In this document: positions 1 through 64,000 of the stretch, one piece after another
How positions within the stretch are numbered: position 1 is the first letter of the stretch
Layout of the letters: each line of letters starts with the position of its first letter
The notes under the pieces: generated by a model
The model's input: the letters and a program-made list of their open reading frames with translations, nothing else
The model's database searches: none
Told to the model about the DNA's origin: nothing
Source of the DNA: Anaerolineales bacterium
GTDB taxonomy: Bacteria > Chloroflexota > Anaerolineae > Anaerolineales > UBA4823
Direction of reading: 5' to 3'
Assembly: GCA_035341015.1 (NCBI GenBank)
Contig: DAOQUL010000003.1
Location: forward strand, 10,350 to 74,349
Length of the DNA stretch: 64,000 bases
Made by a program: the position numbers and the translations under genes

Positions 1-384
1 GGCCGTATCACGGTTGACGACAACCTGGTGCTCTATCTGTTTGGCACGCCTGGACAACGCCGCTTCGACTTCATGTGGGAGATCTTGTCTGAGGGCATGC
101 TGGGCTTTATCGTGATGGTAGACAGCACCCGTCCTGAAACCTTCCGTGAGGCGCGCAATATCCTGGAAACATTCCGTGCATATGCACCAACCCCTTATGT
201 GGTTGTGGCAAACAAGCAAGACTGCAAGGATGCCTGGGACCTGGAAGATATGCGTATTGCGCTGCGCCTGGATGGACGGGTAAAGTTTTTGCCTTGCGTG
301 GCAACGGATAAAGAGTCGGTCAAGAATGCTTTGCTTGAGCTGTTGTACAGTATCCTAGAGGAAATGGAAAAGGGCGAGGGATAA
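1..384 (+). CDS. Small Ras-like GTPase of the CvnD/MglA-like (Roadblock-associated) type; 5' end outside window
   Basis: Frame 1 is open from base 1 (GRITVDDNLVLYLFGTPGQRRF...). G3 motif GTPGQ lies at nt 43-57 and G4 motif NKQD at nt 211-222; the stop is at 382-384. The P-loop would lie upstream of the window. Confidence 0.8.
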   Translation, partial: GRITVDDNLVLYLFGTPGQRRFDFMWEILSEGMLGFIVMVDSTRPETFREARNILETFRAYAPTPYVVVANKQDCKDAWDLEDMRIALRLDGRVKFLPCVATDKESVKNALLELLYSILEEMEKGEG

Positions 385-417
385 ACCACACCCCTTGACC
401 TGGTCTGGTTTGCGGCT

Positions 418-1326
418 GTGTCATCATTCACTACTGATCAGGGCATTGTTCATTACGAAGTCTACGGACGCGGGCGCCCGGTAATTTTGCTGCACGGGTG
501 GCTGGGCTCTTGGGGTTTGTGGCAAGAGACCATGGCCTACCTGGGGCGGTATTACCGTACCTATGCGCTCGATTTTTGGGGTTTTGGCGAATCGGGCACC
601 AAGCGCGATACCTATGCGGTACAAGATTTTGTCAGCCTGGTGGACCAATTCATGGAACAGTTGGGGATCAACCAGGCGCCTTTGGTGGGCCACAGCATGG
701 GGGGCACGGTCAGCCTTTCGGTGGCGATCAAGTATCCGGCGCGGGTGCGCAAGGTGGTGGTGGTGGGCTCGCCGATCGTGGGCAGCTCGCTTTCGCTGCT
801 GCTCAAATTAATGGGACGCCGGCCGATTGCCTTCATCACCTATAATAACATGTGGGCATTTAAGCTGGGCTTCCGCATGATGGCGCCCTTGTTTTCCAGG
901 GATCGTAACTGGGCGAATATGATGGATCGAGACGTATCGAGACTGACCCTCGAATCCTTCTTGATGAGCATTGCCTCGCTGCGGCGGACGGATCTGCGCC
1001 CTCTGTTGGGCCAGGTGAAGATCCCAGCCATGGGTATGTTTGGGCACCGGGATATTGTGGTGCACCCCAACCAGTGGAAGCCGATGTTGGAAGGGATCCC
1101 GCACGCGCGGATCGAACGCTTCCCTGATGCGGGCCACTTCATTATGCTTGATGAGCCGCAGCGCTTCATGGAAACGCTGCGCGATTTCTTAGACAGCCCC
1201 ATTGCGCAGCCGGGCAGCGAACAGCCTGCGGCAACTGGGCGAACAGCCGCCAGCGAGCCCGGCGCGGTTGTACCTGGCTCTGGTTCACCCCCCTCTGTGA
1301 AAAGTTCGACACCCCCGGCAGTATGA
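418..1326 (+). CDS. Alpha/beta-fold hydrolase with intact catalytic triad and a Pro/Ser/Ala-rich C-terminal tail
   Basis: GTG start. HGW motif at aa 26-28; nucleophile elbow GHSMGG with Ser93 at nt 694-696; HRD and AGHF acid/His motifs near the C-terminus. The stop overlaps the next start (ATGA at 1323-1326). Confidence 0.85.
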   Translation: MSSFTTDQGIVHYEVYGRGRPVILLHGWLGSWGLWQETMAYLGRYYRTYALDFWGFGESGTKRDTYAVQDFVSLVDQFMEQLGINQAPLVGHSMGGTVSLSVAIKYPARVRKVVVVGSPIVGSSLSLLLKLMGRRPIAFITYNNMWAFKLGFRMMAPLFSRDRNWANMMDRDVSRLTLESFLMSIASLRRTDLRPLLGQVKIPAMGMFGHRDIVVHPNQWKPMLEGIPHARIERFPDAGHFIMLDEPQRFMETLRDFLDSPIAQPGSEQPAATGRTAASEPGAVVPGSGSPPSVKSSTPPAV

Positions 1327-1955
1327 ATGCGGAAATGAAAGCAGCTTACTACTATCCGAATAAGCTGGGGCGAATCATCCTCCTATCCATGGAGGAGATC
1401 ATCGGCCGCACCGGTGTGAATGCGATCTTGAACCAGGCCAACCTGGCAGAGCTGATCAACCATTACCCGCCCAATGACCTGGATCTGGCGGTGCGTTTTG
1501 AAGATGTGGCCCGGATGCAGGTGGCCTTGGATGCCATTTACGGGCCGCGCGGCGGGCGGGGCCTGGCATTAAGGGCCGGGCGGGCCTGCCTGAAGCACGG
1601 CTTGCGCGAGTTCGGGCCGCTGTTAGGTTTGACTGACCTGGCTTTCCGCCTGCTACCGCTGGAAGAAAAGCTGCGCACCGGTGCGGCGATCTTTGCCGAT
1701 ATCTTTAACCAGTATTCAGACCAAAAGGTGGTGGTTAAAGAAGAAGCAGATAAGATTTTGTGGATCATTGAGCGCTGCCCGGTGTGCTGGCAGCGCAAGG
1801 CCGACAGCCCGGTGTGCCACCTGGCGGTGGGCTTGCTGCAAGAAGCCTTGTATTGGGTCAGCGGCGGCAAGTATTTTGATGTAGAAGAGACCCGCTGTAT
1901 CGCCCAGGGCGACGATGCCTGTGTGATCACGATTGGGAAGCAGGCGTTGGATTAG
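1323..1955 (+). CDS. V4R (4-vinyl-reductase-type) domain protein, a putative small hydrophobic-ligand binder
   Basis: The C-terminal half carries the Cys-rich V4R signature (ERCPVCW...SPVCHLAVGLLQEAL...RCIAQGDDACVI). 210 aa with no TM segment. Confidence 0.7.
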   Translation: MNAEMKAAYYYPNKLGRIILLSMEEIIGRTGVNAILNQANLAELINHYPPNDLDLAVRFEDVARMQVALDAIYGPRGGRGLALRAGRACLKHGLREFGPLLGLTDLAFRLLPLEEKLRTGAAIFADIFNQYSDQKVVVKEEADKILWIIERCPVCWQRKADSPVCHLAVGLLQEALYWVSGGKYFDVEETRCIAQGDDACVITIGKQALD

Positions 1956-1994
1956 CTTGAGTGCGGTAAATCGGATGGTGGTTTTGGGAGCACT

Positions 1995-3272
1995 ATGCTA
2001 AAAATCATTTTACAGGATCCTCGATACCTGACGCCGTTCAACGAGCGAGCCAGGGATATTCGCATCATGAACAAGCCTTTGTGGCTGTCGCAGCGTGATG
2101 TGTTGATGCCCTATACGCATCGCGAGTTAGAGCTGCCGTTTGGGGCCTCGCTGCCGCAGACGAACGAGGAGTGTATCGTTTACCGCGATAACCTGTTTTT
2201 TGACGCGTTCTATATCCAGGCTTTTATCGAGAAAGCCAAGGAAGTGGGCGGGGCCTGCCGGGCAGCTTTTACCACCGATGACCCGTCTTTTCGTGAGCAC
2301 GCCCTGCCGCTTTCGGTCTCGTATACCCCCGAAGGCGAATATTACCTGGCTGACCTGTGGTACTATCCCAATGGGCCAGGCGAGCCAGCCAAAGCGTTGT
2401 GCGTGGATACGCTGCCGATCGAGGCGGGGTATTATCACGTGCCCACCTACATGGCATACGAGCAGGGCGACCTGACCTTTCAGGTGCCTCGCCGCAGCTT
2501 GCTGGCGCTCGATACCTGGGTGCACATCTTCATTGCTGATGTGGTTTACGGTTTATTCGCACGCGGAGCGCGCTTTGAGCACAGGTTAGACAACAACTTG
2601 TTCTTTAAGCTAAGCGTTTTGGCAAGGGCCATGTACGAAGGCAAACAGGTGCTGGATTGCTCGAAGGTGGTGCAGATCGGCAAGAACTGCACGATCGACC
2701 CCAGCGCGGTCATCCACGGACCGACCTCGATCGGGGATAATGTCACGATCGGGGCGGGGGTGGCAATTGAGAACTGCGTGATTGGGGATAACGTGAACGT
2801 GGGGCAGGGCTGCCAGTTGATGCTGTCGGTGGTGGGCGATGGAGCCTTCTTGCCGTTCCGGGCTGCTTTGTTCATGACCACCTTTATGGATAACAGCATG
2901 GTGGCGCAGAACACCTGCCTGCAGATGTGCGTGGTGGGGCGCAACACGTTCATCGGGGCGGGCTCAACCTTTACCGATTACAATCTTCTGCCATCACCCA
3001 TCCGGGCGATGGATGGGCATGGCAAGCTGGGGCATGCCAACCGGCCGGTGCTGGGGGGCTGCGTGGGGCATAACTGTCGCCTGGGGGCAGGCATGATCGT
3101 CTTCCCGGCGCGCACGATCGAGTCGGATGTGGTGGTGTTCGCATCTAAAGAGAGGCGGGTGATTGATAAGGATCTCCATTTTGAGGACAGCGACCATCAT
3201 GGGCTAAAGTTCTCCAAGCTCCATCCCCGGTTATACCCACGGCCAGGTGAAGCGAGCGAGGAGTCCTGGTAG
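1995..3272 (+). CDS. Left-handed beta-helix (hexapeptide-repeat) transferase-like protein with an unassigned 220-aa N-terminal domain
   Basis: Consecutive hexapeptide repeats (IGKNCTIDPSAVIHGPTSIGDNVTIGAGVAIENCVIGDNVNVGQGC...). GGGAG Shine-Dalgarno sequence 5 nt upstream of the ATG. I saw no nucleotidyltransferase GxGxR motif in the N-terminal part. Confidence 0.6.
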   Translation: MLKIILQDPRYLTPFNERARDIRIMNKPLWLSQRDVLMPYTHRELELPFGASLPQTNEECIVYRDNLFFDAFYIQAFIEKAKEVGGACRAAFTTDDPSFREHALPLSVSYTPEGEYYLADLWYYPNGPGEPAKALCVDTLPIEAGYYHVPTYMAYEQGDLTFQVPRRSLLALDTWVHIFIADVVYGLFARGARFEHRLDNNLFFKLSVLARAMYEGKQVLDCSKVVQIGKNCTIDPSAVIHGPTSIGDNVTIGAGVAIENCVIGDNVNVGQGCQLMLSVVGDGAFLPFRAALFMTTFMDNSMVAQNTCLQMCVVGRNTFIGAGSTFTDYNLLPSPIRAMDGHGKLGHANRPVLGGCVGHNCRLGAGMIVFPARTIESDVVVFASKERRVIDKDLHFEDSDHHGLKFSKLHPRLYPRPGEASEESW

Positions 3273-3275
3273 CCT

Positions 3276-4367
3276 GTGGATACCTTTGCGTTCATTATTC
3301 ATCCAATTGATCCCAAGCGTGACATTAGCCGGAAATACCCCTTCTTAGCCCGAATCGTCAACGACTGGATCATTTATGAGGTAGCACCCTTCTTTCCGCC
3401 GGTTTACCTGTCTGAGGTGAATGGGATCACCTCGGCGGCGACCGGGAAGGAGATCAAAGGCTGGTTGATTGCCTGTCCATTGGTACCAAAACACTTTTTT
3501 CGGTTGCCAGAAAAGCGAGTCTATCGTAAGATTATAGAAACTGGTCGTTTAGCTGAGAAACTTGGTGCTAAAATATTAGGGCTAGGAGCATTTACATCGG
3601 TCGTTGGGGATGCGGGCACCACAATTGCAAAGGCGCTGGACATCCCCGTCACAACAGGAGATTCGTACACGGTGGCAGTGGCTGTGCGGGCCATCCGGCA
3701 GGCGGCAGAGATGATGGGCATCCGGCTGGGAAGTGCTACGGCAGCGGTTGTGGGCGCCACGGGTGCGATTGGTAAAGCTTGTTCGGCGTTATTGGCAAAT
3801 GAGGTGGCTGATCTGTATATGGTTGCACGCCACGAATCCGAACTGGCACAATATCGAGAGCAGATGATTGCAGGTGGTGCGAGCGCCAACCTGCATGTTA
3901 GCACGAATATCGATGTGTTGCGAGAGGCGCAGTTGATCTTGACCGTGACAAGTGCCGTACACAGCGTGATCGAGCCAGAGCATTTGCAGCCGGGGAGCGT
4001 GGTTTGTGACGTGGCCCGGCCGCGAGATGTATCGCAGCAGATTGCGGCGGCGCGGGATGACGTGTTGGTGATCGATGGCGGGATGATCGACGTGCCCGGA
4101 GATGTAGATTTCCACTTTAACTTTGGTTTTCCGCCCGGCAAAGCATATGCTTGCATGGCCGAGACGATGGCTCTGACACTGGAGGGCCGCCTGGAGGATT
4201 ACACTTTAGGGAAAGGGATTACACTGGATCGTATTAATGAAATTACAGCCATCGCTGACCGGCATGGCTTTAAGCTCAGCGGCTTTCGCTCTTTTGAGCG
4301 GCCGGTAACTGAGGAACAAATCGAACGTGTGCGCCAGAATGCCAAACAGAGAAGAGGGCATTCTTAA
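3276..4367 (+). CDS. Acyl-ACP reductase (AAR)-like NAD(P)-dependent oxidoreductase
   Basis: Collinear with my recollection of cyanobacterial AAR: FAFIIHP N-terminus, LGLGAFTSVVGD, TTGDSYTVAV, Rossmann motif VVGATGAIGKA, and C-terminal ACMAETMALTLEG...ADRHGF. GTG start 3 nt after the previous stop. Confidence 0.65.
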   Translation: MDTFAFIIHPIDPKRDISRKYPFLARIVNDWIIYEVAPFFPPVYLSEVNGITSAATGKEIKGWLIACPLVPKHFFRLPEKRVYRKIIETGRLAEKLGAKILGLGAFTSVVGDAGTTIAKALDIPVTTGDSYTVAVAVRAIRQAAEMMGIRLGSATAAVVGATGAIGKACSALLANEVADLYMVARHESELAQYREQMIAGGASANLHVSTNIDVLREAQLILTVTSAVHSVIEPEHLQPGSVVCDVARPRDVSQQIAAARDDVLVIDGGMIDVPGDVDFHFNFGFPPGKAYACMAETMALTLEGRLEDYTLGKGITLDRINEITAIADRHGFKLSGFRSFERPVTEEQIERVRQNAKQRRGHS

Positions 4368-4386
4368 TTTTTTATGGGAGGCTGAT

Positions 4387-5274
4387 ATGGGAAAAGCCCG
4401 ACTACTGATTGTAGAAGACGATAGTGACATCTCAAACATGCTGCAAATATACTTCACAGGCCAGGGCTACGAAGTGGATGTGGCACCACGCGGGTCGGCG
4501 GCGTTGGAGAAAACACGCATCAACCTGCCGCACCTGATCGTGTTGGACATCATGCTGCCTGATATCGATGGCTTTGAGGTATGCCGCATCTTGCGGACCA
4601 ACACACGCACCAGCCATGTGCCGATCATCTTCCTGACTCAGAAGGATGAGCGCAGTGATAAGCTGGCGGGCCTGGAGTTGGGGGCAGATGACTACATCAC
4701 CAAGCCCTTCGATATTGAAGAGCTCAAACTGCGTGTGCAGCGTGCCATCTCGCGTGCAGAACAGCAAAGCCTGACAGACCCGCGTTCGGGCCTGCCTGCC
4801 GGCCGCTTGATCGAAGAACAGCTTCGCCGCATCATCCGCCAGCAGAATTGGGCCTTCATGGATGTGCGCGTGAATCACTTCGAGCCGTTCAAAGAAGCTT
4901 ATGGCTTCGTGGCTGGTGATGACGTGCTGCGCTTTGCGGCCATGCTGATCGGCGAGGTGCTGGATACCAAAGGCACCCCCAACGATTTCATTGGCCATGC
5001 CGGCGGTGATAACTTTGTGGTCATCACGGCTGAAGAGACGGCTGCCATGATCTGCGAGACCCTCAAAACCCGCTTTGCAGAAGAGGTCTTGTCGCATTAC
5101 AGTTTCATTGACCGTGAGCAAGGGTTCATTCGCACGGTGAATAAAGAAGGGCAGCCCGAAGAGGCACCTTTGATGAAGCTGGCGATTGGCGTTGTGTCGC
5201 CAAGTGAATACCAGTTTGCAGATATTCGCGAGATCACCGAGCTGGCTGCTGAAGCCCGGCGCAAAGATAGCTAG
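4387..5274 (+). CDS. Response regulator: receiver domain plus degenerate GGDEF-like output domain
   Basis: The REC domain has acceptor Asp54 (IVLDIM, nt 4546-4548). The C-terminal domain follows the GGDEF fold pattern, but the signature reads GGDNF (nt 5002-5016) and the upstream metal-binding DxD position reads VRVNHF. I chose ATG 4387 (MGKARLLIVEDD) over the longer ORF start at 4327. Confidence 0.8.
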   Translation: MGKARLLIVEDDSDISNMLQIYFTGQGYEVDVAPRGSAALEKTRINLPHLIVLDIMLPDIDGFEVCRILRTNTRTSHVPIIFLTQKDERSDKLAGLELGADDYITKPFDIEELKLRVQRAISRAEQQSLTDPRSGLPAGRLIEEQLRRIIRQQNWAFMDVRVNHFEPFKEAYGFVAGDDVLRFAAMLIGEVLDTKGTPNDFIGHAGGDNFVVITAEETAAMICETLKTRFAEEVLSHYSFIDREQGFIRTVNKEGQPEEAPLMKLAIGVVSPSEYQFADIREITELAAEARRKDS

Positions 5275-5315
5275 AGCAGGGTGGGTCTGCTGACGGCCTG
5301 ATTCTCCCTGCCCCT

Positions 5316-8300
5316 ATGGGGTTTGTTTTGCATATGTTTGGCTCGGATTCGCTCACCTTTGGCGTTACAGTGGTTATCCTGGCGTTGGCCTTAGCCGGGG
5401 TGGCTTTGCTGTTCTTGCGCGTGGTGCCGCGAATCCTGGCACTTCAACAGCCTCCATCTTCTTCTCTTCTTACAATTGATATCCCGGCTTCGGATGACGC
5501 CGTGCTGCTGGTCGAAATTGGCGGGCGCGTGCGTTATACCAATCCGGTGGCGCGCGATTGGCTTGGCTATGGCGATGAAGAGCCTAACCTGGAACGCCTG
5601 GCCCGGCGCACTCGACCGAGCGACCTGTTCTTAGGATTGTGCGGTTCTGAGGGGCAGGCGCGCTTTTCGCTTGACGGTCGTTTTGTAGAAGGCACTTCTT
5701 ATTTTGTGCCGCCCAGCAATGGCAAGAGCGGCGCGTACCTGGTGTCGCTGCGCAGGCCGCAGGTGACGGCGATCACCAATGGCGAAGCGGATGCTTCGGA
5801 GCATACCCTGCACATCTTTGCCGAGCTGAGCCAGACGATGGCCTCTAGCCTGGACCTGGAGACCACGCTGTATGCTATTCTGGAGAGCGTGGAACGCCTG
5901 ATCCCATCTGATTTTCCTGAGATCACGGTTTGGGATGCGGCGAAAAAGAATTTACAGCCCTTCCACTTTATTGGTATGCCGGGGGTGGATCGCCGCCTGG
6001 AAGAAACGCAAGAACGTTATGCGCCCGATAAGGGTTATTCGGGCTACCTGGTGACAGAGCGTAAGCCGCTTTTGATCAACGATGTAGATTCCTTCCGTGA
6101 GGTGCGCCCCTCAGTTGTTCGTAAGCAGTATCCCTTCAATTCGTACATGGGTGTGCCGCTGGTAGTAGCCAACGAGCTGGTTGGAACGCTGGAACTGGCC
6201 TCTTTGGGTAAGCAGGCTTTCAACGAGTCAGACCTGGAGGTGCTGCGTGTTTTATCGGGCCAGGCGGCTGTGGCGCTGCATAATGCGATCCTGTTCCAGG
6301 GTGAACAGCGGCGCATCTTAGAGCTTTCGGGCCTGGCGAAGCTGGCGCAGGCCACGGGGCTGGTGCGCGACACCCAAGACTTCTTTGCTCGCCTGATCGA
6401 GGGGATTGAGCCCCTAGTAGACGCCCATACGATCGGCTTTTTGACTTATGACGAGTCAAAACGCCGCCTGCAGGCGCAAGCGCCGTTCAAGGGCATCCCG
6501 GTTGAATTTGTGGCGCTTTACGAGGTGCCCATCCCGCCGGGCAGCCCGGCTGAGGATGTGCTGCTGGCGCAGGAGATGATTGTTGCCCCGCAGGCTACGG
6601 AAGATGAGCGCCTGGTGGCGCTGGACCTGGCGCATCTGGCACAGGCGGCGGGCATCCAAAACACGATCTTGATGCCGCTGACCTCTGTGGGGCGCTTCTT
6701 GGGTTATTTGCAGGTGGCTGATAAGCGCGATGGCCAGCCATTCAACCAGGATGACCTGCGGGTGCTGACGATTGTGGCGGGGCAGGCGGCGACGGTGATT
6801 GAAAATGCCACCCTGGTGCGGCAGTCTCAAGAACGTGCTCAGCGTTCTGAAGCCATGCGCCGGATTGCCTCTTTGACCGGCTCTGTGGCAACGGTGGATG
6901 AGATCTTATCGTTCTCGCTGCGAGAACTGCTCCACCTGCTGCGGGCCGATGCCGGGGCGATCTTCTTGCTGGACGAGAACCGGGCCGAGTTGCGCGTGCA
7001 CAAAGAGTCGCTGCATGGTATTGAGGCTGAGACGGTGGGGCGCATGGGGCGTATTTCGATGAACGACCCCGATTTCCGCCTGACCGTGACCGCCACGCAA
7101 AGGCCTTTCTTCAGCGATGATCTTTCTGAAGAAGCCATGCCCATGCAAACCTATGCCAACATTGCCACGGCCTTCGGGATGAAGTCGGCGATCATTGTGC
7201 CGATCGTGATCCGTGAGCATGGGATTGGCGAATTGATGCTGGGCAGCCGGTCGAAAGATTTCTTTGACCGGAGCGACCTGATCTTGATCTCGACCACTGC
7301 CAGCCAACTGGCAGCGGCGGTTGAGAAATCTACCCTTTATACGCAGACGGACGAGAGCCTGCGCCGCCGGGTGGAGCAGCTTTTGGCCCTGACGCGCGTC
7401 AGCCGGGAGCTGAACACCAACCTGAAGCTTGAATCGCTGCTCCAACTGGTTTACGATGAGCTGCTGCACACCACCCAGGCGGGCTGCGGTACCATTTCAT
7501 TGTTTGAGCTGCAAGACCGCTCGACGGGCAAGCCGCGCCTGCTGCTTTCATTGGGTGATCCGGCAGAGACTGAGCTGAGCCACCTGGAGCAGTTGGTGCT
7601 GACAAAAGAAGAGCCGATCATCGTGGACGATTATGACCATCCAGATGAGGCGCTGGGCAGCGATGTAAAGCCGCCGCATGAAGGGATCCGCTCTTCACTG
7701 GTGGTGCCGATTGCTTACCAGGATGACCTGGCGGGCCTGATCCATTTGCACTCTCGAACGGTTGGGCATTTTGATATGACGGCCCTGGATATCACCCAGG
7801 CCCTGGCTACGCAGGCTTCCATTGCCATTGGCAATGCCATTCGCTTCCAAGAACAGAAGCGGCGCAATGAGCTGTTGAACCAACGCGTTGAAACGATGTC
7901 GAAGCTGGTGGAGGCTTCTCAGGTGCTTTCGCCAGACCAGCCGTTGGAGGATGCCCTGGAGGCGATTGCATACGGCATTCAGGATTCCACGCCCTTTAAT
8001 GTGGTTTTGATCAGCGTGTACAACGCCGAGGGCAATAATTTGATCCGCGTGGCGGGGGCGGGCCTGCCGCTGGCTACCATGGAAGAGTTCCGCAGCCGGC
8101 CCCAGCCCTGGGCCTCGATTAAAGAGATGCTGGACCCGCAGTTCAAGTATGATTACGCCTACTTCATCCCGTTCGAAAAACGCCCGGTGACGCCAACCGA
8201 CCTGCACTCGGTGACGGTTTTGCCGCTGGACGAGAGCAGTGTGAGCAATGAACAGGCCTGGCATCCGAAAGACTTCTTGCTGATCCCGCTCTTTACCAAG

Positions 8301-11300
8301 GGCGAGCGCCCGCTGGGCATGATCAGCGTGGATGCGCCGCGCACCGGGCTGCGCCCCGACCGGCCGACGATTGAGACTCTGGGCGTGTTTGCCAGCCAGG
8401 CGGCGCTGACCATCGAGAGCCACCAAGAGCTGCGCAGGCTGGAAGAACAGGCGCGGGAATTGCAGAATGAGACCGCCCGGGCGCGCCAGGCCCTCGAAGC
8501 CTCGCAAACTTATGTGCCGGTTTTGATGCACAAAGACCTTGAACAGACCATTGCTATCCAGGGATTGAACCAGCGTGGGCGCCGCATCCAGGCGGCTTTG
8601 GATATTGCCGAGCTGATCAACCGCCAGGCAAGCCGCGACGATGTGCTGCTGACGCTGGGACGTGAAGTGTTGACCCGCATGGATTTGGATATGGTGCTGG
8701 TGGGCGAGATCAGCGCGGGCGGGCCGCATTTGCTATACACATTGGGGGCCCTCTCGTCGCCTGGCTTGAACGTTGAGTCGCTGTTGGGCCAGCGCAACCC
8801 GCTGCGATCGGCGTTGCAGGGCGGCGAGATCATCCTGGTTTCTAACGTCGAGGAAAGCGCAGATTGGAAGTCTTCACCGCTCTTGGCTTCGCTGGAGGCC
8901 AAGGCTTTCGTCAGCCTGCCGATCTTGGTGAATGAGCAGGTGGACGCGGCGCTCTTGGGGGTCAGCCGTTCGATGATGAACCCGCCAACCGCCGAAGACC
9001 AGCACCTGTACAACCTGTTATGCCGCCAGGCGGCGATCTCTTTGGAGAATTTACGCCTGCTGACAGAAACCAACCGCCGCTTGCAAGAAGTGAACCTGCT
9101 GTTAGAGTTCAGCCGCCAGCTTGGCACCCTCGATTCGGCCAGTGTGCTGCGCACGCTGGTAGAAAGTGCCCTGCAGGTGGTGCCTAATGCGCACGCCGGC
9201 ATGGTGGCCCTCTGGCAGGCAGAACAAGATGCCTTGGTGGTGCAGGCGGCCTCTGGTTATATTGATAATAACCGTATTCTTGAGATTCCCTATAAGGCCG
9301 GGCAGGCGCTGCCGGGGCAGGCGTTTGAGCGGGGCGAGGCCATGCGGGTGGACGAGGTGGATTTTGCCCGCGATTACAACCTGCCCTCTGAGTATTTGCT
9401 GATCTACCGCGATGCCACCGAGGGCCGCCTGCCGGTTTCGAGCCTGTTGGTGCCCATCCAGACCGGTGATAATAAGCTGGGCGTCTTGGTGCTGGATAAT
9501 TTCAAGGCTTCGTCAGCTTTCACGGTTGAGGACCAGGCTTTGATCGCTTCACTGGCGCGCCAGACGGCCCTGACGCTGGAAAACGTGCGCTTGTACCAGG
9601 CATCAGAACAGCGCGCGGTGCAGCTCTTGGCGCTGACGCAGGTAGCCGGTACGATCACTTCGAGCTTGCAGACCACGGACCTGATCAACTCTTTGCTAGA
9701 CCAGGCCAAGAACATTTTGCCGTACGATACGGGGACGCTCTGGCTGCGCCAGGGCGACAAACTGACCGTGCGCGCGGCGCGCGGCTTTGAAGACAGCGAG
9801 CAGCGCATTGGATTATCGGTGGCGGTGGCTGACAGCTTGCTGTTGAAAGAAATGGTGAACACCAGCCAGCCTCTGTGCGTGGGCGATGTGCGCGAAGACC
9901 CGCGCTTCCCATCCTTGATCGAACACCAGTACCTGTCGTGGTTGGGTGTGCCGTTGATCTCGCAAGGCGAGGTGGTGGGGGTGATTGCGCTGGAAAAGAC
10001 CGAGCCCGATTTCTACGGGCCAGAGCATATTGCCTCGGCGGTGACGTTTGCGGGGCAGGCGGCGGTTGGCCTGGTGAACGCGAACCTGTACGAAGAAAGC
10101 GTGCGGCGGGCGGCCGAATTGGATGAGCGCACCCAACGCTTGAGCCTATTGAACCGCCTGTCGGCAGAGTTGAGCGGTTCGCTGGATGTGGAATATATTG
10201 TGAGCGTGGCAATTGGCGAGCTGGCCCGGGCGGTGCCCTGCACGATGGTGTCGGGCGTGCTCTTCGATACCGATGAACGCGCCATGGTGCTCGCAGAAAC
10301 GCCCCAGGTGGCTGTCAAGTATCCGGTTGCCCTGCCTGAAAATGAAGTATATAGCCGTATTCGCGAATCTTTGGGCGTTTACTCGGTGGAAGATGTGACC
10401 GAGGAAAGCTTGCTGGCTTCGCTCAAGGCATTCTTTAAAAAGCGCTCGACGCGGGCTTTGTTGATCTTGCCGTTGGTGACCGGCAATTACCTGCACGGCA
10501 TGATGTGGATCCAGGCAGATAAGCCTTACCGCTATGATGCGGATGAGGTGGAGACGGCACTGACGATTGCCAACCAGGTGGTGGTGGCGATCCAGAATGC
10601 CCGCCTGTTTGCAGAGACCGAACGCTTGTTCGCCGAGACCCAGCAGCGCAGCGAAGAGCTGGGGACGCTGTTTGACATGGGTGTCAACATTACCCAGGTG
10701 CTCGATCAGCAGAAGTTGATCGATACCACCTTTGAGAATACGATCCGCTTGCTAAAGGCTGATTCAGTGGGCCTGGTGATGACAGGCGATACCGAGAACC
10801 TGGTCATTCGAGCCCTGGATCAGGGCGAAAAAGTTGGCCCAATGGCCATCCCGCGTTCGGGGAACAGCTTCAGCGAATATGTGCTGCAGAACGGCGAGCC
10901 TCTGGTCATCCGCGATATGGATACGGAGCGTGAGACTTTGCCGGTGAAGGGCTATACGATTGGTTCGCCGGTCAAGAGCTGGTTGGGCGTGCCGCTGACG
11001 GTGCGTGGAACAACGAACGGCGTTCTATCGGTGCATGCTTACCATCCTCATGCCTTTGGCGATGCACAGTCGCAGTTGCTCAGCCAGGTGGGTAACCAGT
11101 TGGCTGTGGCGTTGGATAATGCCCGCTTGTTTGAGACGGTGCAGACTTACGCCGCCGACCTGGCCAAGCGCGTTTCTGAACGCACGCAAGAGCTGGAGAT
11201 TGAGCACAACCGCACGCAAACCCTGCTCAACATCATCACCGAGCTCTCTGCCAGCCTGGACCTGGACCTGGTGTTGAATCGCACCCTGGCTGTTTTGAAC

Positions 11301-12881
11301 GAGGCCATCAGCGCAGAGCACAGCCTGATCATGCTGGTGCGTCCGGATGATGAAATGCTGTACCTGCGGGCTTCGCTGGGCTATACGGCCCCGCCGCCCA
11401 AGGGTGGCAAGGCTTCTTCCATCCGGCCGAACGAAGGGTTGGCGGGTTGGGTTTTGGTCAACCGGCAGGCCACGATGGTGCCAGATCTGCTGGAGGATGA
11501 GCGCTGGCTGCATAAATCGGAACAGCCTAACCAGCACCGCAGCGCCCTGGCTGTGCCGTTGATGATGGGTGAAGAAAGCCTGGGCGTGCTGATGCTTTAC
11601 CACCGCCAGCCGAACCGTTTTGACGGCGGGCAGCTTGACCTGGTGACGGCAACCGCCAAGCAGATTGCTGTGGCGATCAATAACGCCCAGTTGTATAACC
11701 TGATCCGCAACCAGGCTGAGCAGTTGGGCGATATGTTGCGCACGCAGCACATTGAGACCAGCCGCTCGCAGGCTATCTTGGAAGCCGTGGCAGATGGTGT
11801 GCTGGTGACGGATGCAAACCGGGAGATCACCCTGTTCAACATCTCGGCTGAGCGCATCTTGGGGTTGGACCGCTTTGATGTGTTGGGCCGCAGTTTGGAG
11901 CATTTCATCGGTTTGTTTGGTAAGGCCGGGCAAACCTGGGTTAAGACCATTCGCACCTGGTCAGATGATCCCATGTCGTACCGCTCGGGCGAGTCTTACG
12001 CAGAGCAGATCGAGCTGGATAACCGCCGGGTCGTGGCGGTGCACCTCTCGCCGGTGCTGTTGCGCAACGACTTCTTGGGGACGGTGTCGATCTTCAGAGA
12101 TATTACCCACATGGTTGAGGTGGACCGCTTGAAGTCGGAATTTGTGGCGACGGTGAGCCATGAGCTGCGCACGCCGATGACCTCGATCAAGGGGTACGTG
12201 GAGATCATGTTGATGGGGGCAGCGGGCAAGCTGAGCGAACAGCAGGAACACTTCTTGCAGGTGGTCAAGTCAAACACCGAGCGCCTGGCGATCCTGGTCA
12301 ACGATCTACTGGATATCTCGCGCATCGAGGCGGGGCGGGTGTCGCTCTCCTTCCAGCCTTTGGACCTGCACAAGATCACCCAGCAAGCGGTTGAGACGAT
12401 CACCCAGCGCATGAAGGACGAGAGCCGCCCGATGAAGGTGGAGACCGACCTGGCGCCCGATCTGCCGGTGGCTTACGGCGACGAGGAACGGGTGCAGCAG
12501 ATCTTAGATAACCTGGTGGAGAACGCGTACCAATACACCCCTGAGGGAGGCCAAATCCTGATCCGGGTGCACCAGGTGGAAAATGATGTTCAGTTTGATG
12601 TGAAGGACAATGGGATTGGTATTTTACCAGAAGACCAGCCGCGGGTGTTTGAGCGCTTCTTCCGCGGGGAGGACCCCCTGGTGCTGGCAACCTCGGGCAC
12701 GGGGTTGGGGCTTTCGATCGTCCAGCACCTGGTTGAGATGCACCGCGGGCGCATCTGGTTTGAGAGTGCGGGTGTGCCGGGGATGGGAACGGTCTTTTCA
12801 TTTGCTATACCGATCTACACTGATGAAGACGCTGTTGAGCCGGTTGATGTACAGGGACGCGACGATGACATCATCCAATAA
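5316..12881 (+). CDS. Giant sensor histidine kinase (2521 aa): TM - PAS-like - 11 tandem GAF - PAS - HisKA - HATPase_c
   Basis: One N-terminal hydrophobic helix (aa 14-36). There are eleven repeats, each ending in a GAF C-terminal helix of the form Q-hydrophobic-A-x-A-hydrophobic-x-N-A-x-L-[FY] (for example QAAVALHNAILFQ, QAATVIENATLV, QLAAAVEKSTLY ... QIAVAINNAQLY), spanning about aa 165-2130 (nt 5808-11705). PAS at about aa 2150-2265. H-box SHELRTP with His2282 at nt 12159-12161. N, G1 and G2 boxes are present (DNLVENAYQYT, DNGIGI, GTGLGLSIV). Confidence 0.9.
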   Translation: MGFVLHMFGSDSLTFGVTVVILALALAGVALLFLRVVPRILALQQPPSSSLLTIDIPASDDAVLLVEIGGRVRYTNPVARDWLGYGDEEPNLERLARRTRPSDLFLGLCGSEGQARFSLDGRFVEGTSYFVPPSNGKSGAYLVSLRRPQVTAITNGEADASEHTLHIFAELSQTMASSLDLETTLYAILESVERLIPSDFPEITVWDAAKKNLQPFHFIGMPGVDRRLEETQERYAPDKGYSGYLVTERKPLLINDVDSFREVRPSVVRKQYPFNSYMGVPLVVANELVGTLELASLGKQAFNESDLEVLRVLSGQAAVALHNAILFQGEQRRILELSGLAKLAQATGLVRDTQDFFARLIEGIEPLVDAHTIGFLTYDESKRRLQAQAPFKGIPVEFVALYEVPIPPGSPAEDVLLAQEMIVAPQATEDERLVALDLAHLAQAAGIQNTILMPLTSVGRFLGYLQVADKRDGQPFNQDDLRVLTIVAGQAATVIENATLVRQSQERAQRSEAMRRIASLTGSVATVDEILSFSLRELLHLLRADAGAIFLLDENRAELRVHKESLHGIEAETVGRMGRISMNDPDFRLTVTATQRPFFSDDLSEEAMPMQTYANIATAFGMKSAIIVPIVIREHGIGELMLGSRSKDFFDRSDLILISTTASQLAAAVEKSTLYTQTDESLRRRVEQLLALTRVSRELNTNLKLESLLQLVYDELLHTTQAGCGTISLFELQDRSTGKPRLLLSLGDPAETELSHLEQLVLTKEEPIIVDDYDHPDEALGSDVKPPHEGIRSSLVVPIAYQDDLAGLIHLHSRTVGHFDMTALDITQALATQASIAIGNAIRFQEQKRRNELLNQRVETMSKLVEASQVLSPDQPLEDALEAIAYGIQDSTPFNVVLISVYNAEGNNLIRVAGAGLPLATMEEFRSRPQPWASIKEMLDPQFKYDYAYFIPFEKRPVTPTDLHSVTVLPLDESSVSNEQAWHPKDFLLIPLFTKGERPLGMISVDAPRTGLRPDRPTIETLGVFASQAALTIESHQELRRLEEQARELQNETARARQALEASQTYVPVLMHKDLEQTIAIQGLNQRGRRIQAALDIAELINRQASRDDVLLTLGREVLTRMDLDMVLVGEISAGGPHLLYTLGALSSPGLNVESLLGQRNPLRSALQGGEIILVSNVEESADWKSSPLLASLEAKAFVSLPILVNEQVDAALLGVSRSMMNPPTAEDQHLYNLLCRQAAISLENLRLLTETNRRLQEVNLLLEFSRQLGTLDSASVLRTLVESALQVVPNAHAGMVALWQAEQDALVVQAASGYIDNNRILEIPYKAGQALPGQAFERGEAMRVDEVDFARDYNLPSEYLLIYRDATEGRLPVSSLLVPIQTGDNKLGVLVLDNFKASSAFTVEDQALIASLARQTALTLENVRLYQASEQRAVQLLALTQVAGTITSSLQTTDLINSLLDQAKNILPYDTGTLWLRQGDKLTVRAARGFEDSEQRIGLSVAVADSLLLKEMVNTSQPLCVGDVREDPRFPSLIEHQYLSWLGVPLISQGEVVGVIALEKTEPDFYGPEHIASAVTFAGQAAVGLVNANLYEESVRRAAELDERTQRLSLLNRLSAELSGSLDVEYIVSVAIGELARAVPCTMVSGVLFDTDERAMVLAETPQVAVKYPVALPENEVYSRIRESLGVYSVEDVTEESLLASLKAFFKKRSTRALLILPLVTGNYLHGMMWIQADKPYRYDADEVETALTIANQVVVAIQNARLFAETERLFAETQQRSEELGTLFDMGVNITQVLDQQKLIDTTFENTIRLLKADSVGLVMTGDTENLVIRALDQGEKVGPMAIPRSGNSFSEYVLQNGEPLVIRDMDTERETLPVKGYTIGSPVKSWLGVPLTVRGTTNGVLSVHAYHPHAFGDAQSQLLSQVGNQLAVALDNARLFETVQTYAADLAKRVSERTQELEIEHNRTQTLLNIITELSASLDLDLVLNRTLAVLNEAISAEHSLIMLVRPDDEMLYLRASLGYTAPPPKGGKASSIRPNEGLAGWVLVNRQATMVPDLLEDERWLHKSEQPNQHRSALAVPLMMGEESLGVLMLYHRQPNRFDGGQLDLVTATAKQIAVAINNAQLYNLIRNQAEQLGDMLRTQHIETSRSQAILEAVADGVLVTDANREITLFNISAERILGLDRFDVLGRSLEHFIGLFGKAGQTWVKTIRTWSDDPMSYRSGESYAEQIELDNRRVVAVHLSPVLLRNDFLGTVSIFRDITHMVEVDRLKSEFVATVSHELRTPMTSIKGYVEIMLMGAAGKLSEQQEHFLQVVKSNTERLAILVNDLLDISRIEAGRVSLSFQPLDLHKITQQAVETITQRMKDESRPMKVETDLAPDLPVAYGDEERVQQILDNLVENAYQYTPEGGQILIRVHQVENDVQFDVKDNGIGILPEDQPRVFERFFRGEDPLVLATSGTGLGLSIVQHLVEMHRGRIWFESAGVPGMGTVFSFAIPIYTDEDAVEPVDVQGRDDDIIQ

Positions 12882-12910
12882 ACACTCACGGCAGGATGGT
12901 AGAGGGAAAA

Positions 12911-13294
12911 ATGGCGAAAATATTGATTGCTGAAGATGAACGCGACATCCGGGATTTGATCACCTTTACGCTGCGTTTTGCGGGCTATGAGGTGGTGCCG
13001 ACGGCGAACGGTGAAGAGGCTTACCTGACGGCCAAGGATATGGAGCAAAAGCCAGACCTGATCATGATGGACGTGCGCATGCCCAGGATGACTGGCTATG
13101 AGGCTTGCAAGGCGATGAAGGCCGAGCCATCGATCGCGGGCATCCCGGTGGTGTTCCTGTCTGCAAAGGGGCAGGAATCAGAGGTCAACACAGGGATGGA
13201 CGTGGGCGCGGATGAGTACATTTTGAAGCCGTTTTCGCCCGATCAATTAATGGATCGGGTGAAGACGATCCTTAAAAAATACGGCAAGGGATAG
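12911..13294 (+). CDS. Stand-alone receiver-domain response regulator
   Basis: MAKILIAEDERD..., acceptor Asp in LIMMDVRMP, KPF motif. GAGGG Shine-Dalgarno sequence just upstream of ATG 12911; the ORF track start at 12896 is less likely. Confidence 0.85.
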   Translation: MAKILIAEDERDIRDLITFTLRFAGYEVVPTANGEEAYLTAKDMEQKPDLIMMDVRMPRMTGYEACKAMKAEPSIAGIPVVFLSAKGQESEVNTGMDVGADEYILKPFSPDQLMDRVKTILKKYGKG

Positions 13295-13304
13295 TGAGTG
13301 GCCA

Positions 13305-14093
13305 ATGAGCATCGTTACACTGGATGGTGAAATAATCCATTATGAGGTGCTGGGGCGGGGCCGGCCGTTGTTCTTTTTGCACGGCTGGGTTGGCTCTTGG
13401 CGCTATTGGATTCCGACCATGCAGGCAGCTTCGATTACCTACCGGGCGTATGCCATCGATATGTGGGGGTTTGGCGATACGGCGAAGCGCGCAGAGCGCT
13501 ATACGCTCGAACAGCAGGTGAAACTGTTAGACAGTTTCATGGAGGCGCTGGGTATTGCGAAGATTGCCATTGTGGGGCACGGGTTGGGGGCGGTTGTGGG
13601 CCTGAACTTTGTGGTCAAGAATCCACAGTTGGTAGATCGGGCGCTGCTGACGGGATTCCCGTTGGGGAATTCGGCGGTGAGTGCGCGCTTGCGATCTGCG
13701 CCATTGCCCGAGCTGGTGGACTGGCTTTTGGGCAAGACGCCGGGCACCGACGCGGCGCGGGCAGAGGCCAATAAGACGGATCCACAGGCGGTGCGCGTGT
13801 CGCTGGATGATATGGACGCGCTCAACCTGCTGGACCAGACGATGCGCATGACTACGCCGTGCTTGTTTGTGCATGGGCAAAACGATCCGGCAGTAGAGGC
13901 GCCGCCGGTGGAGTTGTTGAACACATTGCCAGATAACACACATGAGGTGATCTTTGATGCGACGGGGCATTTCCCGATGCTGGACGATGCGAATAAGTTC
14001 AACCGTTTGCTGGCCGATTTCCTGTCGCTGCCTTCGGGGGTAAGCCCGCGCGACTTGCAGTTGAAGGAAGAGTGGAAGCGGCGGGTGAGGTAA
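13305..14093 (+). CDS. Alpha/beta-hydrolase-fold protein, paralog of 418-1326 with the nucleophile Ser replaced by Gly (probable pseudoenzyme)
   Basis: It aligns residue-for-residue with the first hydrolase (HGW at aa 26-28, GFG at 55-57), but the elbow reads GHGLGA. Gly93 is encoded by ggg at nt 13581-13583. The Asp (QND) and His (TGHF) positions are retained. Confidence 0.8.
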   Translation: MSIVTLDGEIIHYEVLGRGRPLFFLHGWVGSWRYWIPTMQAASITYRAYAIDMWGFGDTAKRAERYTLEQQVKLLDSFMEALGIAKIAIVGHGLGAVVGLNFVVKNPQLVDRALLTGFPLGNSAVSARLRSAPLPELVDWLLGKTPGTDAARAEANKTDPQAVRVSLDDMDALNLLDQTMRMTTPCLFVHGQNDPAVEAPPVELLNTLPDNTHEVIFDATGHFPMLDDANKFNRLLADFLSLPSGVSPRDLQLKEEWKRRVR

Positions 14094-14099
14094 CTATCC

Positions 14100-14128
14100 T
14101 TGACATGCTTACCGGTTGCGCTTATAAT
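14100..14128 (+). promoter_or_regulatory. Consensus sigma70-type promoter for tRNA-Asn
   Basis: TTGACA (14100-14105), a 17-nt spacer, then TATAAT (14123-14128), ending 23 nt upstream of the mature tRNA 5' end. Confidence 0.65.
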
Positions 14129-14151
14129 GGCGGTCGCTTGACGCAAAACAT

Positions 14152-14225
14152 TCCTCGATAGCTCAATTCGGCAGAGCGGGCGGCTGTTAACCGCTAGGTT
14201 CTAGGTTCGAGTCCTAGTCGAGGAG
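14152..14225 (+). tRNA. tRNA-Asn (anticodon GTT)
   Basis: Hand-folded cloverleaf: acceptor TCCTCGA/TCGAGGA, D stem GCTC/GAGC, anticodon stem GGCGG/CCGCT with loop CTGTTAA, T arm CTAGG-TTCGAGT-CCTAG, discriminator G. CCA is not encoded. Confidence 0.9.
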
Positions 14226-14250
14226 CCTGAGTACCTTAGTACATTAACAA

Positions 14251-14289
14251 CTCTCCACCTGATATCGGGTGGAGAGTTGTGTTTTCTCT
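14251..14289 (+). terminator. Rho-independent terminator after tRNA-Asn
   Basis: 9-bp stem CTCTCCACC / GGTGGAGAG (14251-14259 and 14268-14276) followed by a T-rich tract, ttgtgttttctct. Confidence 0.6.
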
Positions 14290-14701
14290 AGGTGAGGTGA
14301 AGCGCGTCGTAGTGGCTGTGGAAAGGTGGGGGGTGAATGACGCGCCGGTTGCAGCCTCTGATGTGTACCGCGCGGCGGTGAATACGGCGTTGGTTGTGCC
14401 GGCGCCGGGGGTATTGGCCAACGATGTGGATATTGATTCGATGGCACTGACGGCGATCCTGGACAGCCCGCCGTTGAGCGGAACACTACAGCTTGAAGTG
14501 AACGGGGCGTTCACGTACTGGCCTGACCCGGGCTTTACGGGCCAAGACGCGTTCACCTACCGGGCCTACGATGGAGGGCTGGAGTCGAACCCGGTCAGGG
14601 TGGAAATCTGGGTGCAGGATGACCAGCCCCAGAGCCGGTTTTACCTGCCGCTCGTCTTGGGAGGGCAGCGGCGCCCTGATGGCATCAGTGTCGGGGAATA
14701 A
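14279..14701 (+). CDS. Orphan single cadherin-like / bacterial Ig-like domain ORF, possibly a gene remnant
   Basis: NDAPVA...VPAPGVLANDVDIDS..LTA..DSPP.SGTL......GAFTYWPDPGFTGQDAFTYRAYDG matches the adhesin-type repeat pattern. The ORF has no signal peptide, uses a GTG start inside the terminator tail, and has no Shine-Dalgarno sequence. Confidence 0.35.
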   Translation: MFSLGEVKRVVVAVERWGVNDAPVAASDVYRAAVNTALVVPAPGVLANDVDIDSMALTAILDSPPLSGTLQLEVNGAFTYWPDPGFTGQDAFTYRAYDGGLESNPVRVEIWVQDDQPQSRFYLPLVLGGQRRPDGISVGE

Positions 14702-14818
14702 GGCTGGCATTTTTCGTGAATGGTGATGGGATTTCACGCATTCTCAGTTGCGTATTCCTATCATGTCGACTATACTCAGGCCTTGATCTATCGTCTATCC
14801 GGATCAAGGAGAATTTCT

Positions 14819-15508
14819 ATGCCAGATCTCAAATATATTTACCAGCACCAGGCTGAGCAGTACCAGCGGCTGGTGGCGCATGAGGATTGCCAGGGCAATT
14901 TGCTTCCGGCCATTGAGGCCATCATGCCGTTGGAAGGGCAGGATGTGGTTGAGACGGGGGCCGGCACCGGGCGGCTGACCATGTTGATGGCGCCGCTGGT
15001 GCGTTCGCTGCGCGCCTTTGATCTATCTGAGCAGATGCTGAAGGTGGCCCAGAAACGGGTGGAGGCGGCGGGCTTTTGCCATGTGCGCCTGGCGGCGGCC
15101 GATCACCGGCGTTTGCCGGTGGCAGAGGCCAGCGCGGACCTGGTGATTGCAGGCTGGAGCGTGTGCTACGTGGCGCTCGACAGCGGCCCGGATTGGCGGG
15201 CTGTGCTTAAACAGACGCTGCGAGATTTTCAGCGCTATTTGCGACCCGGGGGGAAGATCATTTTGATTGAAACGTTGGGCACGGGCTGCGAGCAGCCGCG
15301 GCGCATCCCGGTCTTGAGCGAGTACCTGGATGCCTTGGATGGGCTGGGCTTTGGTATGCGTTGGGTGCGCACCGATTATCATTTTGATGATGCCGGGCAG
15401 GCCCAGGAACTGGTGAGTTTCTTCTTTGGGGATGAGATGTTGTCCAATTTGCAAGGGGTCGTTTTGCCTGAGTGCACCGGCCTGTGGTGGTTAGAAAAGG
15501 AGCTCTGA
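14819..15508 (+). CDS. Class I SAM-dependent methyltransferase
   Basis: SAM-binding motif I VVETGAGTGRL. AAGGAG Shine-Dalgarno sequence at 14806-14811 upstream of ATG 14819; the ORF track start at 14720 is rejected. Confidence 0.8.
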   Translation: MPDLKYIYQHQAEQYQRLVAHEDCQGNLLPAIEAIMPLEGQDVVETGAGTGRLTMLMAPLVRSLRAFDLSEQMLKVAQKRVEAAGFCHVRLAAADHRRLPVAEASADLVIAGWSVCYVALDSGPDWRAVLKQTLRDFQRYLRPGGKIILIETLGTGCEQPRRIPVLSEYLDALDGLGFGMRWVRTDYHFDDAGQAQELVSFFFGDEMLSNLQGVVLPECTGLWWLEKEL

Positions 15509-15513
15509 TACGA

Positions 15514-17082
15514 ATGACGGATGATTTTTTGTGGTGGCAAGACGGGGTGATCTACCAGATTTACCCGCGCTCGTTTGCCGATTCAGATGGGGATGGGCTG
15601 GGCGACCTGCCGGGAATCATGGCGCGGTTGGATTATTTGCAAGAGCTGGGTGTGGACGCCATTTGGCTTTCGCCTTTTTATCCCACGCCCGATAAGGATT
15701 TTGGTTACGACATCAGCGATTACCAGGATGTGGACCCGCGCTTTGGCAGCCTGGCAGATTTTGACCGCCTGGTTGAAGAGGCGCACCGGCGCGGCATACG
15801 CCTGATCTTGGATATGGTATTGAACCACACCTCAGACCAGCATGCCTGGTTCCAGGAGGCGCGCCGCAGCCGGGATGACGCCCGCCGCGATTGGTACATC
15901 TGGCGCGACCAGCCCAACAACTGGCAGGCGGCTTTTGGCGGGCCGGCCTGGACGCTGGACCCGCTGACGGGGCAGTATTACCTGCACTCGTTCACCAAAG
16001 AACAGCCGGACTTGAATTGGCGCAACCCATTGGTGCGCCAGGCCCTGCTGGATGTCTTCCGCTTCTGGCTGGAACGCGGGGCAGATGGCTTCCGCCTGGA
16101 TGTGTTCAACGCCTATTTTAAGCACCCCCACTTGCCGGATAACCCGCGCAAGCTGGGTCTGCGCGGATTTGACCGCCAGCACCACATCTACGATATGGAT
16201 CAGCCGGAGATGATGCCGCTGTTGAATGAGCTGCGCCACCTGCTGGATACATACCCTGAGCGCTATGCGGTGGGCGAGACGTACATGGCAACGCCGCAAA
16301 AGACGGTCTCGTACTGCGGGCCCGATAAGCTGCACGCCGCCTTCAGCTTCGATTTTACGTCATCGAACTTGCTCTATCCCTGGAATGCGGTTTGGGTGCG
16401 GCAGAAGATTGAGGGGCGTGAGGATGTGTTTGGCGCGGCGGGCATTTGGCCGACGACGGTGATGAGCAACCATGATCTGCCGCGAGCCGCCAGCCGCTAC
16501 AGCCGTGGGGCAGGGGATGATGCACAGGCCCACATGGCAATGGCCCTGCTGCTTACCCTGCGGGGGACGCCCTTCATTTATTATGGGGAAGAGATTGGTA
16601 TGCGTGATATCGCTCTCAAGCGCAGCGAGATCTTAGACCCACCGGGAAAGAAGTTTTGGCCTTTCTATAAAGGGCGCGATGGCTGCCGGGCGCCGATGCA
16701 GTGGGATGCTTCGGCGCAGGCAGGATTTTCGACGGTCCAGCCGTGGCTGCCCCTGCACCCCGATTACCCGCTGCGCAATGTAGAGGCGCAGCGCGCCGAC
16801 CCAGGTTCGCTGTTCAACTTTACCAAGAAGCTGTTGGCCCTGCGCAAAGAGATGCCCGCACTGCGCCGCGGCGACCTGGTGTTCTTGGAAGATACGCCGC
16901 CCAGCGTGCTGGCTTACCGGCGTGAGACAGCCGGGGAAGAGGTGTTGGTGGCGATCAATTTTGGCCATTCTCCCGCCAGCTTCAGGCTTCCGGATGGAAA
17001 GTGGGAGGTGGTTTTGGCCAGCGGAACCCCTGAACCACCCGGCAGCCTGGGGCCGGGGCAGGTGTGTGTGATGACCAATTGA
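15514..17082 (+). CDS. GH13 alpha-glucosidase / oligo-1,6-glucosidase family
   Basis: WWQDGVIYQIYPRSFADSDGDGLGDL, DGFRLDV (nucleophile), VGETY (acid/base) and SNHDLPR. AAGGAG Shine-Dalgarno sequence before ATG 15514. Confidence 0.9.
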   Translation: MTDDFLWWQDGVIYQIYPRSFADSDGDGLGDLPGIMARLDYLQELGVDAIWLSPFYPTPDKDFGYDISDYQDVDPRFGSLADFDRLVEEAHRRGIRLILDMVLNHTSDQHAWFQEARRSRDDARRDWYIWRDQPNNWQAAFGGPAWTLDPLTGQYYLHSFTKEQPDLNWRNPLVRQALLDVFRFWLERGADGFRLDVFNAYFKHPHLPDNPRKLGLRGFDRQHHIYDMDQPEMMPLLNELRHLLDTYPERYAVGETYMATPQKTVSYCGPDKLHAAFSFDFTSSNLLYPWNAVWVRQKIEGREDVFGAAGIWPTTVMSNHDLPRAASRYSRGAGDDAQAHMAMALLLTLRGTPFIYYGEEIGMRDIALKRSEILDPPGKKFWPFYKGRDGCRAPMQWDASAQAGFSTVQPWLPLHPDYPLRNVEAQRADPGSLFNFTKKLLALRKEMPALRRGDLVFLEDTPPSVLAYRRETAGEEVLVAINFGHSPASFRLPDGKWEVVLASGTPEPPGSLGPGQVCVMTN

Positions 17083-20000
17083 TCAATATGGCTTGGGGTT
17101 GGCCTCTTGGATGGTGTCGTGCACAGTGATGACTCCGGTACTGCCATCCAGGTCAAAGACGTACCACCAGTCGCCGGTGCCTGAGGTGGGAACGTAGTAA
17201 TTGGCGATCAGGCCGGTTGAGTCATACACCTGCACGTGCGCGCCGGAGTTTGTGATCAGGCCATCGCCGGCGTATTTGTAAACAGCATAGCGATAGTTGC
17301 CCTCGAAGCGTTCTTTGATGGTGATCGTCTCGGGTCCATAGCTGTATTGGTCATCGATGTCCAGGCAGGCGTAGGGGCTGGCAGAACAGTTCCCTTTGTT
17401 GGAAAAATAGATGTGGTAAGGATGACTGGGGGGCAGCCAAAGGTGGGAATCGATGTCTCTGGGGTTAGCGCCCCAGGTAAGGACGATGCGCATCTCACCC
17501 TGGGCCAGGGTGGGCGACAGAATATAGTTAAGCGACGAGGCCTGGTTGATGACGATAATAACCGTCTGGTCGAGGGAGAAATAACCCTCTGCAGAAGCGC
17601 GCAGGGTTTGCGAACCGGGAAGAAGTCCTGAAAGGGTGTAATTCCCGGCGCCATCGGTTGTGGTGCAGGGGCTGCCGCCGGCATGACACACGCTGGCCCC
17701 GCCAATGCCCATCCCGGTAACGGCGCTGGTGACTTGCCCGGTAACGCTGCCGTATTGGACGGTGGAGACAAGATCAAAATCCAGGTTGAAATCATTGTTA
17801 TCGAGCAAGATCGTTTCTTCTTTGTCATAATACCCCCCTGCAGAAGCTCGCAAGGTTTGTTCTCCAATCGGAACCGTATTAAATACATAAAACCCAGCGG
17901 AATCTGTGGTGGCGCACGGGCCAGCAGGCAAAATGCATACGGTGGCTCCTCCAATGCCAGTGTGTGTCGCGGCATCATAGACGCTTCCGGTAATATCGCC
18001 ATATCTATTGATATTCCGGAAAATGATCGGTAAGTGAGCATAATAGGCGAAGACGGTTACGGAAGTTATATCCTTTTGCGTGCCGGCGGAGTTTGTGGCA
18101 GTGAGGGTGGCATCATATATGCTGGGGTGGGCGTAGGTGTGGGTGACGGTAATCCCGCTGGCGCTAGTTCCATCCCCAAAATCCCAGGAATAAGTAACCC
18201 CGGTGCCGCCGGCAAGGGTGGCGGAGAAGGTGGTGGTTTGACCGATGAGGGTGGGGCTGTCGTTGCTGGCTTGCAGGCCGGTGATCGGCACGTCAGCAAC
18301 ATATTGGTTGAACCCATACCCTGTGAGGTTGACAGAGTTTTGCGCCTGACCACTGAGCCACCTCCAGCCGGCGGTGGTGTAGGTATGGGTCACGGTAGAA
18401 CCGCTGCCAGTGGCGCCATCGCCAAAATCCCAGGTATAGATAACATTGGTGCCCTGGATAACGGTGGCTGTGAAATGGGCGGGTACGCCAACCTGGATAG
18501 GGGAATCTCCCTGAATGTGGTACCCGTAGATCGGTATGTCGCTGATGGCAACGATCAGCGAGTTGCTTATTGCAGCCCGGTAATTAACCGCGTTGATGGT
18601 GAGGGTGTAAACGCCTGGCGTACCCCAGGTGAAGAAAGCGGTGTCGCTCAAGCCGGCAGTGTGGGTGACGGTCTGTTGGCCTTCGCTCAGCCAGGTGTAC
18701 GTGATTGGAAGCGTTGCGGAACTTGGGCTAATGACAGCGGTGAAGGTGTATGGATTGCCTGCCAGGCCAGTCTCGGGCCCGCTGATTCTGAGCTCAGACG
18801 GCCCTATGCTGAAGATATTCGTGCCGGCCTGGGCCGATGCCTGGTATAGGGCGGGATTGGTGAGCGAGGTGACGGTGATATTCACGGTGTCGGTCAGATA
18901 CCAGGGGGCATGCAGGGGGATGAAGACAGAAACAGTGAAGGTGGCGGCATCGTCCGGCGCCAGCGGGCCAAGTTGGAGGGCAGAAAGCTCGCTATGCCAG
19001 GCAGATGGCCCGAGGGCCAGGGCATAGGTATCGGTAAGAGGGGACCAATTGTAGAACTTCAGGCTGTATTCTGTGACGACACCGGGCACGCCAGAGCCGG
19101 ATTGTGTGCGTGGGTAGAGGTAAACACCGGCCGGGAATTCATATGCCCCCATATCACAAGTTACCTCGCCATCTTGATCGCTGTCAAGTGGGCGGGGAAC
19201 ACCGCGCTGGTCGGTCGGGGGGCAGGCAGCGTTATCGCCGGCCTCGACGGCGGGACTGTTCAAGGGCAAGGCATGTGTCCAGGTAGGGCCGCCGTTATCA
19301 TGCAAAGGCTCCAACAGCGGATCAATGCCTGGCAGGGAGTGGTTGGCGGGAGCGAAGCCGCAGGAGGTGTCTGAAGACAAGTTGTACCCACCATCGGTGA
19401 GGTTACCGGCGCAGTCGCTGCTCGGTGAATTGGCGGCGACGATGGTATTGGTCAAAACCATACTGCCGCCAGTGTGATTGATCCCGCTGCCGGTGGTGGC
19501 GCTGTTGGAAAAGATCGTGGTGTTCACAATGGTGACTGTGCCATCCTGGTTGTTGATCCCGCCTCCGTACGTGGCGCTGTTGCCAGAAAAGGTGCTGTTG
19601 AGAACGGCAAGGGCGGCCAGGTGGTTGTTAACCGCTCCGCCTGAGATGGAATGGTTGTCCCAAAAGGTGCTGTTGGCGATGTTCAACAGGCCGCCGGAGT
19701 GATAGACGGCCCCGCCCGCACCGTTGTTCGGCGAGGTGTTGTTAGAGAAGGTGGTGTTGAGGATGGTCAGGGAGCCGCTGTTGGCCACCCCACCTGCCCC
19801 GTTATACAGCGTATAGTTGCCCGAGAAAACGTTGTTGTCAATGGTCATCGTCCCCTGATTGCGAATGGCGCCGCCGCAGGAGGCTTGCCCCTTGCAGTAA
19901 CCATCAGTATTGTTGCCGATGAAGGTGTTGTTGATAAGTGTCATTGGGCCATCGCTGTAAATGGCTCCCCCACCTTCAGTGGCTGTGTTAGAGATAAAGA

Positions 20001-20754
20001 TGCTGTCTTGGATGATAAACGAAGGGGCGGTGGATAAGAAAACAGCACCGCTGCCCATATTCACCGTGATGCGGTTGTTCAAAAAAGTGCTGCGTTGGAT
20101 GATGGTCACACTTTCGTGAACGGCTACACCAGCGCTGTAACCGGTGGCAGTATTTCCTTCAAAGCGGCTATCCAAGATGGTCAGGCTCCCGCCTTCGCTA
20201 TAGATGGCTCCCCCATATGGAAAGTAGAAGGCAATAACGCCATTCCTGATAAATGCACACTGTCTGATGGTCAAATTGCCACCACCATTATACAGACCAG
20301 CGCCGGTAGTGTTTTGAGGGGTGCGGCCATTCGCAACGGTCAACCCCTCAAGCCTCAGGTCGATTGCTCCATCCACAAAAAAGACGCGCGTGTTACCGCC
20401 CCCGCTGACGGCGATTTTCTCACCACCGTTAATTACCAGGGGGCCGCCGCTGGCCAGGAGATCGAGCTGGCTGCCTACCGTAACCGTGCCCGCCACGCTA
20501 AAGGTGATGGTGTCGGTGAGCACCATGCCGGCTGGGCAGGCGTCTACGGCGGCATTGGTGTTGGCGGCCTGGATGGCCTCGCGCAAGGCGCAGTCGCCAT
20601 CGGTGTTGAGCTCGTCAGCCAGGGTGTTAACGAGGATGGCTGTTTGAGGGGATGTAGTCCTGGCATGGGCAGAGGCCTCTATGACGGAGAGAAAGGCAGA
20701 CAACGCTAACAGCGCGGTCAACAGGGGGATCAAGAGTCGCAGTGCCTTGTTCAT
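17083..20754 (-). CDS. Large secreted protein: signal peptide, CSLREA-type N-terminal motif, right-handed beta-helix repeats, 3 PKD-like domains, 2 carboxypeptidase-regulatory-like domains, C-terminal beta domain
   Basis: Signal peptide at aa 1-30. [14 protein letters not shown] at aa 52-65. Asn/Gly-rich beta-helix turns run from about aa 90 to 470. PKD signatures [20 protein letters not shown] and [20 protein letters not shown]. Two GxxVC...TTDxxGxYxxxxxxxGxQTLRASAxGY units. The C-terminal 135 aa carry DIDSHLW...[13 protein letters not shown]. Confidence 0.85.
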
Positions 20755-20880
20755 TTTGCACTTCCTTCCATGACCTCTCGAGGATATGAAATTGTGTCTG
20801 GTTGGGGATAAACAAATACACCACTGGCAGGAGCCGGGTTAATTTGATTATACGACTGAATCTTGAATTGGCAAGCAGGG

Positions 20881-20935
20881 AGAAAATATCAAAAAACAGG
20901 TGTAGTGTGGCGTCAAAGCATTACACTACACCTGT
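20881..20935 (-). terminator. Rho-independent terminator of the FmdB-like gene
   Basis: Perfect 13-bp inverted repeat ACAGGTGTAGTGT / ACACTACACCTGT (20896-20908 and 20923-20935). On the minus strand it is followed by TTTTTGATATTTT. Confidence 0.65.
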
Positions 20936-20954
20936 TTATAAATTCAATAATAGC

Positions 20955-21257
20955 TTATTCTTCTGATTTAGCGCTGCTGACAGTCGTTTCGCTCTTGGTA
21001 GGCTCAGACTTCTTTTCGGTTTCGCTCTTCTTCTCGCCTTCAGAAGCCGGTTTGTTGGTGCGGCCCTGGCCCGAGGGAGAGCGGTGGTCGGTGGCGTAGA
21101 AGCCAGACCCTTTGAATACAATGCCAACAGGGGTGAAGACCTTGCGCAGGCTCTTTTTGTTGCACTCAGGGCAGCGGGTGAGGACGGGGTCGTTGAAGCC
21201 CTGTTTGTGTTCGAAGCGCACACCGCACTTATCGCATTGGTAGGTATAAATCGGCAT
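20955..21257 (-). CDS. FmdB-family zinc-ribbon protein
   Basis: MPIYTYQCDKCG...RCPECN CxxC pairs at the N-terminus, a Lys/Ser/Glu-rich tail, and a GGAGAA Shine-Dalgarno sequence. Confidence 0.8.
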   Translation of the reverse strand: MPIYTYQCDKCGVRFEHKQGFNDPVLTRCPECNKKSLRKVFTPVGIVFKGSGFYATDHRSPSGQGRTNKPASEGEKKSETEKKSEPTKSETTVSSAKSEE

Positions 21258-21363
21258 TCCAGTTTCTCCGGCTGATGAGGTCCATCAGCAACGTGACATT
21301 ATAGCGCGCCCGACCTTCTCTGGCAAGACTTTATGAAGAAGGTTCTAACAAACTGTTAACACG

Positions 21364-23214
21364 CTAGGGCCTGGGCGTGCGGGTGGGGTAGCGGGTGGAG
21401 GTGGGCTTGGGCGTGGAGGTGAAGGTGGGCGGCGGCGTGGCCGTGGCGGTGGATGTGCGCGTGGGGCGCGGCGTGGCAGTGGGGGTGTTGGTGCGGGTGG
21501 GTGGGATGATGGCTGCCAGGTGTTCTTGGGCAAAAGTGCGCCAATCGGCGGGCACGGCCTCTTCGGGCAGGGCCAGCAGGGCTTCCCAATCGGTCTTGGC
21601 ATCCAGTGTGTTGAAGGCCTGCTCTGAAACCTGGGCGCGGTGATAATAAATGTAAGCCCGCTGGCTGTCTTCGGTGACCCACTGCTGGGCACTGCTGAAC
21701 TGGCGGTAAGCCATGGTCAGGCGTTCATCAGCCCACAAGGCATGGGCAAGCTGGATGCTGTAATCGTAAGAATTCGGCACCAGGTTGAGCGCGATCACCA
21801 GGTCATTGACGGCGGCCTGGTAATCTTCTAAGATCATGTACGCCGAGCCGCGATAGTAATAGGCGTCGGCGAAGTTGGGATTGATGGCAATGGCTTTGTC
21901 GAAGCGTTCGACCGCCTGGTCGTAGATCTCGGCTTCAAAGTAAGACAGGCCAGCCAGGGTCCAGGCCAGGGAATTCTCGGTCTCGTAGCGCAGGTAAATG
22001 TTGATGTAGTACAGGGCCTGGTCTGGATCTTCATTGAGCATGTAGGCCTGGCCGAGCACCAGGTAGGCGGGCAGCAGGGTGCGGTCTGATTCGTAAGCCA
22101 GCTTGGCCATTTCTAGGGCGCTGGTGTAATCGCCTTCCAGGATAAAGGCCTGGGCGTTGAGCATGTAGATGCGCGGCGCACCGGGGAATAATGCCTCGGC
22201 AGCCATCAGGTCTGCCCGGGCAGCATCCACCTCGCCCTCGCTCAGCAGGTAAGCGGCGCGTTCGAGGTAGGCATCTACATAGTCGGGATCTAACTCAATG
22301 GCCTTATCCAGGTCATCGATGACCACGGTTGAAGGGTCGATGCCCAGGTTAGCCAGGGCGCGGCCCATGTAGTTGGGGGCAAAATTGGCGTTGACGGCGA
22401 TGCCCTGGTTGTAAGCGCGGATGGCATCCTGGTACTTGCCTGTCAGGCGGTAAGCCTCGCCCTGGTGGAAGTATAAATCGACCGCATCCGGTTCGGCGGT
22501 GACGGCCTGACCGATGAAGTCTAGCATGCTGGTGTAATTGCCGCGCTCGTAAGAGCTGATGCCGGCGCGGTAAGCTTCAACCACGGGGTGCGGGGTGTTG
22601 ACGTACATGGGGACGGGGGTGTAGGTTTCGTCCAGGAACATCCACAACGGGGTAGGCCCGACGAATGTGGGGGTGGGTGAGCGCACGACGCGGGTGGCGG
22701 TTGAGGTGGGGGTAAGGGTGGGGGCCGGGGTGCGGGTGACCACGGGGGTGACGCGAATGAAGACCACTTCTTCGGGCTGGCGGGTGGCCCCATAAATGCC
22801 CAGCGAGACGAGCCCGATCAGCAGGGCGGCGGCAGCAAGGATGCTGACCATGCGTGTGACGGGATTTTCCCACACGCGTTTGAAGATATTCTTGGGCGGC
22901 TCCAGCTCTTTGTTCAGATCATCAGCCCACTTGCGATGGATGGGTGGGACGGGGGTTACATCTTCAGCGGGTGGGCGGGCGCCCATCAAGACCAGCCCGC
23001 GGCGGGCGGCCTCGTTATTGGGATCGGCCTTGAGGGCCGATTCGAGGCAGAAGACGCGTTCGCCGGGGTTATCGACCACGGTGCTCATCCACAACCAGTA
23101 ATCGACGTTAGAGGCGTTGCTGCGAATGAGGCGCGTCAGCAGGTCGCGGGCCCGGCTGCGCTCGCCTTTTTCAATCGCTTCCATTGCTTCTTGGAACATC
23201 TTGTCTTGGGCCAT
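21364..23214 (-). CDS. TPR-repeat membrane protein with Pro/Thr-rich linkers
   Basis: N-terminal TPR, one TM (MVSILAAAALLIGLVSLGIYGA), then multiple TPR units (AYxxLGxAYxxxGDYxxA patterns) and a PT-rich tail. The start is uncertain (ATG 23214 or 23229, or TTG 23259). Confidence 0.65.
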   Translation of the reverse strand: MAQDKMFQEAMEAIEKGERSRARDLLTRLIRSNASNVDYWLWMSTVVDNPGERVFCLESALKADPNNEAARRGLVLMGARPPAEDVTPVPPIHRKWADDLNKELEPPKNIFKRVWENPVTRMVSILAAAALLIGLVSLGIYGATRQPEEVVFIRVTPVVTRTPAPTLTPTSTATRVVRSPTPTFVGPTPLWMFLDETYTPVPMYVNTPHPVVEAYRAGISSYERGNYTSMLDFIGQAVTAEPDAVDLYFHQGEAYRLTGKYQDAIRAYNQGIAVNANFAPNYMGRALANLGIDPSTVVIDDLDKAIELDPDYVDAYLERAAYLLSEGEVDAARADLMAAEALFPGAPRIYMLNAQAFILEGDYTSALEMAKLAYESDRTLLPAYLVLGQAYMLNEDPDQALYYINIYLRYETENSLAWTLAGLSYFEAEIYDQAVERFDKAIAINPNFADAYYYRGSAYMILEDYQAAVNDLVIALNLVPNSYDYSIQLAHALWADERLTMAYRQFSSAQQWVTEDSQRAYIYYHRAQVSEQAFNTLDAKTDWEALLALPEEAVPADWRTFAQEHLAAIIPPTRTNTPTATPRPTRTSTATATPPPTFTSTPKPTSTRYPTRTPRP

Positions 23215-23349
23215 AAGAATACCTGGCATGAGTCTAGCACAGCCCGCCAAATGCGGCAAGTGGATTTAACGAAGAAATTGGGGTGTGAACGGGCAGTTTC
23301 ACCGTCCGTTCACACCCCAAACCCCAAAAAGTGCAGTTATAATCGGGGC

Positions 23350-24447
23350 ATGGGTATGATGAACACGTTGATCTGGCGATTGGCGGCCACAATGACCCTG
23401 GCATGGGGTTTGGCGGCCTGCCAGGCGGTCGCGCCGGTTGTTACGCCAACGCCCAGTGCCAGTCCGCCGGGCGTGTTAACGCCTTATCACACGCCCGGGC
23501 CCAGCAGCACACCCACCCTGCCCGCGCCGCTGCCCAGCCTGGAAGCCCTGCCGGTGACCCCTGCACCCAGCCCCACGCCTTTCACCCACGCCGTGGCGAA
23601 GGGCGAGACCATGCTGGGAATTGCCTACCAGTACAGCATTTCGCTCGAAGATTTGCTGGCGGCCAACCCTGGGGTTGACCCGCAGTTCCTTTCGGTGGGC
23701 ACGCAGTTGGTCATTCCGTTGGGCGGGGAGGTGGCCGCAGTCCAGCCGACTGCCACCCCGATGGCGGTGGGCTGGCAGGGGCCGGTGTGCCACCGCAGTG
23801 CAGATGGCGGGGCCTGGTGTTTTGTGCTGGCGCAGAACGAGCAGATCTATGGGCTGGAAAATCTTTCGGCATGGATTGGGCTGTTCGATGAACAGGGCCG
23901 GCCCGTGGCCGGGCAGGTGGCGATTGGGGGGCTGAATTTACTGCCTGCTGGGCGGGCGCTGCCCCTGGGGACGTATTTCTCGCCGCCGCTGCCCGAGGTC
24001 TTTGGGGCGCAGTTTGAGCCATTGACGGCGCTGGCGGTGCTGGATGGCAATGCACGCTACCTGTTGGTTGAGGCCAGAGAGCTGGCGTTTGAAATTGCCG
24101 GGGATGGAGGGCAGGCCGTGAGCAGCGGAGAGATCTGGCTGGCCGGCCCGGCGCCATCGCTGGTGTGGGTAGAGGCGGTAGCTTACGATGCCAGTGGGCA
24201 GGTAGTGGGGGTGCGCAAGTGGGAGACAGCCCAACCGTGCACGGGCCTGTTCCCCACGGCTACGCCCACGGGCGTGGCAACGGCTACGCCGGATGCATCC
24301 GTTCTGACACCAGTTCCTGGCGAGGCAACCGCCACGCCCGGCCCGGCCGGAATGCCAGGCTTTGGGTTTTGCACCCGCTTTGAGCTGGCAGTGTACAGCC
24401 TGGGGCCGGCGATCCAGAGGGTGGAGATCCTGGTCGAAGCAAGATAA
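23350..24447 (+). CDS. LysM-domain lipoprotein
   Basis: Lipobox LAAC after a hydrophobic N-terminus, a PT-rich linker, and a LysM motif (HAVAKGETMLGIAYQYSISLEDLLAANPGV...GTQLVIPL). ATG 23350 lies 6 nt after a TATAAT hexamer. Confidence 0.75.
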   Translation: MGMMNTLIWRLAATMTLAWGLAACQAVAPVVTPTPSASPPGVLTPYHTPGPSSTPTLPAPLPSLEALPVTPAPSPTPFTHAVAKGETMLGIAYQYSISLEDLLAANPGVDPQFLSVGTQLVIPLGGEVAAVQPTATPMAVGWQGPVCHRSADGGAWCFVLAQNEQIYGLENLSAWIGLFDEQGRPVAGQVAIGGLNLLPAGRALPLGTYFSPPLPEVFGAQFEPLTALAVLDGNARYLLVEARELAFEIAGDGGQAVSSGEIWLAGPAPSLVWVEAVAYDASGQVVGVRKWETAQPCTGLFPTATPTGVATATPDASVLTPVPGEATATPGPAGMPGFGFCTRFELAVYSLGPAIQRVEILVEAR

Positions 24448-24457
24448 ATGCGGGTAT

Positions 24458-25324
24458 TCATTGGCCGGAGGGCGAAACCTGGGCACCGGGGGGGAAGGGG
24501 CCGGCGCTGCGTTCAAAAGAGAAGCCCGCCGCGCCGCGATGCCCGCCGCCGCCGAATTTTTCGGCAATCTGTGCCACATCCACTTGATCTGAATACAAGG
24601 TGACAAAGGTGATCACGTGCCCGTTTTGCGGAGCTTCGACATAGCAGTAGCCGATGGCGTACCCTAGCTGGCGGATATGCTGGCCCAGGTCGCCATCGCC
24701 GCGGCGGTTGATGACAAGGGTGTTGTGCCCTTCGAAGGTCACCGGGTAGCCATAGCGGCTGACGGCGCGGCGCATCTCGCGCAGGCGGGCGGCCAATAAG
24801 AGCGTGCCTTGTGAAACCAGCGCCTGGACGGCCTGGGGGTCGTCATCTAGCAGGGGCTTCCAGAGGTCGTCGTTATCGGGGCGGGTTTCTTGCTGGTGCA
24901 GGCCCTCGTTAAAGGCGCCCGAATCGGGCTCAAGGTTGGCCCATACGTCCCGGTCTCCGACGAGGGTGATGGCGCGCGGCAGGGGCTGGGCGGGGAAGAA
25001 ATAACGCCAGGCCAGCACACAGCCGGCGGCGCCAACCTGGCGTAAGCCGGGCCAGGGGGCGGCGCTGCCCGCCAGCTCATCCAGGGCCGATTGGTGATGG
25101 TCGATCCAGGTGAAGGTGCGGCCCTCAGCCAGGCGCAGCATATCTGGCTGCGAGAGGGAAAAGTCGACCATGAGGATGTGCTGAGCACGGTCGACCAGCT
25201 TCCAGGGGACGGGATCGCCGTAATTGATCTCGTGCAGCCTGACATCTGGCCCAAGGGCGCGGCGCACCACCGCAGCAGCGGCGCGCCCATCGGCGTCATT
25301 GTGATGAAAGCATAGGGTATTCAT
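24458..25324 (-). CDS. DHH/DHHA1-family phosphoesterase
   Basis: HHNDADG, WIDHHQS (DHH) and GGGGHRGAAGF (DHHA1) motifs. Confidence 0.8.
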   Translation of the reverse strand: MNTLCFHHNDADGRAAAAVVRRALGPDVRLHEINYGDPVPWKLVDRAQHILMVDFSLSQPDMLRLAEGRTFTWIDHHQSALDELAGSAAPWPGLRQVGAAGCVLAWRYFFPAQPLPRAITLVGDRDVWANLEPDSGAFNEGLHQQETRPDNDDLWKPLLDDDPQAVQALVSQGTLLLAARLREMRRAVSRYGYPVTFEGHNTLVINRRGDGDLGQHIRQLGYAIGYCYVEAPQNGHVITFVTLYSDQVDVAQIAEKFGGGGHRGAAGFSFERSAGPFPPGAQVSPSGQ

Positions 25325-26517
25325 TAGAACAAGGGTAACGAGACCAGGGGGACGGGGGTGAAGACCAGGATGAAAACGATGATCCCCAGGATGGCAACGG
25401 CTTTGCGCCGGGCATCCAGGGTGGTGATCTGGTCAAGGGGCTCGGCATGGAAACGGCCAAAGGCAAAGATGAGAAAAGCCCACAGCCACCAGCCGTTCCA
25501 CACCACGCCCAGGAGCACCAGGGCGCCCAGGATGATGGGTAAGATGCTGCGCATGCGTTTGCCGCCCAGCAGGACGTACAGGACGTGCCCACCGTCCAAC
25601 TGCCCGGCCGGGATCAGGTTCAGGGCGGTGACCAGGAGCCCCGCCCAGCCGGCCCAGGCCACCGGGTGCAGGCTGACGTCATAACCGCCGGTGGGCAGGG
25701 GGGCGCCGGTGAAGAAATAGCGCAGCCAGTAGATGGCCGGCTGGAGGCCGGAATAACCTGCGGGCTGGGGCAGCATCTGCCCGTGGACGAGATACTTCAA
25801 CAGCAGGTAGAGGATGGAGTTGCCCTCGAAGATCTGGCCTTCGGGCAGGGTGAGCGGAATCTGCTGCACGGGAGAGAGGGCCAGCCCAAGGATGAGCACC
25901 GGGATGGCAACCACCAGCCCGGCCAGGGGCCCGGCGATGCCGATATCCAGCAGGGTGCGGCGGTTTTTGGGCGGTTCTTTGAGCTGGATAAAGGCGCCCA
26001 TGGTGCCAAAATAGCTGAAGGGGAAGGGGATGAAATAGGGCAGGGTGACGTCCGTCTTATGGTAGCGCCCCACCAGGTAGTGGCCGAATTCGTGGGCTGT
26101 CAGGATGGCCAATAGCGCCGCAGCAAAGGGCCAGCCGCTGAGCACAAAACGCAGGCCTTCAACCGGGTTGCTGGGCAGGGCCTGCGCGGGGCTGAAGAGG
26201 GCGCCGGTGAGCATGACGCTGAATACGGTGAGGATGAACAGGACTACGTTGACCCATTTCTTGGATGGCTTGGTATGGACCACGCCTTCCACCAGGATGA
26301 CAGCGTGGCGGCCCTCTTCCAGGCGGAAGAGGGGGGTGATCTCGAGAGGGCGCAGGGCCTGGGCCAGGTCGTCGTAGGCGGCGGGGGTGTCTTCGTTATA
26401 GATGCGCCCGCGGTAGCGGACGATGAAGCCCTGCTTTTGCTCGCCCCAGGTCACGTCTTCGATGCGCATGATGCGGCTGACGAGGGGGGTGAGTTGGTCG
26501 TTCTCAACCGGCAGCAT
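25324..26517 (-). CDS. Site-2 protease family (M50) membrane zinc metalloprotease
   Basis: HEFGHY zinc motif and NLIPAGQLDGGH second motif, several TM segments, and a GGAGA Shine-Dalgarno sequence. Confidence 0.85.
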   Translation of the reverse strand: MLPVENDQLTPLVSRIMRIEDVTWGEQKQGFIVRYRGRIYNEDTPAAYDDLAQALRPLEITPLFRLEEGRHAVILVEGVVHTKPSKKWVNVVLFILTVFSVMLTGALFSPAQALPSNPVEGLRFVLSGWPFAAALLAILTAHEFGHYLVGRYHKTDVTLPYFIPFPFSYFGTMGAFIQLKEPPKNRRTLLDIGIAGPLAGLVVAIPVLILGLALSPVQQIPLTLPEGQIFEGNSILYLLLKYLVHGQMLPQPAGYSGLQPAIYWLRYFFTGAPLPTGGYDVSLHPVAWAGWAGLLVTALNLIPAGQLDGGHVLYVLLGGKRMRSILPIILGALVLLGVVWNGWWLWAFLIFAFGRFHAEPLDQITTLDARRKAVAILGIIVFILVFTPVPLVSLPLF

Positions 26518-26569
26518 TCTTTCTCCGTTCTACGCGGCGGGAGAAACCCCGCCTCTCTTAAAAATAAGG

Positions 26570-26663
26570 CGGGAGTGGATGGGGGTCGAACCCACCGCGG
26601 CCCGCAACGCGACCCGCCACCGGTTTTGAAGACCGGGGAGCCCACCGGGACTCAACCACTCCC
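26570..26663 (-). tRNA. selC: tRNA-Sec (selenocysteine, anticodon TCA)
   Basis: The hand-folded structure shows these features:
- An 8-bp acceptor stem GGGAGTGG/CCACTCCC.
- A 6-bp D stem GAGTCC/GGGCTC with a 4-nt loop.
- An anticodon arm CCGGT-CTTCAAA-ACCGG.
- A long variable arm (about 24 nt).
- A 5-bp T stem GTGGG/CCCAT with a TTCGACC loop.
It is 94 nt long and collinear with E. coli selC as I recall it. Confidence 0.85.
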
Positions 26664-26678
26664 AAGAAGTGCGCTGGA

Positions 26679-26708
26679 ATTATACCTTAAGATTGCTTCA
26701 CCCGGCAA
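26679..26708 (-). promoter_or_regulatory. Candidate promoter for tRNA-Sec
   Basis: On the minus strand: TTGCCG (26708-26703), an 18-nt spacer, then TATAAT (26684-26679), ending 15 nt upstream of the tRNA 5' end. Confidence 0.4.
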
Positions 26709-26861
26709 AAGCATCGGGTGAAGCAATGACAGAAGATGCTGACTTGAAACTGGGGGAATCCCCACCTTGACTCTTTATGGTGGTGGTGCTATATTCGAAC
26801 GCATTTGGGCAGCCGGAAGCCCAAACTGGACTAGACAGCTTTCGCGGCCAGGAGGCCGAAA

Positions 26862-27656
26862 ATGCGCGTCATCACCTTGATAACTGATTTTGGGCTCAAA
26901 GACGGTAACGTCGGCGTAATGAAAGGGGTCATCTGGGGGATTGCCCCGCGCGCCCAAATTGCAGATATCAGCCATTTGATCACCCCGCAAAATGTACCTG
27001 AGGCAGCCCTGGTCTTGCTGCGCTCGGCTCTTTACTTTCCTCCTGAGACCATTCACCTTGTGGTGGTTGACCCCGGCGTGGGCACGGCGCGGCGCGCCAT
27101 GGCGGCGCAGGTGGGGCCTTATTATTACGTGGGGCCAGATAACGGCACGCTGACCCTGTTATGGGAACGCGCCAGGCAGTTGAACTGGGCGTTGTCTTGC
27201 GTGCACCTGGATCAGAAGCAGTACTGGCTGCCAGAGGTGAGCCATGTGTTCCACGGGCGGGATATCTTTGCGCCGGTGGCGGCCCACCTGGCAAATGGAA
27301 CAGCGTTAAGCGAGCTGGGGAGGCATTTTGACGATCCCGTGCTGCTGGACCTGCCGCCGCCGCAGCGCACTGCCCAGGGTTGGCGCGGCGAGGTGATCCA
27401 TGTGGATCATTTTGGCAATCTTGCCACCAATATCCGGCTTGAGCACCTGGGGCAGGCAGAGAACGTGGTGCTGCGCCTGGCAGGTGTGGAAGTGGATGGA
27501 TTGGTGCAAACGTTTGGGGATCGCCCGCCGGGCAGCCTGGTGGCTTTGTATGGCAGCACGGGCAGCCTGCTGGTCTGCATGGTCAATGGGAATGCGGCAG
27601 AACATTTGCGGGCGGGCCCGGGTGCGGTGGTAGAAGTGATCCTACAAAAGACATAA
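26862..27656 (+). CDS. SAM hydrolase / SAM hydroxide adenosyltransferase family (DUF62)
   Basis: ITLITDFGLKDGNVGVMKGVI N-terminus, DPGVGT, and VDHFGNLATN motifs. GGAGG Shine-Dalgarno sequence. Confidence 0.8.
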   Translation: MRVITLITDFGLKDGNVGVMKGVIWGIAPRAQIADISHLITPQNVPEAALVLLRSALYFPPETIHLVVVDPGVGTARRAMAAQVGPYYYVGPDNGTLTLLWERARQLNWALSCVHLDQKQYWLPEVSHVFHGRDIFAPVAAHLANGTALSELGRHFDDPVLLDLPPPQRTAQGWRGEVIHVDHFGNLATNIRLEHLGQAENVVLRLAGVEVDGLVQTFGDRPPGSLVALYGSTGSLLVCMVNGNAAEHLRAGPGAVVEVILQKT

Positions 27657-27700
27657 CGACCAAGGTCGTTTCAGATTGAGATTAGATAAGGAGAATGAAA

Positions 27701-29038
27701 ATGGATAAGAAAGCTTTGTTGGCGCGAGTGAAAGAAGACGGCGTTAAGTTCATTTCGCTACAGTTTACCGATGTCACCGGAACGGTCAAAAGCCTGGATA
27801 TCCCCCTGGAACGGCTGGAAACAGCCCTGGACGATGGGATCTGGTTCGATGGCTCGTCGGTGGAAGGGTTCGCCCGCATCCAGGAAAGCGATATGCGCCT
27901 GGTATTGGATATGAACACCTATGCTGTGCTGCCCTGGACGCCGGCTGAGATGCGCCGGGCGCGCATCTTCTGCGATATCTACCAGACAGATACCCAGCCT
28001 TTCCTGGGTGATCCGCGCGGGACGCTCAAGCGCATGCTGCAGCGGGTAAGCGAACGCGGCTGGAAGTTCAACGTGGGGCCGGAACCGGAATTCTTCTTGT
28101 TCCGCCGCAACGGGCCCGATAGTGTTCACCCGGTGCCGCACGATATTGGCAGTTACTTCGATTTCTCGGCCAATGACGACGCGGTGCGGGTGCGCACCGA
28201 GCTGATGGATGCCCTGGCGAGCATGGGTCTGGAAGTGGAGATGGGCCATCACGAGGTGGCGATCGGGCAGCACGAGATCGACTTCCGCTTCGATGATGCC
28301 CTGCGCACGGCAGACAATGTGCTCACCTTGAAGTACACCGTCAAGGCCATTGCGGCGCAGCACGGGCTGATCGCGTCTTTCATGCCCAAGCCGATCTTCG
28401 GCATCAACGGTTCTGGTATGCACTGCCACCAATCCCTGTTCGATGCCCAGGGCAAGAATTTGTTCCACGACGCCAAAGACGAGTTCTTGCTTTCGCCGGT
28501 GGCGTATCAATTCATTGCCGGTCAACTGCAGCATGCCCGGGCGCTTTCGGCGGTGGTAGCGCCCTCGGTGAATTCGTACAAGCGCCTGGTGCCGGGTTAC
28601 GAGGCGCCGGTCTACATTGGCTGGGCGCAGGTCAACCGTTCGGCCTTGATCCGCATCCCGCGCGGCGGGCCCGCCCGCGAGAAGGCCACTCGGGCCGAGC
28701 TGCGCTGCCCGGATCCGGCGGCCAACCCGTACCTGGCCTTTGCGGCTATGCTGGGGGCGGCCCTGGATGGGATCGACCGCAAGCTGGAATGCCCCAAGCC
28801 GTTGAACAACATCAACGTCTATCACCTGACCCCGGTGGAGCGGCAGGCACTGGGCGTGACCGAGCTGCCCGGTTCTTTGGCTGAGGCGCTGCGCGAGCTG
28901 GATAAGGATGAGGTGCTCAAAGAGGCTTTGGGGCCGGTGGTTTACGAGGCCTTCCAGCGCGCCAAGTGGGCCGAGGTGGAAGAATCCCGCATGCGGGTGA
29001 CGGATTGGGAATTGGAACGCTATCTCGAGACGATCTAA
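27701..29038 (+). CDS. glnA: Glutamine synthetase, type I (short form)
   Basis: KFISLQFTDVTG, GPEPEFF, HHEVA.GQHEIDF, GSGMHCHQSL, NSYKRLVPGYEAP and RIP motifs. AAGGAG at 27688-27693 favours ATG 27701 over 27695. Confidence 0.9.
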   Translation: MDKKALLARVKEDGVKFISLQFTDVTGTVKSLDIPLERLETALDDGIWFDGSSVEGFARIQESDMRLVLDMNTYAVLPWTPAEMRRARIFCDIYQTDTQPFLGDPRGTLKRMLQRVSERGWKFNVGPEPEFFLFRRNGPDSVHPVPHDIGSYFDFSANDDAVRVRTELMDALASMGLEVEMGHHEVAIGQHEIDFRFDDALRTADNVLTLKYTVKAIAAQHGLIASFMPKPIFGINGSGMHCHQSLFDAQGKNLFHDAKDEFLLSPVAYQFIAGQLQHARALSAVVAPSVNSYKRLVPGYEAPVYIGWAQVNRSALIRIPRGGPAREKATRAELRCPDPAANPYLAFAAMLGAALDGIDRKLECPKPLNNINVYHLTPVERQALGVTELPGSLAEALRELDKDEVLKEALGPVVYEAFQRAKWAEVEESRMRVTDWELERYLETI

Positions 29039-29079
29039 GCGTATTGGGAATCAGTAAGGCCGCGCAAGCGGCGCGAGAA

Positions 29080-29112
29080 GTGCGAAGGCGGGGGGCTTTC
29101 GCACTTTTTGTT
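29080..29112 (+). terminator. Rho-independent terminator of glnA
   Basis: Stem GTGCGAA / TTCGCAC (29080-29086 and 29098-29104) followed by TTTTTGTT. Confidence 0.7.
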
Positions 29113-29198
29113 ATGCAGGGTTGTAATGCATAATGCAAGGGCGCGAAGAAGGGTGTACGCTGAAATGTAATGCAGAAGCTTAACGCAAGGGCGCAAAG
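29111..29198 (+). repeat. Cluster of short direct and inverted repeats built on a TAATGCA core
   Basis: TGTAATGCA occurs at 29122-29130 and 29166-29174. TAATGCAAGGGCGCGAAG (29131-29148) and TAACGCAAGGGCGCAAAG (29181-29198) match at 16 of 18 positions. TTATGCA (29111-29117) and TGCATAA (29127-29133) form a palindrome. Confidence 0.6.
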
Positions 29199-29204
29199 GG
29201 CTCA

Positions 29205-29213
29205 TGGTAGAAT
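29205..29213 (+). promoter_or_regulatory. Candidate extended -10 element (TGGTAGAAT) upstream of the RidA gene
   Basis: TGnTAnAAT pattern directly downstream of the repeat cluster. No clear -35 element. Confidence 0.3.
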
Positions 29214-29320
29214 TTGGTTGAGTTTGGATAATGCCAGATCGTTTCTGTTTGCCGCACCCGCCTTCTGTCAGGCTATAGATGGGCCCGCAATCGATGTTTG
29301 ATATGGGATTGAGAAATACT

Positions 29321-29716
29321 ATGGATATTAAAATAGAGACTTACACACCACCCAATACACCACAACCTATTGGACCTTACAGTCATATCACAAAGGTCGG
29401 TCAATTCATCACTATTGGCGGAACTGCTGGGGTTGACCCAGCTACTGGCCAGCTTGCCGGAGCAGATATCTACTCCCAAACAAAGCAAATCCTGGAGTCA
29501 TTTCAAGTAATGTTGCAGTATGTGAACTCGGGTTTAGATCATATTCTCCACGTAAACATTTTCTTGCAGGACATGCGGGATTTCGAGGAGATGAACCGTG
29601 CCTATATTGATATGATGGGAGAGCATCGCCCTGCACGAACTGTGATTGGAGTCAATGAACTCCCGAAACCGGGTGTTCTCCTTACGATGAATCTGACAGC
29701 AGTAATCAAAGGATAG
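29321..29716 (+). CDS. RidA/YjgF-family reactive-intermediate deaminase
   Basis: PIGPYSH...GQ.I...GQ.GVDP.TG motif and C-terminal ARTVIGV..LP.....MNLTA. Visibly lower GC than the flanks. ATG 29321 gives a typical 131-aa length. Confidence 0.8.
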   Translation: MDIKIETYTPPNTPQPIGPYSHITKVGQFITIGGTAGVDPATGQLAGADIYSQTKQILESFQVMLQYVNSGLDHILHVNIFLQDMRDFEEMNRAYIDMMGEHRPARTVIGVNELPKPGVLLTMNLTAVIKG

Positions 29717-29738
29717 TGCTTTCGGTAAGTTACGATTA

Positions 29739-29902
29739 GCCTATCCCTTCACCTCTGACAGCAAAGATGCCACCGAGAATGTCATCACCCCCAGGTTGTG
29801 CCCGGCTATCCGTTTACGCCTCAGGGCCAGATGCGCATGCTGGCAGATGTGATGCGCATGGCGCGTAGTGTGCCAAACGGGCGCTGCCTGGGCGTCTTCT
29901 GA
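29739..29902 (+). pseudogene. Decayed C-terminal remnant of a GH53 (arabinogalactan endo-beta-1,4-galactanase)-like gene
   Basis: The remnant reads in two frames. AYPFTSDSKDATENVITP starts at 29739. PGYPFTPQGQMRMLADVMRMARSVPNGRCLGVF is in the 29771 frame and stops at 29900-29902. Together they follow the GH53 pattern ETxYPxT..D.D...N ... YP.T.QGQ...L.D....V..VP.G.G.GVFYWEP as I recall it. The remnant is frameshifted, truncated before YWEP, and has no N-terminal part. Confidence 0.4.
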
Positions 29903-29949
29903 CTGTTCAAGCGGCCTTAATCGTCTTTCTATTCACGTGCAAATTGAGC

Positions 29950-30783
29950 TCAAGGTAATAAACCCAGGCCCTGGAGAATATCCAGGGCGATTTGTTTTGC
30001 TTCAACGCCGGTTGTCTTCTCGCCAGCGCTTCCGATGTTCATGGCGAAGAAGTAGACGTTGTCATTTTTCTCTACATAACCGATAAACCAACTGATGGAT
30101 ACCCCATCCACTTCTCCTGAGCCGGTCTTCCCGCTCAATTGGTAGGCATCTGTGGTTTCCAACAGCAGGATTTCCTTGACGATGCTCATCGACCGCTCAG
30201 AGAAAGGCAGTTCATCCTGGTACAGGCGCTGCAGCAGCTCAATCTGCTCATCGGCAGAGATCCTTAACCCGCCTGCCAGCCAAAACAGGTCGGCCGGGCC
30301 GGAGATATCCTGGTTCCCATAGCCCATCAGGTCTATATAATATTGTTCCTTCTCAATGCCCACCCGCCGGGCCAGCTCCTGGTAATACCAGACGACAGAA
30401 TTCTGGATGGCCGTCTTCAGCGAATGATCTTGATTCCATGCTGGGGTGTCATATGCTGTGCCATCCCATTCGATGACGTAGTTTTCATCAGGGATAACGC
30501 CGGTTTCCAGCCCAATCAACGAATTGATGATCTTGTACGTGGAAGCAGGCAGGAATCTTTCGGCGCACCGGTCGGGGTTATAACGGAGGTACTGCTTATC
30601 GTTGCGGTTGTACAGTACAAATGCACCTGTGAAACCACGAAAATAGGATTCTAGCTCTGGCTTCAATTCCACACCCGGCGTGATGGTTGGCTGTGAAGTT
30701 GGCGTGAAAGAAGCTTTGGCACAGCCGGCCAAAAGCGTGCCCGCCAGAATGAGGCTGATCCAGAAACGTATTTGAGTATTCAT
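29950..30783 (-). CDS. Class D (OXA-family) beta-lactamase, lipoprotein form
   Basis: Lipobox LLAGC (Cys21). Active-site motif STYK (PASTYKIINSLIG, nt 30532-30543), SVV (NSVVWYYQELARRVG), YGNQDISG, FWLAGGLRISADEQIELL and KTGSG. There is no N-terminal M56/BlaR1 membrane domain. Confidence 0.85.
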   Translation of the reverse strand: MNTQIRFWISLILAGTLLAGCAKASFTPTSQPTITPGVELKPELESYFRGFTGAFVLYNRNDKQYLRYNPDRCAERFLPASTYKIINSLIGLETGVIPDENYVIEWDGTAYDTPAWNQDHSLKTAIQNSVVWYYQELARRVGIEKEQYYIDLMGYGNQDISGPADLFWLAGGLRISADEQIELLQRLYQDELPFSERSMSIVKEILLLETTDAYQLSGKTGSGEVDGVSISWFIGYVEKNDNVYFFAMNIGSAGEKTTGVEAKQIALDILQGLGLLP

Positions 30784-30795
30784 CTTGCTAAGCGA

Positions 30796-31269
30796 TCACT
30801 CAATAATCGCCAGAACCTGGCGCATTTCGACGGTATCACCTTTCTTGACGGTGATTTCTTTGATCACGCCTGACTTCTTGGCATGCAGCTCATTTTGCAT
30901 CTTCATGGCTTCCAAGACGATGACCACGTCGCCGGCCTGAACCGGGTCTCCTACTTCCTTGTTGACCTTGATGATCAGGCCAGGCATGACGGCGGTAATG
31001 GCCCCGGCCTCATCCGCGGCAGCCGCGGCGGCCTTGCGCGCCCTGGTGGGTTTAGGTTCTTCCAGCCCATAGGTCTCAATCTTGTAGGCGATCCCGTCCA
31101 CGGTGGCTGCATCGCCGCGCACTTCCACCTGGTGTGGGTTACCTCCCACATTGATGGCGGTACCGCTGAGACCCCACGGGAACTCCTGGCCATTGACCAG
31201 GATCAGCTCGCCCTTGCGCTCGATCTCATAGGGCACGCCTTCCAAAGTTAGCTTGAATTTGTTGATCAT
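30796..31269 (-). CDS. Biotin carboxyl carrier subunit (transcarboxylase 1.3S-like)
   Basis: C-terminal biotinyl domain with VLEAMKMQNELHA. The stop-start overlaps the upstream 5S gene (31266-31269). Confidence 0.85.
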   Translation of the reverse strand: MINKFKLTLEGVPYEIERKGELILVNGQEFPWGLSGTAINVGGNPHQVEVRGDAATVDGIAYKIETYGLEEPKPTRARKAAAAAADEAGAITAVMPGLIIKVNKEVGDPVQAGDVVIVLEAMKMQNELHAKKSGVIKEITVKKGDTVEMRQVLAIIE

Positions 31270-32765
31270 CGCCAGCCTCCCTGTCCGAACCGGCGGCCTG
31301 AAATCTTCCAGGGTGAGACACCAACCGCCGGCCCGGCAGCCGCCTTGATGGCTTTGAGGGTTTCCTTTTCTTCTTGCTGCTTAAAGATAGCCACTGCGAT
31401 TGCCGCGGCGGTTTCTTCCTTCCCGCCGAGGCCCTTGGCTCGTCGTTCAAGGAAGGGCCGCGCGATCTGCGGGAACAGGGCATAGGAGATGACATCCTCC
31501 TCGGATTTCGCCAGCTCGCCGATTTCATTCTTGGCCTTTTCCCAGCCCGGGCTGAGCATATCGGCTGGCCGGCAGGTGATGGGCTGTTCATCGCCGATGG
31601 CCTTACGTTGGACTTCGGGATCGATGGGCGCAGGCGCCTTGCCATAGTAACCGCGAATGTATTGTTTGACTTCCTCAGGGATGACCTTATAACGCTCACC
31701 CATCAGCACATTGAAGGTGGCCTGGGTGCCCACGATCTGGCTGGAGGGTGTGACCAGAGGGGGATAGCCCAGCTCTTTACGCACGCGCGGGATTTCATCC
31801 AGCACGTCATAGTATTTATCCATCGCATTTTGCTGGCGCAGTTGGCTTACCAGGTTCGAGAGCATGCCGCCCGGCACCTGGAACTGGAGCACATTCACAT
31901 CCACCGCGGCCACGCCAGCCTCGAAAGCCGCATATTTTTTGCGGATATCGGTCATGCTGCGCGAGATTTCTGCCAGCGCGCCCAGGTCAAGCCCGGTATC
32001 GTATTCGGTTCCCTTGAGAATAGCCACCAGCGTTTCGGTGGGGGGCTGGGAGGTGGAGAGGGACATGGATGAGATGGCGGTGTCGATCACATCCACGCCG
32101 GCTTCCACGGCTTTGAGCAATACGGCTGTGCCCATACCGCTGGTGTAGTGGGTGTGCAACTGCACCGGCAGGCCCACTTCTTTCTTGAGCGCTGCCACCA
32201 GCTCATAGGCCGCGTACGGGGTGATCAACCCGGCCATATCCTTGATGCAGATCGAATCGGCTCCCAGGTTGGCCAGGTCTTTCCCCATCTGGACGAAAGT
32301 CGAGATCTCGTGTACCGGGCTGATGGTGTAACTGATGGCGCCTTGCACATGCCCGCCAACCTGCTTGGCATATTTCATGGCTGGCGCCATATTGCGCAGA
32401 TCATTCAGCGCATCAAAGATGCGGAACACATCCAGTCCATTGCGCCGCGTGGCGGCGATGAAGTGCTCCAGAATATCGTCGGGGTAGTGTTTGTACCCAA
32501 CCACATTCTGCCCGCGCAGCAGCATTTGCAGGCGTGTGTTGGGCATCAGCTTGCGCAGGGTGCGCAGGCGTTCCCAGGGGTCTTCGCCCAAGAAACGCAT
32601 GGCGCTGTCGAAGGTGGCCCCGCCCCAGACCTCTGCTGACCAGTAGCCAATCTTATCCATTTGCTGGGCAATACGGGTCATATCTTCGGTGCGCATGCGT
32701 GTGGCAAGCAGGGACTGGTGGGCATCGCGCAAGATCGTATCGCAAATCATTACTTTATTGGGCAT
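31266..32765 (-). CDS. Carboxyltransferase 5S subunit (oxaloacetate decarboxylase alpha / pyruvate carboxylase B-like, without its own biotinyl domain)
   Basis: ICDTILRDAHQSLLATRMRTEDM, LEVWGGATFD-type motif (AEVWGGATFDS), and HTHYTSGMG. 499 aa. Confidence 0.9.
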   Translation of the reverse strand: MPNKVMICDTILRDAHQSLLATRMRTEDMTRIAQQMDKIGYWSAEVWGGATFDSAMRFLGEDPWERLRTLRKLMPNTRLQMLLRGQNVVGYKHYPDDILEHFIAATRRNGLDVFRIFDALNDLRNMAPAMKYAKQVGGHVQGAISYTISPVHEISTFVQMGKDLANLGADSICIKDMAGLITPYAAYELVAALKKEVGLPVQLHTHYTSGMGTAVLLKAVEAGVDVIDTAISSMSLSTSQPPTETLVAILKGTEYDTGLDLGALAEISRSMTDIRKKYAAFEAGVAAVDVNVLQFQVPGGMLSNLVSQLRQQNAMDKYYDVLDEIPRVRKELGYPPLVTPSSQIVGTQATFNVLMGERYKVIPEEVKQYIRGYYGKAPAPIDPEVQRKAIGDEQPITCRPADMLSPGWEKAKNEIGELAKSEEDVISYALFPQIARPFLERRAKGLGGKEETAAAIAVAIFKQQEEKETLKAIKAAAGPAVGVSPWKISGRRFGQGGWR

Positions 32766-32770
32766 GGCGA

Positions 32771-33109
32771 TTACCCTCCCAATTCCATATCGTGAACCTG
32801 GAACATTTCCTTCGGTTTGAACATCAGGACCAGGGCGCCGTTCTGTGATTTAGGATTGTGCGTGGTGTAAGCGCGTACCACGACGGTGTCGTGCTTTTTC
32901 AGGACAGCAGTTGGCTGGTTATGGAATTCGATTTGGACCTCACCCTCCAACACAATGTACATTTCATCCTGGGTGTGCCGGTGCCAGTGGCTTTCGCCTT
33001 TGAATTGTAACAGGTAGGCTGCGTGATCGTTGACCTGTCCAACTTCCAGGTGCATGAAGGGGACGGTCAAAAGATTGGCTAATTCGTCAATCGAAACGAT
33101 ACTCGACAT
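32771..33109 (-). CDS. Cupin-domain protein
   Basis: GESHWHRHTQDEMYIVLEG...H cupin motifs. AAGGAG Shine-Dalgarno sequence before ATG 33109; the ORF track start at 33184 is rejected. Confidence 0.7.
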   Translation of the reverse strand: MSSIVSIDELANLLTVPFMHLEVGQVNDHAAYLLQFKGESHWHRHTQDEMYIVLEGEVQIEFHNQPTAVLKKHDTVVVRAYTTHNPKSQNGALVLMFKPKEMFQVHDMELGG

Positions 33110-33206
33110 GGTAGGCTCCTTATTTGATGAATCATCGTTCGCGTGGCGGGCGCAGCTTGCGGCGGATTGACGGGATGCGGGCAATGCACAACTGCGCCCC
33201 TACACT

Positions 33207-34757
33207 TTACAGGGGAATATTGCCATGCTTCTTGGGTGGGTTGGCGTCGCGCTTGTTTTGTAAGATGCCCAAAGCCCGGGCCAGCCGTGGGCGGGTCTCG
33301 AGCGGCTCGATGACATCATCGATATACCCTCGCGAGGCAGCCACGTAGGGGTTGGAAAACTTGTCGGTATATTCCTTGATCAACCCGGCGCGTTTGGCGG
33401 CCGGATCGTCTGCCTTCTTGATCTCATCCCTGAAAACGATATTGACCGCGCCATCTGAGCCCATTACGGCGATTTCAGCGCCAGGCCAGGCTGCTACGTA
33501 ATCGCCGCGGATATGCTTGCTGTTCATCACGCAGTATGCGCCGCCATAGGCCTTGCGGGTGATCACGGTCAGCTTGGGGACGGTAGCCTCGCAGAAGGCG
33601 TACAGCAGCTTGGCCCCATGTGCAATGATGCCGCCGTGTTCCTGGTCTACCCCTGGCAAGAAGCCGGGAACATCTTCGAAGACCACCAGCGGGATGTTGA
33701 AACAATCGCAAAAGCGCACAAAACGAGCCCCTTTGATGGATGCCTTGATATCTAACACGCCTGCCAGCACCATGGGCTGGTTGGCGACAATGCCAATCGA
33801 ATGACCATCCAGCCGGGCGAAACCGACGACGATGTTCTGGGCATAGCCCTCCTGGATTTCGTAGAATTCGCCGTTATCCACCACCAATTGGATGACTTCC
33901 CGGATATCGTAGGGCTTGTTCGGCTCATCGGGCGCGATCTCATTGAGCTTCTTATCTGTGCGCTCAGCCGGGTCGCCTGTATCCAGGTGCGGCGGATCTT
34001 CCATGTTGTTGGATGGCAGGTAAGCCATCAATTGCCGAATGGACTCGAACATTTCATCTTCATCCTGGGCGATCACATGGCAAACACCGCTCTTACTGCC
34101 GTGCACCTTTGCGCCGCCCAGGTCATCCGATGTCACTTCCTGGCGGGTGACGGTCTTCACCACATCCGGGCCGGTGATGAACATGTAACTTGTGTTCTTG
34201 ACCATGAAGATAAAGTCAGTCAGAGCGGGGCTGTAAACAGCACCGCCCGCACACGGCCCAAGGATGGCACTGATCTGGGGCACCACGCCGGAGGCCAGCG
34301 TATTCTTCAAAAAGATATCGGCATACCCTCCCAGGCTGGCAACACCTTCTTGAATGCGCGCCCCGCCCGAGTCATTCAGGCCGATCAGCGGCACGCCGTT
34401 TTTCATTGCCAGGTCCATGATCTTGCATACTTTGGCGGCATGAACCTCGCCCAGCGTGCCGCCGATGACCGTAAAATCCTGGCTGAACACATACACCGGG
34501 CGCCCATCGATGGTGCCCGACCCTGTCACCACGCTGTCGGCAAGGTATTTCTTCTCGTCCATGTTGAAATCTGTGGTGCGGTGGGTGACAAACATATCCA
34601 GCTCGAGGAAAGAGCCTTTATCGAGCAGCTTCTCAATGCGCTCGCGGGCGGTCAGCTTGCCTTTGGCATGCTGGGCGTCAATGCGACCCTGTCCGCCGCC
34701 GAGCTGGGCCTCTTTTCTTAACTCATACAAGCGTTCGATTTTCGCTTGTGCCGTCAT
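33207..34757 (-). CDS. Acyl-CoA carboxyltransferase 12S subunit (methylmalonyl-CoA carboxyltransferase / propionyl-CoA carboxylase beta family)
   Basis: [62 protein letters not shown] and AYGGAYCVM motifs. Confidence 0.9.
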
Positions 34758-35037
34758 ATGGTCTCCTGTTTATGGTAGGATAAGGTGAGGGGAATAAGGG
34801 GAGTAATCGCAAAGCCGCCCATCCTGGACGCTAACTTCCATTCTAGCATTATTGATGTTGGAATGGAGGTGGATAAAAGTCATGAGATTGGGAGGATTGA
34901 TGGTTACCAGGCTAGACGGTGTGGATGGGCAGTATGCCTTACGACAGCGAGCCATTTCCCTTCACAGCGGCCAGAGCAACGGTGTTAAGGAGATGGCAAT
35001 CAGAATCATGTCCGCCTGGGCCGGCGCGATGCCCGGC

Positions 35038-35772
35038 TTAGCGCCTAAAAGGGTTGAAGTTGGTGTGGGTATCGTAGACATCCACACCCTCGCTGCGCTT
35101 GAGAGCGTGGACTGCCAGGTAGGTGAGGGGGGTCATGAGGGCTTCAACGGCGCATTTGAAAATGTAGTTGGTCAGCGCGAGGGTCAGGAAAAGGCTCCAG
35201 GGGAAGACGCCGAAGAGGCAGGCCACGGCCACGAAGACGGCCGAGTCGACCAGTTCGCCCACCAGGGTGCTGCCGATGGTGCGGGCCCACAGCCAGCGGC
35301 CGCGGGTAAGCACTTTCATGCGCGCCAGGGTGAAGGAATTGGAGAAAGAGCCGCTCCAGTAGCCTGCCAGGCTGCCGAGGACGATGCCGCCGCTGCTCAT
35401 GCCGCCCAGGATGGCGGTGTAGGCGGCCTGCCCGGCGTATTCTTGCCAGGTGGCTTCACCGGGCAAGATGCTCACCAGCCACAGCACCAGAGAGCTGAGC
35501 CCCAGGCAGAAGAAGCCGGTCCAGATCACGCGCCGGGCGCGGCGGTAGCCATAGACTTCGGTCAGGATGTCGCCGAAGATGTAGCTGATGGGGAAGAGCA
35601 GGGTGCCGCCATCGAAGGCCAGGCGCACACCCAAGAGGCTGAAGCCCAGGTCGATGATCTTGGCGGATGAAGCAACGTTGCTGATGATCAGCACCGCCAC
35701 AAAGACGGCCATCACCAGGTCGAAATAGCGCGGGGTGGTGTGGTTGGTCTGTGGGGGCAGATGTTGGCTCAT
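35038..35772 (-). CDS. yhhQ: Queuosine-precursor transporter (YhhQ / DUF165 family)
   Basis: Multi-TM protein with the hallmark FDGGTLLFPISYIFGDILTEVYGYRRARRVIW. ATG 35772 overlaps the ttuA stop (ATGA). Confidence 0.85.
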   Translation of the reverse strand: MSQHLPPQTNHTTPRYFDLVMAVFVAVLIISNVASSAKIIDLGFSLLGVRLAFDGGTLLFPISYIFGDILTEVYGYRRARRVIWTGFFCLGLSSLVLWLVSILPGEATWQEYAGQAAYTAILGGMSSGGIVLGSLAGYWSGSFSNSFTLARMKVLTRGRWLWARTIGSTLVGELVDSAVFVAVACLFGVFPWSLFLTLALTNYIFKCAVEALMTPLTYLAVHALKRSEGVDVYDTHTNFNPFRR

Positions 35773-36707
35773 GTCTCGCCTGGCTGGAGCTTGCTGGTCA
35801 TGCGGCAGAAGGTGCATTCGCCGGGGGCGGTGGTGGGTTGGCCGCAGGCAGGGCAGGTGTGCAGCAGGGGCCGGTCGGGGTCGGCATCTGGCGAGAAGAG
35901 CCCGGCGGCCTTGGCCCGCAAAAAGGACAGGTAGAAGTTGAGCTTGGCGCCGGGGCGCTCGGATTCGAGTTGGTTCAGCAGGTCTTTGTAATAGAGCGAG
36001 GTGGCCCCCACGGCAAAGGGGCACTCATCATAGATGTATTCGATGCCGCCCAGCCAGGCGTAAGCGGCCATCTCGCGCTCGTAGATGCGGCAGAGGGGCT
36101 TGACCTTGCGTACCAGGCCCTCGTCCCGGGCCTCGAGCACGGGACCCTGGCGCAGCAGGTAAGAGCCGGCCCAGGTGAGGGTGTTGCCAAAGAGCACGGC
36201 GGCTTCATCATCCAGGTTGTGGCCGGTAGCCAGCACCTGGTAGCCGCCCTGGCGCGCCACACGGTTCATGATGTGGCGCTTGGCCAACCCGCACACCGAG
36301 CAAGCCTTGCCGCGCCCGCGCTGGGCGCGCTCGGCAATCTGCGGGATGCCGGCGCCGTACTCGGCGGCCACATCCACCACGTGCAGGTGCAGGCCGCGGG
36401 AACCGGCAAACTGCTCAGACAGGCGGCGGGATTCGGCGGAATAGTTCACCCCGCCATCGATGCCCAGGCTGATGTACAGGCCATCGACGGCATAGCCCAG
36501 CTTGTGCAGGATATCCCACAACGAAAGCGAATCTTTGCCGCCCGAGACGGCCACCAGCAGGCGATCCTGGTGGCTGAACATCTTGTATTTTTCGATGGCG
36601 CGTTCAACCTGCTGGGGCAGCCAGGCCAGGTAATCAGCCTGGCAGAGCGCCAGTTTGTGATGGCGCATGTGGAAGACGGCTTTGCCGCCGCACTTATCGC
36701 ATTTCAT
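35769..36707 (-). CDS. ttuA: tRNA 2-thiolation PP-loop ATPase, TtuA-like (tRNA-5-methyluridine54 2-sulfurtransferase family)
   Basis: N-terminal zinc finger (CDKCGG...LCQADY), PP-loop VAVSGGKDSL, TGHNLDDEAAVLFGN, and a C-terminal zinc finger (CPACGQPT...CTFC). It is collinear with Thermus TtuA as I recall it. The start overlaps the kinase stop (TGATG at 36705-36709). Confidence 0.8.
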   Translation of the reverse strand: MKCDKCGGKAVFHMRHHKLALCQADYLAWLPQQVERAIEKYKMFSHQDRLLVAVSGGKDSLSLWDILHKLGYAVDGLYISLGIDGGVNYSAESRRLSEQFAGSRGLHLHVVDVAAEYGAGIPQIAERAQRGRGKACSVCGLAKRHIMNRVARQGGYQVLATGHNLDDEAAVLFGNTLTWAGSYLLRQGPVLEARDEGLVRKVKPLCRIYEREMAAYAWLGGIEYIYDECPFAVGATSLYYKDLLNQLESERPGAKLNFYLSFLRAKAAGLFSPDADPDRPLLHTCPACGQPTTAPGECTFCRMTSKLQPGET

Positions 36708-38959
36708 CAGGGAGCTGGCCGCAAGGCAGGCTGCGGGCTGTCCTTTGGGTTGGTGAAGAAGTTTTCTGGCAGGGGGATGGGGGCGTACTGCGTGCCGGTG
36801 CCCAGGCTGCCAACCGAGATGTAATACAGCTCGATGACGCTGTTCTCGCCCAGGCCAATGTCCTGGAATGCAAATGCAATGTGGGTGCCATCGGGGCTGA
36901 AGTTGGGGTCGCGGTAACAGCAAGAGCCGCGCACGGGGTTGGCCTTGGGCACGATGGTGTGCAGGTCCATGTCGTAAAAGTACAGGTCGCCGAAGCCCTC
37001 GTTGCGCACGAAGCCGACCAGGGCGAAGAGGGAGGTGCCGTTCCAGCCAACGTGATCCAGCTCGGGGTAGTTGCGGTAGCCGCTCATGGTGAAGCGTTGG
37101 GCGGGGAATTCGTCGATCTTGCGCACGTTGGTCTCGCAGGTTGAGATATCGAGCACGTAGACCTCGTCTTCACGGCGGCCTTCGACCGCGCCCACCAATA
37201 CCAGGGCCATGTGCTGCATATCTTCAGACCACAAAGCCTCTTCCACTAAATATGCTGCGCCGGTGCTGGAAGCGTAAGGGGCCATGGCGGCACAAACCGA
37301 CATATCGCGGATGCCGGTCCAATAATCGACCTGGCTGAGGCGCTCGGGGTCGTTGGGGACGATGAACAACTGCTGGAAGACGCTGATGGCGGCCAGGCTG
37401 CCATCGGGCGAGAGGCGGAAGAGCTCGAGGGTGCCAGAATTCAGGCAGACGACATCGTCGACGCGGCCGGTGTCTATCGCCACCTGGCGCACGCACAGGC
37501 CAGAGACGAAGATCACGGCCGAGCCATCGGGGGTCCACTGCAGCATATCTTTCCGGCCGCCATCGGTAGTGAGCTGGGTCAGGCCGGTGCCATCCAGGTT
37601 CACCACCCAAACGTCATTGTTGCGCAAGAAGGCGACCATATCTGAACCGCCGATGACCGGCGCGGCGGGGAGGGGGGTGAAGGTTGCGGTGGGGGTGGGC
37701 GGGAGGGGCGTCTCAGAGGGGGCGGTGGTGGCGGTGGGCGGCACCTCGGTAGGTTGGGGGGTGCTGCTGGGCGGCAGGGCAGTTTCTGATGGCGCCAGGG
37801 TGGGCGTGGCTGAAGGGAGCTCGGCCACAACCGGAACGGTGGCAGAAGGGGCAGTGGTGATGGTGGGGGTGGGGGGTTTCAGGCCCAGGGCGACAATCAG
37901 CGAGCCGCCAAATACCACTGCCAGCACGGCTGCCACCAAGAGGATGCCGCCGCCAATCCAAACCCAAATGGGGATGCTGCGCCGGGCGGGAGCGGCAGGG
38001 GCCGCAGCCGGGGGAGGTGTGGGGGTCCTGACGCCTTTCTTGGCGGGGGCCCCCACCGTGGTGGCATTGGCCGCCGGGCGGATGCGCGTGGCGGCGTACT
38101 GGGTCTTGGCGGGTGCGGGGCCAATGTGGGTGGCATTGGCTGCATTTTTTGCCACTTCTTCAGCGGCATCGGCTAATTCCTGGCTGGTTTGGAAGCGGTC
38201 GTCGGGGTCTTTGGCCATGGCCTTTTCGATGACGGCATCAAAGGCAGGCGGCAGGTCGGCTTTTTCTCCCAGCAAGCTGGGCACCGGCTCGAGGATGTGC
38301 ATCATCATCAGCTTGGCGGCGGTATCGGCGTTGTAAGGGGTTTTGCCAGCCAAGACCTGGAACAAGATCACGCCCAAGGCGTAAATATCGCTGCGCCCGT
38401 CGATTTCCATGCCGCCCTGCACTTGCTCGGGGCTCATGTAAGCCGGGGTGCCCAAGATGGCGCCCCCGGTGAGGGTGGCGCTGGTGGACTGTTTCAGGCG
38501 GGCGATGCCGAAATCGGAGAGAAAGGCGTTGCCATACTGGTCGAACAAGATGTTGCCGGGCTTCATATCGCGGTGGATGATGCCTTTGGAATGGGCGGCA
38601 TCCAGGGCGGGGGCCAGGCGGCTGACCATCTTGACCACTTCATTGACGGGCATGGGGCCTTGCTTGACCTTATCGGCCAGAGAGCCGCCCGACATGTAGC
38701 GCATGACGATGTAGGGTTGGCCTTCTTCTTCGCCAAAATCATACACCGGCACAATGGCGGGGTGTTCGAGCAGGGCCACCATCTTGGCTTCGCGATCAAA
38801 GCGGGTTTTGAACTGCGGGTCGTGCAAAAATTCGCGCGGCAAAACCTTGATGGCAACTTCGCGCTCGAAGCGTGGGTCATAGGCTTTGAAAACCGAGGCC
38901 ATGCCCCCGCGCCCCAGCTCCCCTTTGATCTCGTAGCGGCCAAATTTTTCAGTGGTCAT
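36707..38959 (-). CDS. Hanks-type Ser/Thr protein kinase with a TM segment, PT-rich linker and C-terminal TolB/PD40-like beta-propeller
   Basis: [31 protein letters not shown] and [12 protein letters not shown] segment [22 protein letters not shown]. The C-terminus has repeated DG..(L/I)AF.S motifs. Confidence 0.9.
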
Positions 38960-38996
38960 GTCAGAAAGTATAGCACCTAAGTAAAGATAAAAACAA
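38957..38996 (-). promoter_or_regulatory. Candidate leaderless promoter of the kinase-ttuA-yhhQ operon
   Basis: On the minus strand: TTGTTT (38996-38991), an 18-nt spacer, TATACT (38972-38967), then 7 nt to ATG (38959-38957). No Shine-Dalgarno sequence. Confidence 0.4.
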
Positions 38997-39058
38997 CTTT
39001 TCTCGGTTGAATTTTAAGGCACAACCGAGCATTGTGGCAAGAGTCAAAAATGTAAGTT

Positions 39059-39685
39059 TTAGGCAGTGCCAAACTGGCGGTCGCCGGCATCGCCCAGCCC
39101 GGGCACGATGTAGCCGCGTTCATTCAACCGCTCGTCAATGGCAGCCAGGTAGATGGGCACGTCGGGGTGGTGCTGCTGCATGTTCTCAATGCCTTGCGGC
39201 GCACCAATGATGCCTACGAACTTGATCTTGGTGACGCCCCAGCGCTTGAGGATATCGACTGTGGCAACGGCTGACCCGCCGGTGGCGAGCATGGGGTCGA
39301 GCACCAGGCAAACCTGGACGGTGGGCTCGATGGGCAGCTTGTTGTAATATTCCACCGGCTTGAGGGTTTTTTCATCGCGATAGAGGCCGATGTGCCAGAC
39401 TTCAGCCGAGGGCATCAATGCCCACACGCCTTCGACCATGCCCAGCCCGGCGCGCAGGATGGGCACCAGGCCGATCTTGGCCTGCAAGGCCTGGCATTTG
39501 GCCAGGGCCAGGGGGGTTTGCACTTCAATCGGGCGCAGTTCAAGGTCCAGGGTGGCTTCGTAGGTCAACAGAGAGGCAATTTCGGGCACCAGCTCGCGGA
39601 ACTTTTTGGGTTCAGTGTCTACATTGCGCAGCAGGGCCAGCTTATGGGCAACCAGGGGGTGACGAGAAGGAAAAACGTTGGACAT
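39059..39685 (-). CDS. upp: Uracil phosphoribosyltransferase
   Basis: HPLV.HKL..LR......[12 protein letters not shown], a PRPP loop [11 protein letters not shown], and [12 protein letters not shown]. Confidence 0.9.
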
Positions 39686-39754
39686 AGGGTATCTACTCCA
39701 AGTATAAGATTAGGCATATTATATCCCGTTTGCTTTGAAGGGATATGTTTCGGT

Positions 39755-39769
39755 TATAATCATTCTATG
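39755..39769 (+). promoter_or_regulatory. Candidate -10 element placing the ruvB ATG at the transcript 5' end (leaderless)
   Basis: TATAAT (39755-39760), 6 nt, then ATG (39767-39769). No Shine-Dalgarno sequence, and the -35 region is weak. Confidence 0.35.
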
Positions 39770-40795
39770 ACTGATGAGACCCCAAAACGCCTGGTGAACC
39801 CTGAACCGCAACCGGATGACCGCCTGGACCAATCCTTAAGACCGCATACGTTAAACGATCTGATCGGCCAGGAACGGGTAAAAGAGAACTTGTCGATTTT
39901 GATCGCCGCGGCCCGCCAGCGCGGCGACCCGTTGGATCATGTGTTGTTTTACGGGCCGCCCGGCCTGGGTAAGACCACGCTGGCGCATGTTCTGTCAAAT
40001 GAGATGAGCGTCAACATCAAGGTCACCTCGGGTCCGGCGATCGAGCGCCCCGGCGACCTGGCGGCGATCCTGACCAACCTGCGGGCAGGGGATATCCTGT
40101 TCATCGACGAAGTCCACCGCCTGGGGCGGGCCGTGGAAGAGGTGTTGTACCCGGCGATGGAAGACTTTGCCCTGGATATTGTGATTGGCAAGGGGCCTTC
40201 GGCGCGTTCGATCCGTTTGAAGCTGCCGCGCTTCACGGTCATCGGGGCCACCACGCGCCTGGCGCTGCTCACTGCGCCGCTGAGGGCGCGCTTTGGGGCG
40301 GTGTATCACCTGGATTTCTATGGGCTGGAGGCCATGCAGGCCATTGTCCAGCGGGCGGCGCGGGTATTGGGCGTACCGGCGGATGAAGAAGGGGTGGATG
40401 AGATTGCCCGGCGCGGGCGCGGAACGCCGCGCGTGGCCTTGCGCCTGCTGAGGCGGGTGCGCGACTTTGCCCAGGTGCGGGCAGATGGGTCCATCACGCG
40501 GGCGGTAGCCAAAAATGCCCTGGACCTGCTCAACGTAGATCCGCTTGGCCTGGATGAGATGGACCGGCGGGTACTGTTGACGGTGATCGAGAAATATCGC
40601 GGCGGGCCCGTGGGGCTGAGCACGATTGCAGCTTCGATCAGCGAAGAGCCCGATACGATCATGGACGTGGTTGAGCCGTACCTGTTACAGCTCGGTTTCT
40701 TAGAGCGCACCTCGCAGGGGCGGATGGCAACGGCGCGGGCTTATGAGCACCTGGGTATCGCAATGCCCGCCGAAGAGCAGTCACGGTTGTTCTAA
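39767..40795 (+). CDS. ruvB: Holliday junction branch-migration helicase RuvB
   Basis: LRP..L.D.IGQE.VKENL, Walker [12 protein letters not shown], Walker [15 protein letters not shown], and a C-terminal winged helix. The stop overlaps the queA start (TAATG at 40793-40797). Confidence 0.9.
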
Positions 40796-41823
40796 TGAAA
40801 ACTGACGATTTCGATTACGATCTTCCGGTTGAGTGCATTGCTCAAACCCCGTTGGAGCCGCGCGATGCCTCGCGCCTGTTGGTATTAGACCGCCAGCGAG
40901 ACAGCCTGGAGCACACCACCTTTCGAGAGGTGGGGCGCTATCTGAGACCGGGCGACCTGTTGGTGCTGAATGAGACGCGCGTGATCCTGGCGCGCCTGTT
41001 TGGGCGCAAGCTGCCCGGCGGCGGGCGGGTGGAGCTGCTGCTGTTAAAGCGCATCGATGAGCAGACCTGGGAGGCGTTGGCGGGCGGCAAGGGGCTGACC
41101 ACGGGCAAGCAGGTGCAGGTGGTTGACAGGGCCGGCGAAGCGCTGGCGCTGTGGGTGGAGATCGATGCCGTGCTGGAAGGGCCGCTGCGCCGGGTGCGCT
41201 TCAGCGCGCCGCCGGAACCTTACCTGGCCCAGGCCGGGCATGTGCCGCTGCCGCCTTACATCCATGCCCCGCTGGCAGACCCTGAACGTTACCAGACGGT
41301 GTATGCCCGCCAAACCGGCTCGGCAGCGGCGCCCACGGCAGGATTGCATTTCACACCCCGCCTGATCGAAGAACTGACCGGGCGGGGGATTGGGCTGGCT
41401 AATGTGACGCTGCACGTGGGCCTGGATACCTTTGCCCCGGTGACCGAAGATGATCCCCAACAGCATGCCATCCATACCGAGTGGTGCCAGGTGAGCGCTG
41501 AAACCGTGCAGGCGATCCGGGTAGCGCGGCAAGCAGGCGGGCGGGTGATTGCGGTGGGCACTACCTCGGTGCGCACATTAGAGACTTGCGCCGCGGCCGG
41601 CCAACCGGAGCCTTACAGCGGCCCAACCTCGCTGTATATCCTGCCGGGTTACCCATTCCACCTGGTGGATGCCATGATCACCAATTTCCATTTGCCGCGC
41701 TCCACGCTGATCATGCTGGTGAGCGCGTTTGCCGGGCGAGAGCGGGTCTTGGATGCCTACGAGACTGCCAAGCGAGAAGGCTACCGCTTCTATTCGTTTG
41801 GGGATGCGATGTTGATCTTGTAA
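40795..41823 (+). CDS. queA: S-adenosylmethionine:tRNA ribosyltransferase-isomerase
   Basis: FDYDLP...IAQ.P...RD.SRLLVL, LPPYI, YQTVYA...GS.AAPTAGLHFT, GTTS.R.LE and NFHLP.STL motifs. Confidence 0.9.
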   Translation: MKTDDFDYDLPVECIAQTPLEPRDASRLLVLDRQRDSLEHTTFREVGRYLRPGDLLVLNETRVILARLFGRKLPGGGRVELLLLKRIDEQTWEALAGGKGLTTGKQVQVVDRAGEALALWVEIDAVLEGPLRRVRFSAPPEPYLAQAGHVPLPPYIHAPLADPERYQTVYARQTGSAAAPTAGLHFTPRLIEELTGRGIGLANVTLHVGLDTFAPVTEDDPQQHAIHTEWCQVSAETVQAIRVARQAGGRVIAVGTTSVRTLETCAAAGQPEPYSGPTSLYILPGYPFHLVDAMITNFHLPRSTLIMLVSAFAGRERVLDAYETAKREGYRFYSFGDAMLIL

Positions 41824-41835
41824 GAGAAAGAATGT

Positions 41836-42513
41836 ATGGCTGCGATTGATGATCTGAATCAAATATTGTTGGTCTGCCGCAAATGCCCCCGCCTGGTGGC
41901 CTGGCGCGAGCAGGTGGCGCGCGAGAAGCGGCGTGCATACCGAGATTGGGAATATTGGGGCAAGCCGGTGCCGGGGTTTGGCGACCCTGAAGCGCGGTTG
42001 TTGGTGGTGGGGCTGGCGCCGGGCGCACACGGCTCTAACCGCACCGGGCGCATGTTCACGGGCGATGCCTCGGGTGATTTTCTGTATCCTGCCCTGCACC
42101 GGGCGGGGTTTGCCAACCAGCCGGGCGCAAGCCGCCTGGATGATGGGCTGGCGCTGCACGACCTGTTCATTTCGGCGGTCTGCCGCTGCGCGCCGCCGGA
42201 TAACAAGCCCGCACCCGGTGAGATTGCCAACTGCCTGCCTTACCTGGCGCAAGAGATGGAAATATTGAAAAATGTACAGGGGGTGGTGGCTTTGGGGAAG
42301 ATCGCCTTTGACCAGGTGCTGCGCCTGTATAACGCCCAGGGCAATCCAGGCGGCAGGCTGGAATTTGCCCACGGCGCTTTTTATACCTTGGGCGGCGGCA
42401 AGCCCTGGCTGTTGGCTTCTTACCACCCCAGCCGCCAGAATACACAAACCGGCCGCCTGACGGCTGCTATGTTCGACCAGATCTGGTTAGAGGCCCGTTC
42501 CAGGTTAGCGTAG
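41836..42513 (+). CDS. Uracil-DNA glycosylase, family 5 (UdgB-like)
   Basis: Fe-S cysteines (CRKCPRL), GLAPGAHGSNRTGRMFTGD (the family-5 signature rather than the family-4 GEAPG.ED), and HPSRQN. Confidence 0.8.
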   Translation: MAAIDDLNQILLVCRKCPRLVAWREQVAREKRRAYRDWEYWGKPVPGFGDPEARLLVVGLAPGAHGSNRTGRMFTGDASGDFLYPALHRAGFANQPGASRLDDGLALHDLFISAVCRCAPPDNKPAPGEIANCLPYLAQEMEILKNVQGVVALGKIAFDQVLRLYNAQGNPGGRLEFAHGAFYTLGGGKPWLLASYHPSRQNTQTGRLTAAMFDQIWLEARSRLA

Positions 42514-43047
42514 GGCAAACAAGACGGAGGCCGGGCGGATGAAGATCATGGGCGTGCGCACGACGCCCATATTGGGAATGGCCGGGTTGGTGATCTCAGC
42601 ATCGTAGATGGTGATGAAGGTTTCTTTGATGGTGGTGAGATGCAGGGCCATGTTGGTGGTGGCTGCCATGCGCATGTTGGCCTGGATGCGGAAAGAGCCC
42701 AGCATGGTCAAGATGGGGTCCATTTTGCGGTTGGGTTCGGTGGCATCGTAATCCAGGCTCTCTTGGACGGGCGGGAGGGCGTGGATGGCCAAGATTTGCG
42801 GAACGGATATGAACAACTCGGGGGCAGCCAATGTTTGGATCGAACCGCCCGCCAGCAGCAGTACCTGGGCTTTGTAGAGCCTCAGGTAGTCGATGGGGGT
42901 GGCGGCGCGCAGCCAGGTGGCGATGCGGATGGACTGCTTGATGATCGTTTCGCCGCGCACCACCCCGTTAGGGATGTACACCATGACTGGCAGTACTTTG
43001 TCTTCGGGGCCTAACTGGTAAGAATGGGATTGAGGGGTGTCTGTCAT
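42505..43047 (-). CDS. Hypothetical protein (180 aa), no recognisable motif
   Basis: Clean ORF with a strong GGAGG Shine-Dalgarno sequence 4-5 nt upstream of ATG 43047. Its composition is unlike the antisense artefact ORFs. Confidence 0.55.
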   Translation of the reverse strand: MTDTPQSHSYQLGPEDKVLPVMVYIPNGVVRGETIIKQSIRIATWLRAATPIDYLRLYKAQVLLLAGGSIQTLAAPELFISVPQILAIHALPPVQESLDYDATEPNRKMDPILTMLGSFRIQANMRMAATTNMALHLTTIKETFITIYDAEITNPAIPNMGVVRTPMIFIRPASVLFALR

Positions 43048-43126
43048 ACTGCCTCCTTAGAATCATCTCTACCCTGGATTATAATGTCAGTTAGCAAAAA
43101 ACTGCAATTCATTGGAGACCAAAAAT

Positions 43127-44419
<1,293 letters not shown>

Positions 44420-44431
<12 letters not shown>

Positions 44432-47353
44432 AACGGGAAGGGCATCGACCGCCTCGCTCAGCGAGGCGGTTTTGCCGCTTTGAATGGCGGCTGTTTCTTC
44501 GTCCGATGGCTGAGGAGCCAGTTCGGCAAGCAAGGCCTGGGCGGCCTGCTGTTCTTCAGCGTATTCTCCGGGGAAATTCGCCACCAGCCCCAAGAGCTTA
44601 AGCGCAAGCAAGCGCTGCCCTTTGTGATGCAGAAGGCAGGCGATCTCGGTCAGGGCGGGCAGGATCCAGCGGTGGGTGTTGGCGTTAACCGCCTGGTGCA
44701 GGCTTTTTAGATAACTGTTATAAGCATCCGTATTATTGCTCAGGGCGGCGTAAACCCGTCCCTGGGAGAAAGTGGCATAGGTAATGCCAAAGCTGTCGCC
44801 GATTTTGTTAAAGAGCTGAATGGCTTCTTTTAGCAGGTCGCGGGCTTTGACGTGATCCTGGGTCTGCATCGCCACGCTGGCAAGATCAGCCAGGCTGTAC
44901 GCCACGCTGCGCGGCTCTCCAATCTCACGTCCAACCTGAACGCTTTCTTCCAGGTAGCGGCGGGATTCTGCCAGGTTGCCGGTCAAAACCTCAACACTGC
45001 CCAGGTGGTTGAGCACATAGGCCAGGCGGGCCTGGGAGCCAATCTTCTTGTACATCTCGCAGGCTTCGATAAAATAGGGGTGGGCCTCGAGGGGATGGCC
45101 CTGGTCGCGGATGATCACGCCCAGGCGATCGAGGCAGCCAGCCACCTGGCTGGGGCTGCCAACCTGGCGGTAAATGGCGAGGGCCTGCCGGGTAAGTTCG
45201 GCTGCTTGCGTGTAGTCACCGGAGGCCCAGTGGATCGTGCCAAGCTGCGACAGGGCATCGGCGCTGCTTTTCTGGTCGTCTTCCTGGCGAGCGCGTTCCA
45301 GGCATTCTTGCGCCAGCCTGCCGGTCTCGACATAGTCGCCGCGAAGCCAGGTCACGCGGGCCAGCTCAAGCTGGATCAAGGTAATGTCGCCTGGATCGCC
45401 ATACTGGCGGGCCAATTCCAGGCTGCGTTCGGCAGTGGTCAAGGCTTCGTCCAGCCGCCCCAGGTCGATGTAGTTGTGGGCCTGGTTGGCCAGCAGGTGC
45501 AGCAGCAGTTGGTAATGGCTGGGCGGCCAGGGATCGGGCTGCTCCTCCAGCTTTTTGAGGGCAGTTTCAAAAGCCAGCAAGCCTTCTTGATGCCAACCGC
45601 GCAGTGAGAAAAAGAAGTGCAGGCAGGCCTGAGATTGGGCAATCACCTCGAACTGAGATTGATCGACGGCCCACTTCCAGGCGGCGCGTAAATCCTGGAT
45701 GCGTTCGCCGATCTCGTTAACGGCCTGGACTTGCTCTTGCCCCTGGATGCGCTCCAGGCGCTCTGCCAGGAAGGCGGCGTGATAATGACCGTGGCGCATC
45801 TGCACCCCGATCTCTTCATCGGGATGGGCGCTCAGTTTTTCGGCGGCATATTGGCGCAGCAGGCTGTGCATTTCATACAATTTGGCGTTGCTGCGGCGGA
45901 TGAGCGATTTATCGAGCAGGGCGGTAAATAGCTGCAAGGAGGTTTGGGCCACTGCCTGGACGGCTTTCCAGTCAAAGGGCCCCTGGAAGACTGCCAGGCG
46001 GCAGAAAGCCTGCCGCTCGGGCTCGGTGAGCAGGTTCCAGGAATAATCGCAGACAGCGCGCATGCTGCGGTGCCGCTCGGGGTGGTCGCGCATGGTGGTG
46101 CTGAGGAGTTCGGAGCTGATCGTTAGCTGGTCGGCAATATCCTGGCAGGTGAAGACGCGCACCCAGGCCGAGGCCAGTTCAAGGCCCAGGGGAATCCCCT
46201 CCACCAATTGGCAGATGCGGGTGATGTGGATGCGGTCTTCGGCATTGGGCGCAAAGGCGGGATCGGTGCGGCGGGCGTTCTGCAAGAACAGCTTGACGGC
46301 ACTGAAATCTTCCCAACCGGCGGCCTGGATGTCGGACGGGTAGCGCAGGCCGGTGATCTCGATGATGGTTTCGGCGCGCAGATTCAGGCGCTCACGAGAG
46401 GTGGCGAGGATTTTGACCCTGGGGGCGGTTTGCAAGATCTCAGACACCAGCTCGGCGCCATCCAAGATGTGCTCAAAGTTATCCATTACCAGTAGGATCT
46501 GTTTTTCGCGCAGGTAATTGAGCAATTGGATGCGGGGCACCTCGCGGGTGTGGAAAGAGTAATGCAGGGCTTCGGCAATGGCCGGAACCAGGAATTCGCT
46601 GGCGTTGAGGGGGGCCAGGGCCACAAAATGAGCACCGTGGCCGAAGTCATCCAGCATTTCAGCGGCGGCTTGCAGGGCCAGGCGCGTCTTGCCCATGCCG
46701 CCCGGCCCAACCAGGGTAAGCAAGCGGCAGGCGGGGTCTTCGAGGCGGGTGGTGACCTCAGCCAGCTCGGCCACGCGGCCCACGAAGGGGCTGGTTTGGG
46801 CGGGCAGGTTGTGGGGCTTGCCAGATAATGAGCGCAGGGCGGGGAATGTTTTGACCGGCAGGTCGGGGTGTTTGAGTTCGAAGACTTGCTGGGGTTCGCT
46901 GAGGTCTTTGAGCTGGTGCAGCCCGTGATCCAAAAGCTGGGCGCCGGGGGGCAGGGTGCAGCCCTGCACCACGGGCGGGGTGAGCAAGATCTGCCCGCCC
47001 CAGCCAACCGCCAGCAGGCGCACGGTGCGGTTGATCTCCAGGCCGTGGTAGTCATCGCCGCGCTGCTCTACCTGCCCGGCGTGCAAGACGGTGCGCAGGC
47101 GCAGCTCGCCAATCCCGCCCCAAGGCTGGTGAGCAACCTGCCGCTGGATCTCAAGGGCACATCCGATTGGATCCCCCCCTTCAAAGGCTGCAAAGACCCC
47201 GTCGCCGGTGTTTTTGACCACGCGGCCGCCATGTTGGCTGACCAACCTGTCCAGCAGGGCGTCGTGACGGCGCAAAGCCGCCAGCATTTCGGGGCCATGT
47301 TGTTCCATCAAACGGGTTGAGCCTTCGATGTCGGTAAAAAGAAATACAGTCAT
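44420..47353 (-). CDS. Class III adenylyl/guanylyl cyclase - STAND (NB-ARC-like) ATPase - TPR protein (977 aa)
   Basis: Cyclase motifs [20 protein letters not shown] and [10 protein letters not shown]. Walker A GPGGMGKT (nt 46685-46708) and Walker [10 protein letters not shown]. At least 8 TPR-like units from about aa 560. No C-terminal HTH domain. Confidence 0.85.
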
Positions 47354-47354
47354 C

Positions 47355-48395
47355 TTATCCCAGTAACCTCAAGAGCTGGTGGGGTTGGTGGGCAAAGGCC
47401 TCGGGCTTCAATTGGCCCTGTGTCAGCGCGAGCAGGGTGTCGTTGAGCAAGCGGTTGACAGGGGTGGGGATGCCCAGGCTTTCACCGGCGCGGACTACCG
47501 CGCCATTGAGATAGTTTACCTCACTTTTGCCGCGCCCGCTGTGCAGGTCGATGTGGAATGAGGGCATCTTCCCACCGCGCCCGCGCCCCACGCCGCGTTG
47601 TAAGAGGGGGCGGGCCAGGGCTGGCGGCAGGCGCATGCCCAAAGCCAACAGGCGCACGGGGGTGCCGGGTAAATCTACCACGCGGATGCGCTGGGCCGCC
47701 ATGACGCGCAGGGCCTCGCGCAGTTGCTCGATTTCCAACCGGCACAGGCCGGGGTGAGCGAAGACCTCTGCGGGGGGCAGGTCTAGAATGGCCGAGGTGG
47801 CGTTGGCGGTGAGGTTGGTGAGCATCTTGGACCACTTCATATCGGCGGCGCGGAGATAGAGGCGGGCATTTAAGCCCGCGGCGGTGAGGATGCCGACCAT
47901 GCGCTCAGAGAGAGGGTGGCCTTTGGCCACGCCCATGCCGCGCAAGCGTTCGAGGGCAATATCGCCGGCGGCGCGGCGGCCAACCGCGCTGCTGACCGTG
48001 CCGGAGATGACCTTGTCGGGGCCGATGACGGCTGCCAGGGCGGGTTCATTATCAACGCCGTTTTGCAGGCATAAGAAAGAAGGCAGTTGGCTGGTGTGCG
48101 GGGCCAGGCTTTGCAGGGCAGCCTGGGTATCGTAGGATTTGAGGGCAAAGACAGCCACGTCAAAGGGCCAGTGGGTCAGGGCTTCTTCGATCGATGCGCA
48201 GATCTTTGGCTGCGGCAGGTGGTGTTCTCCATCCGGCAGTTGCAGGCGCAGGCCGCGGGCGCGCAGCTCTTGGGCTACGGCGGGCTGTTCGAGGAAGATC
48301 ACTTCTTGCCCATGCAGGGCCAGGCTGCCGCCGATATAGGTGCCAATAGCGCCCGCGCCGAAGACCAGCCAGCGCAAATCAGACCAGGAGCTCAT
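47355..48395 (-). CDS. Ketopantoate reductase (PanE/ApbA) family oxidoreductase
   Basis: N-terminal Rossmann motif FGAGAIGTYIGG, K.SKMLTN motif, about 346 aa. ATGA overlap with the upstream gene. Confidence 0.75.
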   Translation of the reverse strand: MSSWSDLRWLVFGAGAIGTYIGGSLALHGQEVIFLEQPAVAQELRARGLRLQLPDGEHHLPQPKICASIEEALTHWPFDVAVFALKSYDTQAALQSLAPHTSQLPSFLCLQNGVDNEPALAAVIGPDKVISGTVSSAVGRRAAGDIALERLRGMGVAKGHPLSERMVGILTAAGLNARLYLRAADMKWSKMLTNLTANATSAILDLPPAEVFAHPGLCRLEIEQLREALRVMAAQRIRVVDLPGTPVRLLALGMRLPPALARPLLQRGVGRGRGGKMPSFHIDLHSGRGKSEVNYLNGAVVRAGESLGIPTPVNRLLNDTLLALTQGQLKPEAFAHQPHQLLRLLG

Positions 48396-49042
48396 CGTTC
48401 TGCCTCCGGCAGGTGGGCGGTATCGTTGATGCCCAGCAGAGTCCAGCGGTGTTCGCCGGGGTGGTAGGTGAGGGTGGCAAAAGAGGTGTTTTGGAAGCGG
48501 AAACGCGGCCCGATGAAATTGGCGCTGGGGGTGATGCCCAGGATGGCATACAAGGCCATGTTGAGGATGGCGCCGTGAGAGACCACCAGGTATTGGCCAG
48601 GCGTGTGCTCAAGCAGGCTCTGAATGGCCTGCCCGGCGCGCAGGTAAAGCTCCCATTGGCTTTCGCCGGTCTGGCCGATGGGCTGGTAAAGGTGAATGAA
48701 GGGCGGGCGAGAGGCCCGGGTTTGATCGGGGTGCAGGCCAGAAAGCTGCCCGTTATCGCGCTCCATCCAATTGGAGTCGAGCTCGATTGGCGCGCCCAGG
48801 CCCTGGGCGATGATCTCGGCAGTTTGGCGGGCGCGAGCCAGGGTGCTGGAGATGACCAGGTCAAAGCGGCGGCCTTCTTTTTGCCAGCGCTCTTGCAGCA
48901 AGCGGGCCTGCTCTTGGCCGCGGGGTGAGAGCGGAAAATCAGCCTGGCCCTGGTGCAGGCCCTGGGCATTGCCCACCGACTGCCCGTGGCGCAGGAGGGT
49001 GATGGTATAGCAAGGGGGCGAAGGAGGGGATTGAAACATCAT
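48392..49042 (-). CDS. Histidine phosphatase (phosphoglycerate mutase-like) family protein
   Basis: LLRHGQS.GN catalytic motif and SHG near the C-terminus. I chose the tandem ATGs at 49042/49039 instead of the ORF track start at 49255. Confidence 0.8.
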   Translation of the reverse strand: MMFQSPPSPPCYTITLLRHGQSVGNAQGLHQGQADFPLSPRGQEQARLLQERWQKEGRRFDLVISSTLARARQTAEIIAQGLGAPIELDSNWMERDNGQLSGLHPDQTRASRPPFIHLYQPIGQTGESQWELYLRAGQAIQSLLEHTPGQYLVVSHGAILNMALYAILGITPSANFIGPRFRFQNTSFATLTYHPGEHRWTLLGINDTAHLPEAER

Positions 49043-49089
49043 AGGGGTGATTGTACCGCACAGCCGCCCGGTGCAGCGAGTTGATTCCG

Positions 49090-50417
49090 TTACATTTCGG
49101 GAAGGCGGAGGTCGCGGGCCAGCAAGTCGCCGGCTGTTTCGCGGCGCTGGATGAGGTGGGCGCGGCCGCCTGCCAGCAAAGCACAGCCGGGCGTAGGGCG
49201 CCGTTGTAGTTGGAGCCCAGGGCCAAATGGTAAGCCCCGCTGACGGGCAGGGCAATGAGCTCGCCGGGTTGAACCTGGGGCATGGGCAGGTCTTCGATCA
49301 GCACGTCGCCGCTCTGGCAGTAAGGCCCGGCCAGCCAGGCGGGTCCGCTGGGTGGGCGCAGAGGGTCTTGCACGGGCAGGGCGGTGTAACGGGTGTGGTA
49401 GAGGGCAGGGCGGGGATTATCGGCAATGCCGCCATCTAAGAGCAGCCAGCGGCGCTGGGGGGTGTGCTTGACGGCCCCCAGGCGGTAGACCGCCACGCCG
49501 GCCTGGGCTACCAGGCTGCGGCCCGGTTCAAGCTGCAGGCGCGGCAGGGGCAGGTTTCGCTGTTGGCAGCCCTGTGCCAGGGTTTGGGCGACGAGGGCCA
49601 CGTAAGCGGCGATGGAAGGCTGGGGCAGGTCGTCTTCGTGATAGGGTACGCCCCAACCGCCACCCGGCGAGAGCACAGCCGGATGCCAGCCGGTCTCATC
49701 CTGGCAGGCGGCTGCCAGGTCTAGCGTGACCTGCAAGGCGGTGGCAAGCGGGGCGGGGTCGCGGTACTGCGAGCCGAGGTGGAAATGCAGGCCCTCAAGG
49801 GGCAGGGCCTGCGCCAGGCAAAAGCGCACGGCTTGCAGAGTTTCATCGGGGCTGAGGCCGAACTTGCTGTCGGACCTGGCCGTTTGCGCATAGGCATGAG
49901 TGTCGACGGCCAGGCCGGGGCGCAGGCGCAGCCAGAGGGCAGGCAGGGAGCTGCCCGGAGCGGCTGAGGCAACCAGCGCGGCCAGGCGCTCTAATTCAAG
50001 CAGGTTGTCGACCACGATCACGGCGGCGCGCTGCAAGGCGGCCTGCAAATCGGCCGGGCTCTTGTTGACGCCGTGAACGAGGGTGCGGCGGCGCGCCAAG
50101 GCGGCCTGTTCTGCCAGGTACAGCTCGCTGGTGCCGGTGCAATCCAGCCACAGGCCCTGGTGTTCGACCCATTGGGCCATGGCCAGGCATAAGAAGGCCT
50201 TACCGGCATAGGTGATGGCGCTGGGGCCGGGGTAATGCGCGGCCAGGGTCTGGCGGTAGCTGGCGAGGTGGGTTTTGAGGGTGGCAGCATCAAAGATGTA
50301 GAGGGGCGTGCCGTGGGTTTCGGCCAGGGCTTGCAGAGATAGGCCGGCAACGGCGATTTGGCCGTCTTCTTGGACGGCGGTTGTGACGGGGAAGAGGGCG
50401 AGGCGGTCTTCGAGCAT
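49090..50417 (-). CDS. lysA: Diaminopimelate decarboxylase with an apparent 1-nt frameshift near the 3' end
   Basis: YAGKAF (PLP Lys), HFHLGSQ, GGGWG, EPGRSL, CQSGD and GAYHLALGSNYN. After RPAV the native ending LLAGGRAHLIQRRETAGDLLARDLRLPEM-stop continues in a different frame and ends at 49090. The span is 1328 nt, not a multiple of 3. Confidence 0.75.
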
Positions 50418-50433
50418 GGTATAGGCGATGCTT

Positions 50434-51357
50434 TTAGACGGCAGATTGGCCCCAGCCGCGGGCGCCCTGCAAGAAGGCTTTGCCGGGCTGCGGTTTTTTG
50501 CCCGCTGGTTGGAGCTCATCCAACACGAGCAGACCCTCGGCGGTGCAGAAGGCGGGCAGGCCCTGGTATACGAGGGCTGTGCCGGGCACGGTGCAAGTGT
50601 CTGGGACGGCATGGGCGCGCAGGATCTTGAGGGGCTGATCTTGCCAGGTGGTGAAAGCCCCAGGCCAGGGGTTGAAGGCACGCACGCGGCGGGCCAGGGC
50701 CTGGGCAGGTTGGTTGAAATCCAGCAGGCCGTCGGCCTTGTTGAGCATGGGGGCGTAGGTGGCCTGGGCTTCATCCTGTGCCTGGGGAGCGATTTGCCCG
50801 CTCAGGTAGGGGGGCAGGGTTTCGATGAGCAGTGCCGCGCCCAGGGCGGCCAACTTATCGCTGAGGGTGCCGGCGTTGTCATCGGGCAGGATGGGGAGGG
50901 CGCGCTGGCTGAGCATGGGGCCGGTATCGACGCCGGGATCCATGCGCATGATGGTGACGCCGGTCTCGGGGTCGCCGTTGAGGATGGCAGCCTGGATGGG
51001 GGCGGCGCCGCGCCCGCGCGGCAGGAGGGAGGCGTGGACGTTGACACAGCCGTATTGGGGCAGATCGAGCACAGCTGGGCGCAGGATCTGGCCGAAGGCG
51101 GCGACGATGATCAGGTCAGGAGCCCAGGCCTCCAATTGAGCCAGGGCTTCGGGCTGGCGCAGGCGCTGGGGTTGGATGGTGGGCAAGCCCAATTCATCTG
51201 CCAGCCGTTTGATGGGCGGCGGGGTGAGGGCCCGGCCGCGCCCGGCAGGGCGGTCGGGCTGGGTGACCACACCGACCATGGTGTAGTGCTGTGCCAGGGC
51301 CTGCAAGGTAGGCAGGGCAAAATCGGGCGAACCCATGAAGACGACTTTCAGGCTCAT
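50434..51357 (-). CDS. fmt: Methionyl-tRNA formyltransferase
   Basis: VVFMGSPDFA.P.L, VVTQPD.P.GRG, AFGQIL, N.H.SLLP..RGAAPIQ and PMLNK. Confidence 0.9.
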   Translation of the reverse strand: MSLKVVFMGSPDFALPTLQALAQHYTMVGVVTQPDRPAGRGRALTPPPIKRLADELGLPTIQPQRLRQPEALAQLEAWAPDLIIVAAFGQILRPAVLDLPQYGCVNVHASLLPRGRGAAPIQAAILNGDPETGVTIMRMDPGVDTGPMLSQRALPILPDDNAGTLSDKLAALGAALLIETLPPYLSGQIAPQAQDEAQATYAPMLNKADGLLDFNQPAQALARRVRAFNPWPGAFTTWQDQPLKILRAHAVPDTCTVPGTALVYQGLPAFCTAEGLLVLDELQPAGKKPQPGKAFLQGARGWGQSAV

Positions 51358-52115
51358 GGCTTTATCTCGGCGCGGTGCGCCTGGAGCTTTTCCCAATCTT
51401 CATCTTTAACCAGGGTGATGACGCGGTAGGATTCGGCATAGGTCATGCCCTGGTCTTTGGCGGTATCGGCGGCCCATTCTTTGAGCATGGGGGCGGGGTC
51501 CCAGTCTTTGAGCTGGCTCTTGTGGGCGCGCAGGGCGGCGATCTTGGTCTCGATGGTGTTGGTGATGTCGATGTAGGTGCTGCTGCCTTCCCAGGTGGAG
51601 GCATATACTTTGCGCACTTTGTGGGCTTTGAGACCTTCCTGTTCGAATTCTTGGAAGAGATGGGGCTGCCCGGCGGATGGGAAGACGGCATCGAGGGCGG
51701 CCTGGGCGGCGGCGCGGTGATCGGGATGGTTGATGTAATCGCCGCTGCTCCACAGGGCAATGGGGTCGCCGCACATCACCACCTCGGGGCGGTGCTGGCG
51801 GATGAGGCGCACCAGCTTCTTGCGCAGCTCAAGGGTGGGCTGCAAGAGGCCATCAGGCTCGCGCAAGAAGGCCACTTCGGCGGCGCCGGCGATGCGGGCG
51901 GCCTCGCGCGATTCGGCTTCGCGGATCTGGGTGGCCTTTTCACGCGTCATGCCGGGCTCGTCGATGCCCACGTCGCCGCTGGTGCACAGTGCATAGACGA
52001 TGCGCGCACCGGCCTGGGCCCAAAGGGCCAGGGTGCCGACATTGGTGAATTCTAAGTCATCGGGATGGGCGGCAACCGCCAGAACAGATTGGGGGATGTA
52101 AAGATGATCGGTCAT
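51354..52115 (-). CDS. PIG-L / LmbE-family N-acetylglucosaminyl deacetylase
   Basis: AHPDDLEF motif and the HPDH motif. ATGA overlap with fmt. Confidence 0.8.
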   Translation of the reverse strand: MTDHLYIPQSVLAVAAHPDDLEFTNVGTLALWAQAGARIVYALCTSGDVGIDEPGMTREKATQIREAESREAARIAGAAEVAFLREPDGLLQPTLELRKKLVRLIRQHRPEVVMCGDPIALWSSGDYINHPDHRAAAQAALDAVFPSAGQPHLFQEFEQEGLKAHKVRKVYASTWEGSSTYIDITNTIETKIAALRAHKSQLKDWDPAPMLKEWAADTAKDQGMTYAESYRVITLVKDEDWEKLQAHRAEIKP

Positions 52116-52149
52116 AGGATATGGGAGTGCACCTTCTGTGTAATGTAAA

Positions 52150-52184
52150 CGGCCAGGCGGCTGGTTGCCAGGCCTGGCCGTTTT
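52150..52184 (-). terminator. Stem-loop downstream of tRNA-Leu (possible terminator or processing hairpin)
   Basis: 9-bp GC-rich stem CGGCCAGGC / GCCTGGCCG (52150-52158 and 52172-52180). The U-tract is weak on the minus strand. Confidence 0.35.
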
Positions 52185-52191
52185 GCGGGAG

Positions 52192-52275
52192 TGGGGCGAG
52201 TGGGGGTCGAACCCACACAGTGTCTCCACCGGAGGATTTTAAGTCCTCTGCGTCTGCCTATTCCGCCATCGCCCC
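52192..52275 (-). tRNA. tRNA-Leu (anticodon TAA), type II with long variable arm
   Basis: Acceptor GGGGCGA/TCGCCCC, anticodon arm GAGGA-CTTAAAA-TCCTC, variable arm CGGTGGAGACACTGT, T arm GTGGG-TTCGACC-CCCAC, discriminator A. Confidence 0.9.
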
Positions 52276-52326
52276 TCAGACCCCAATTAAACCACAAATC
52301 TTGAAAATTTGGGGAGCATGTCTTGA

Positions 52327-52911
52327 TTAAGTATTCTTGAAGCCGATCTCCTTATTCTGAACCGTTTCTACCTTTTTATATTTTTCCAGGTAGGCTTGCA
52401 TGGCCTTTTGACTGCCGGTGCGATCGGGGGCGACGGGCGGAAACTCGTCCAGGGGGATGAGCTTAGCGGCACCTTCGTCGCTGCCTTTGGCCTGCCCACC
52501 GGTGATCTGGGCCTCGTAGAGGATTTGTATCATTGGCCCAGGCCAGGTGGTGCGGTTGATGAAGATCCAGCCCAGGCAGTCGACGATCTTGGCTTCAAAG
52601 CCGGTTTCTTCAAGTACCTCTCTGACCGCCGATTCGGCGGGATCTTCTCCATATTCCACCAGCCCGGCGGGCAGGCCGACGCCTTCTTCACCTGGGGGGA
52701 AGATGGCGGCAATGCCCTGGTCGTTCCTGGCGACAACCACCACTGCTACGGCATTCGAGGATAGCTGTATCCAGCCGCAGGCAGGGCAGGTGATGCGGGG
52801 CAGGTTGTCGTCAAAGATGACTTTGCGGATCAGGCGGGCGGCGCACATGGGGCAGAATTGGAAACGCAGCGATGCGATGACGGTTTCGGGATAGGTGAGT
52901 TGCGAAGACAT
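52327..52911 (-). CDS. NUDIX hydrolase with N-terminal zinc ribbon
   Basis: CPMC...CPACG zinc ribbon. Nudix box GLPAGLVEYGEDPAESAVREVLEETG. Confidence 0.8.
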   Translation of the reverse strand: MSSQLTYPETVIASLRFQFCPMCAARLIRKVIFDDNLPRITCPACGWIQLSSNAVAVVVVARNDQGIAAIFPPGEEGVGLPAGLVEYGEDPAESAVREVLEETGFEAKIVDCLGWIFINRTTWPGPMIQILYEAQITGGQAKGSDEGAAKLIPLDEFPPVAPDRTGSQKAMQAYLEKYKKVETVQNKEIGFKNT

Positions 52912-52960
52912 GATTGCTCCTACATTGGGAAGTCGGGTTTGTAGTATGCTCTGGTATCGT

Positions 52961-53623
52961 CTATTCTCTCTTTGTCAGTTTCTTGCTGATCGTGGCGTAC
53001 TTTGAGAACAGGTGCACCCAAGGACCGGATAGACGAGTTTGCGGTTGAGATTGGCCCAGGGCAGCTTTGAGACTGGGGGCATCTTGGAAGGATGGCAGGC
53101 GCAGGGTGGCAGCACCCAGCTCAGAGGCGGTGTGGGCATCCGAGCCGACGGTGCCAAGCAGGTGGTACTGGCGGGCATAGGCGGCGGCGCGGCGGTTGAA
53201 ACGCGGCAGCCAACAGCGGGCGTTGAAGGTCTCGATGGCATCTACCAAGGGGGTGATCTCGAGCAGGGCGGCAGGGCGCCAGTGCCCACCGCGGAAGATA
53301 TCGTAAGGGTGCGAGACGCTGATGAAGGCGCCCTGGGCGCGCAGGCGGGCAATGGTTTCGCCAGGCGTTAGGCCGGCGGGAATCTCTTCTTGGACGAAGG
53401 CGGCAAGCAGTTCGCCCTCGGTGGTCATGATCTCTTCGCCAACGATGACCCGGGTGGGGTCCAGTGCTTTGGCCTGCAGGGCGCCGCGGATGGTGTTGTG
53501 ATCGGTGATGATGACGCGGTCAATGTTTTTTTTGCGGCAGCCAGCCAGCAGGCGTTGGGGGGTGGTGAGAGAATCTTTGGAGACGATGGTGTGGCAGTGG
53601 AATTCGACTTTGAGGAGATTCAT
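52961..53623 (-). CDS. PHP-domain phosphoesterase
   Basis: FHCHT..S.DS N-terminal metal motif, ITDHN, GSDAH. Confidence 0.75.
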   Translation of the reverse strand: MNLLKVEFHCHTIVSKDSLTTPQRLLAGCRKKNIDRVIITDHNTIRGALQAKALDPTRVIVGEEIMTTEGELLAAFVQEEIPAGLTPGETIARLRAQGAFISVSHPYDIFRGGHWRPAALLEITPLVDAIETFNARCWLPRFNRRAAAYARQYHLLGTVGSDAHTASELGAATLRLPSFQDAPSLKAALGQSQPQTRLSGPWVHLFSKYATISKKLTKRE

Positions 53624-53647
53624 TGCGTCTCTGCCGGTGACAAGGGT

Positions 53648-54865
53648 TTATGATTTCTTTTTTCGGGTCAAGATGTATGCCAGGCCGGCGGCCGCGGCAG
53701 CCAGCACCGTCAGGCCAACGGCAGCCTGGGTGACGGTCTTGGGCTGCATGCCGGGCATGGCCACTTGACCATCGCCGTAGTTTTTGAAGAGGCGACCCCA
53801 GGGGGTCTTGAGCGCTTCTTCGACGCGCCGGCGGCCCACGAAAGGATACCAATAGACGTTGTGATAGAAGTTGCTGGCAAAGTAAGACCAGGGTACGAGT
53901 GGGCTTTGCAGGAGGATCTTTTCAAAGGGTTTGAGCGGGCCGTGGTAGATCAACTTCTGGCCGCGGCTGGCAAAGGTATCTTCCTGGACGAAACCCCAGG
54001 GCTGTTCCTGCTCGATATCATAGCCAAGGATCTCGATCTGGCTGGGGTCGCCGATGCCCAGGCCCATCTCGTGCGCCTGGCGGATGAAGCGGATGCCCAG
54101 CGGGTCAAAGCCCTGCAGCCTGGCTGAGACGGCGTCGATGGCGACCTGGTCAGCAGAGGCCAGCAGGATGTTCTTCTCGTGCCAGTGCATGGCGCGCGGG
54201 CCGGCGCCATCGCCGGCAAAGGTGCCATCCATGAGGGCGAAGAGGCCGGGATGGATATCTTGCTGGATCATGAGCAAATCTACCAGGGTATCGTGAATGA
54301 CGGCATGCGTCCAGTGGCGGTTGCGGTGTAAGAGTCCGCCGAAGGCGTTCTTCATGGCACCGGTGATGGTGGTGAAGACATGGGTTTTGACGGTGGGGAG
54401 CTGGATCATGTTCATGCCCACCAGGGTCTTGGGGATGAAGACGCCCTGGGGATACACTTTATCCAATACCAAGAAGGGGCGCTTGGGCTGGTATTCGACC
54501 CATTCAAAATCCTGGTTATAGAGGTAGAGACAGGGCACGGCGTGCTTGTCGGTGACGAAGCGGTGCTTGTTGTTACGCTCGCCGTCGGCTGTATCGACCA
54601 CCACGGTGTCGTTATGTACGCCCACCAGGTCGGTGTAGCCGGCCTTTTTCAAAGCCAGGATAGCGCCTTCGATCTGCCAGGGGGTAGAAGAGCAGGCCGG
54701 GTACCAGGTTTGCCAGGAGATGTTGATCTTCAAGCCGGTGCGCACATTTTTGGGCAGGCTGTTTTCTACGCCTGCCAGGCGCATCACTTTCTCGACATCC
54801 TCCAAGACGGTCTCGGGGGTGGTCTTGAGCACGGCGACTTTGCCTTTGCCGGGGAAATCGGTCAT
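53648..54865 (-). CDS. DUF362-domain protein with C-terminal membrane anchor
   Basis: The N-terminal region (VAVLKT.PETVLEDV..VM.LAG...L......LKINISW) matches DUF362 as I recall it. C-terminal TM segment AAVGLTVLAAAAAGLAYIL followed by KKKS. GGAGG Shine-Dalgarno sequence before ATG 54865. Confidence 0.65.
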   Translation of the reverse strand: MTDFPGKGKVAVLKTTPETVLEDVEKVMRLAGVENSLPKNVRTGLKINISWQTWYPACSSTPWQIEGAILALKKAGYTDLVGVHNDTVVVDTADGERNNKHRFVTDKHAVPCLYLYNQDFEWVEYQPKRPFLVLDKVYPQGVFIPKTLVGMNMIQLPTVKTHVFTTITGAMKNAFGGLLHRNRHWTHAVIHDTLVDLLMIQQDIHPGLFALMDGTFAGDGAGPRAMHWHEKNILLASADQVAIDAVSARLQGFDPLGIRFIRQAHEMGLGIGDPSQIEILGYDIEQEQPWGFVQEDTFASRGQKLIYHGPLKPFEKILLQSPLVPWSYFASNFYHNVYWYPFVGRRRVEEALKTPWGRLFKNYGDGQVAMPGMQPKTVTQAAVGLTVLAAAAAGLAYILTRKKKS

Positions 54866-54984
54866 GTTGGCCTCCGGAGATGGGGGCGGTGCATACAAGG
54901 AACAAGGCACCCCTCCCAATATAGATTTTGCAGACCAATTGTATCAAAATTTGAACCAAAAAGGAGGTTTGGCGGTGCTAATGC

Positions 54985-55023
54985 TTGACAAATCGAAACC
55001 GACAAGTATATACTGAACCTATG
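54985..55023 (+). promoter_or_regulatory. Candidate leaderless promoter of the SPFH-like cluster
   Basis: TTGACA (54985-54990), an 18-nt spacer, TATACT (55009-55014), then 6 nt to ATG (55021-55023). Confidence 0.4.
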
Positions 55024-56700
55024 CCGGATGTTGGATTGTTAGCCACAGAGCCCTGGTATCGCCGCCCGCGTCTTTGGCGTTGGGTGGTCAGTTTGGCGTT
55101 CTTAGGGTTGGCAATCTACTGGTTCCGGTATGAGATTGGCATTGTTCTTCAGTTATTGGGGGATATTGCCCTGAACCGCCCGATCGTGCACGTTTCGGCG
55201 GGGCAGCGCGAAGCGATTGCGATTGTCTTGGTGACCCTGGCGGCGGGGATTGGGTTCTTCTTGCTCAGCCTGTGGTTTGTGGGCCAGTTTGTCTTGCCGG
55301 TGCGCACGGCCGATCAGCGTTGGAAGCTGTTCACCCGCCTGGTGCGCTTTGTGTTCAAGATCCATGGCCCGGCGATCTTCATCAAAGAGGGCGTTCAGAT
55401 CGCCAAAGCAGAAGAGCTGGAACGCAGCCTGCCGGGCGTGGCAATGGTGGACCTGACCAGCGCGGTAGCGCTGGAGAAATCCTGGGTGCCGCTTTCGATT
55501 GGCGGTGCGCCCAGGAGGGGGATCTTGAGGGCAGCCAGCCAGGGGGCAGAAGAGGCCTTGAATTTGCATCGATCGGGCCGCAGCCAGCCAATGGTGCGGG
55601 TGGCAGGGCCGGGAGTGGTGTTCACCGAAATGGGTGAGAAGGTGCGCGGTTCTGCCAGCCTGCGGCGGCATTTTCGGGTTTCGGGCACCGTGACGGCCTC
55701 AACGCGCGATGGTTTCCAGATCCAATCACCTGTCTTTACGCTGTTCACGTTGGGAGATGCCCCCGATAACCATAAGGTCGGTTATTACGGCGGCACCGGC
55801 CCTGAACATTTGAAGGTCACCAAGCTGGGCGACAAGGAAAAAATTATCGAGGATGGTGATTTCCAAGAGGAGTTTGACGAGCAGGACCGGGCTGAGATCC
55901 ACCAATTTGCCAGCCGTTACAGCTCGCAGCCCTTTGAGCCGGTTTGGAGCCCGCCGGAGCCGAAGTTGTCATCGAAACCCCCGTATGTCTTTGATGAGGA
56001 ACGGGTTTTTGGGGCGATCTATTCTCGGGCGCGCACGGCCCAAGAAGACCAGGTTGAGGTGTGGAGCGAGCTGCCTTTGAAGGTGGCCATCGAAATCTTC
56101 CGCGATATGCTGTCGCTGAAGACCTATGCCGAATTGTACGAGCCAGAGAGCGACAATTTCCCATTCTTCAAAGAGTTCAGGCCGACATTTGCCCGGCGGA
56201 TGCGCAACCAGGGTGTATTGACCTTCCAGCTTGTGCGCCGTAAGGATGGACGGCCGTTTGAGAAAGGGATGACCTGGAAACCGAACGAGATCGAAACCTC
56301 TCCTATTCAGAAGCTGCGCACCTCTAAGGTGCTGCGGGACCGCGGGATCAAGGTGTTGGTAGCGGGCTTTCCTGAGCTGACCCCCCTGCACAAGGGGGTG
56401 CGAGAGACCCTGGTGAATCACTGGGGCGCCGCCTGGCAGCGGGATGCGTTGAAGAAAGAGAGCGAGTACGTGCAGTTGGCAGGGCAAGAACGTGCTCATA
56501 TCGTGGCCAGTGCACAGGGAGAAATCATTGACAGCCTGATGGAAGCTTACCGGGCATCTGGCTCGACGCGGGATGCGGTGGTGTGGCAAATTTTCCAGGT
56601 GCTGGATTCGATGGTCTCAGACCCTGAGACGCGGCCGCTGCTGCCGGCTGAGACTTTGGACTTCTTGTGGGATTTACGGCAGTATCTGCTGCCGGAGTGA
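55021..56700 (+). CDS. Hairpin-anchored membrane protein with SPFH/band-7-like cytoplasmic domain (paralog 1 of 4)
   Basis: Two hydrophobic helices, then FVLPVRT (nt 55288-55302), GPGVVF...LRR...TASTRDGFQIQ (TRDG at nt 55702-55713), and later LPLKVAIEIFRDMLS..TYAELYE. I recognise no family beyond this SPFH-like pattern. Confidence 0.6.
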   Translation: MPDVGLLATEPWYRRPRLWRWVVSLAFLGLAIYWFRYEIGIVLQLLGDIALNRPIVHVSAGQREAIAIVLVTLAAGIGFFLLSLWFVGQFVLPVRTADQRWKLFTRLVRFVFKIHGPAIFIKEGVQIAKAEELERSLPGVAMVDLTSAVALEKSWVPLSIGGAPRRGILRAASQGAEEALNLHRSGRSQPMVRVAGPGVVFTEMGEKVRGSASLRRHFRVSGTVTASTRDGFQIQSPVFTLFTLGDAPDNHKVGYYGGTGPEHLKVTKLGDKEKIIEDGDFQEEFDEQDRAEIHQFASRYSSQPFEPVWSPPEPKLSSKPPYVFDEERVFGAIYSRARTAQEDQVEVWSELPLKVAIEIFRDMLSLKTYAELYEPESDNFPFFKEFRPTFARRMRNQGVLTFQLVRRKDGRPFEKGMTWKPNEIETSPIQKLRTSKVLRDRGIKVLVAGFPELTPLHKGVRETLVNHWGAAWQRDALKKESEYVQLAGQERAHIVASAQGEIIDSLMEAYRASGSTRDAVVWQIFQVLDSMVSDPETRPLLPAETLDFLWDLRQYLLPE

Positions 56701-56719
56701 TGAGAAGCGGTGGTGTAGG

Positions 56720-57955
56720 ATGCTGATCTGGCGTTGGGTGCAAAAACAATTCTGGCGTTTTGGGAACTTCATCGAGGGTTTCCTGGTAGGGGATAACGCC
56801 TGGGGTTTACTGCGCCTGATGGTGCTGGGGTTTGTCAGCCTGGCCTTTATGGTGGTGTGCGGGCTGCTCTTTGAGCGCGACCACCTGGTGGGGATGTTGC
56901 GCTACCTGGTGATCCCGGCTGGGGCGTTTGTGGCGGCACTATTGTGGGGGACGTGTTATTTGCAGGATATTAATGAAATGAAACGTTTCTCGCGGGCGCT
57001 GCAGTACATGGTCTCCTCGATGTTTGGCTTGTCGTACCCATACCTGACGATCGACCGGGGCAAAAAACAGGTGCAAGTGGGCGAAGAGAACCTGCTGGAT
57101 ATCATTGGCGGGCCGGGCTGGGTGAACATTCGCCCGGGGAACGTGGTTCTGTTCGAGCAGTTGAATAACCCCTCCAGCGTGCGAGCCGAGGGCATGCACT
57201 TCATCTCGCGATTCGAGACGATCAAAGAGATCGCCAACCTGGAAGACCAGCACGGCTATATCGACCAGATCAAGGCGGTGACCAAAGACGGCGTGGTGGT
57301 GTGGGCGCGCGATATCCACTACCGCTACCGGCTGTGGTCAAACCGTAAGCTGGGTGGTGAGAATATTCGCTCGACGCACGTGCCATATCCTTATTCGGTG
57401 CAGGCGGTGCGCAACATGACGTATTCGCGGGCGGTGCGCAGCGATGGTTTGACAGCCTGGCCGGCGGCAGTACGCATCATCTTCGAAGGCGAGATCCAGA
57501 ATTACATCCGCCAGCATACCATTGACCAGGTGACTGCGCCGCGCACCCCTGATGCCGACCCGCGCGAGGATATTCACCGCATCTACCGCTCGGCCGCGGT
57601 GCGGGCGTCGTTTAAGAATGCGGGCACGCAGCTCTTGTGGTATGGCATTGGCAACCTGGAACCCGAAAACGAGAAGGTGAGCCAACAACGCGTGGACACC
57701 TGGGCGGCGGATTGGAATGGCAAGGCAAGCGTGGTGCGGGCATCGGGCGAGGCGGCCCTGGAAGTGGCGAGAGAAAAGGCGCGCGCCCAGGCCCAGGCCG
57801 AGATCTTGAAGGGGATTGCGAAATCTTTGGGTGATATTACCGCCGCGGGCGCAGATCAAGACCGGAATATCAAAGAAGTCTTTCTGTTCCGGTTGGCGCA
57901 AGTGTTGGAAACGATCAAGGATAACCGGCGAGGCCTGCCCAGCGGTGAACAATGA
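56720..57955 (+). CDS. Hairpin-anchored SPFH/band-7-like membrane protein (paralog 2 of 4; the most canonical SPFH pattern)
   Basis: Two N-terminal hydrophobic helices. EGMHFISRFETIKEIANLEDQ.....IKAVTKDGVVVWARDIHYRYRL (TKDG at nt 57281-57292), and a C-terminal Ala/Glu/Gln-rich helix EAALEVAREKARAQAQAEILKGIA. Confidence 0.65.
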   Translation: MLIWRWVQKQFWRFGNFIEGFLVGDNAWGLLRLMVLGFVSLAFMVVCGLLFERDHLVGMLRYLVIPAGAFVAALLWGTCYLQDINEMKRFSRALQYMVSSMFGLSYPYLTIDRGKKQVQVGEENLLDIIGGPGWVNIRPGNVVLFEQLNNPSSVRAEGMHFISRFETIKEIANLEDQHGYIDQIKAVTKDGVVVWARDIHYRYRLWSNRKLGGENIRSTHVPYPYSVQAVRNMTYSRAVRSDGLTAWPAAVRIIFEGEIQNYIRQHTIDQVTAPRTPDADPREDIHRIYRSAAVRASFKNAGTQLLWYGIGNLEPENEKVSQQRVDTWAADWNGKASVVRASGEAALEVAREKARAQAQAEILKGIAKSLGDITAAGADQDRNIKEVFLFRLAQVLETIKDNRRGLPSGEQ

Positions 57956-59040
57956 TCGATTTTGCGCAGGCCCTGGGGTGGTTGAATAAATTCGATCGCT
58001 CGCACTTGAGACCTGGGACGGAAATCCGCTTATCTCAGGTGAGCGATGGAACAACTCCGCTGGATGTGCGCGACCAGACCGCGGCCGAGATTGTGGGGGA
58101 TGCAGAGGGGATCGTTGATGAATGCGAACGGGCCGAAATCTACGTCCAAATGGGGGCTTACTGGTTTCAACGCGTAGAGCTGCCCCAGGCGATGGAATGC
58201 CTGAAGCAGGCGGTGGATATCTACGCCGGGCATACGCGCCACTTGCAACGCCAGGGGCTGGCTCATTGGATGATGGGGATCGTCCTTGAGCGCTTGGGGG
58301 TTAATCACGAGTGTTATCTCCAGCGATACAATGCAATCAAGGCCTTTGCGAAGCTGGTGGAGGATGCCAAAGACGCCAAGGATCCCAAGGATGCTAAGAA
58401 TCCCAAGAACCCCAAAGATCCCAAGAACGCCAAAGACGCCAAGGACGACAGGCAAAAGCTCAAGGCGGAATGGTACTGCGAGACGCTGGATCTGTTCAAG
58501 ATCTACACCGCGGTGATGCCAGAAGACGCCCGCGCCTGGCTGACCGAGCCATTTGAAGGGCAGCCAGGGGGGCAGTTGAAGGCGCAAACGGCTGCCCTGT
58601 GTGAGCAGGTGATCAAGCTGGCAAAAACACCCAACCAAAGGGCGCAGGCGGACGAGGCTATTCGCCAATTGTTGGAGGCCGCCAGCACCCGCCCGCCAGG
58701 GGCCGAAAGGGGCGAGGCTTACCTGGAAAGCGGGCTGGCGAAGTACCAGATGCGGGATTTTGAGGCGGCGCGCTATTGCTTGAGGATGTCTTTCCCGCAG
58801 TACCTGGCGCCCAGTTACCCGTATGCGGTGGCTCATTGGATGTTGGGGAATATCGAGTGGCAAGATGGCCAAAAAGCGCCGGCCTTTACGTATTGGCAGC
58901 GCAGTATCGAGATCATGAATGAGCTGGTCTACAAGGCCGAAACTGGCAAGACAGAGAAGATCCGCAAACGGCAGGCTGCATTCTTGAAAGAAAAGAGAGA
59001 TTTGATGAGGCGGGTGGTAAGTCACATGGCAGCCAATTAG
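57952..59040 (+). CDS. Soluble TPR-like helical-repeat protein with an internal (K-D/N-A/P)x9 low-complexity insert
   Basis: ATGA overlap with the previous gene. There are several 34-aa-like units (AEIYVQMGAYWFQRVELPQAMECLKQAV; GEAYLESGLAKYQMRDFEAARYCL; AVAHWMLGNIEWQDGQKAPAFTYWQRSIEI). No TM segment or signal peptide. Confidence 0.65.
   Translation: MIDFAQALGWLNKFDRSHLRPGTEIRLSQVSDGTTPLDVRDQTAAEIVGDAEGIVDECERAEIYVQMGAYWFQRVELPQAMECLKQAVDIYAGHTRHLQRQGLAHWMMGIVLERLGVNHECYLQRYNAIKAFAKLVEDAKDAKDPKDAKNPKNPKDPKNAKDAKDDRQKLKAEWYCETLDLFKIYTAVMPEDARAWLTEPFEGQPGGQLKAQTAALCEQVIKLAKTPNQRAQADEAIRQLLEAASTRPPGAERGEAYLESGLAKYQMRDFEAARYCLRMSFPQYLAPSYPYAVAHWMLGNIEWQDGQKAPAFTYWQRSIEIMNELVYKAETGKTEKIRKRQAAFLKEKRDLMRRVVSHMAAN
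58363..58443 (+). repeat. Nine tandem 9-bp units (GAY/AAY-SCN-AAR) encoding DAK-DAK-DPK-DAK-NPK-NPK-DPK-NAK-DAK
   Basis: I read this directly from the sequence; it is in frame with CDS 57952-59040. Confidence 0.9.
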
Positions 59041-59175
59041 GATTCGAATGCTTTGGCAGGGTGGATTGAGGGTTTATTAACCCAGCATTTATCTACTGGT
59101 GTTTTTGGGCGGCTGGCTGTACAATAATATAGCCAATCAATTGTGGGCAATACGAGATAATCGATCATACCATTT

Positions 59176-61710
59176 ATGGGTCTTCATAAGCATCCAAAGC
59201 TCCAAACGCTGTTGGTATTGGTACTTGGATTATTATTGTACCTGGTGTTGATGCGCGGCCAGGGAACGGTAAAATCCCTGGTGTTTGGGGCAGAATATGC
59301 CTACATTGCAGCGGGGGGTTCTGACGGAGGGGTATTGGTGCTGGAGTTGGCCTTCTCTACCCCCACCGCAAGCCCCACGCCCAAAATGACGGCTGGCCCT
59401 GCTACGCCCACGCCCAGCCCCACCCCGCAAGGCTGGGTGGAGCCAACGCCGACATCGACCCTGCCGCCGCACAGCACACCTACCTCGCTGCCCATCGATT
59501 GGACGTTTGAAAGCTCGAGGGTGGTCAAGCGCTGGGATACATTGGGAGAGGGCCTGGCGCTTGAGAAGATCGGTTGGGAAGACAAAGATTACCTGTTCGT
59601 GGCAGAGGGGGCCTATGGCCTGAAGCTGTGGGACGTGACTGAGCTCAAGAATCCAATTGAGCTCGAGGTGCGCGACCAGGTGCCCCATGCGCGGGCGGTG
59701 GTGGTATTCGACGGGCGGATGTTTGTGGCATCTGAGCGCTATGGGGTGTTTACCTGGCTGGTGGAAGGCGACCCTGAGATGGCGGCTTTCCAGCCGGCGC
59801 GGGGCCAGCCGGTAATCCCGGCGCGAGATGCGCGCGACATCTTTGTGTACAAGTACCTGCGAGAGGTAGAGACCAGCGCCGCCGAGGATGAGACGCAGGA
59901 GGCGGGTGGAGGGCGCAGGCCCCAGATCGTAGAGACCATTTACCAGGTGTGCGTGGCAGCCGGGCGCGAGGGAGTGCTGGTGGTTGAAATGAACGAAAGC
60001 CTGGTGCCGGTCTCGCAGGAGATCATTTCGACCGGCAATCGACGCGCCCTGAGTGTGTGGGCCGACGGCTCCAAGGATATTTTGTATATTGCGGCCGAAG
60101 ATGGCGGCGTGCTGGTGTACGACATTTTCTCTAAGATGGAGAAGTTGGCCGAGGTGGATACGAATGGACCGGCCATAGATGTGTTGTTTCGAGATGGGTA
60201 CCTGTACGTTGCTGCTGGGCCGGTGGGCCTGCAGGTCTACAAAGAGAATCCCGGGCATACGTATGAGTTGGTCGCTGTGCTAGACACCCCCGGGAGGGCG
60301 GTGGGGCTGGCATCTTCGAATTTCCATAATTTTATATTTGTTGCAGACGAGTCTGGCGGGGTGCGTTTTATCAATGTGACCGACCCCAAAAATCCAATCG
60401 ATGAGACCGATTACCAGCTCGATTGGGGCGAGGCGCCGTTTGAGTTTTTGGCCAGCTCGGCCATTTCGGGAGATGGCTTGAACAAGCAGGCCAAGCTGAC
60501 GGTGGGAAATATGACGGTGGATTTGACCATCGCCTCGATCGCCCTGGTGATGAGCCTGGTGGTCTTCGCGGGTTTTGTGCTGCCAGTGCACACGCCGTGG
60601 CAGCGCCTGCAAACGATCTGGCGGATGATCGTGCACTGGTTCAAGCCTGACCATGCATGGTTTATTCGCAACGGGCAAGTGGATGCGCATGACCTGGCAT
60701 ATGGTGAGCGCGGGCCGGGGGTGGTGGTGTTGGATGCGGCCAGCGCGGCGGTGTTCAAGCATTTGAACGACACGCCGCGCCCGCGAGGCCCGGGTGTGGT
60801 TTTTACACGCAACGAAGAACGGCTGTACGAGCTGTTGGATCTGCGGCGCAAGGCACTTTGGTTGGGGCCGCACCTGGATGAGAGCCCCTTTGAAGTACGA
60901 GGAGAGGGCGAATTGCAGGCCGATTACCGGGGGCGCTGTTACCGCCGAGAGCAAACCAAGGCCATGACGCGCGACGGTGTGGAAGTGGCGCCTACCTTGC
61001 GAGTGGTCTATTCGTTGGATGGTAAGGCGGTGGAAGATGGCACGCAGTTCGATTACGATGCCGAAGCGGTTCTCAAGGTGGCGGACGGCGACCACCCCCA
61101 GGCGCGCTACTGCCGGCGGAGCGGTAAGATCGTTTCGACGCGCGAGGAAATAATCACTTGTGCGGCGACCACCCTGTGGCAAGACGGCCTGGCCCGCTTT
61201 AAGCTGGCGGAGTTGTTTGGTGAGGTTGACCCCGGGGGGCACCCCGGCCCGGCCGGCCAGCCGAACGGTTTGAATGCCATTGTCGAAGGGATGCGGCAGC
61301 GCCTGACACAAGCTGAGCTGCCGGGGGCGGGGGGCGGGTTGGAACCCAATCCCATATACCAGGAATTCCAGGCCCGCGGCCTGCAGGTGCATGCCGTGAG
61401 CCTGGAAGCCGTTCACCTGGCTGAAGATGACCGCTTGAGCTTGCTGCAGAACTGGCATGCAAGCTGGTCAAAGCAATTAGAACTGGATGCACAGCGCTTG
61501 CAGCAGTGTGAGCAGGAGCGGGCGCTGAGCGATTATGCCCTGGCGGCAGCCAGGCCGCTGAAGGAACGTCTGAAGCGGGTGATCGCGCCGGTGTATTTGA
61601 AAGAGACGCTGCTGCTGATGCTGCGCGGCACACTGGGGCTTTGCCCGGCAGGTTCGAGCGCCAGCCGAGGGGTGGGGCAGATGATCGAATGGGTGGAGAA
61701 TAACCTGTGA
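59176..61710 (+). CDS. Membrane protein: TM1 - extracytoplasmic LVIVD-type beta-propeller (interrupted by a PT-rich linker) - TM2 - cytoplasmic SPFH-like domain (paralog 3 of 4)
   Basis: Seven or more repeats of the form Y(L/I)(F/Y)(V/I)A(A/E).. GG(V/L).V(Y/L)(D/E) (YAYIAAGGSDGGVLVLEL, YLFVAEGAYGLKLWDV, LYIAAEDGGVLVYDI, YLYVAAGPVGLQVYK, FIFVADESGGVRFINV). TM2 at aa 446-470, then FVLPVHT (nt 60574-60588). GPGVVF...DLRR...AMTRDGVEV (TRDG at nt 60967-60978). Confidence 0.65.
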   Translation: MGLHKHPKLQTLLVLVLGLLLYLVLMRGQGTVKSLVFGAEYAYIAAGGSDGGVLVLELAFSTPTASPTPKMTAGPATPTPSPTPQGWVEPTPTSTLPPHSTPTSLPIDWTFESSRVVKRWDTLGEGLALEKIGWEDKDYLFVAEGAYGLKLWDVTELKNPIELEVRDQVPHARAVVVFDGRMFVASERYGVFTWLVEGDPEMAAFQPARGQPVIPARDARDIFVYKYLREVETSAAEDETQEAGGGRRPQIVETIYQVCVAAGREGVLVVEMNESLVPVSQEIISTGNRRALSVWADGSKDILYIAAEDGGVLVYDIFSKMEKLAEVDTNGPAIDVLFRDGYLYVAAGPVGLQVYKENPGHTYELVAVLDTPGRAVGLASSNFHNFIFVADESGGVRFINVTDPKNPIDETDYQLDWGEAPFEFLASSAISGDGLNKQAKLTVGNMTVDLTIASIALVMSLVVFAGFVLPVHTPWQRLQTIWRMIVHWFKPDHAWFIRNGQVDAHDLAYGERGPGVVVLDAASAAVFKHLNDTPRPRGPGVVFTRNEERLYELLDLRRKALWLGPHLDESPFEVRGEGELQADYRGRCYRREQTKAMTRDGVEVAPTLRVVYSLDGKAVEDGTQFDYDAEAVLKVADGDHPQARYCRRSGKIVSTREEIITCAATTLWQDGLARFKLAELFGEVDPGGHPGPAGQPNGLNAIVEGMRQRLTQAELPGAGGGLEPNPIYQEFQARGLQVHAVSLEAVHLAEDDRLSLLQNWHASWSKQLELDAQRLQQCEQERALSDYALAAARPLKERLKRVIAPVYLKETLLLMLRGTLGLCPAGSSASRGVGQMIEWVENNL

Positions 61711-63383
61711 GCCAGGGTGCAGGCGGCTCCAGCGGGAAGACTTCGCCGGGCGGGGGCTCGACGCGCCAGCGCGCCGCTGATCTGGTGGCGCGCCTGAGAG
61801 CAGCCTGGAAGGTGAACAGCAAACGCAGCCGGGCTTTCTTCCACGCGGGGCCTGTGCCGCGCCTGATCGTGTACATCTTGCTGGTGGTGGGGATCTTCCT
61901 TGGCTTTGTGCTGTTTGGGCGGCAGATGGCCAATTGGGCCAGCAACGCGGTGATCAATACCATCAACTGCGCGCGACACCCCGTGCGCTGTTTTCGGGAT
62001 ATTGTTGGTGTTCCACCGCCCCCGCCTACGCCCACCCCGGTTCCGGGCCCAACCCAGCCCCCGCCCCCCACGCCCTTGCCAGAGCCAAGACCCCGGGCCT
62101 GGTCTGAAAGCACTGAGAATACGATCCAAACCTGGACGCGGAACGATGTCTTGCGGCACCTTTTGATCTTGGGGCTGACCATATGGGGGGCCTCGAGGCT
62201 GGCGGGGATCTATTTTGGTGACCTGCACCATATTGAAGATTTTCGGTTCACGTCGCAGTTGTTACGCCGGACGATATTGGCACGTGCTTTTGGCAAGATC
62301 GTGGTGCAGGCCGGGCAGATCGAGGCAAAGGACCAGAAAGGCCATAACTTAGAGCGCTTGCTGGGGGCGGGCATCCCGGCGGCGGTGCAGGTTGCGCCCG
62401 ACAGCTGCCTGGTCGTTGAGCTGATGAACGGCGAGCCGGTGTTTATTGGTCCCACAGGGGGCAAACCGGCGCTGCTGCGGGCCTTTAGCCGCCTGCGGCG
62501 GGCAGTAGACCTGCGCGATCAAGAAGTGACCCTGACTGTTAACGGCATTGCGCGCGACGGCCTGCCGGTGGCAGCCAAAGATGTGGCTTTGTGCTTCAGC
62601 GTGGCGCGTGCTGGGCAGGCCGCCACGAACCAACAGCCCTATCCCTTTGACGAGCAGGCGCTGCGCAACCTGGTTTATCGCACCTGCCCCGAACTGGCTT
62701 CAGCGAATGGGAAGGTGGTTTCACGGGTGCAGTCTACCTTGCCCCCCAGCAACCAGGGCAAAGAGCTTTACCTGGCGATGGTTGAGCAGATCGAGGTGGC
62801 CTTCAGAGAGTTCATCAGCCGGTGCGCGGCGGCCGATCTTGTGCCATTTACGGCGCCGGGGGCGGATGCAGGTGGTGGCGCAGCACCCACGGCCCATAAT
62901 TCGAGCGGGCTGCAAAACCCGATCCAGGCCTTTGTTGAGGCCTTCAACGCGCAAGCTTTGATGAGCGGCATCGAGCTGGCATGGCTGGGCAAGGGGGAGT
63001 GGGTTCTGCCGGGCGAGATCGTGGTGGGCGGCGGGGAAGACGCTCGCAAAAGCAAGAAGTACGTGGTGCCGCTGGCAGATTGGCAGCGGAGCGTTGAGAA
63101 CTGGCAGCGGCGAAAGGCCCTGCTTGGCGACCAGATGGACCTTGACCGGCATACGGGTGAGCTGTTGGCCCTGGTGCGGCAGGTGCCGTTGGGGGTGCAG
63201 CCTCCGGCAGCGCCCCCCGGAGGTCCGCGGCGCGCGTATCAAATTGGCAAAGCGCTAATTCAGGCATATCGTGATAAACTAGATGATGCGTTGAAAAGCT
63301 ACCAGCAAGCAGGGCAAACCCCGCCCTCAGAGCTGGTGGATGTGATTGAACACCTGAACCAATTGATCGAGCGGAAGCCTTGA
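61707..63383 (+). CDS. Hairpin-anchored membrane protein with a Pro-rich/Cys-containing outer loop and SPFH-like cytoplasmic domain (paralog 4 of 4)
   Basis: The GTG start overlaps the previous stop (GTGA at 61707-61710). TM segments at about aa 53-71 and 151-170. The loop carries NCARHPVRCF and PPPPPTPTPVPGPTQPPPPTP. AVDLRDQEVTLTVNGIARDGLPV (ARDG at nt 62550-62561). Confidence 0.6.
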   Translation: MSQGAGGSSGKTSPGGGSTRQRAADLVARLRAAWKVNSKRSRAFFHAGPVPRLIVYILLVVGIFLGFVLFGRQMANWASNAVINTINCARHPVRCFRDIVGVPPPPPTPTPVPGPTQPPPPTPLPEPRPRAWSESTENTIQTWTRNDVLRHLLILGLTIWGASRLAGIYFGDLHHIEDFRFTSQLLRRTILARAFGKIVVQAGQIEAKDQKGHNLERLLGAGIPAAVQVAPDSCLVVELMNGEPVFIGPTGGKPALLRAFSRLRRAVDLRDQEVTLTVNGIARDGLPVAAKDVALCFSVARAGQAATNQQPYPFDEQALRNLVYRTCPELASANGKVVSRVQSTLPPSNQGKELYLAMVEQIEVAFREFISRCAAADLVPFTAPGADAGGGAAPTAHNSSGLQNPIQAFVEAFNAQALMSGIELAWLGKGEWVLPGEIVVGGGEDARKSKKYVVPLADWQRSVENWQRRKALLGDQMDLDRHTGELLALVRQVPLGVQPPAAPPGGPRRAYQIGKALIQAYRDKLDDALKSYQQAGQTPPSELVDVIEHLNQLIERKP

Positions 63384-63391
63384 GGAGCGCT

Positions 63392-64000
63392 ATGACGGAA
63401 GAATTAGTCTACAACCCTGAAAAGCCGGTGCTGGTGATCGGTGCGGCAGGCGTGGACCTGGTGGGCAGGTTGAAAGGGGGCTTGTTGCCCTCGACCTCGA
63501 ACCCGGCCCGGATCCGGTCCTCTTTTGGCGGGGTTGGGCGCAACGTGGCCGAAAACCTGGCCCGTCTTGGGCAGGCAGTGACGCTTTTGACGGCTGTGGG
63601 GCAAGACCCGGCCGGCGACCAACTGCTGGAAGATGCGGCTGAAGCGGGGGTTGACGTGTCGCATGTGCTGCGCAGCTCCGAACAGCCCACCGGCACTTAC
63701 CTGGCGGTGATCAACCCAGAGGGGGGCTTGCAGTTTGGGCTGGATGATATGCGGGCCATTGCGGCGCTTTCGGCAGAGCATGTGCGCTTGCATGCAGACT
63801 TGTTTGCGCAGGCGTCTTTGGTGTTCATGGATGCCAACTTGCCCAAAGAGACCCTGCGGGCGGCGATGGCGCTGGCGCGCAAAGCGGGCTTGCCCATCTG
63901 TGCAGACCCCACCTCGCAGACCCTGGCGGCGCGCCTGAAGCCTTACCTGCCGCGCCTGCGCCTGGTGGCGCCAAATGCGGCTGAGGCGGCAATCTTGTGC
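63392..64000 (+). CDS. PfkB-family (ribokinase-like) carbohydrate/nucleoside kinase; 3' end outside window
   Basis: GAGGAG Shine-Dalgarno sequence, then ATG 63392. VLVIGAAGVDLVG...SFGGVGRNVAENLARLG is typical of the PfkB N-terminus. The frame is open to the window end. Confidence 0.8.
   Translation, partial: MTEELVYNPEKPVLVIGAAGVDLVGRLKGGLLPSTSNPARIRSSFGGVGRNVAENLARLGQAVTLLTAVGQDPAGDQLLEDAAEAGVDVSHVLRSSEQPTGTYLAVINPEGGLQFGLDDMRAIAALSAEHVRLHADLFAQASLVFMDANLPKETLRAAMALARKAGLPICADPTSQTLAARLKPYLPRLRLVAPNAAEAAILC

Follow-up and report, generated by a model that had tools for sequence, protein, structure and literature searches.

We confirm that positions 1-14093 of the window (the whole 64,000-nucleotide stretch of Anaerolineales DNA analysed here) hold a packed cluster of signalling genes. 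The cluster is conserved in about 80 species-level Anaerolineales genomes, and appears to be related to the G-protein systems known from bacteria without having been described before.

Organization of the cluster

ORF calls revealed nine closely spaced protein genes in this region, all on the plus strand; the ten genes counted in a preliminary description of this DNA are reached with a PATAN gene that lies just beyond the window edge. The family identities proposed there were all confirmed by Pfam, NCBIfam and PDB searches. The features are:

1..384, plus strand: GTPase of the MglA family, partial (C-terminal 127 aa of 187 aa; 5' end off the window)
418..1326, plus strand: alpha/beta hydrolase 1 (ABH1), 302 aa, Abhydrolase_1
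1323..1955, plus strand: V4R protein, 210 aa, PF02830
1995..3272, plus strand: LbH protein, 425 aa, Hexapep and LbH_EIF2B
3276..4367, plus strand: AAR-like oxidoreductase, 363 aa, PigE N-terminal domain and TIGR04058
4387..5274, plus strand: REC plus degenerate GGDEF protein, Response_reg and GGDEF (alternative GTG start at 4327)
5316..12881, plus strand: multi-GAF histidine kinase, 2521 aa, GAF_2, PAS, HisKA and HATPase_c
12896..13294, plus strand: single-domain CheY-like REC protein, 132 aa, Response_reg
13305..14093, plus strand: alpha/beta hydrolase 2 (ABH2), 262 aa, Abhydrolase_1
14152..14227, plus strand: tRNA-Asn, 3' boundary of the cluster

The junctions already reported (an ATGA overlap at 1323-1326, 3272/3276 and 13294/13305) proved exact in the ORF calls, and the remaining intergenic gaps were 33, 39, 19, 41 and 14 nt. 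Such spacing (0-41 nt, with overlaps) indicates co-transcription, and a scan for promoters and terminators between the enzyme genes and the kinase disclosed no strong internal signal that would separate them. Ahead of the tRNA-Asn gene lies a promoter that matches the consensus exactly (TTGACA-17-TATAAT, 14100-14128), and after it a strong terminator with a 15-bp stem (14247-14280). In a 98%-identical genome (locus L001), the operon begins just outside the window, at a PATAN/DUF4388 gene with a near-consensus promoter (11/12 match) upstream. From the spacing and the consensus scans, we infer that the nine genes belong to one ten-gene operon, of which they are the part inside the window.

Conservation across Anaerolineales

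The order common to the 80 genomes, all of them metagenome-assembled and from a single order, was PATAN, GTPase, ABH1, V4R (not always present), LbH, AAR-like (not always present), REC-degenerate GGDEF, multi-GAF kinase, REC and ABH2. Since this order is repeated in 80 species-level genomes while the flanking genes differ, the arrangement is far beyond chance, and the genes are syntenic in related genomes, in keeping with the preliminary description. PATAN was present in 60/61 loci, the GTPase in 72/72, ABH1 in 72/74, the REC-GGDEF protein in 66/71 and the kinase in 60/67, and ABH2, always the final gene, followed REC in the 19 loci (19/19) with sufficient sequence. LbH identity ranged from 58 to 98% over the 80 species, with the gene order intact down to 58%; LbH and ABH1 were similarly conserved (roughly 70% identity each), and more so than the AAR-like protein. 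V4R was present in 55/77 loci and absent in 22/77 (about a quarter, ~29%), with clean deletions in ~17 loci and degenerate Cys-less versions in L039 and L069, and the AAR-like gene was present in 44/73 and absent in 29/73 (~40%). Both were absent in 12/71 loci in which the remaining operon persists. These losses weaken models in which the two genes are obligatory, and indicate that neither is the obligatory reader or maker of a signal. In a nine-species clade, genes for Roadblock, V4R, REC-GGDEF and GT2 proteins were added directly upstream, GT2 lying immediately 5' of the PATAN gene.

The GTPase and the adjoining PATAN gene

The GTPase matched ATP_bind_1, Ras and Arf in Pfam and, as best PDB match, MglA (3t12, E 2.8e-8). 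Its full-length copy in L001 (99% identical, 187 aa) abuts the PATAN/DUF4388 gene, which occupies the place where the preliminary description had advised looking for Roadblock/LC7 and DUF742 partners; neither was found there. Comparison of the syntenic loci likewise showed that most species have no MglB/Roadblock gene beside the GTPase. The motifs G1 GPFxSGKT, G3 GTPGQ and G4 NKQD were kept in 76 orthologues. The G4 motif is the canonical NKQD, and not the NxFD of the conservon (PMC4316618). PATAN genes are known neighbours of MglA-family GTPase genes (PMC4316618), and the PATAN domain serves as an output that binds proteins (bioRxiv 10.1101/2021.06.11.447907). Among the closest described counterparts are the PATAN-neighbour GTPases of Groups 1 and 5 of Wuichet and Sogaard-Andersen (PMC4316618), with which this Ras-like protein of 187 aa shares an extended G1-G2 region, a non-Asp G3 and the adjacent PATAN gene. 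However, such neighbourhoods were described as variable and occasional (PMC4316618), whereas here they form a fixed ten-gene operon conserved order-wide.

The kinase and the receivers

The kinase starts with a hydrophobic segment (read from the sequence), followed by 10 stretches matching GAF_2 (E 1.5e-135, ~10 GAF domains) and by PAS (aa 2150-2264), HisKA (2273-2340) and HATPase_c (2388-2500) domains. The two proteins described as receivers do both carry REC, but the first adds a degenerate GGDEF domain (Response_reg E 2.9e-28, GGDEF E 9e-10). The motif reads GGDNF in the window and GGDNF, GDENF, GGSNF or GGDSF in the family, and the 12 commonest variants (51/68 sequences) have lost the catalytic Glu of the fourth position; there is no RxxD I-site. 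The phospho-acceptor Asp is conserved, the segment LDIMLPD being found in 67/68 sequences. In the CheY-like protein (Response_reg E 4.6e-28), the acceptor region is conserved as well.

The hydrolases

ABH1 (Abhydrolase_1, E 2e-32) and ABH2 (E 1.8e-18) are paralogues with 34% identity over 262 aa, and differ at the nucleophile elbow (GHSMG and GHGLG, respectively). In ABH1 orthologues, GHSMG (76/76), Asp (76/76) and His (75/76) are kept, and the protein is probably catalytically competent. In ABH2 orthologues, the nucleophile Ser is replaced by Gly without exception (23/23), with Asp kept and His kept in 19/23, so that ABH2 is a conserved pseudo-hydrolase. The proposal of an intact and a nucleophile-dead paralogue is thereby upheld. 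The parallel drawn with RsbQ-RsbP and KAI2/D14 stands as an analogy only: the PDB neighbours of ABH1 were generic (epoxide hydrolase, arylesterase, MCP hydrolase), and PDB searches with the hydrolases gave no specific similarity to RsbQ, KAI2 or D14 in the best 60 matches, which were epoxide hydrolases, arylesterases, MCP hydrolases and dehalogenases. As in those systems and in GID1, the gene for a hydrolase-fold protein accompanies that of a signalling partner on which the protein presumably acts, and one of the two copies is non-catalytic. RsbQ, KAI2 and D14 require their nucleophile whereas ABH2 has none; GID1 is a precedent for a receptor without hydrolysis.

The accessory genes

The V4R protein matched PF02830 (45.3 bits, cut-off 31) and, weakly, MJ1460 and MopR in the PDB. 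It resembles the V4R/TRAPPC3 (Bet3) superfamily (PMC2253512, PMC10933270), in which hydrophobic ligands are bound by the V4R and TRAPPC3 folds (PMC10933270), in its V4R domain with a Cys cluster (CxxC plus one more conserved Cys). Unlike TRAPPC3, it is a stand-alone bacterial protein and a dispensable one. Its proximity to small GTPases and, in some relatives, to Roadblock echoes the component folds of TRAPP and Ragulator; to our knowledge, GEF activity is known for no prokaryotic V4R protein.

The AAR-like protein matched the PigE N-terminal domain (E 4.8e-63) and TIGR04058 (E 5e-36) in NCBIfam, both below cut-offs (124.6 vs 449.7 bits for the TIGR04058 equivalog), and 4ppm (E 1.7e-36) and 6jzq (E 2e-26) in the PDB. 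It is homologous over its full length to cyanobacterial AAR and to the PigE N-terminal reductase domain, and the CMAET (Cys) and GATGAIG (NAD(P)) motifs are conserved, which suggests an acyl-thioester reductase-like oxidoreductase of the AAR/PigE N-domain family. Unlike AAR and PigE, it has no aldehyde-deformylating oxygenase or aminotransferase partner, and 40% of species do without the gene. The pairs ABH1/V4R and LbH/AAR-like are translationally coupled. None of the V4R, AAR-like and LbH proteins was assigned to a housekeeping family by the profile searches; the NCBIfam equivalog matches were all far below cut-offs.

The LbH protein

We regard the LbH protein as the evolutionary hub of the cluster, a position that the preliminary description had missed. 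It matched Hexapep and LbH_EIF2B, and its AF2 model (pLDDT 92.8, pTM 0.91) depicts a nucleotidyltransferase-like N-domain, a helical arm and a left-handed beta-helix. The best Foldseek match was ST0452 (E 5.8e-14, TM 0.54-0.61), followed by a 406-residue chain of the GMPPA/GMPPB complex (E 1.6e-10), taken as GMPPA from its length, and by GlmU; the LbH domain was closest to those of the amino-sugar-1-phosphate acetyltransferases ST0452 (E 1.2e-17) and GlmU. ST0452 and GlmU are catalytic prototypes of this fold, and GMPPA and eIF2B gamma/epsilon are non-catalytic nucleotidyltransferase plus LbH paralogues that serve as regulatory subunits. The two-domain fold is shared with GMPPA-GMPPB and eIF2B, and the catalytic Gly loop (G-x-G-x-R, NTP-binding) is missing throughout the LbH family, as in the regulatory paralogues. 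In one profile alignment, the His in the ST0452 segment IPHLSYVGD, which we take to be catalytic, had no counterpart in the LbH family profile, suggesting that the acetyltransferase base was lost too. LbH differs from GMPPA, GlmU and ST0452 in sequence, with a mere 9-15% identity, and has no catalytic paralogue as a partner nearby; it is tied to REC proteins, kinases and GTPases rather than to sugar-nucleotide enzymes, and bears a conserved C-terminal extension ending in an invariant Trp. LbH is probably non-canonical or non-catalytic, but an enzymatic role with unusual chemistry is conceivable: D328 is invariant, and distant relatives lie in glycan/lipid biosynthetic clusters.

Parts of the cluster were found apart or rearranged in other genomes. 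In L038, the REC-GGDEF/kinase block sits upstream and inverted, and in L069 and L070 the two-component block is missing while PATAN, GTPase, a V4R-like gene, LbH and ABH2 remain. Relatives of LbH at 41-46% identity were accompanied by V4R and/or AAR-like and REC-GGDEF genes and, where the contig reached that far, by a GAF kinase gene, with no adjoining PATAN-GTPase pair; REC-GGDEF adjoins LbH in L084, L086 and L088, and distant loci carry kinases of 2988 and 3011 aa at the equivalent position. In L088, the LbH module is 3.7 kb from a divergent operon of a Ras-like GTPase, two unknown genes, Roadblock and V4R. One relative at 32% identity is flanked by a NAD_binding_4/epimerase-type reductase and, on the other side, a HisKA_7TM kinase plus a REC protein, and those at 26-28% identity have GT2, Phosphodiest, TMEM260, DegT, LPG_synthase and PlsC genes around them. 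The neighbours of distant LbH relatives include genes of acyl reductase-like, PlsC, terpene-cyclase-like and glycosyltransferase type. That the two halves come together anew in different arrangements speaks for the conservon-like system favoured below. The modules are separable, however (L069/L070, L084, L086), and their coupling may be looser than that of one machine.

Possible function of the cluster

We tentatively favour, short of calling it probable, a G-protein-coupled two-component system akin to the conservon, in which pseudoenzymes would serve as adaptors and which would read or control an envelope lipid or sugar metabolite; a conservon couples a histidine kinase to a GTPase via adaptors and accessory sensor proteins (PMC13343842, PMC13621833). 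The membrane-tethered kinase would integrate cytoplasmic cues via its ~10 GAF domains and phosphorylate both receivers, which would act through protein-protein contact since neither has a DNA-binding or catalytic output (REC only in one, a degenerate GGDEF in the other). The PATAN protein would be the dedicated partner of the MglA-family GTPase, as their genes abut and are paired in 60/61 loci, and together with the REC proteins it may determine which nucleotide the GTPase carries or where in the cell it is located. LbH, with its GlmU/GMPPA fold, would be the hub joining both halves, as a ligand-binding or adaptor subunit comparable to GMPPA for GMPPB and not as a canonical enzyme, and the dead hydrolase ABH2 may be a second adaptor or receptor. 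ABH1, the acyl-thioester reductase (where present) and V4R as a carrier would process or present a hydrophobic, acyl or glycolipid-type envelope metabolite whose level the system would read or regulate. Which way information flows in this scheme is a guess.

The preliminary description saw instead ABH1, LbH and the AAR-like protein making or trimming an acyl- or aldehyde-type signal derived from lipid, as in RsbQ-RsbP or KAI2/D14. V4R, the dead hydrolase or the GAF domains would sense this signal, and the GTPase would act as a switch downstream of them. This interpretation is partly supported. A small molecule with sensors and a GTPase switch is plausible on circumstantial grounds: the AAR-like Cys and NAD(P) motifs are retained, the ABH1 triad is intact in 75/76, V4R/TRAPPC3 folds take hydrophobic ligands (PMC10933270), two pairs of these genes are translationally coupled, and LbH relatives adjoin acyl reductase-type, PlsC and terpene-cyclase-like genes. 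However, V4R and AAR-like are lost, singly or together, from otherwise intact operons, genes for an acyl carrier, a ligase or an obvious substrate supply are missing from the cluster, the NTP loop is missing from the LbH N-domain and the hydrolases show no specific similarity to those of the model systems, so that we consider this version rather unlikely. The enzymes could also be the output, with the GTPase and the two-component proteins as pure regulators that switch on or localise ABH1, LbH (a genuine acyltransferase) and AAR-like in a pathway modifying envelope glycolipids or glycans. The resemblance of the LbH domain to ST0452 and GlmU, the neighbours of the 26-28% relatives, the GT2 gene 5' of PATAN in nine species and the mycobacterial conservon GTPase MfpB, which binds the effector MfpA encoded by the adjacent gene (PMC4316618), all agree with this. 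We hold it to be less likely still, because the nucleotidyltransferase signature and the ST0452 His are unmatched across the LbH family, the cluster has no membrane or export components, and the conservation of LbH, on a par with the bona fide enzyme ABH1 and above AAR-like, suits an interaction hub at least equally.

Control of type IV pili or of pole/septum organisation in filaments by PATAN-GTPase and the REC proteins, with the enzymes as incidental passengers, has precedents in Myxococcus (MglA, MglB, RomR, Frz) and in cyanobacteria (PATAN regulators binding PilB and PilC). MglA is the best PDB match of the GTPase, single-domain REC proteins are typical of polarity circuits, in Synechocystis PATAN interacts with the pilus motor, and MglA/MglB genes are found beside PATAN genes (bioRxiv 10.1101/2021.06.11.447907; PMC4316618). 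Yet no pilus, motor or cytoskeletal gene was found in the operon or the sampled parts of the 64-kb window, MglB/Roadblock is missing beside the GTPase in most species, and conservation of the enzyme-like genes is no less strict than that of the GTPase, so that they are not passengers, which makes this role improbable. That the PATAN-GTPase pair, the enzyme set and the two-component system are unrelated units, adjacent solely through shared ancestry, seems to us very improbable. Some genomes do carry the modules apart, and part of the synteny could be inertia since all 80 loci come from one order; but the cluster is conserved between varying flanks, its order is intact at LbH identities as low as 58%, its spacing indicates co-transcription, and the same families re-associate differently in distant lineages (L038, L088, L091).

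The conservon-like system that we favour would share with the Myxococcus circuit the upstream input from a kinase and REC-domain proteins, and differ from it in that MglB is mostly not adjacent, motility genes are lacking and enzyme-fold proteins are integral. The conservon (AGPS) itself consists of the kinase CvnA, the Roadblock protein CvnB, the DUF742 GEF CvnC, the GTPase CvnD and the accessories CvnE (P450) or CvnF (GAF) (PMC13343842, PMC13621833, PMC4316618). As in the conservon, the operon links a sensor histidine kinase to an MglA-family GTPase via non-DNA-binding adaptors, with optional accessory enzyme-fold or GAF sensor proteins and GAF domains as cytoplasmic input. Unlike it, this operon of Chloroflexota (Actinomycetota in the conservon) has a PATAN-wHTH protein as GTPase partner in place of Roadblock and DUF742, and NKQD in place of NxFD at G4. 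Its kinase is of the canonical HisKA/HATPase kind, has two REC substrates of its own and ~10 in-chain GAF domains, and is not of the CvnA type, with NIT/HAMP architecture and an LPxR tail; LbH, the two hydrolases, V4R and AAR-like form an accessory set that, compared with the conservon, is unique to the Anaerolineales cluster. In its logic, the cluster may be to Anaerolineales what the conservon is to actinobacteria.

Gene content and limits of the operon

The ORF calls placed nine plus-strand genes between the window edge and position 14093, and the identities listed below were drawn from Pfam, NCBIfam and PDB searches.

Genes of the cluster and the tRNA gene directly after it (window coordinates)
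1..384, plus strand: C-terminal 127 aa of a Ras-like GTPase (ORF call)
418..1326, plus strand: ABH1, first alpha/beta hydrolase, with GHSMGG
1323..1955, plus strand: V4R-domain protein (V4R; 45.3 bits against a cut-off of 31)
1995..3272, plus strand: LbH protein (hexapeptide/left-handed beta-helix), with no Pfam match over its first 220 aa
3276..4367, plus strand: AAR-like protein, homologue of the cyanobacterial acyl-ACP reductase and of the PigE N-domain
4387..5274, or from a GTG at 4327, plus strand: receiver (REC) + GGDEF-like protein (Pfam)
5316..12881, plus strand: GAF kinase of 2521 aa, with 10 GAF_2 stretches followed by PAS, HisKA and HATPase_c; kinase core at residues ~2140-2521
12896..13294, plus strand: REC-only protein, a single receiver
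13305..14093, plus strand: ABH2, second alpha/beta hydrolase, with GHGLGA
14152..14227, plus strand: tRNA-Asn

The nine genes are separated, in order, by 33, -4 (an ATGA overlap), 39, 3, 19, 41, 14 and 10 nt, and a consensus scan found no strong promoter or terminator between them. The coordinates of the preliminary description agreed exactly with the ORF calls; however, it counted ten genes where the window holds nine, and what it took for a plain first receiver is the REC + GGDEF-like protein. Immediately past the ABH2 stop codon, the same scan located the tRNA-Asn promoter (TTGACA-17-TATAAT, 14100-14128), which matches the sigma-70 consensus at 12 of 12 positions, and a terminator with a 15-bp stem (14247-14280) lies right behind the tRNA. 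Having its own promoter and terminator, the tRNA-Asn is a unit by itself, at which the cluster ends; since the operon itself lacks a terminator, read-through would stop at the one behind the tRNA. In an Rfam search of the window the tRNA was the sole match, with no riboswitch or other RNA element in the cluster.

As a proxy for the sequence beyond the window edge we used the homologous locus L001, which is 98% identical. There, the gene of the full-length GTPase (187 aa, 7798..8361) follows immediately on that of a 278-aa protein (6961..7797; searched as 6961..7794) that matches PF14332, DUF4388/PATAN (E 3.7e-26, 92 bits against a gathering score of 25). Matches above the gathering score were also obtained in the loci L069 and L087, in the latter under the name PatA_N. 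The C-terminal 129 aa of the L001 PATAN protein gave weak winged-helix (wHTH) matches only, and no DUF742 match even at E up to 10. No Roadblock homologue was detected in the window by tblastn or in the 8 kb upstream in L001. Hence, of the Roadblock and DUF742 partners that had been predicted upstream of the GTPase, neither is there in L001, and PATAN occupies that position. The whole operon comprises ten genes, PATAN being the first, and these are presumably co-transcribed. Upstream of PATAN, L001 has a promoter sequence that matches the consensus at 11 of 12 positions (TTGACG-17-TATAAT, 6834-6862), and the operon is bordered by a divergent gene for thiamine pyrophosphokinase. A riboswitch in the operon leader was rejected because the L001 leader gave only a sub-threshold TPP riboswitch (RF00059; 6700..6767, minus strand, outside the window; 27 bits, E 0.0023, truncated by the limits of the region searched), which precedes the thiamine pyrophosphokinase gene and belongs to it. 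The 289-aa "TPK" ORF call of L001 probably over-extends into this riboswitch leader.

Several other features were recorded in the window.

Other features of the window
14279..14701, plus strand: 140-aa cadherin/Big_9-domain fragment, adjoining the next entry
17083..20754, minus strand: 1223-aa secreted repeat protein, with beta-helix-like, PKD-like and carboxypeptidase-regulatory-like repeats recognized by eye
26568..26663, minus strand: tRNA-Sec (anticodon TCA)
36707..38959, minus strand: 749-aa Ser/Thr protein kinase
44420..47353, minus strand: 976-aa STAND-type protein, with a guanylate-cyclase-like N-terminus, NB-ARC and TPR/MalT-like repeats

The first two are cell-surface proteins just downstream of the cluster that are not kept beside it in other species, and the last two are large signalling proteins unrelated to it. 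The tRNA-Sec, which indicates that the organism uses selenocysteine, neighbours genes for an M50 peptidase, a DHH protein, a SAM hydroxide adenosyltransferase-like protein and glutamine synthetase; the window ORFs scanned include no sel gene.

Conservation of the cluster in Anaerolineales

One genome per GTDB species was scanned with the LbH protein, and the 80 loci returned were all from Anaerolineales or Chloroflexota metagenome-assembled genomes (LbH identity 58-98%). We assessed synteny by tblastn and blastp of all cluster proteins against these loci, each count referring to loci with enough flanking sequence. The GTPase was present in 72 of 72 loci, PATAN in 60 of 61, ABH1 in 72 of 74, a REC-GGDEF-like protein in 66 of 71 and the kinase in 60 of 67, and ABH2 followed the REC gene in all 19 loci. 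V4R (55/77) and the AAR-like gene (44/73) were found less regularly, both being missing in 12 of 71 loci; V4R was cleanly deleted in about 17, with remaining gaps of less than 60 nt. Since the flanking genes vary between loci, it is the cluster itself that is under selection. It behaves as a vertically inherited core locus and occurs in essentially every sampled member of Anaerolineales. This conservation evidence is solid, and chance adjacency of the genes is very unlikely.

In L038 the REC-GGDEF/kinase block is inverted and lies a few kb upstream; L030 and L076 lack the kinase and keep receiver(s) and ABH2; and L069 and L070 (58% identity) have PATAN, the GTPase, a V4R-like gene, LbH and ABH2, the two-component block being absent. 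Nine species (L041, L043, L044, L050, L052, L054, L058, L059 and L060) carry an extra four-gene block directly upstream of PATAN (for example, L052 4338..7055) that encodes a Roadblock/LC7 protein, a V4R paralogue, a REC-degenerate-GGDEF paralogue and a GT2 glycosyltransferase resembling polyprenol-phosphate-sugar synthases. Only in this clade is there a Roadblock gene five genes upstream of the GTPase (PF03259, E 5.8e-18), and the block looks like a duplicated "mini-module" that supplies the absent MglB-type protein.

Neighbourhoods of distant LbH relatives

One homologue search with the LbH protein gave relatives of at least 73% identity only; the distant context comes from a search of 1.84 billion cluster representatives and from contig look-ups, with identities by BLASTP or phmmer. 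At E <=1e-30 the family comprised 59 clusters and at E <=1e-10 330, with full-length members down to about 23% identity.

Gene neighbourhoods of representative distant LbH relatives (identity to LbH in brackets)
P0122 (48-50%): PATAN, GTPase, ABH, LbH, AAR-like
P0124 (46%): V4R, LbH, REC-GGDEF, one unknown gene, 3011-aa GAF kinase
P0128 (43%): V4R, LbH, REC-GGDEF
P0125 (41-42%): LbH, AAR-like, REC-GGDEF, 2988-aa GAF kinase; no GTPase adjacent
P0141 and P0134 (34-38%): beside squalene-hopene-cyclase-like, radical-SAM, SDR and cupin genes
P0152 (32%): epimerase/NAD_binding_4-type reductase, LbH, HisKA_7TM kinase, REC
P0178 and P0186 (27-28%): within GT2, Phosphodiest, TMEM260, DegT and LPG-synthase clusters
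P0184 (26%): LbH, PlsC acyltransferase

In P0124, a divergent operon 3.7 kb upstream encodes a Ras-like GTPase, two unknown proteins, a Roadblock protein and a V4R protein. In L088/L089, a lineage whose LbH is 46% identical, the divergent operon (1..4337, minus strand) lies 3.7 kb from the operon of V4R, LbH, REC-GGDEF and GAF kinase. Its GTPase is of the canonical Ras/Rab-like type (DxxGQ, NKRD); the other products are a Roadblock protein, a V4R-containing protein of 506 aa and two unknown proteins, 315 and 425 aa long, whose N-termini resemble each other. Because V4R, reductases (of thioester or sugar type), REC-GGDEF-like proteins, sensor kinases and small-GTPase modules gather round it repeatedly and in varied arrangements, the LbH gene is the hub, and such repeated re-association is stronger evidence of functional coupling than synteny in a single order. 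From the distant neighbourhoods we also conclude that the family has its deeper roots in the metabolism of envelope glycans or lipids.

The LbH protein has a GlmU-type fold and eroded motifs

A first structural model of the LbH protein, built on a shallow alignment of close homologues, had a pLDDT of 66.8, and its N-domain still matched nucleotidyltransferases. The second, from a diverse alignment (pLDDT 92.8, pTM 0.91), displayed a two-domain fold of a nucleotidyltransferase domain, a helical arm and the left-handed beta-helix. Its best full-length Foldseek match was the archaeal bifunctional sugar-1-phosphate nucleotidyltransferase/acetyltransferase ST0452 (E 5.8e-14, TM 0.54-0.61), which the family profile also retrieved from the PDB by sequence (E 1.2e-17). 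Further matches were GlmU (E ~7e-10), VTC1 and a 406-residue chain of the human GMPPA/GMPPB complex (E 1.6e-10), whose length points to GMPPA, the non-catalytic regulator.

Although the LbH protein has the two-domain fold of GlmU and ST0452, it does not have their glycine-rich NTP loop. The G-x-G-x-R(L) motif and the following PK lysine are missing from the window protein, which starts MLKIILQDPRYLTPFNERARD (N-terminus MLKIILQDPRYLTPFNE), and distant members begin MKAYI...EPFGD; the loop is absent family-wide, down to 21% identity. In the profile alignment, the AAGSGER of ST0452 falls partly in a gap, this stretch being weak on its own (i-Evalue 2.1). The His of the ST0452 segment IPHLSYVGD, which we take to be the catalytic base of the LbH acetyltransferase site, is in one profile alignment an insertion with no counterpart in the family profile. 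LbH is about as conserved as ABH1 (each roughly 70% identity across the order) and more so than the AAR-like protein.

A C-terminal extension, E(D/E)SDHH..LHPRLYPRPGE....W (window 3150..3272, residues ~386-425) with an invariant terminal Trp, was found in each of the 75 loci whose LbH ORF is full-length, regardless of the accessory genes, and also in P0122 and P0125 (41-50% relatives), being absent in more distant members. On the first model we had considered a disordered tail with a docking motif, which we withdrew since the second orders residues to ~421 (pLDDT 80-91, in the diverse-alignment model only). The motif is conserved but, as modelled, probably folded.

Conserved and degenerate catalytic motifs of the cluster

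The ABH1 triad is nearly invariant (GHSMG 76/76, Asp 76/76, His 75/76). ABH2, 34% identical to it, has Gly for the nucleophile Ser in all 23 orthologues, keeps the Asp, and has lost the His in 4 of 23 (kept in 19), a pattern by which we class it as a conserved pseudo-hydrolase. The likeness to RsbQ, KAI2 and D14 put forward in the preliminary description did not extend to a specific sequence relationship: for ABH1 as for ABH2, the 60 highest-ranking PDB matches include none of the three. In the REC-GGDEF protein the receiver Asp context is invariant; the GGDEF motif of the window protein reads GGDNF and its I-site position TPND, with no RxxD, and the 12 commonest variants (51 of 68 orthologues) have GGDNF, GDENF, GGSNF, GSDNF or GGDSF at the motif. 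Judged by these motifs, it is not a diguanylate cyclase.

The AAR-like protein matched the cyanobacterial acyl-ACP reductase (E 2e-26) and the PigE N-domain (E 1.7e-36) in the PDB and scored under both NCBIfam cut-offs, with 124.6 bits against 449.7 for the long-chain acyl-ACP reductase equivalog TIGR04058; by sequence it is a homologue of those reductases and not an equivalog. Its CMAET, conserved together with the NAD(P)H-binding Gly motif GATGAIG in 43 orthologues, aligned to the CMAET of PigE and contains what is presumably the AAR catalytic Cys. In V4R, the Pfam model (PF02830) covers the C-terminal 57 aa alone, and a CxxC plus a further Cys are conserved. Two lineages (L039 and L069/L070) have Cys-less versions: the ORFs in the V4R slot of L039 (9316..9828, 170 aa) and L069 (9422..9976, 184 aa) have lost the Cys cluster and match no Pfam family, retain the segment ...L(Y/F)W(A/L)S(G/N)G..., and look like decaying or repurposed V4R genes. 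V4R, which binds hydrophobic ligands, is the relative of TRAPPC3 found in prokaryotes (PMC2253512, PMC10933270).

The GTPase and its relationship to conservons

The GTPase shows G1 GPFNSGKT, some 29 residues up to a TTVAMDFG switch-I segment, G3 FGTPGQ and G4 NKQD, the last kept across 76 orthologues. Its best solved relative is MglA (E 2.8e-8, PDB search), and it shares with the MglA family a single G domain (187 aa, against 150-240 aa for the family), the P-loop, the G1-G2 insertion and a G3 without the Ras Asp. Taxon and PATAN context suggest that it may belong to MglA Group 5 (PMC4316618). As there is no MglB/Roadblock gene within four genes of it in L001 or in most loci, it is by that criterion an orphan.

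Among described systems, the actinobacterial conservon (AGPS) comes closest in logic. Its sensor kinase acts on an MglA-family GTPase via adaptors of the Roadblock and DUF742 types, and the kinase is in turn the target of optional accessory proteins, P450 or GAF (PMC13343842, PMC13621833). We rejected strict membership, because the cluster differs in all four defining features: the operon has no Roadblock/LC7 gene (CvnB in conservons); its GTPase adjoins PATAN instead of a DUF742 GEF (CvnC) and has NKQD in place of the G4 NxFD that, with G5 DAR, typifies conservon Group 2 GTPases (PMC4316618); and its kinase (about ten GAF, PAS, HisKA, HATPase_c) ends ...VQGRDDDIIQ, with no LPxR, whereas CvnA-type kinases are TM-NIT/HAMP-HATPase proteins with a C-terminal LPxR.

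Discussion

Gene content, order, conservation, motif status and fold were observed for the cluster; which proteins bind each other, which way the signal runs and what kind of ligand is involved are what we infer in proposing that the operon encodes a G-protein-coupled two-component system. In this model the GAF kinase would phosphorylate the two output-less receivers, PATAN would be the partner of the GTPase, and the pseudo-GlmU LbH protein and the dead hydrolase ABH2 would serve as adaptors or ligand sensors, while ABH1, with the optional AAR-like protein and V4R, may handle an acyl or glycolipid-type metabolite. In cyanobacteria PATAN serves as an output domain that binds proteins (bioRxiv 10.1101/2021.06.11.447907); it has been found beside MglA-family GTPases occasionally, in a variable neighbourhood (PMC4316618).

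The earlier proposal that the enzymes make the signal remains viable, although the dispensability of V4R and the AAR-like gene weakens it. That the enzymes are instead the output of the system would fit the glycan and lipid contexts of the distant LbH relatives, but conflicts with the eroded catalytic motifs of LbH. A pilus or polarity role fits, MglA and PATAN offering a precedent, yet no such genes were seen in the operon or in the sampled parts of the window. An anti-phage defence system was rejected, since PADLOC gave only weak generic wHTH and REC matches (E 1e-4 to 8e-6) and inheritance of the cluster looks vertical.

We think it improbable that the cluster is a bacterial assembly of folds from eukaryotic GTPase-regulating complexes, serving an MglA-family GTPase as a GEF/GAP platform that is controlled by phosphorylation and gated by a metabolite. 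The folds concerned are V4R (TRAPPC3/Bet3), the non-catalytic nucleotidyltransferase-LbH protein (eIF2B gamma/epsilon, GMPPA), Roadblock in some species and PATAN; the input would come from the giant GAF kinase and two receivers, and the gate would be a lipid ligand handled by ABH1, the AAR-like protein and V4R. If true, the cluster would define a G-protein-coupled two-component system of a new class, found outside Actinomycetota, in which pseudo-GlmU regulates the GTPase.

In the literature searched we found no description of the cluster, and its sole trace was a gene list in an appendix on Anaerolinea thermolimosa, where its genes are unannotated neighbours (PMC8756737). Cultured carriers of the cluster are A. 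thermolimosa (genes GAP05454-GAP05458 and onward) and A. thermophila. The order Anaerolineales is abundant and little studied, and its members are common in sediments, digesters and activated sludge. To our knowledge, Myxococcus polarity and the actinobacterial conservon are the only two settings in which small Ras-like GTPases of bacteria are understood; the operon adds a sharply defined third system. Bacterial small-GTPase modules coupled to histidine kinases are known; here they come with an uncharacterised hub family and an unusually dense set of signalling pseudoenzymes (dead hydrolase, degenerate GGDEF and pseudo-nucleotidyltransferase). If our reading of the operon as a G-protein-coupled two-component system is right, it would show how a GTPase switch is wired to a canonical phosphorelay, and would give stand-alone PATAN proteins a testable role at a locus with no motility genes. 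It would also flag a widespread uncharacterised GlmU-fold family without the Gly loop (the 330 clusters); given its repeated presence beside kinases and receivers, this family could represent metabolite-sensing accessory subunits of a new type.

Follow-up and report, generated by a model that had tools for sequence, protein, structure and literature searches.

Structures of SPFH cages from many systems have become available in recent years, and their roles in bacteria are mostly unclear. The locus studied here raises the question of what kind of membrane system is encoded by five adjacent genes at positions 55021-63383 of the window, a stretch of 64,000 nucleotides from an Anaerolineales bacterium. 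An earlier note, made from the sequence, had read four of the products as one set of paralogous SPFH-like membrane proteins and the fifth as a TPR protein, and could match the combination to no described system.

Layout of the cluster and its flanks

The five genes are co-directional (plus strand) and closely linked, and all junction and motif coordinates reported previously were confirmed. G1 (55021-56700, 559 aa) is separated by 19 nt from G2 (56720-57955, 411 aa), which shares an ATGA (57952-57955) with G3 (57952-59040, 362 aa); a gap of 135 nt follows, and G4 (59176-61710, 844 aa) then overlaps G5 (61707-63383, 558 aa, GTG start) at a GTGA (61707-61710). The first overlap suggests translational coupling of G2 and G3, and the second likewise suggests coupling of G4 and G5. 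Upstream, a promoter-like site on the plus strand (TTGACA-18-TATACT, 54985-55014) agrees with the consensus at 11 of 12 positions and was the top site of the region. Only 6 nt separate its end from the ATG of G1, a placement which suggests that the operon starts leaderless or nearly so; the site also favours ATG 55021 over TTG 54985 as the start of G1. Rfam gave no match within 54000-64000, and a terminator scan stayed at background level.

Both flanking genes are conserved synteny anchors. A divergently oriented DUF362 gene lies upstream (53648-54919, minus strand; PF04015, E = 9e-20) and is also present in four related loci, L001, L003, L005 and L021. Downstream, a PfkB-family kinase gene (63386-64000, plus strand; PF00294, E = 5e-32) runs past the window edge, and PfkB together with Indigoidine_A is found 3′ of the SPFH genes in L001, L003, L005, L018 and L019. 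A STAND-like NB-ARC/TPR gene is located some 8 kb upstream of the cluster.

Four divergent SPFH proteins and a TPR-like partner

The proposed SPFH/Band-7 membership of the four membrane proteins was upheld, for G1 and G2 by fold and Band_7 counts and for G4 and G5 by hhalign. AlphaFold2 monomer models of G1 and G2 (pLDDT 82.4 and 84.7) were compared with the PDB using Foldseek. All 50 matches listed for G1 were SPFH proteins, with HflK/C at the top (7vhq_G, E = 1e-5), as were all 50 listed for G2 (E ≤ 1e-3), among them HflK/C (7vhq_E, E = 6.4e-10). The cage proteins matched by the two models comprise HflK/C, stomatin, prohibitin, flotillin, erlin and vault, and the isolated SPFH domains 3bk6, 4fvf and 4fvj were matched with target TM-scores of 0.59-0.75. 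At E ≤ 0.01, Band_7 was detected in 40 of 43 members of the G2 (B1) family (best 7.9e-9) and in 8 of 42 members of the G1 (A1) family, whose alignment consists of G1 and 41 of 75 homologues at E ≤ 3e-39. G2 itself stays below the Band_7 cutoff (PF01145, E = 0.0069, 16.9 bits against 23.6), and PF01145 did not match G1, G4 or G5. When the PDB was searched by sequence and by sequence profile, neither G2 on its own nor the family alignments of G1 and G2 gave a meaningful match; only fold comparison succeeded. NCBIfam gave no useful match for the four membrane proteins.

Comparison of profiles by hhalign aligned the G1 family with the G2 family over 326 columns (probability 99.6%, E = 2.8e-24), G4 with the A1 family (98.4%, E = 8.5e-15, aa 455-770) and G5 with the B1 family (97.3%, E = 2.7e-11, aa 147-437). 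By these alignments the paralogy of the four membrane proteins is real and not due to chance, and the placement of G4 and G5 in the SPFH superfamily is supported, in their case through profile comparison alone. All four are thus supported as very divergent relatives of stomatin, flotillin and HflK/HflC. The view of them as one four-paralog set held insofar as they are related membrane proteins; they are not equivalent, however, but form two A/B pairs, with G1 and G4 of type A and G2 and G5 of type B. The order of the cluster is accordingly A1 (G1)-B1 (G2)-C (G3)-A2 (G4)-B2 (G5).

The shared motifs lie at the reported coordinates, with two small corrections to their description. The juxtamembrane FVLPV is present at 55288-55302 in G1 and 60574-60588 in G4, and the (T/A)(R/K)DG strand is found in all four proteins, as TRDG in G1 (55702-55713), TKDG in G2 (57281-57292), TRDG in G4 (60967-60978) and ARDG in G5 (62550-62561). 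The supposed common GPG-V strand exists as GPGVVF in G1 and G4, but hhalign does not align it with GGPGWV of G2, and the two are successive strands. Similarly, the (D/S)LR(R) element occurs as (S/D)LR(R/D) in G1, G4 and G5, but G2 has LEDQ.

Hydropathy and the models show an N-terminal membrane anchor and a long C-terminal helix predicted to be a coiled coil. The two hydrophobic helices attributed to each membrane protein are clear in G2 and G4; G1 and G5 have one strong and one weaker helix, both of them backed by models or alignments. In G1, an enlarged subunit lacking an ectodomain, the membrane hairpin (55066-55293, plus strand) comprises helices at aa 16-34 and 60-91 and a short loop that includes a helix at 36-50, as judged from the secondary structure of the model, hydropathy and a net charge of +5 directly after TM2. 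As had been noted, the loops between the helices are short: that of G1 has about 25 aa, and that of the likewise hairpin-anchored G2 has 4 aa. In the models the alpha/beta core is followed by a long helix of 54-57 residues (458-511 in G1, 318-374 in G2), which in G2 is the Ala/Glu/Gln-rich C-terminal helix described earlier; the walls of SPFH cages likewise contain a long helix after the core.

G4 runs from TM1 through a predicted LVIVD-type propeller ectodomain to TM2 and an SPFH-like domain. Its loop (59254-60522, plus strand, aa 27-449), predicted to be extracytoplasmic, consists of a Pro/Thr linker and at least six LVIVD-like blades. The propeller assignment is supported by at least six YxYVAxxxxGhxhhD repeats found with a regular expression, by BLASTP alignment (E as low as 2e-11) to LVIVD arrays in long A proteins and by the orthologue in L005 (30% identity to G4), whose PF08309 match of 42.7 bits exceeds the cutoff of 20.2; for G4 itself, E is no better than 0.42. 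In long A1 proteins the LVIVD repeats extend over about 1000 aa (in L001, PF08309 with E = 9e-92). The hairpin loop of the SPFH-like G5 (61920-62147, plus strand, aa 72-147) is Pro-rich and probably external, and its two conserved cysteines, Cys88 and Cys95, are invariant in a three-sequence alignment. A word-indexed search with G5 found only 4 proteins; an exhaustive search with the B2 profile gave 458 cluster representatives (50% clustering) at E ≤ 1e-3 among 1.84 billion, and the smaller number therefore reflects limited sensitivity rather than rarity.

G3 is predicted to be soluble, and its description as TPR-like is consistent with sub-threshold Pfam matches to TPR_12 (the best, with 20.7 bits where 30.1 are required), TPR_1 and TPR_2, which are comparable in its orthologues. 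The charged nine-fold insert reported in this protein was found at aa 137-163 (58360-58440, plus strand) with the motif (K/E)(D/N)(A/P). L008, the nearest relative, has no region equal to aa 140-284 of G3, which is therefore dispensable or variable.

Conserved units in related loci

In all 19 distinct related loci, the gene immediately after an A gene is a B gene of its class, the two often overlapping, and C follows B1 in 15 of the 17 loci with A1-B1. The two A/B pairs of the cluster are ancient. The five genes do not travel as a single unit: A1-B1-C and A2-B2 are conserved units, but in most related loci they are separate, A2-B2 occurs alone in some, and the full five-gene form appears in two lineages only. 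Overlaps of 4 nt join G2/G3 and G4/G5 in the studied cluster and A1/B1 and A2/B2 in L005. Either A1 or A2 carries the LVIVD propeller, inserted in its hairpin loop; within 10-kb flanks, no propeller-bearing A was present in L006, L007, L014, L020, L021 or L022, nor an A2 of this kind in L019.

In five loci (L006, L007, L014, L020 and L022) A1-B1-C is followed by a convergent gene for a tandem AAA+ protein of the SpoVK/CbbX/EccA type, together with a protein of ~470 aa and usually an NrdG-like radical-SAM gene; the outer flanks of these loci differ. No tandem AAA+ gene occurs in the 64-kb window. In agreement with the earlier note, Pfam and NCBIfam searches of the five proteins revealed no NfeD and no protease, and the cluster contains no FtsH or M41 gene.

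Anaerolineae are abundant filamentous bacteria of digesters and sediments. All named loci among the 19 are metagenome-assembled genomes of Anaerolineae/Chloroflexota, and, judged by the few matches that bear an organism name, our survey met the module in no group other than Anaerolineae (Chloroflexota); this survey was shallow, the narrower alignment A3 yielding 10 loci. Since the DUF362/PHP ... PfkB/Indigoidine_A synteny is kept in genomes whose proteins are only 30-50% identical, inheritance of the module appears to be vertical, and we read it as a lineage-specific part of the Anaerolineae envelope rather than as a mobile system.

Known SPFH systems and a proposed model of paired rings

Hetero-pairs are the rule in several SPFH systems, namely HflK/C, PHB1/2, flotillin 1/2 and erlin 1/2, and the cluster design is for this reason a variant of a known principle. 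The claim that the system has no described match must be qualified to that extent, although no Pfam, NCBIfam or PADLOC family covers the cluster and no account of the module came up in literature searches combining SPFH with Chloroflexi, LVIVD, TPR or AAA+. HflK and HflC (SPFH3a/3b) are adjacent paralogs, as are A and B, and combine an SPFH core with a long wall helix, as do G1 and G2, for which 7vhq is the best or near-best structural match; given the tandem AAA+ neighbour in five loci, a partnership like that of HflK/HflC with FtsH is conceivable. In contrast to HflK/C, which has a single N-terminal TM and faces the periplasm, the proteins studied here have two-TM hairpins and SPFH domains that charge bias predicts to be cytoplasmic. 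They also differ in having no FtsH or protease nearby, an added TPR gene, an A subunit with large inserts (in many genomes an LVIVD ectodomain), and a sequence similarity below the reach of sequence-profile searches of the PDB. The alternating two-paralog cages of eukaryotic PHB1/2, flotillin 1/2 and erlin 1/2 are all among the top fold matches of G1 and G2, but belong to an unrelated lineage, have other partners and lack an ectodomain.

The stomatin/NfeD and flotillin/NfeD2 operons (SPFH1, SPFH2 and SPFH5; QmcA-YbbJ, YqiK, FloA/FloT) share with the predicted layout of this cluster cytoplasmic SPFH domains, an N-terminal hydrophobic or hairpin anchor and an operon that also encodes a dedicated partner. 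Here, however, a TPR protein takes the place of NfeD, the A/B hetero-pair is putatively obligate, and the hairpin loop is a predicted extracytoplasmic domain. Duplicated SPFH genes within one operon are already on record (PMC2636767). The same source describes a small uncharacterised prokaryotic subfamily, SPFH11a/SPFH11b, whose members always lie side by side in an operon (Hinderhofer et al. 2009; PMC2636767). By that description they resemble A and B as an adjacent pair; the available part of the source lists no Chloroflexi members and mentions neither TPR nor propeller.

We consider it probable, at roughly 60%, that the cluster encodes two SPFH A/B pairs and a TPR partner that form HflK/HflC-like hetero-oligomeric rings, facing the cytoplasm, anchored by hairpins and equipped with external propellers and a TPR adaptor. 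The module probably builds mixed rings or cages beneath the cell membrane. The positive-inside charge bias (+9 at the G5 N-terminus, +5 after TM2 of G1, -26 in the G4 loop) would place the SPFH domains in the cytoplasm, and every subunit would have a two-helix hairpin anchor with its SPFH domain and long C-terminal helix inside the cell. Alternating A and B subunits, as in HflK/HflC, PHB1/2, flotillin 1/2 and erlin 1/2, would form a ring or a dome against the cytoplasmic side of the membrane, fencing a membrane patch. The hairpin loop of one A subunit would set LVIVD beta-propellers in a ring on the cell exterior, where they would bind a ligand from the envelope or from outside; that they sense an extracytoplasmic cue, as the earlier note suggested, is speculative. 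The TPR protein may dock from inside the cell, serving as an adaptor or holding a client, and in some genomes this client could be the tandem AAA+ ATPase of the SpoVK/CbbX/EccA type encoded next door, in analogy to FtsH with HflK/C.

To our knowledge, all solved SPFH cages have their bulk on one side of the membrane, and the module makes it possible to examine whether an SPFH ring can connect the exterior of a cell with its interior. In an extension that we put forward tentatively and regard as unlikely, about 24 TM hairpins would couple the propeller ring rigidly to the cytoplasmic SPFH cage, the TPR subunit would recruit or gate the tandem AAA+ remodeller, and A2/B2 would supply alternative outer specificities, as an Anaerolineae-specific transmembrane coupling. 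If true, an SPFH cage would relay information or force across the membrane, beyond corralling a protease. The module, a conserved and unannotated branch whose putatively obligate A/B pairs combine two-TM hairpins with large beta-propellers predicted to be external and with a dedicated TPR partner, widens the range of architectures known in the SPFH family, and it offers names for 'hypothetical protein' entries in hundreds of sequence clusters (the 458 representatives come from the B2 profile alone).

Alternative readings and divergence of the two pairs

In one alternative the genes are tandem duplicates with independent roles, and each of the four SPFH proteins assembles a separate homo-oligomeric ring, as stomatin or QmcA do; adjacency would then reflect duplication history only, and G3 would be unrelated. 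The strict A-to-B order at 19 of 19 loci in proteins only 30-50% identical, the conserved start/stop overlaps, the position of C after B1 and the lasting distinctness of type A from type B, as expected of obligate partners in the manner of HflK/HflC, make this improbable, even though many bacteria have several independent SPFH paralogs (P. aeruginosa nine, according to PMC13086221), A2-B2 and A1-B1-C exist apart, and the pace of evolution is much higher in G4 and G5 than in the first pair, G1 and G2. Amino-acid identity to L008 is 95% for G1 and 97% for G2, and about 78-79% for G4 and 73% for G5.

This rapid change, 4-8 times faster in protein for G4/G5, is also what an arms race of A2/B2 might produce, if a surface propeller detected a phage or competitor and the SPFH and TPR proteins (with AAA+ in some genomes) triggered a membrane response. 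Toxin-antitoxin genes upstream in L018, the STAND-like gene near the cluster and a weak IteA-type match of the tandem AAA+ point the same way. The change is, however, spread along the full length of G4 and G5 rather than focused in the ectodomain, A1 and B1 are strongly conserved, and the housekeeping synteny is stable over deep divergence; the cluster contains no nuclease, pore-former or other effector domain, and PADLOC gave no credible match (solely a spurious weak ZorC hit to G1, E = 0.012). We consider an anti-phage or conflict system very unlikely. Similarly remote is a surface apparatus in which the propellers are the functional part, serving, for example, sheath, cell-wall or cell-cell attachment in filamentous Anaerolineae, with SPFH as a clustering anchor: the long LVIVD arrays of A1 proteins and the placement of the propeller on either A1 or A2 would suit it, but several loci have no propeller-bearing A within 10-kb flanks, and the best-conserved parts are the cytoplasmic SPFH part and C.

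In the comparison with L008, nucleotide identity falls sharply inside G3, from 91.5% to 78.8%. We considered recombination, with a swapped G4-G5 cassette, as the cause. Synonymous-site identity of G4/G5 (0.62-0.63) is, however, near that of the flanking PfkB gene (0.68), and synonymous divergence of G4/G5 is similar to or somewhat higher than that of G1/G2. Faster protein evolution of G4/G5 combined with unusually conserved G1/G2 is the simpler reading of the drop.

Layout of the cluster and SPFH assignment

Five plus-strand ORFs (G1, 55021-56700; G2, 56720-57955; G3, 57952-59040; G4, 59176-61710; G5, 61707-63383) are separated by intergenic gaps of 19 nt and 135 nt or overlap, at ATGA 57952-57955 (G2/G3) and GTGA 61707-61710 (G4/G5), and a terminator scan revealed no convincing terminator inside the cluster. 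Upstream, the cluster is flanked by a DUF362 gene in divergent orientation (53648-54919, minus strand), and downstream by a PfkB kinase gene that starts at 63386. A promoter-like site (TTGACA-18-TATACT, 54985-55014; 11 of 12 consensus matches) ends 6 nt short of the start codon (ATG) of G1, a spacing that suggests a leaderless operon start. This site stands back to back, within 54918-55014, with the promoter-like site of the DUF362 gene (54947-54918; 10 of 12 matches). An Anaerolineales MAG record holds proteins identical to those of the cluster, and the closest relative, L008, is a 9.9-kb contig from an uncultured Anaerolineaceae bacterium.

An earlier note had read the four membrane proteins (all but G3) as members of the SPFH/band-7 superfamily, citing an FVLPV motif (55288-55302 and 60574-60588) and four (T/A)(R/K)DG motifs (55702-55713, 57281-57292, 60967-60978 and 62550-62561), all on the plus strand; its junction and motif coordinates were exact on recheck. 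Against Pfam, G2 gave a sub-threshold Band_7 match (E = 0.0069) and G1, G4 and G5 gave none, and sequence-profile searches of the PDB with the G1 and G2 families returned nothing meaningful. Across the family alignments, Band_7 was matched at E <= 0.01 by 40 of the 43 members of the G2 family (best 7.9e-9) and by 8/42 of the G1 family. When AlphaFold2 models of G1 (pLDDT 82.4) and G2 (pLDDT 84.7) were compared with the PDB using Foldseek, only SPFH cage proteins were found among the matches listed. The best for G2 were HflK/C (7vhq, 6.4e-10) and stomatin (9oh9, 1.8e-9). Erlin, prohibitin, flotillin, QmcA and major vault protein came next, and at least 50 matches reached E <= 1e-3; G1 retrieved the same set of proteins, headed by 7vhq_G at 1e-5. 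In both models the alpha/beta core is followed by a helix of 54-57 residues (G1 458-511, G2 318-374), which corresponds to the wall-forming helix in SPFH cages of known structure. Together, the fold search, the Band_7 matches of the families and the profile alignments described below uphold the SPFH reading, and membership of the superfamily is well supported.

Two protein classes and two conserved gene units

The four membrane proteins had also been proposed to be paralogs, and this was borne out, although they form two classes rather than a single equivalent set. BLASTP within the window related G2 to G5 (E about 1e-8), G1 to G4 (4e-4) and G1 to G2 (2e-4). In hhalign comparisons, the G1 and G2 families matched over 326 columns spanning the whole post-membrane region (probability 99.6%, E = 2.8e-24); G4 matched the G1 family (aa 455-770, E = 8.5e-15) and G5 the G2 family (aa 147-437, E = 2.7e-11), and we therefore refer to G1 and G4 as A1 and A2 and to G2 and G5 as B1 and B2. 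The TRDG/TKDG strand is aligned in all four proteins and is invariant or nearly so in the G1 and G2 family alignments. The GPG-V strand thought to be shared does not line up: GPGVVF of G1/G4 pairs with RAEGMHF of G2, and GGPGWV of G2 pairs with LPGVAMV of G1. Type A proteins also carry inserts absent from type B (G1 aa 244-325 and 389-437).

We then typed the ORFs of 22 related loci, 19 of them distinct, with HMMs; every locus with an organism name is an Anaerolineae/Chloroflexota MAG. In 19/19 loci the gene immediately after an A gene is a B gene of matching class. The TPR-like C (G3 or a homologue) follows B1 in 15 of the 17 A1-B1 loci and never follows B2 among the 19; none was detected after B1 in L016. 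The full A1-B1-C-A2-B2 order occurs in the window/L008 and in UBA6092 (L005 = L009), whose proteins are 30-49% identical to those of the window. At the same DUF362 ... PfkB/Indigoidine_A position, L001 and L003 have a giant A1 (about 1440-2080 aa: TM, LVIVD beta-propeller arrays, TM, SPFH) followed by B1-C, and L018 and L019 have A2-B2 alone; long A1 proteins also occur in L011-L013 and L015. These arrangements identify A1-B1-C and A2-B2 as the conserved units, juxtaposed in the window, and the idea that all five genes travel as one set does not hold, the five-gene form being limited to two lineages. Start/stop overlaps recur, at G2/G3 and G4/G5 in the window and at A1/B1 and A2/B2 in L005. 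The B2 family is sizeable, and its annotation does not go beyond 'hypothetical protein'; an exhaustive profile search yielded 458 representatives at 50% clustering, 265 of them at E <= 1e-10. B1 is split into two overlapping ORFs (L016:10416-11862, L017:10455-11808) in two MAGs that are labelled Chloroflexia and have very long contigs, probably a long-read assembly frameshift and not a pseudogene.

In five loci with varying outer flanks, a short A1-B1-C is met tail to tail by a minus-strand trio (L006, 13958-18038; L007, 14336-18884; L014, 6880-11551; L020, 15165-19836; L022, 13959-18782). Its members are a SpoVK/CbbX/EccA-type tandem AAA+ ATPase (TIGR02881, E = 2e-150), a ~470-aa protein without a family match (two ORFs in L020) and, usually, an NrdG-like radical-SAM protein, which went undetected in L006. 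The trio is absent from the 64-kb window. By analogy with HflK/C-FtsH, it may hint at an SPFH-AAA+ partnership. The C protein of UBA6092 (L005:13033-14025) weakly matches the SNAP (soluble NSF attachment protein) family (E = 2.8e-4), which is intriguing given the tandem AAA+ adjoining C elsewhere and may reflect only TPR-like helices.

The two units also differ in rate of change relative to L008. Amino acid and four-fold-site identities are 95% and 0.77 for G1, 97% and 0.79 for G2, 79% and 0.63 for G4, 73% and 0.62 for G5, and 90% and 0.68 for the flanking PfkB; G3 is 87-91% identical, its aa 140-284, including the charged (KDAKD) insert, having no counterpart in L008. A1 and B1 are strongly constrained, and A2 and B2 are changing fast over their whole length. 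At the nucleotide level (window 55133-64000), identity falls from 91.5%, between G1 and the early part of G3, to 78.8%, between the end of G3 and PfkB.

Predicted membrane topology and hairpin loops

Two clear hydrophobic helices were found in each of G2 and G4; G1 and G5 have one strong and one weaker helix, backed by model or alignment. Net charge is +9 at the G5 N-terminus and +5 just past TM2 of G1; the 423-aa loop of G4 carries -26. This consistent bias would put the hairpin loops on the outside and the SPFH domains, like the N-termini, on the cytoplasmic side. The loop of G4 contains a Pro/Thr linker and at least six YxYVAxxxxGhxhhD repeats. The score of G4 itself against the LVIVD repeat family (PF08309) is insignificant (Pfam, E = 0.42); its L005 orthologue exceeds the Pfam threshold (42.7 bits), the long A1 proteins reach E = 9e-92 against the family, and G4 can be aligned to their LVIVD arrays. 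The propeller can be carried by A1 or by A2. In G5, the loop is rich in Pro and has two conserved Cys residues. LVIVD repeats take up about 1000 aa of the 2074-aa A1 of L001 (3754-9978), and a ~430-aa helical insertion (aa ~1360-1780) within the SPFH-like region of this protein indicates that very large inserts can be accommodated by SPFH domains of type A.

Interpretation and other genes of the window

The best-supported reading is that the cluster encodes two HflK/HflC-like hetero-oligomeric SPFH rings, in which A and B would co-assemble and C would serve as an adaptor. The strict A/B pairing speaks against the alternative of independent homo-oligomers, which we disfavour. A defence system is likewise disfavoured, since PADLOC gave no credible match and synteny is stable, and the existence of propeller-less modules speaks against a primarily adhesive role.

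The proposed pair of rings would differ from every characterised SPFH system in its predicted cytoplasmic orientation with true two-TM hairpins, in the large, putatively external LVIVD-type propeller that one subunit carries between its hairpin helices, in a dedicated TPR-like partner where others have NfeD or a protease, and in its confinement, so far, to Anaerolineae. No description of the module was found in curated families (Pfam, NCBIfam, PADLOC) or in the searchable literature. SPFH genes in pairs are already on record, as are small SPFH subfamilies, uncharacterised so far, whose paralogs lie side by side (PMC2636767). The module, although real, conserved and unstudied, is less exotic than the note had proposed.

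Elsewhere, the window encodes a giant 2521-aa sensor histidine kinase (5316-12881, plus strand) with eight GAF domains, PAS, HisKA and HATPase_c; a 1223-aa, probably secreted protein (17083-20754, minus strand) with beta-helix, PKD and CarboxypepD_reg domains; and a 977-aa STAND-like protein (44420-47353, minus strand) that combines NB-ARC and TPR/MalT-type repeats with a weak cyclase domain. L005 has a similar gene (978 aa) within the same synteny upstream. Of the 32 2-kb bins of the window (1-64000), 31 have a positive GC skew, which suggests that the window lies entirely on one replichore.
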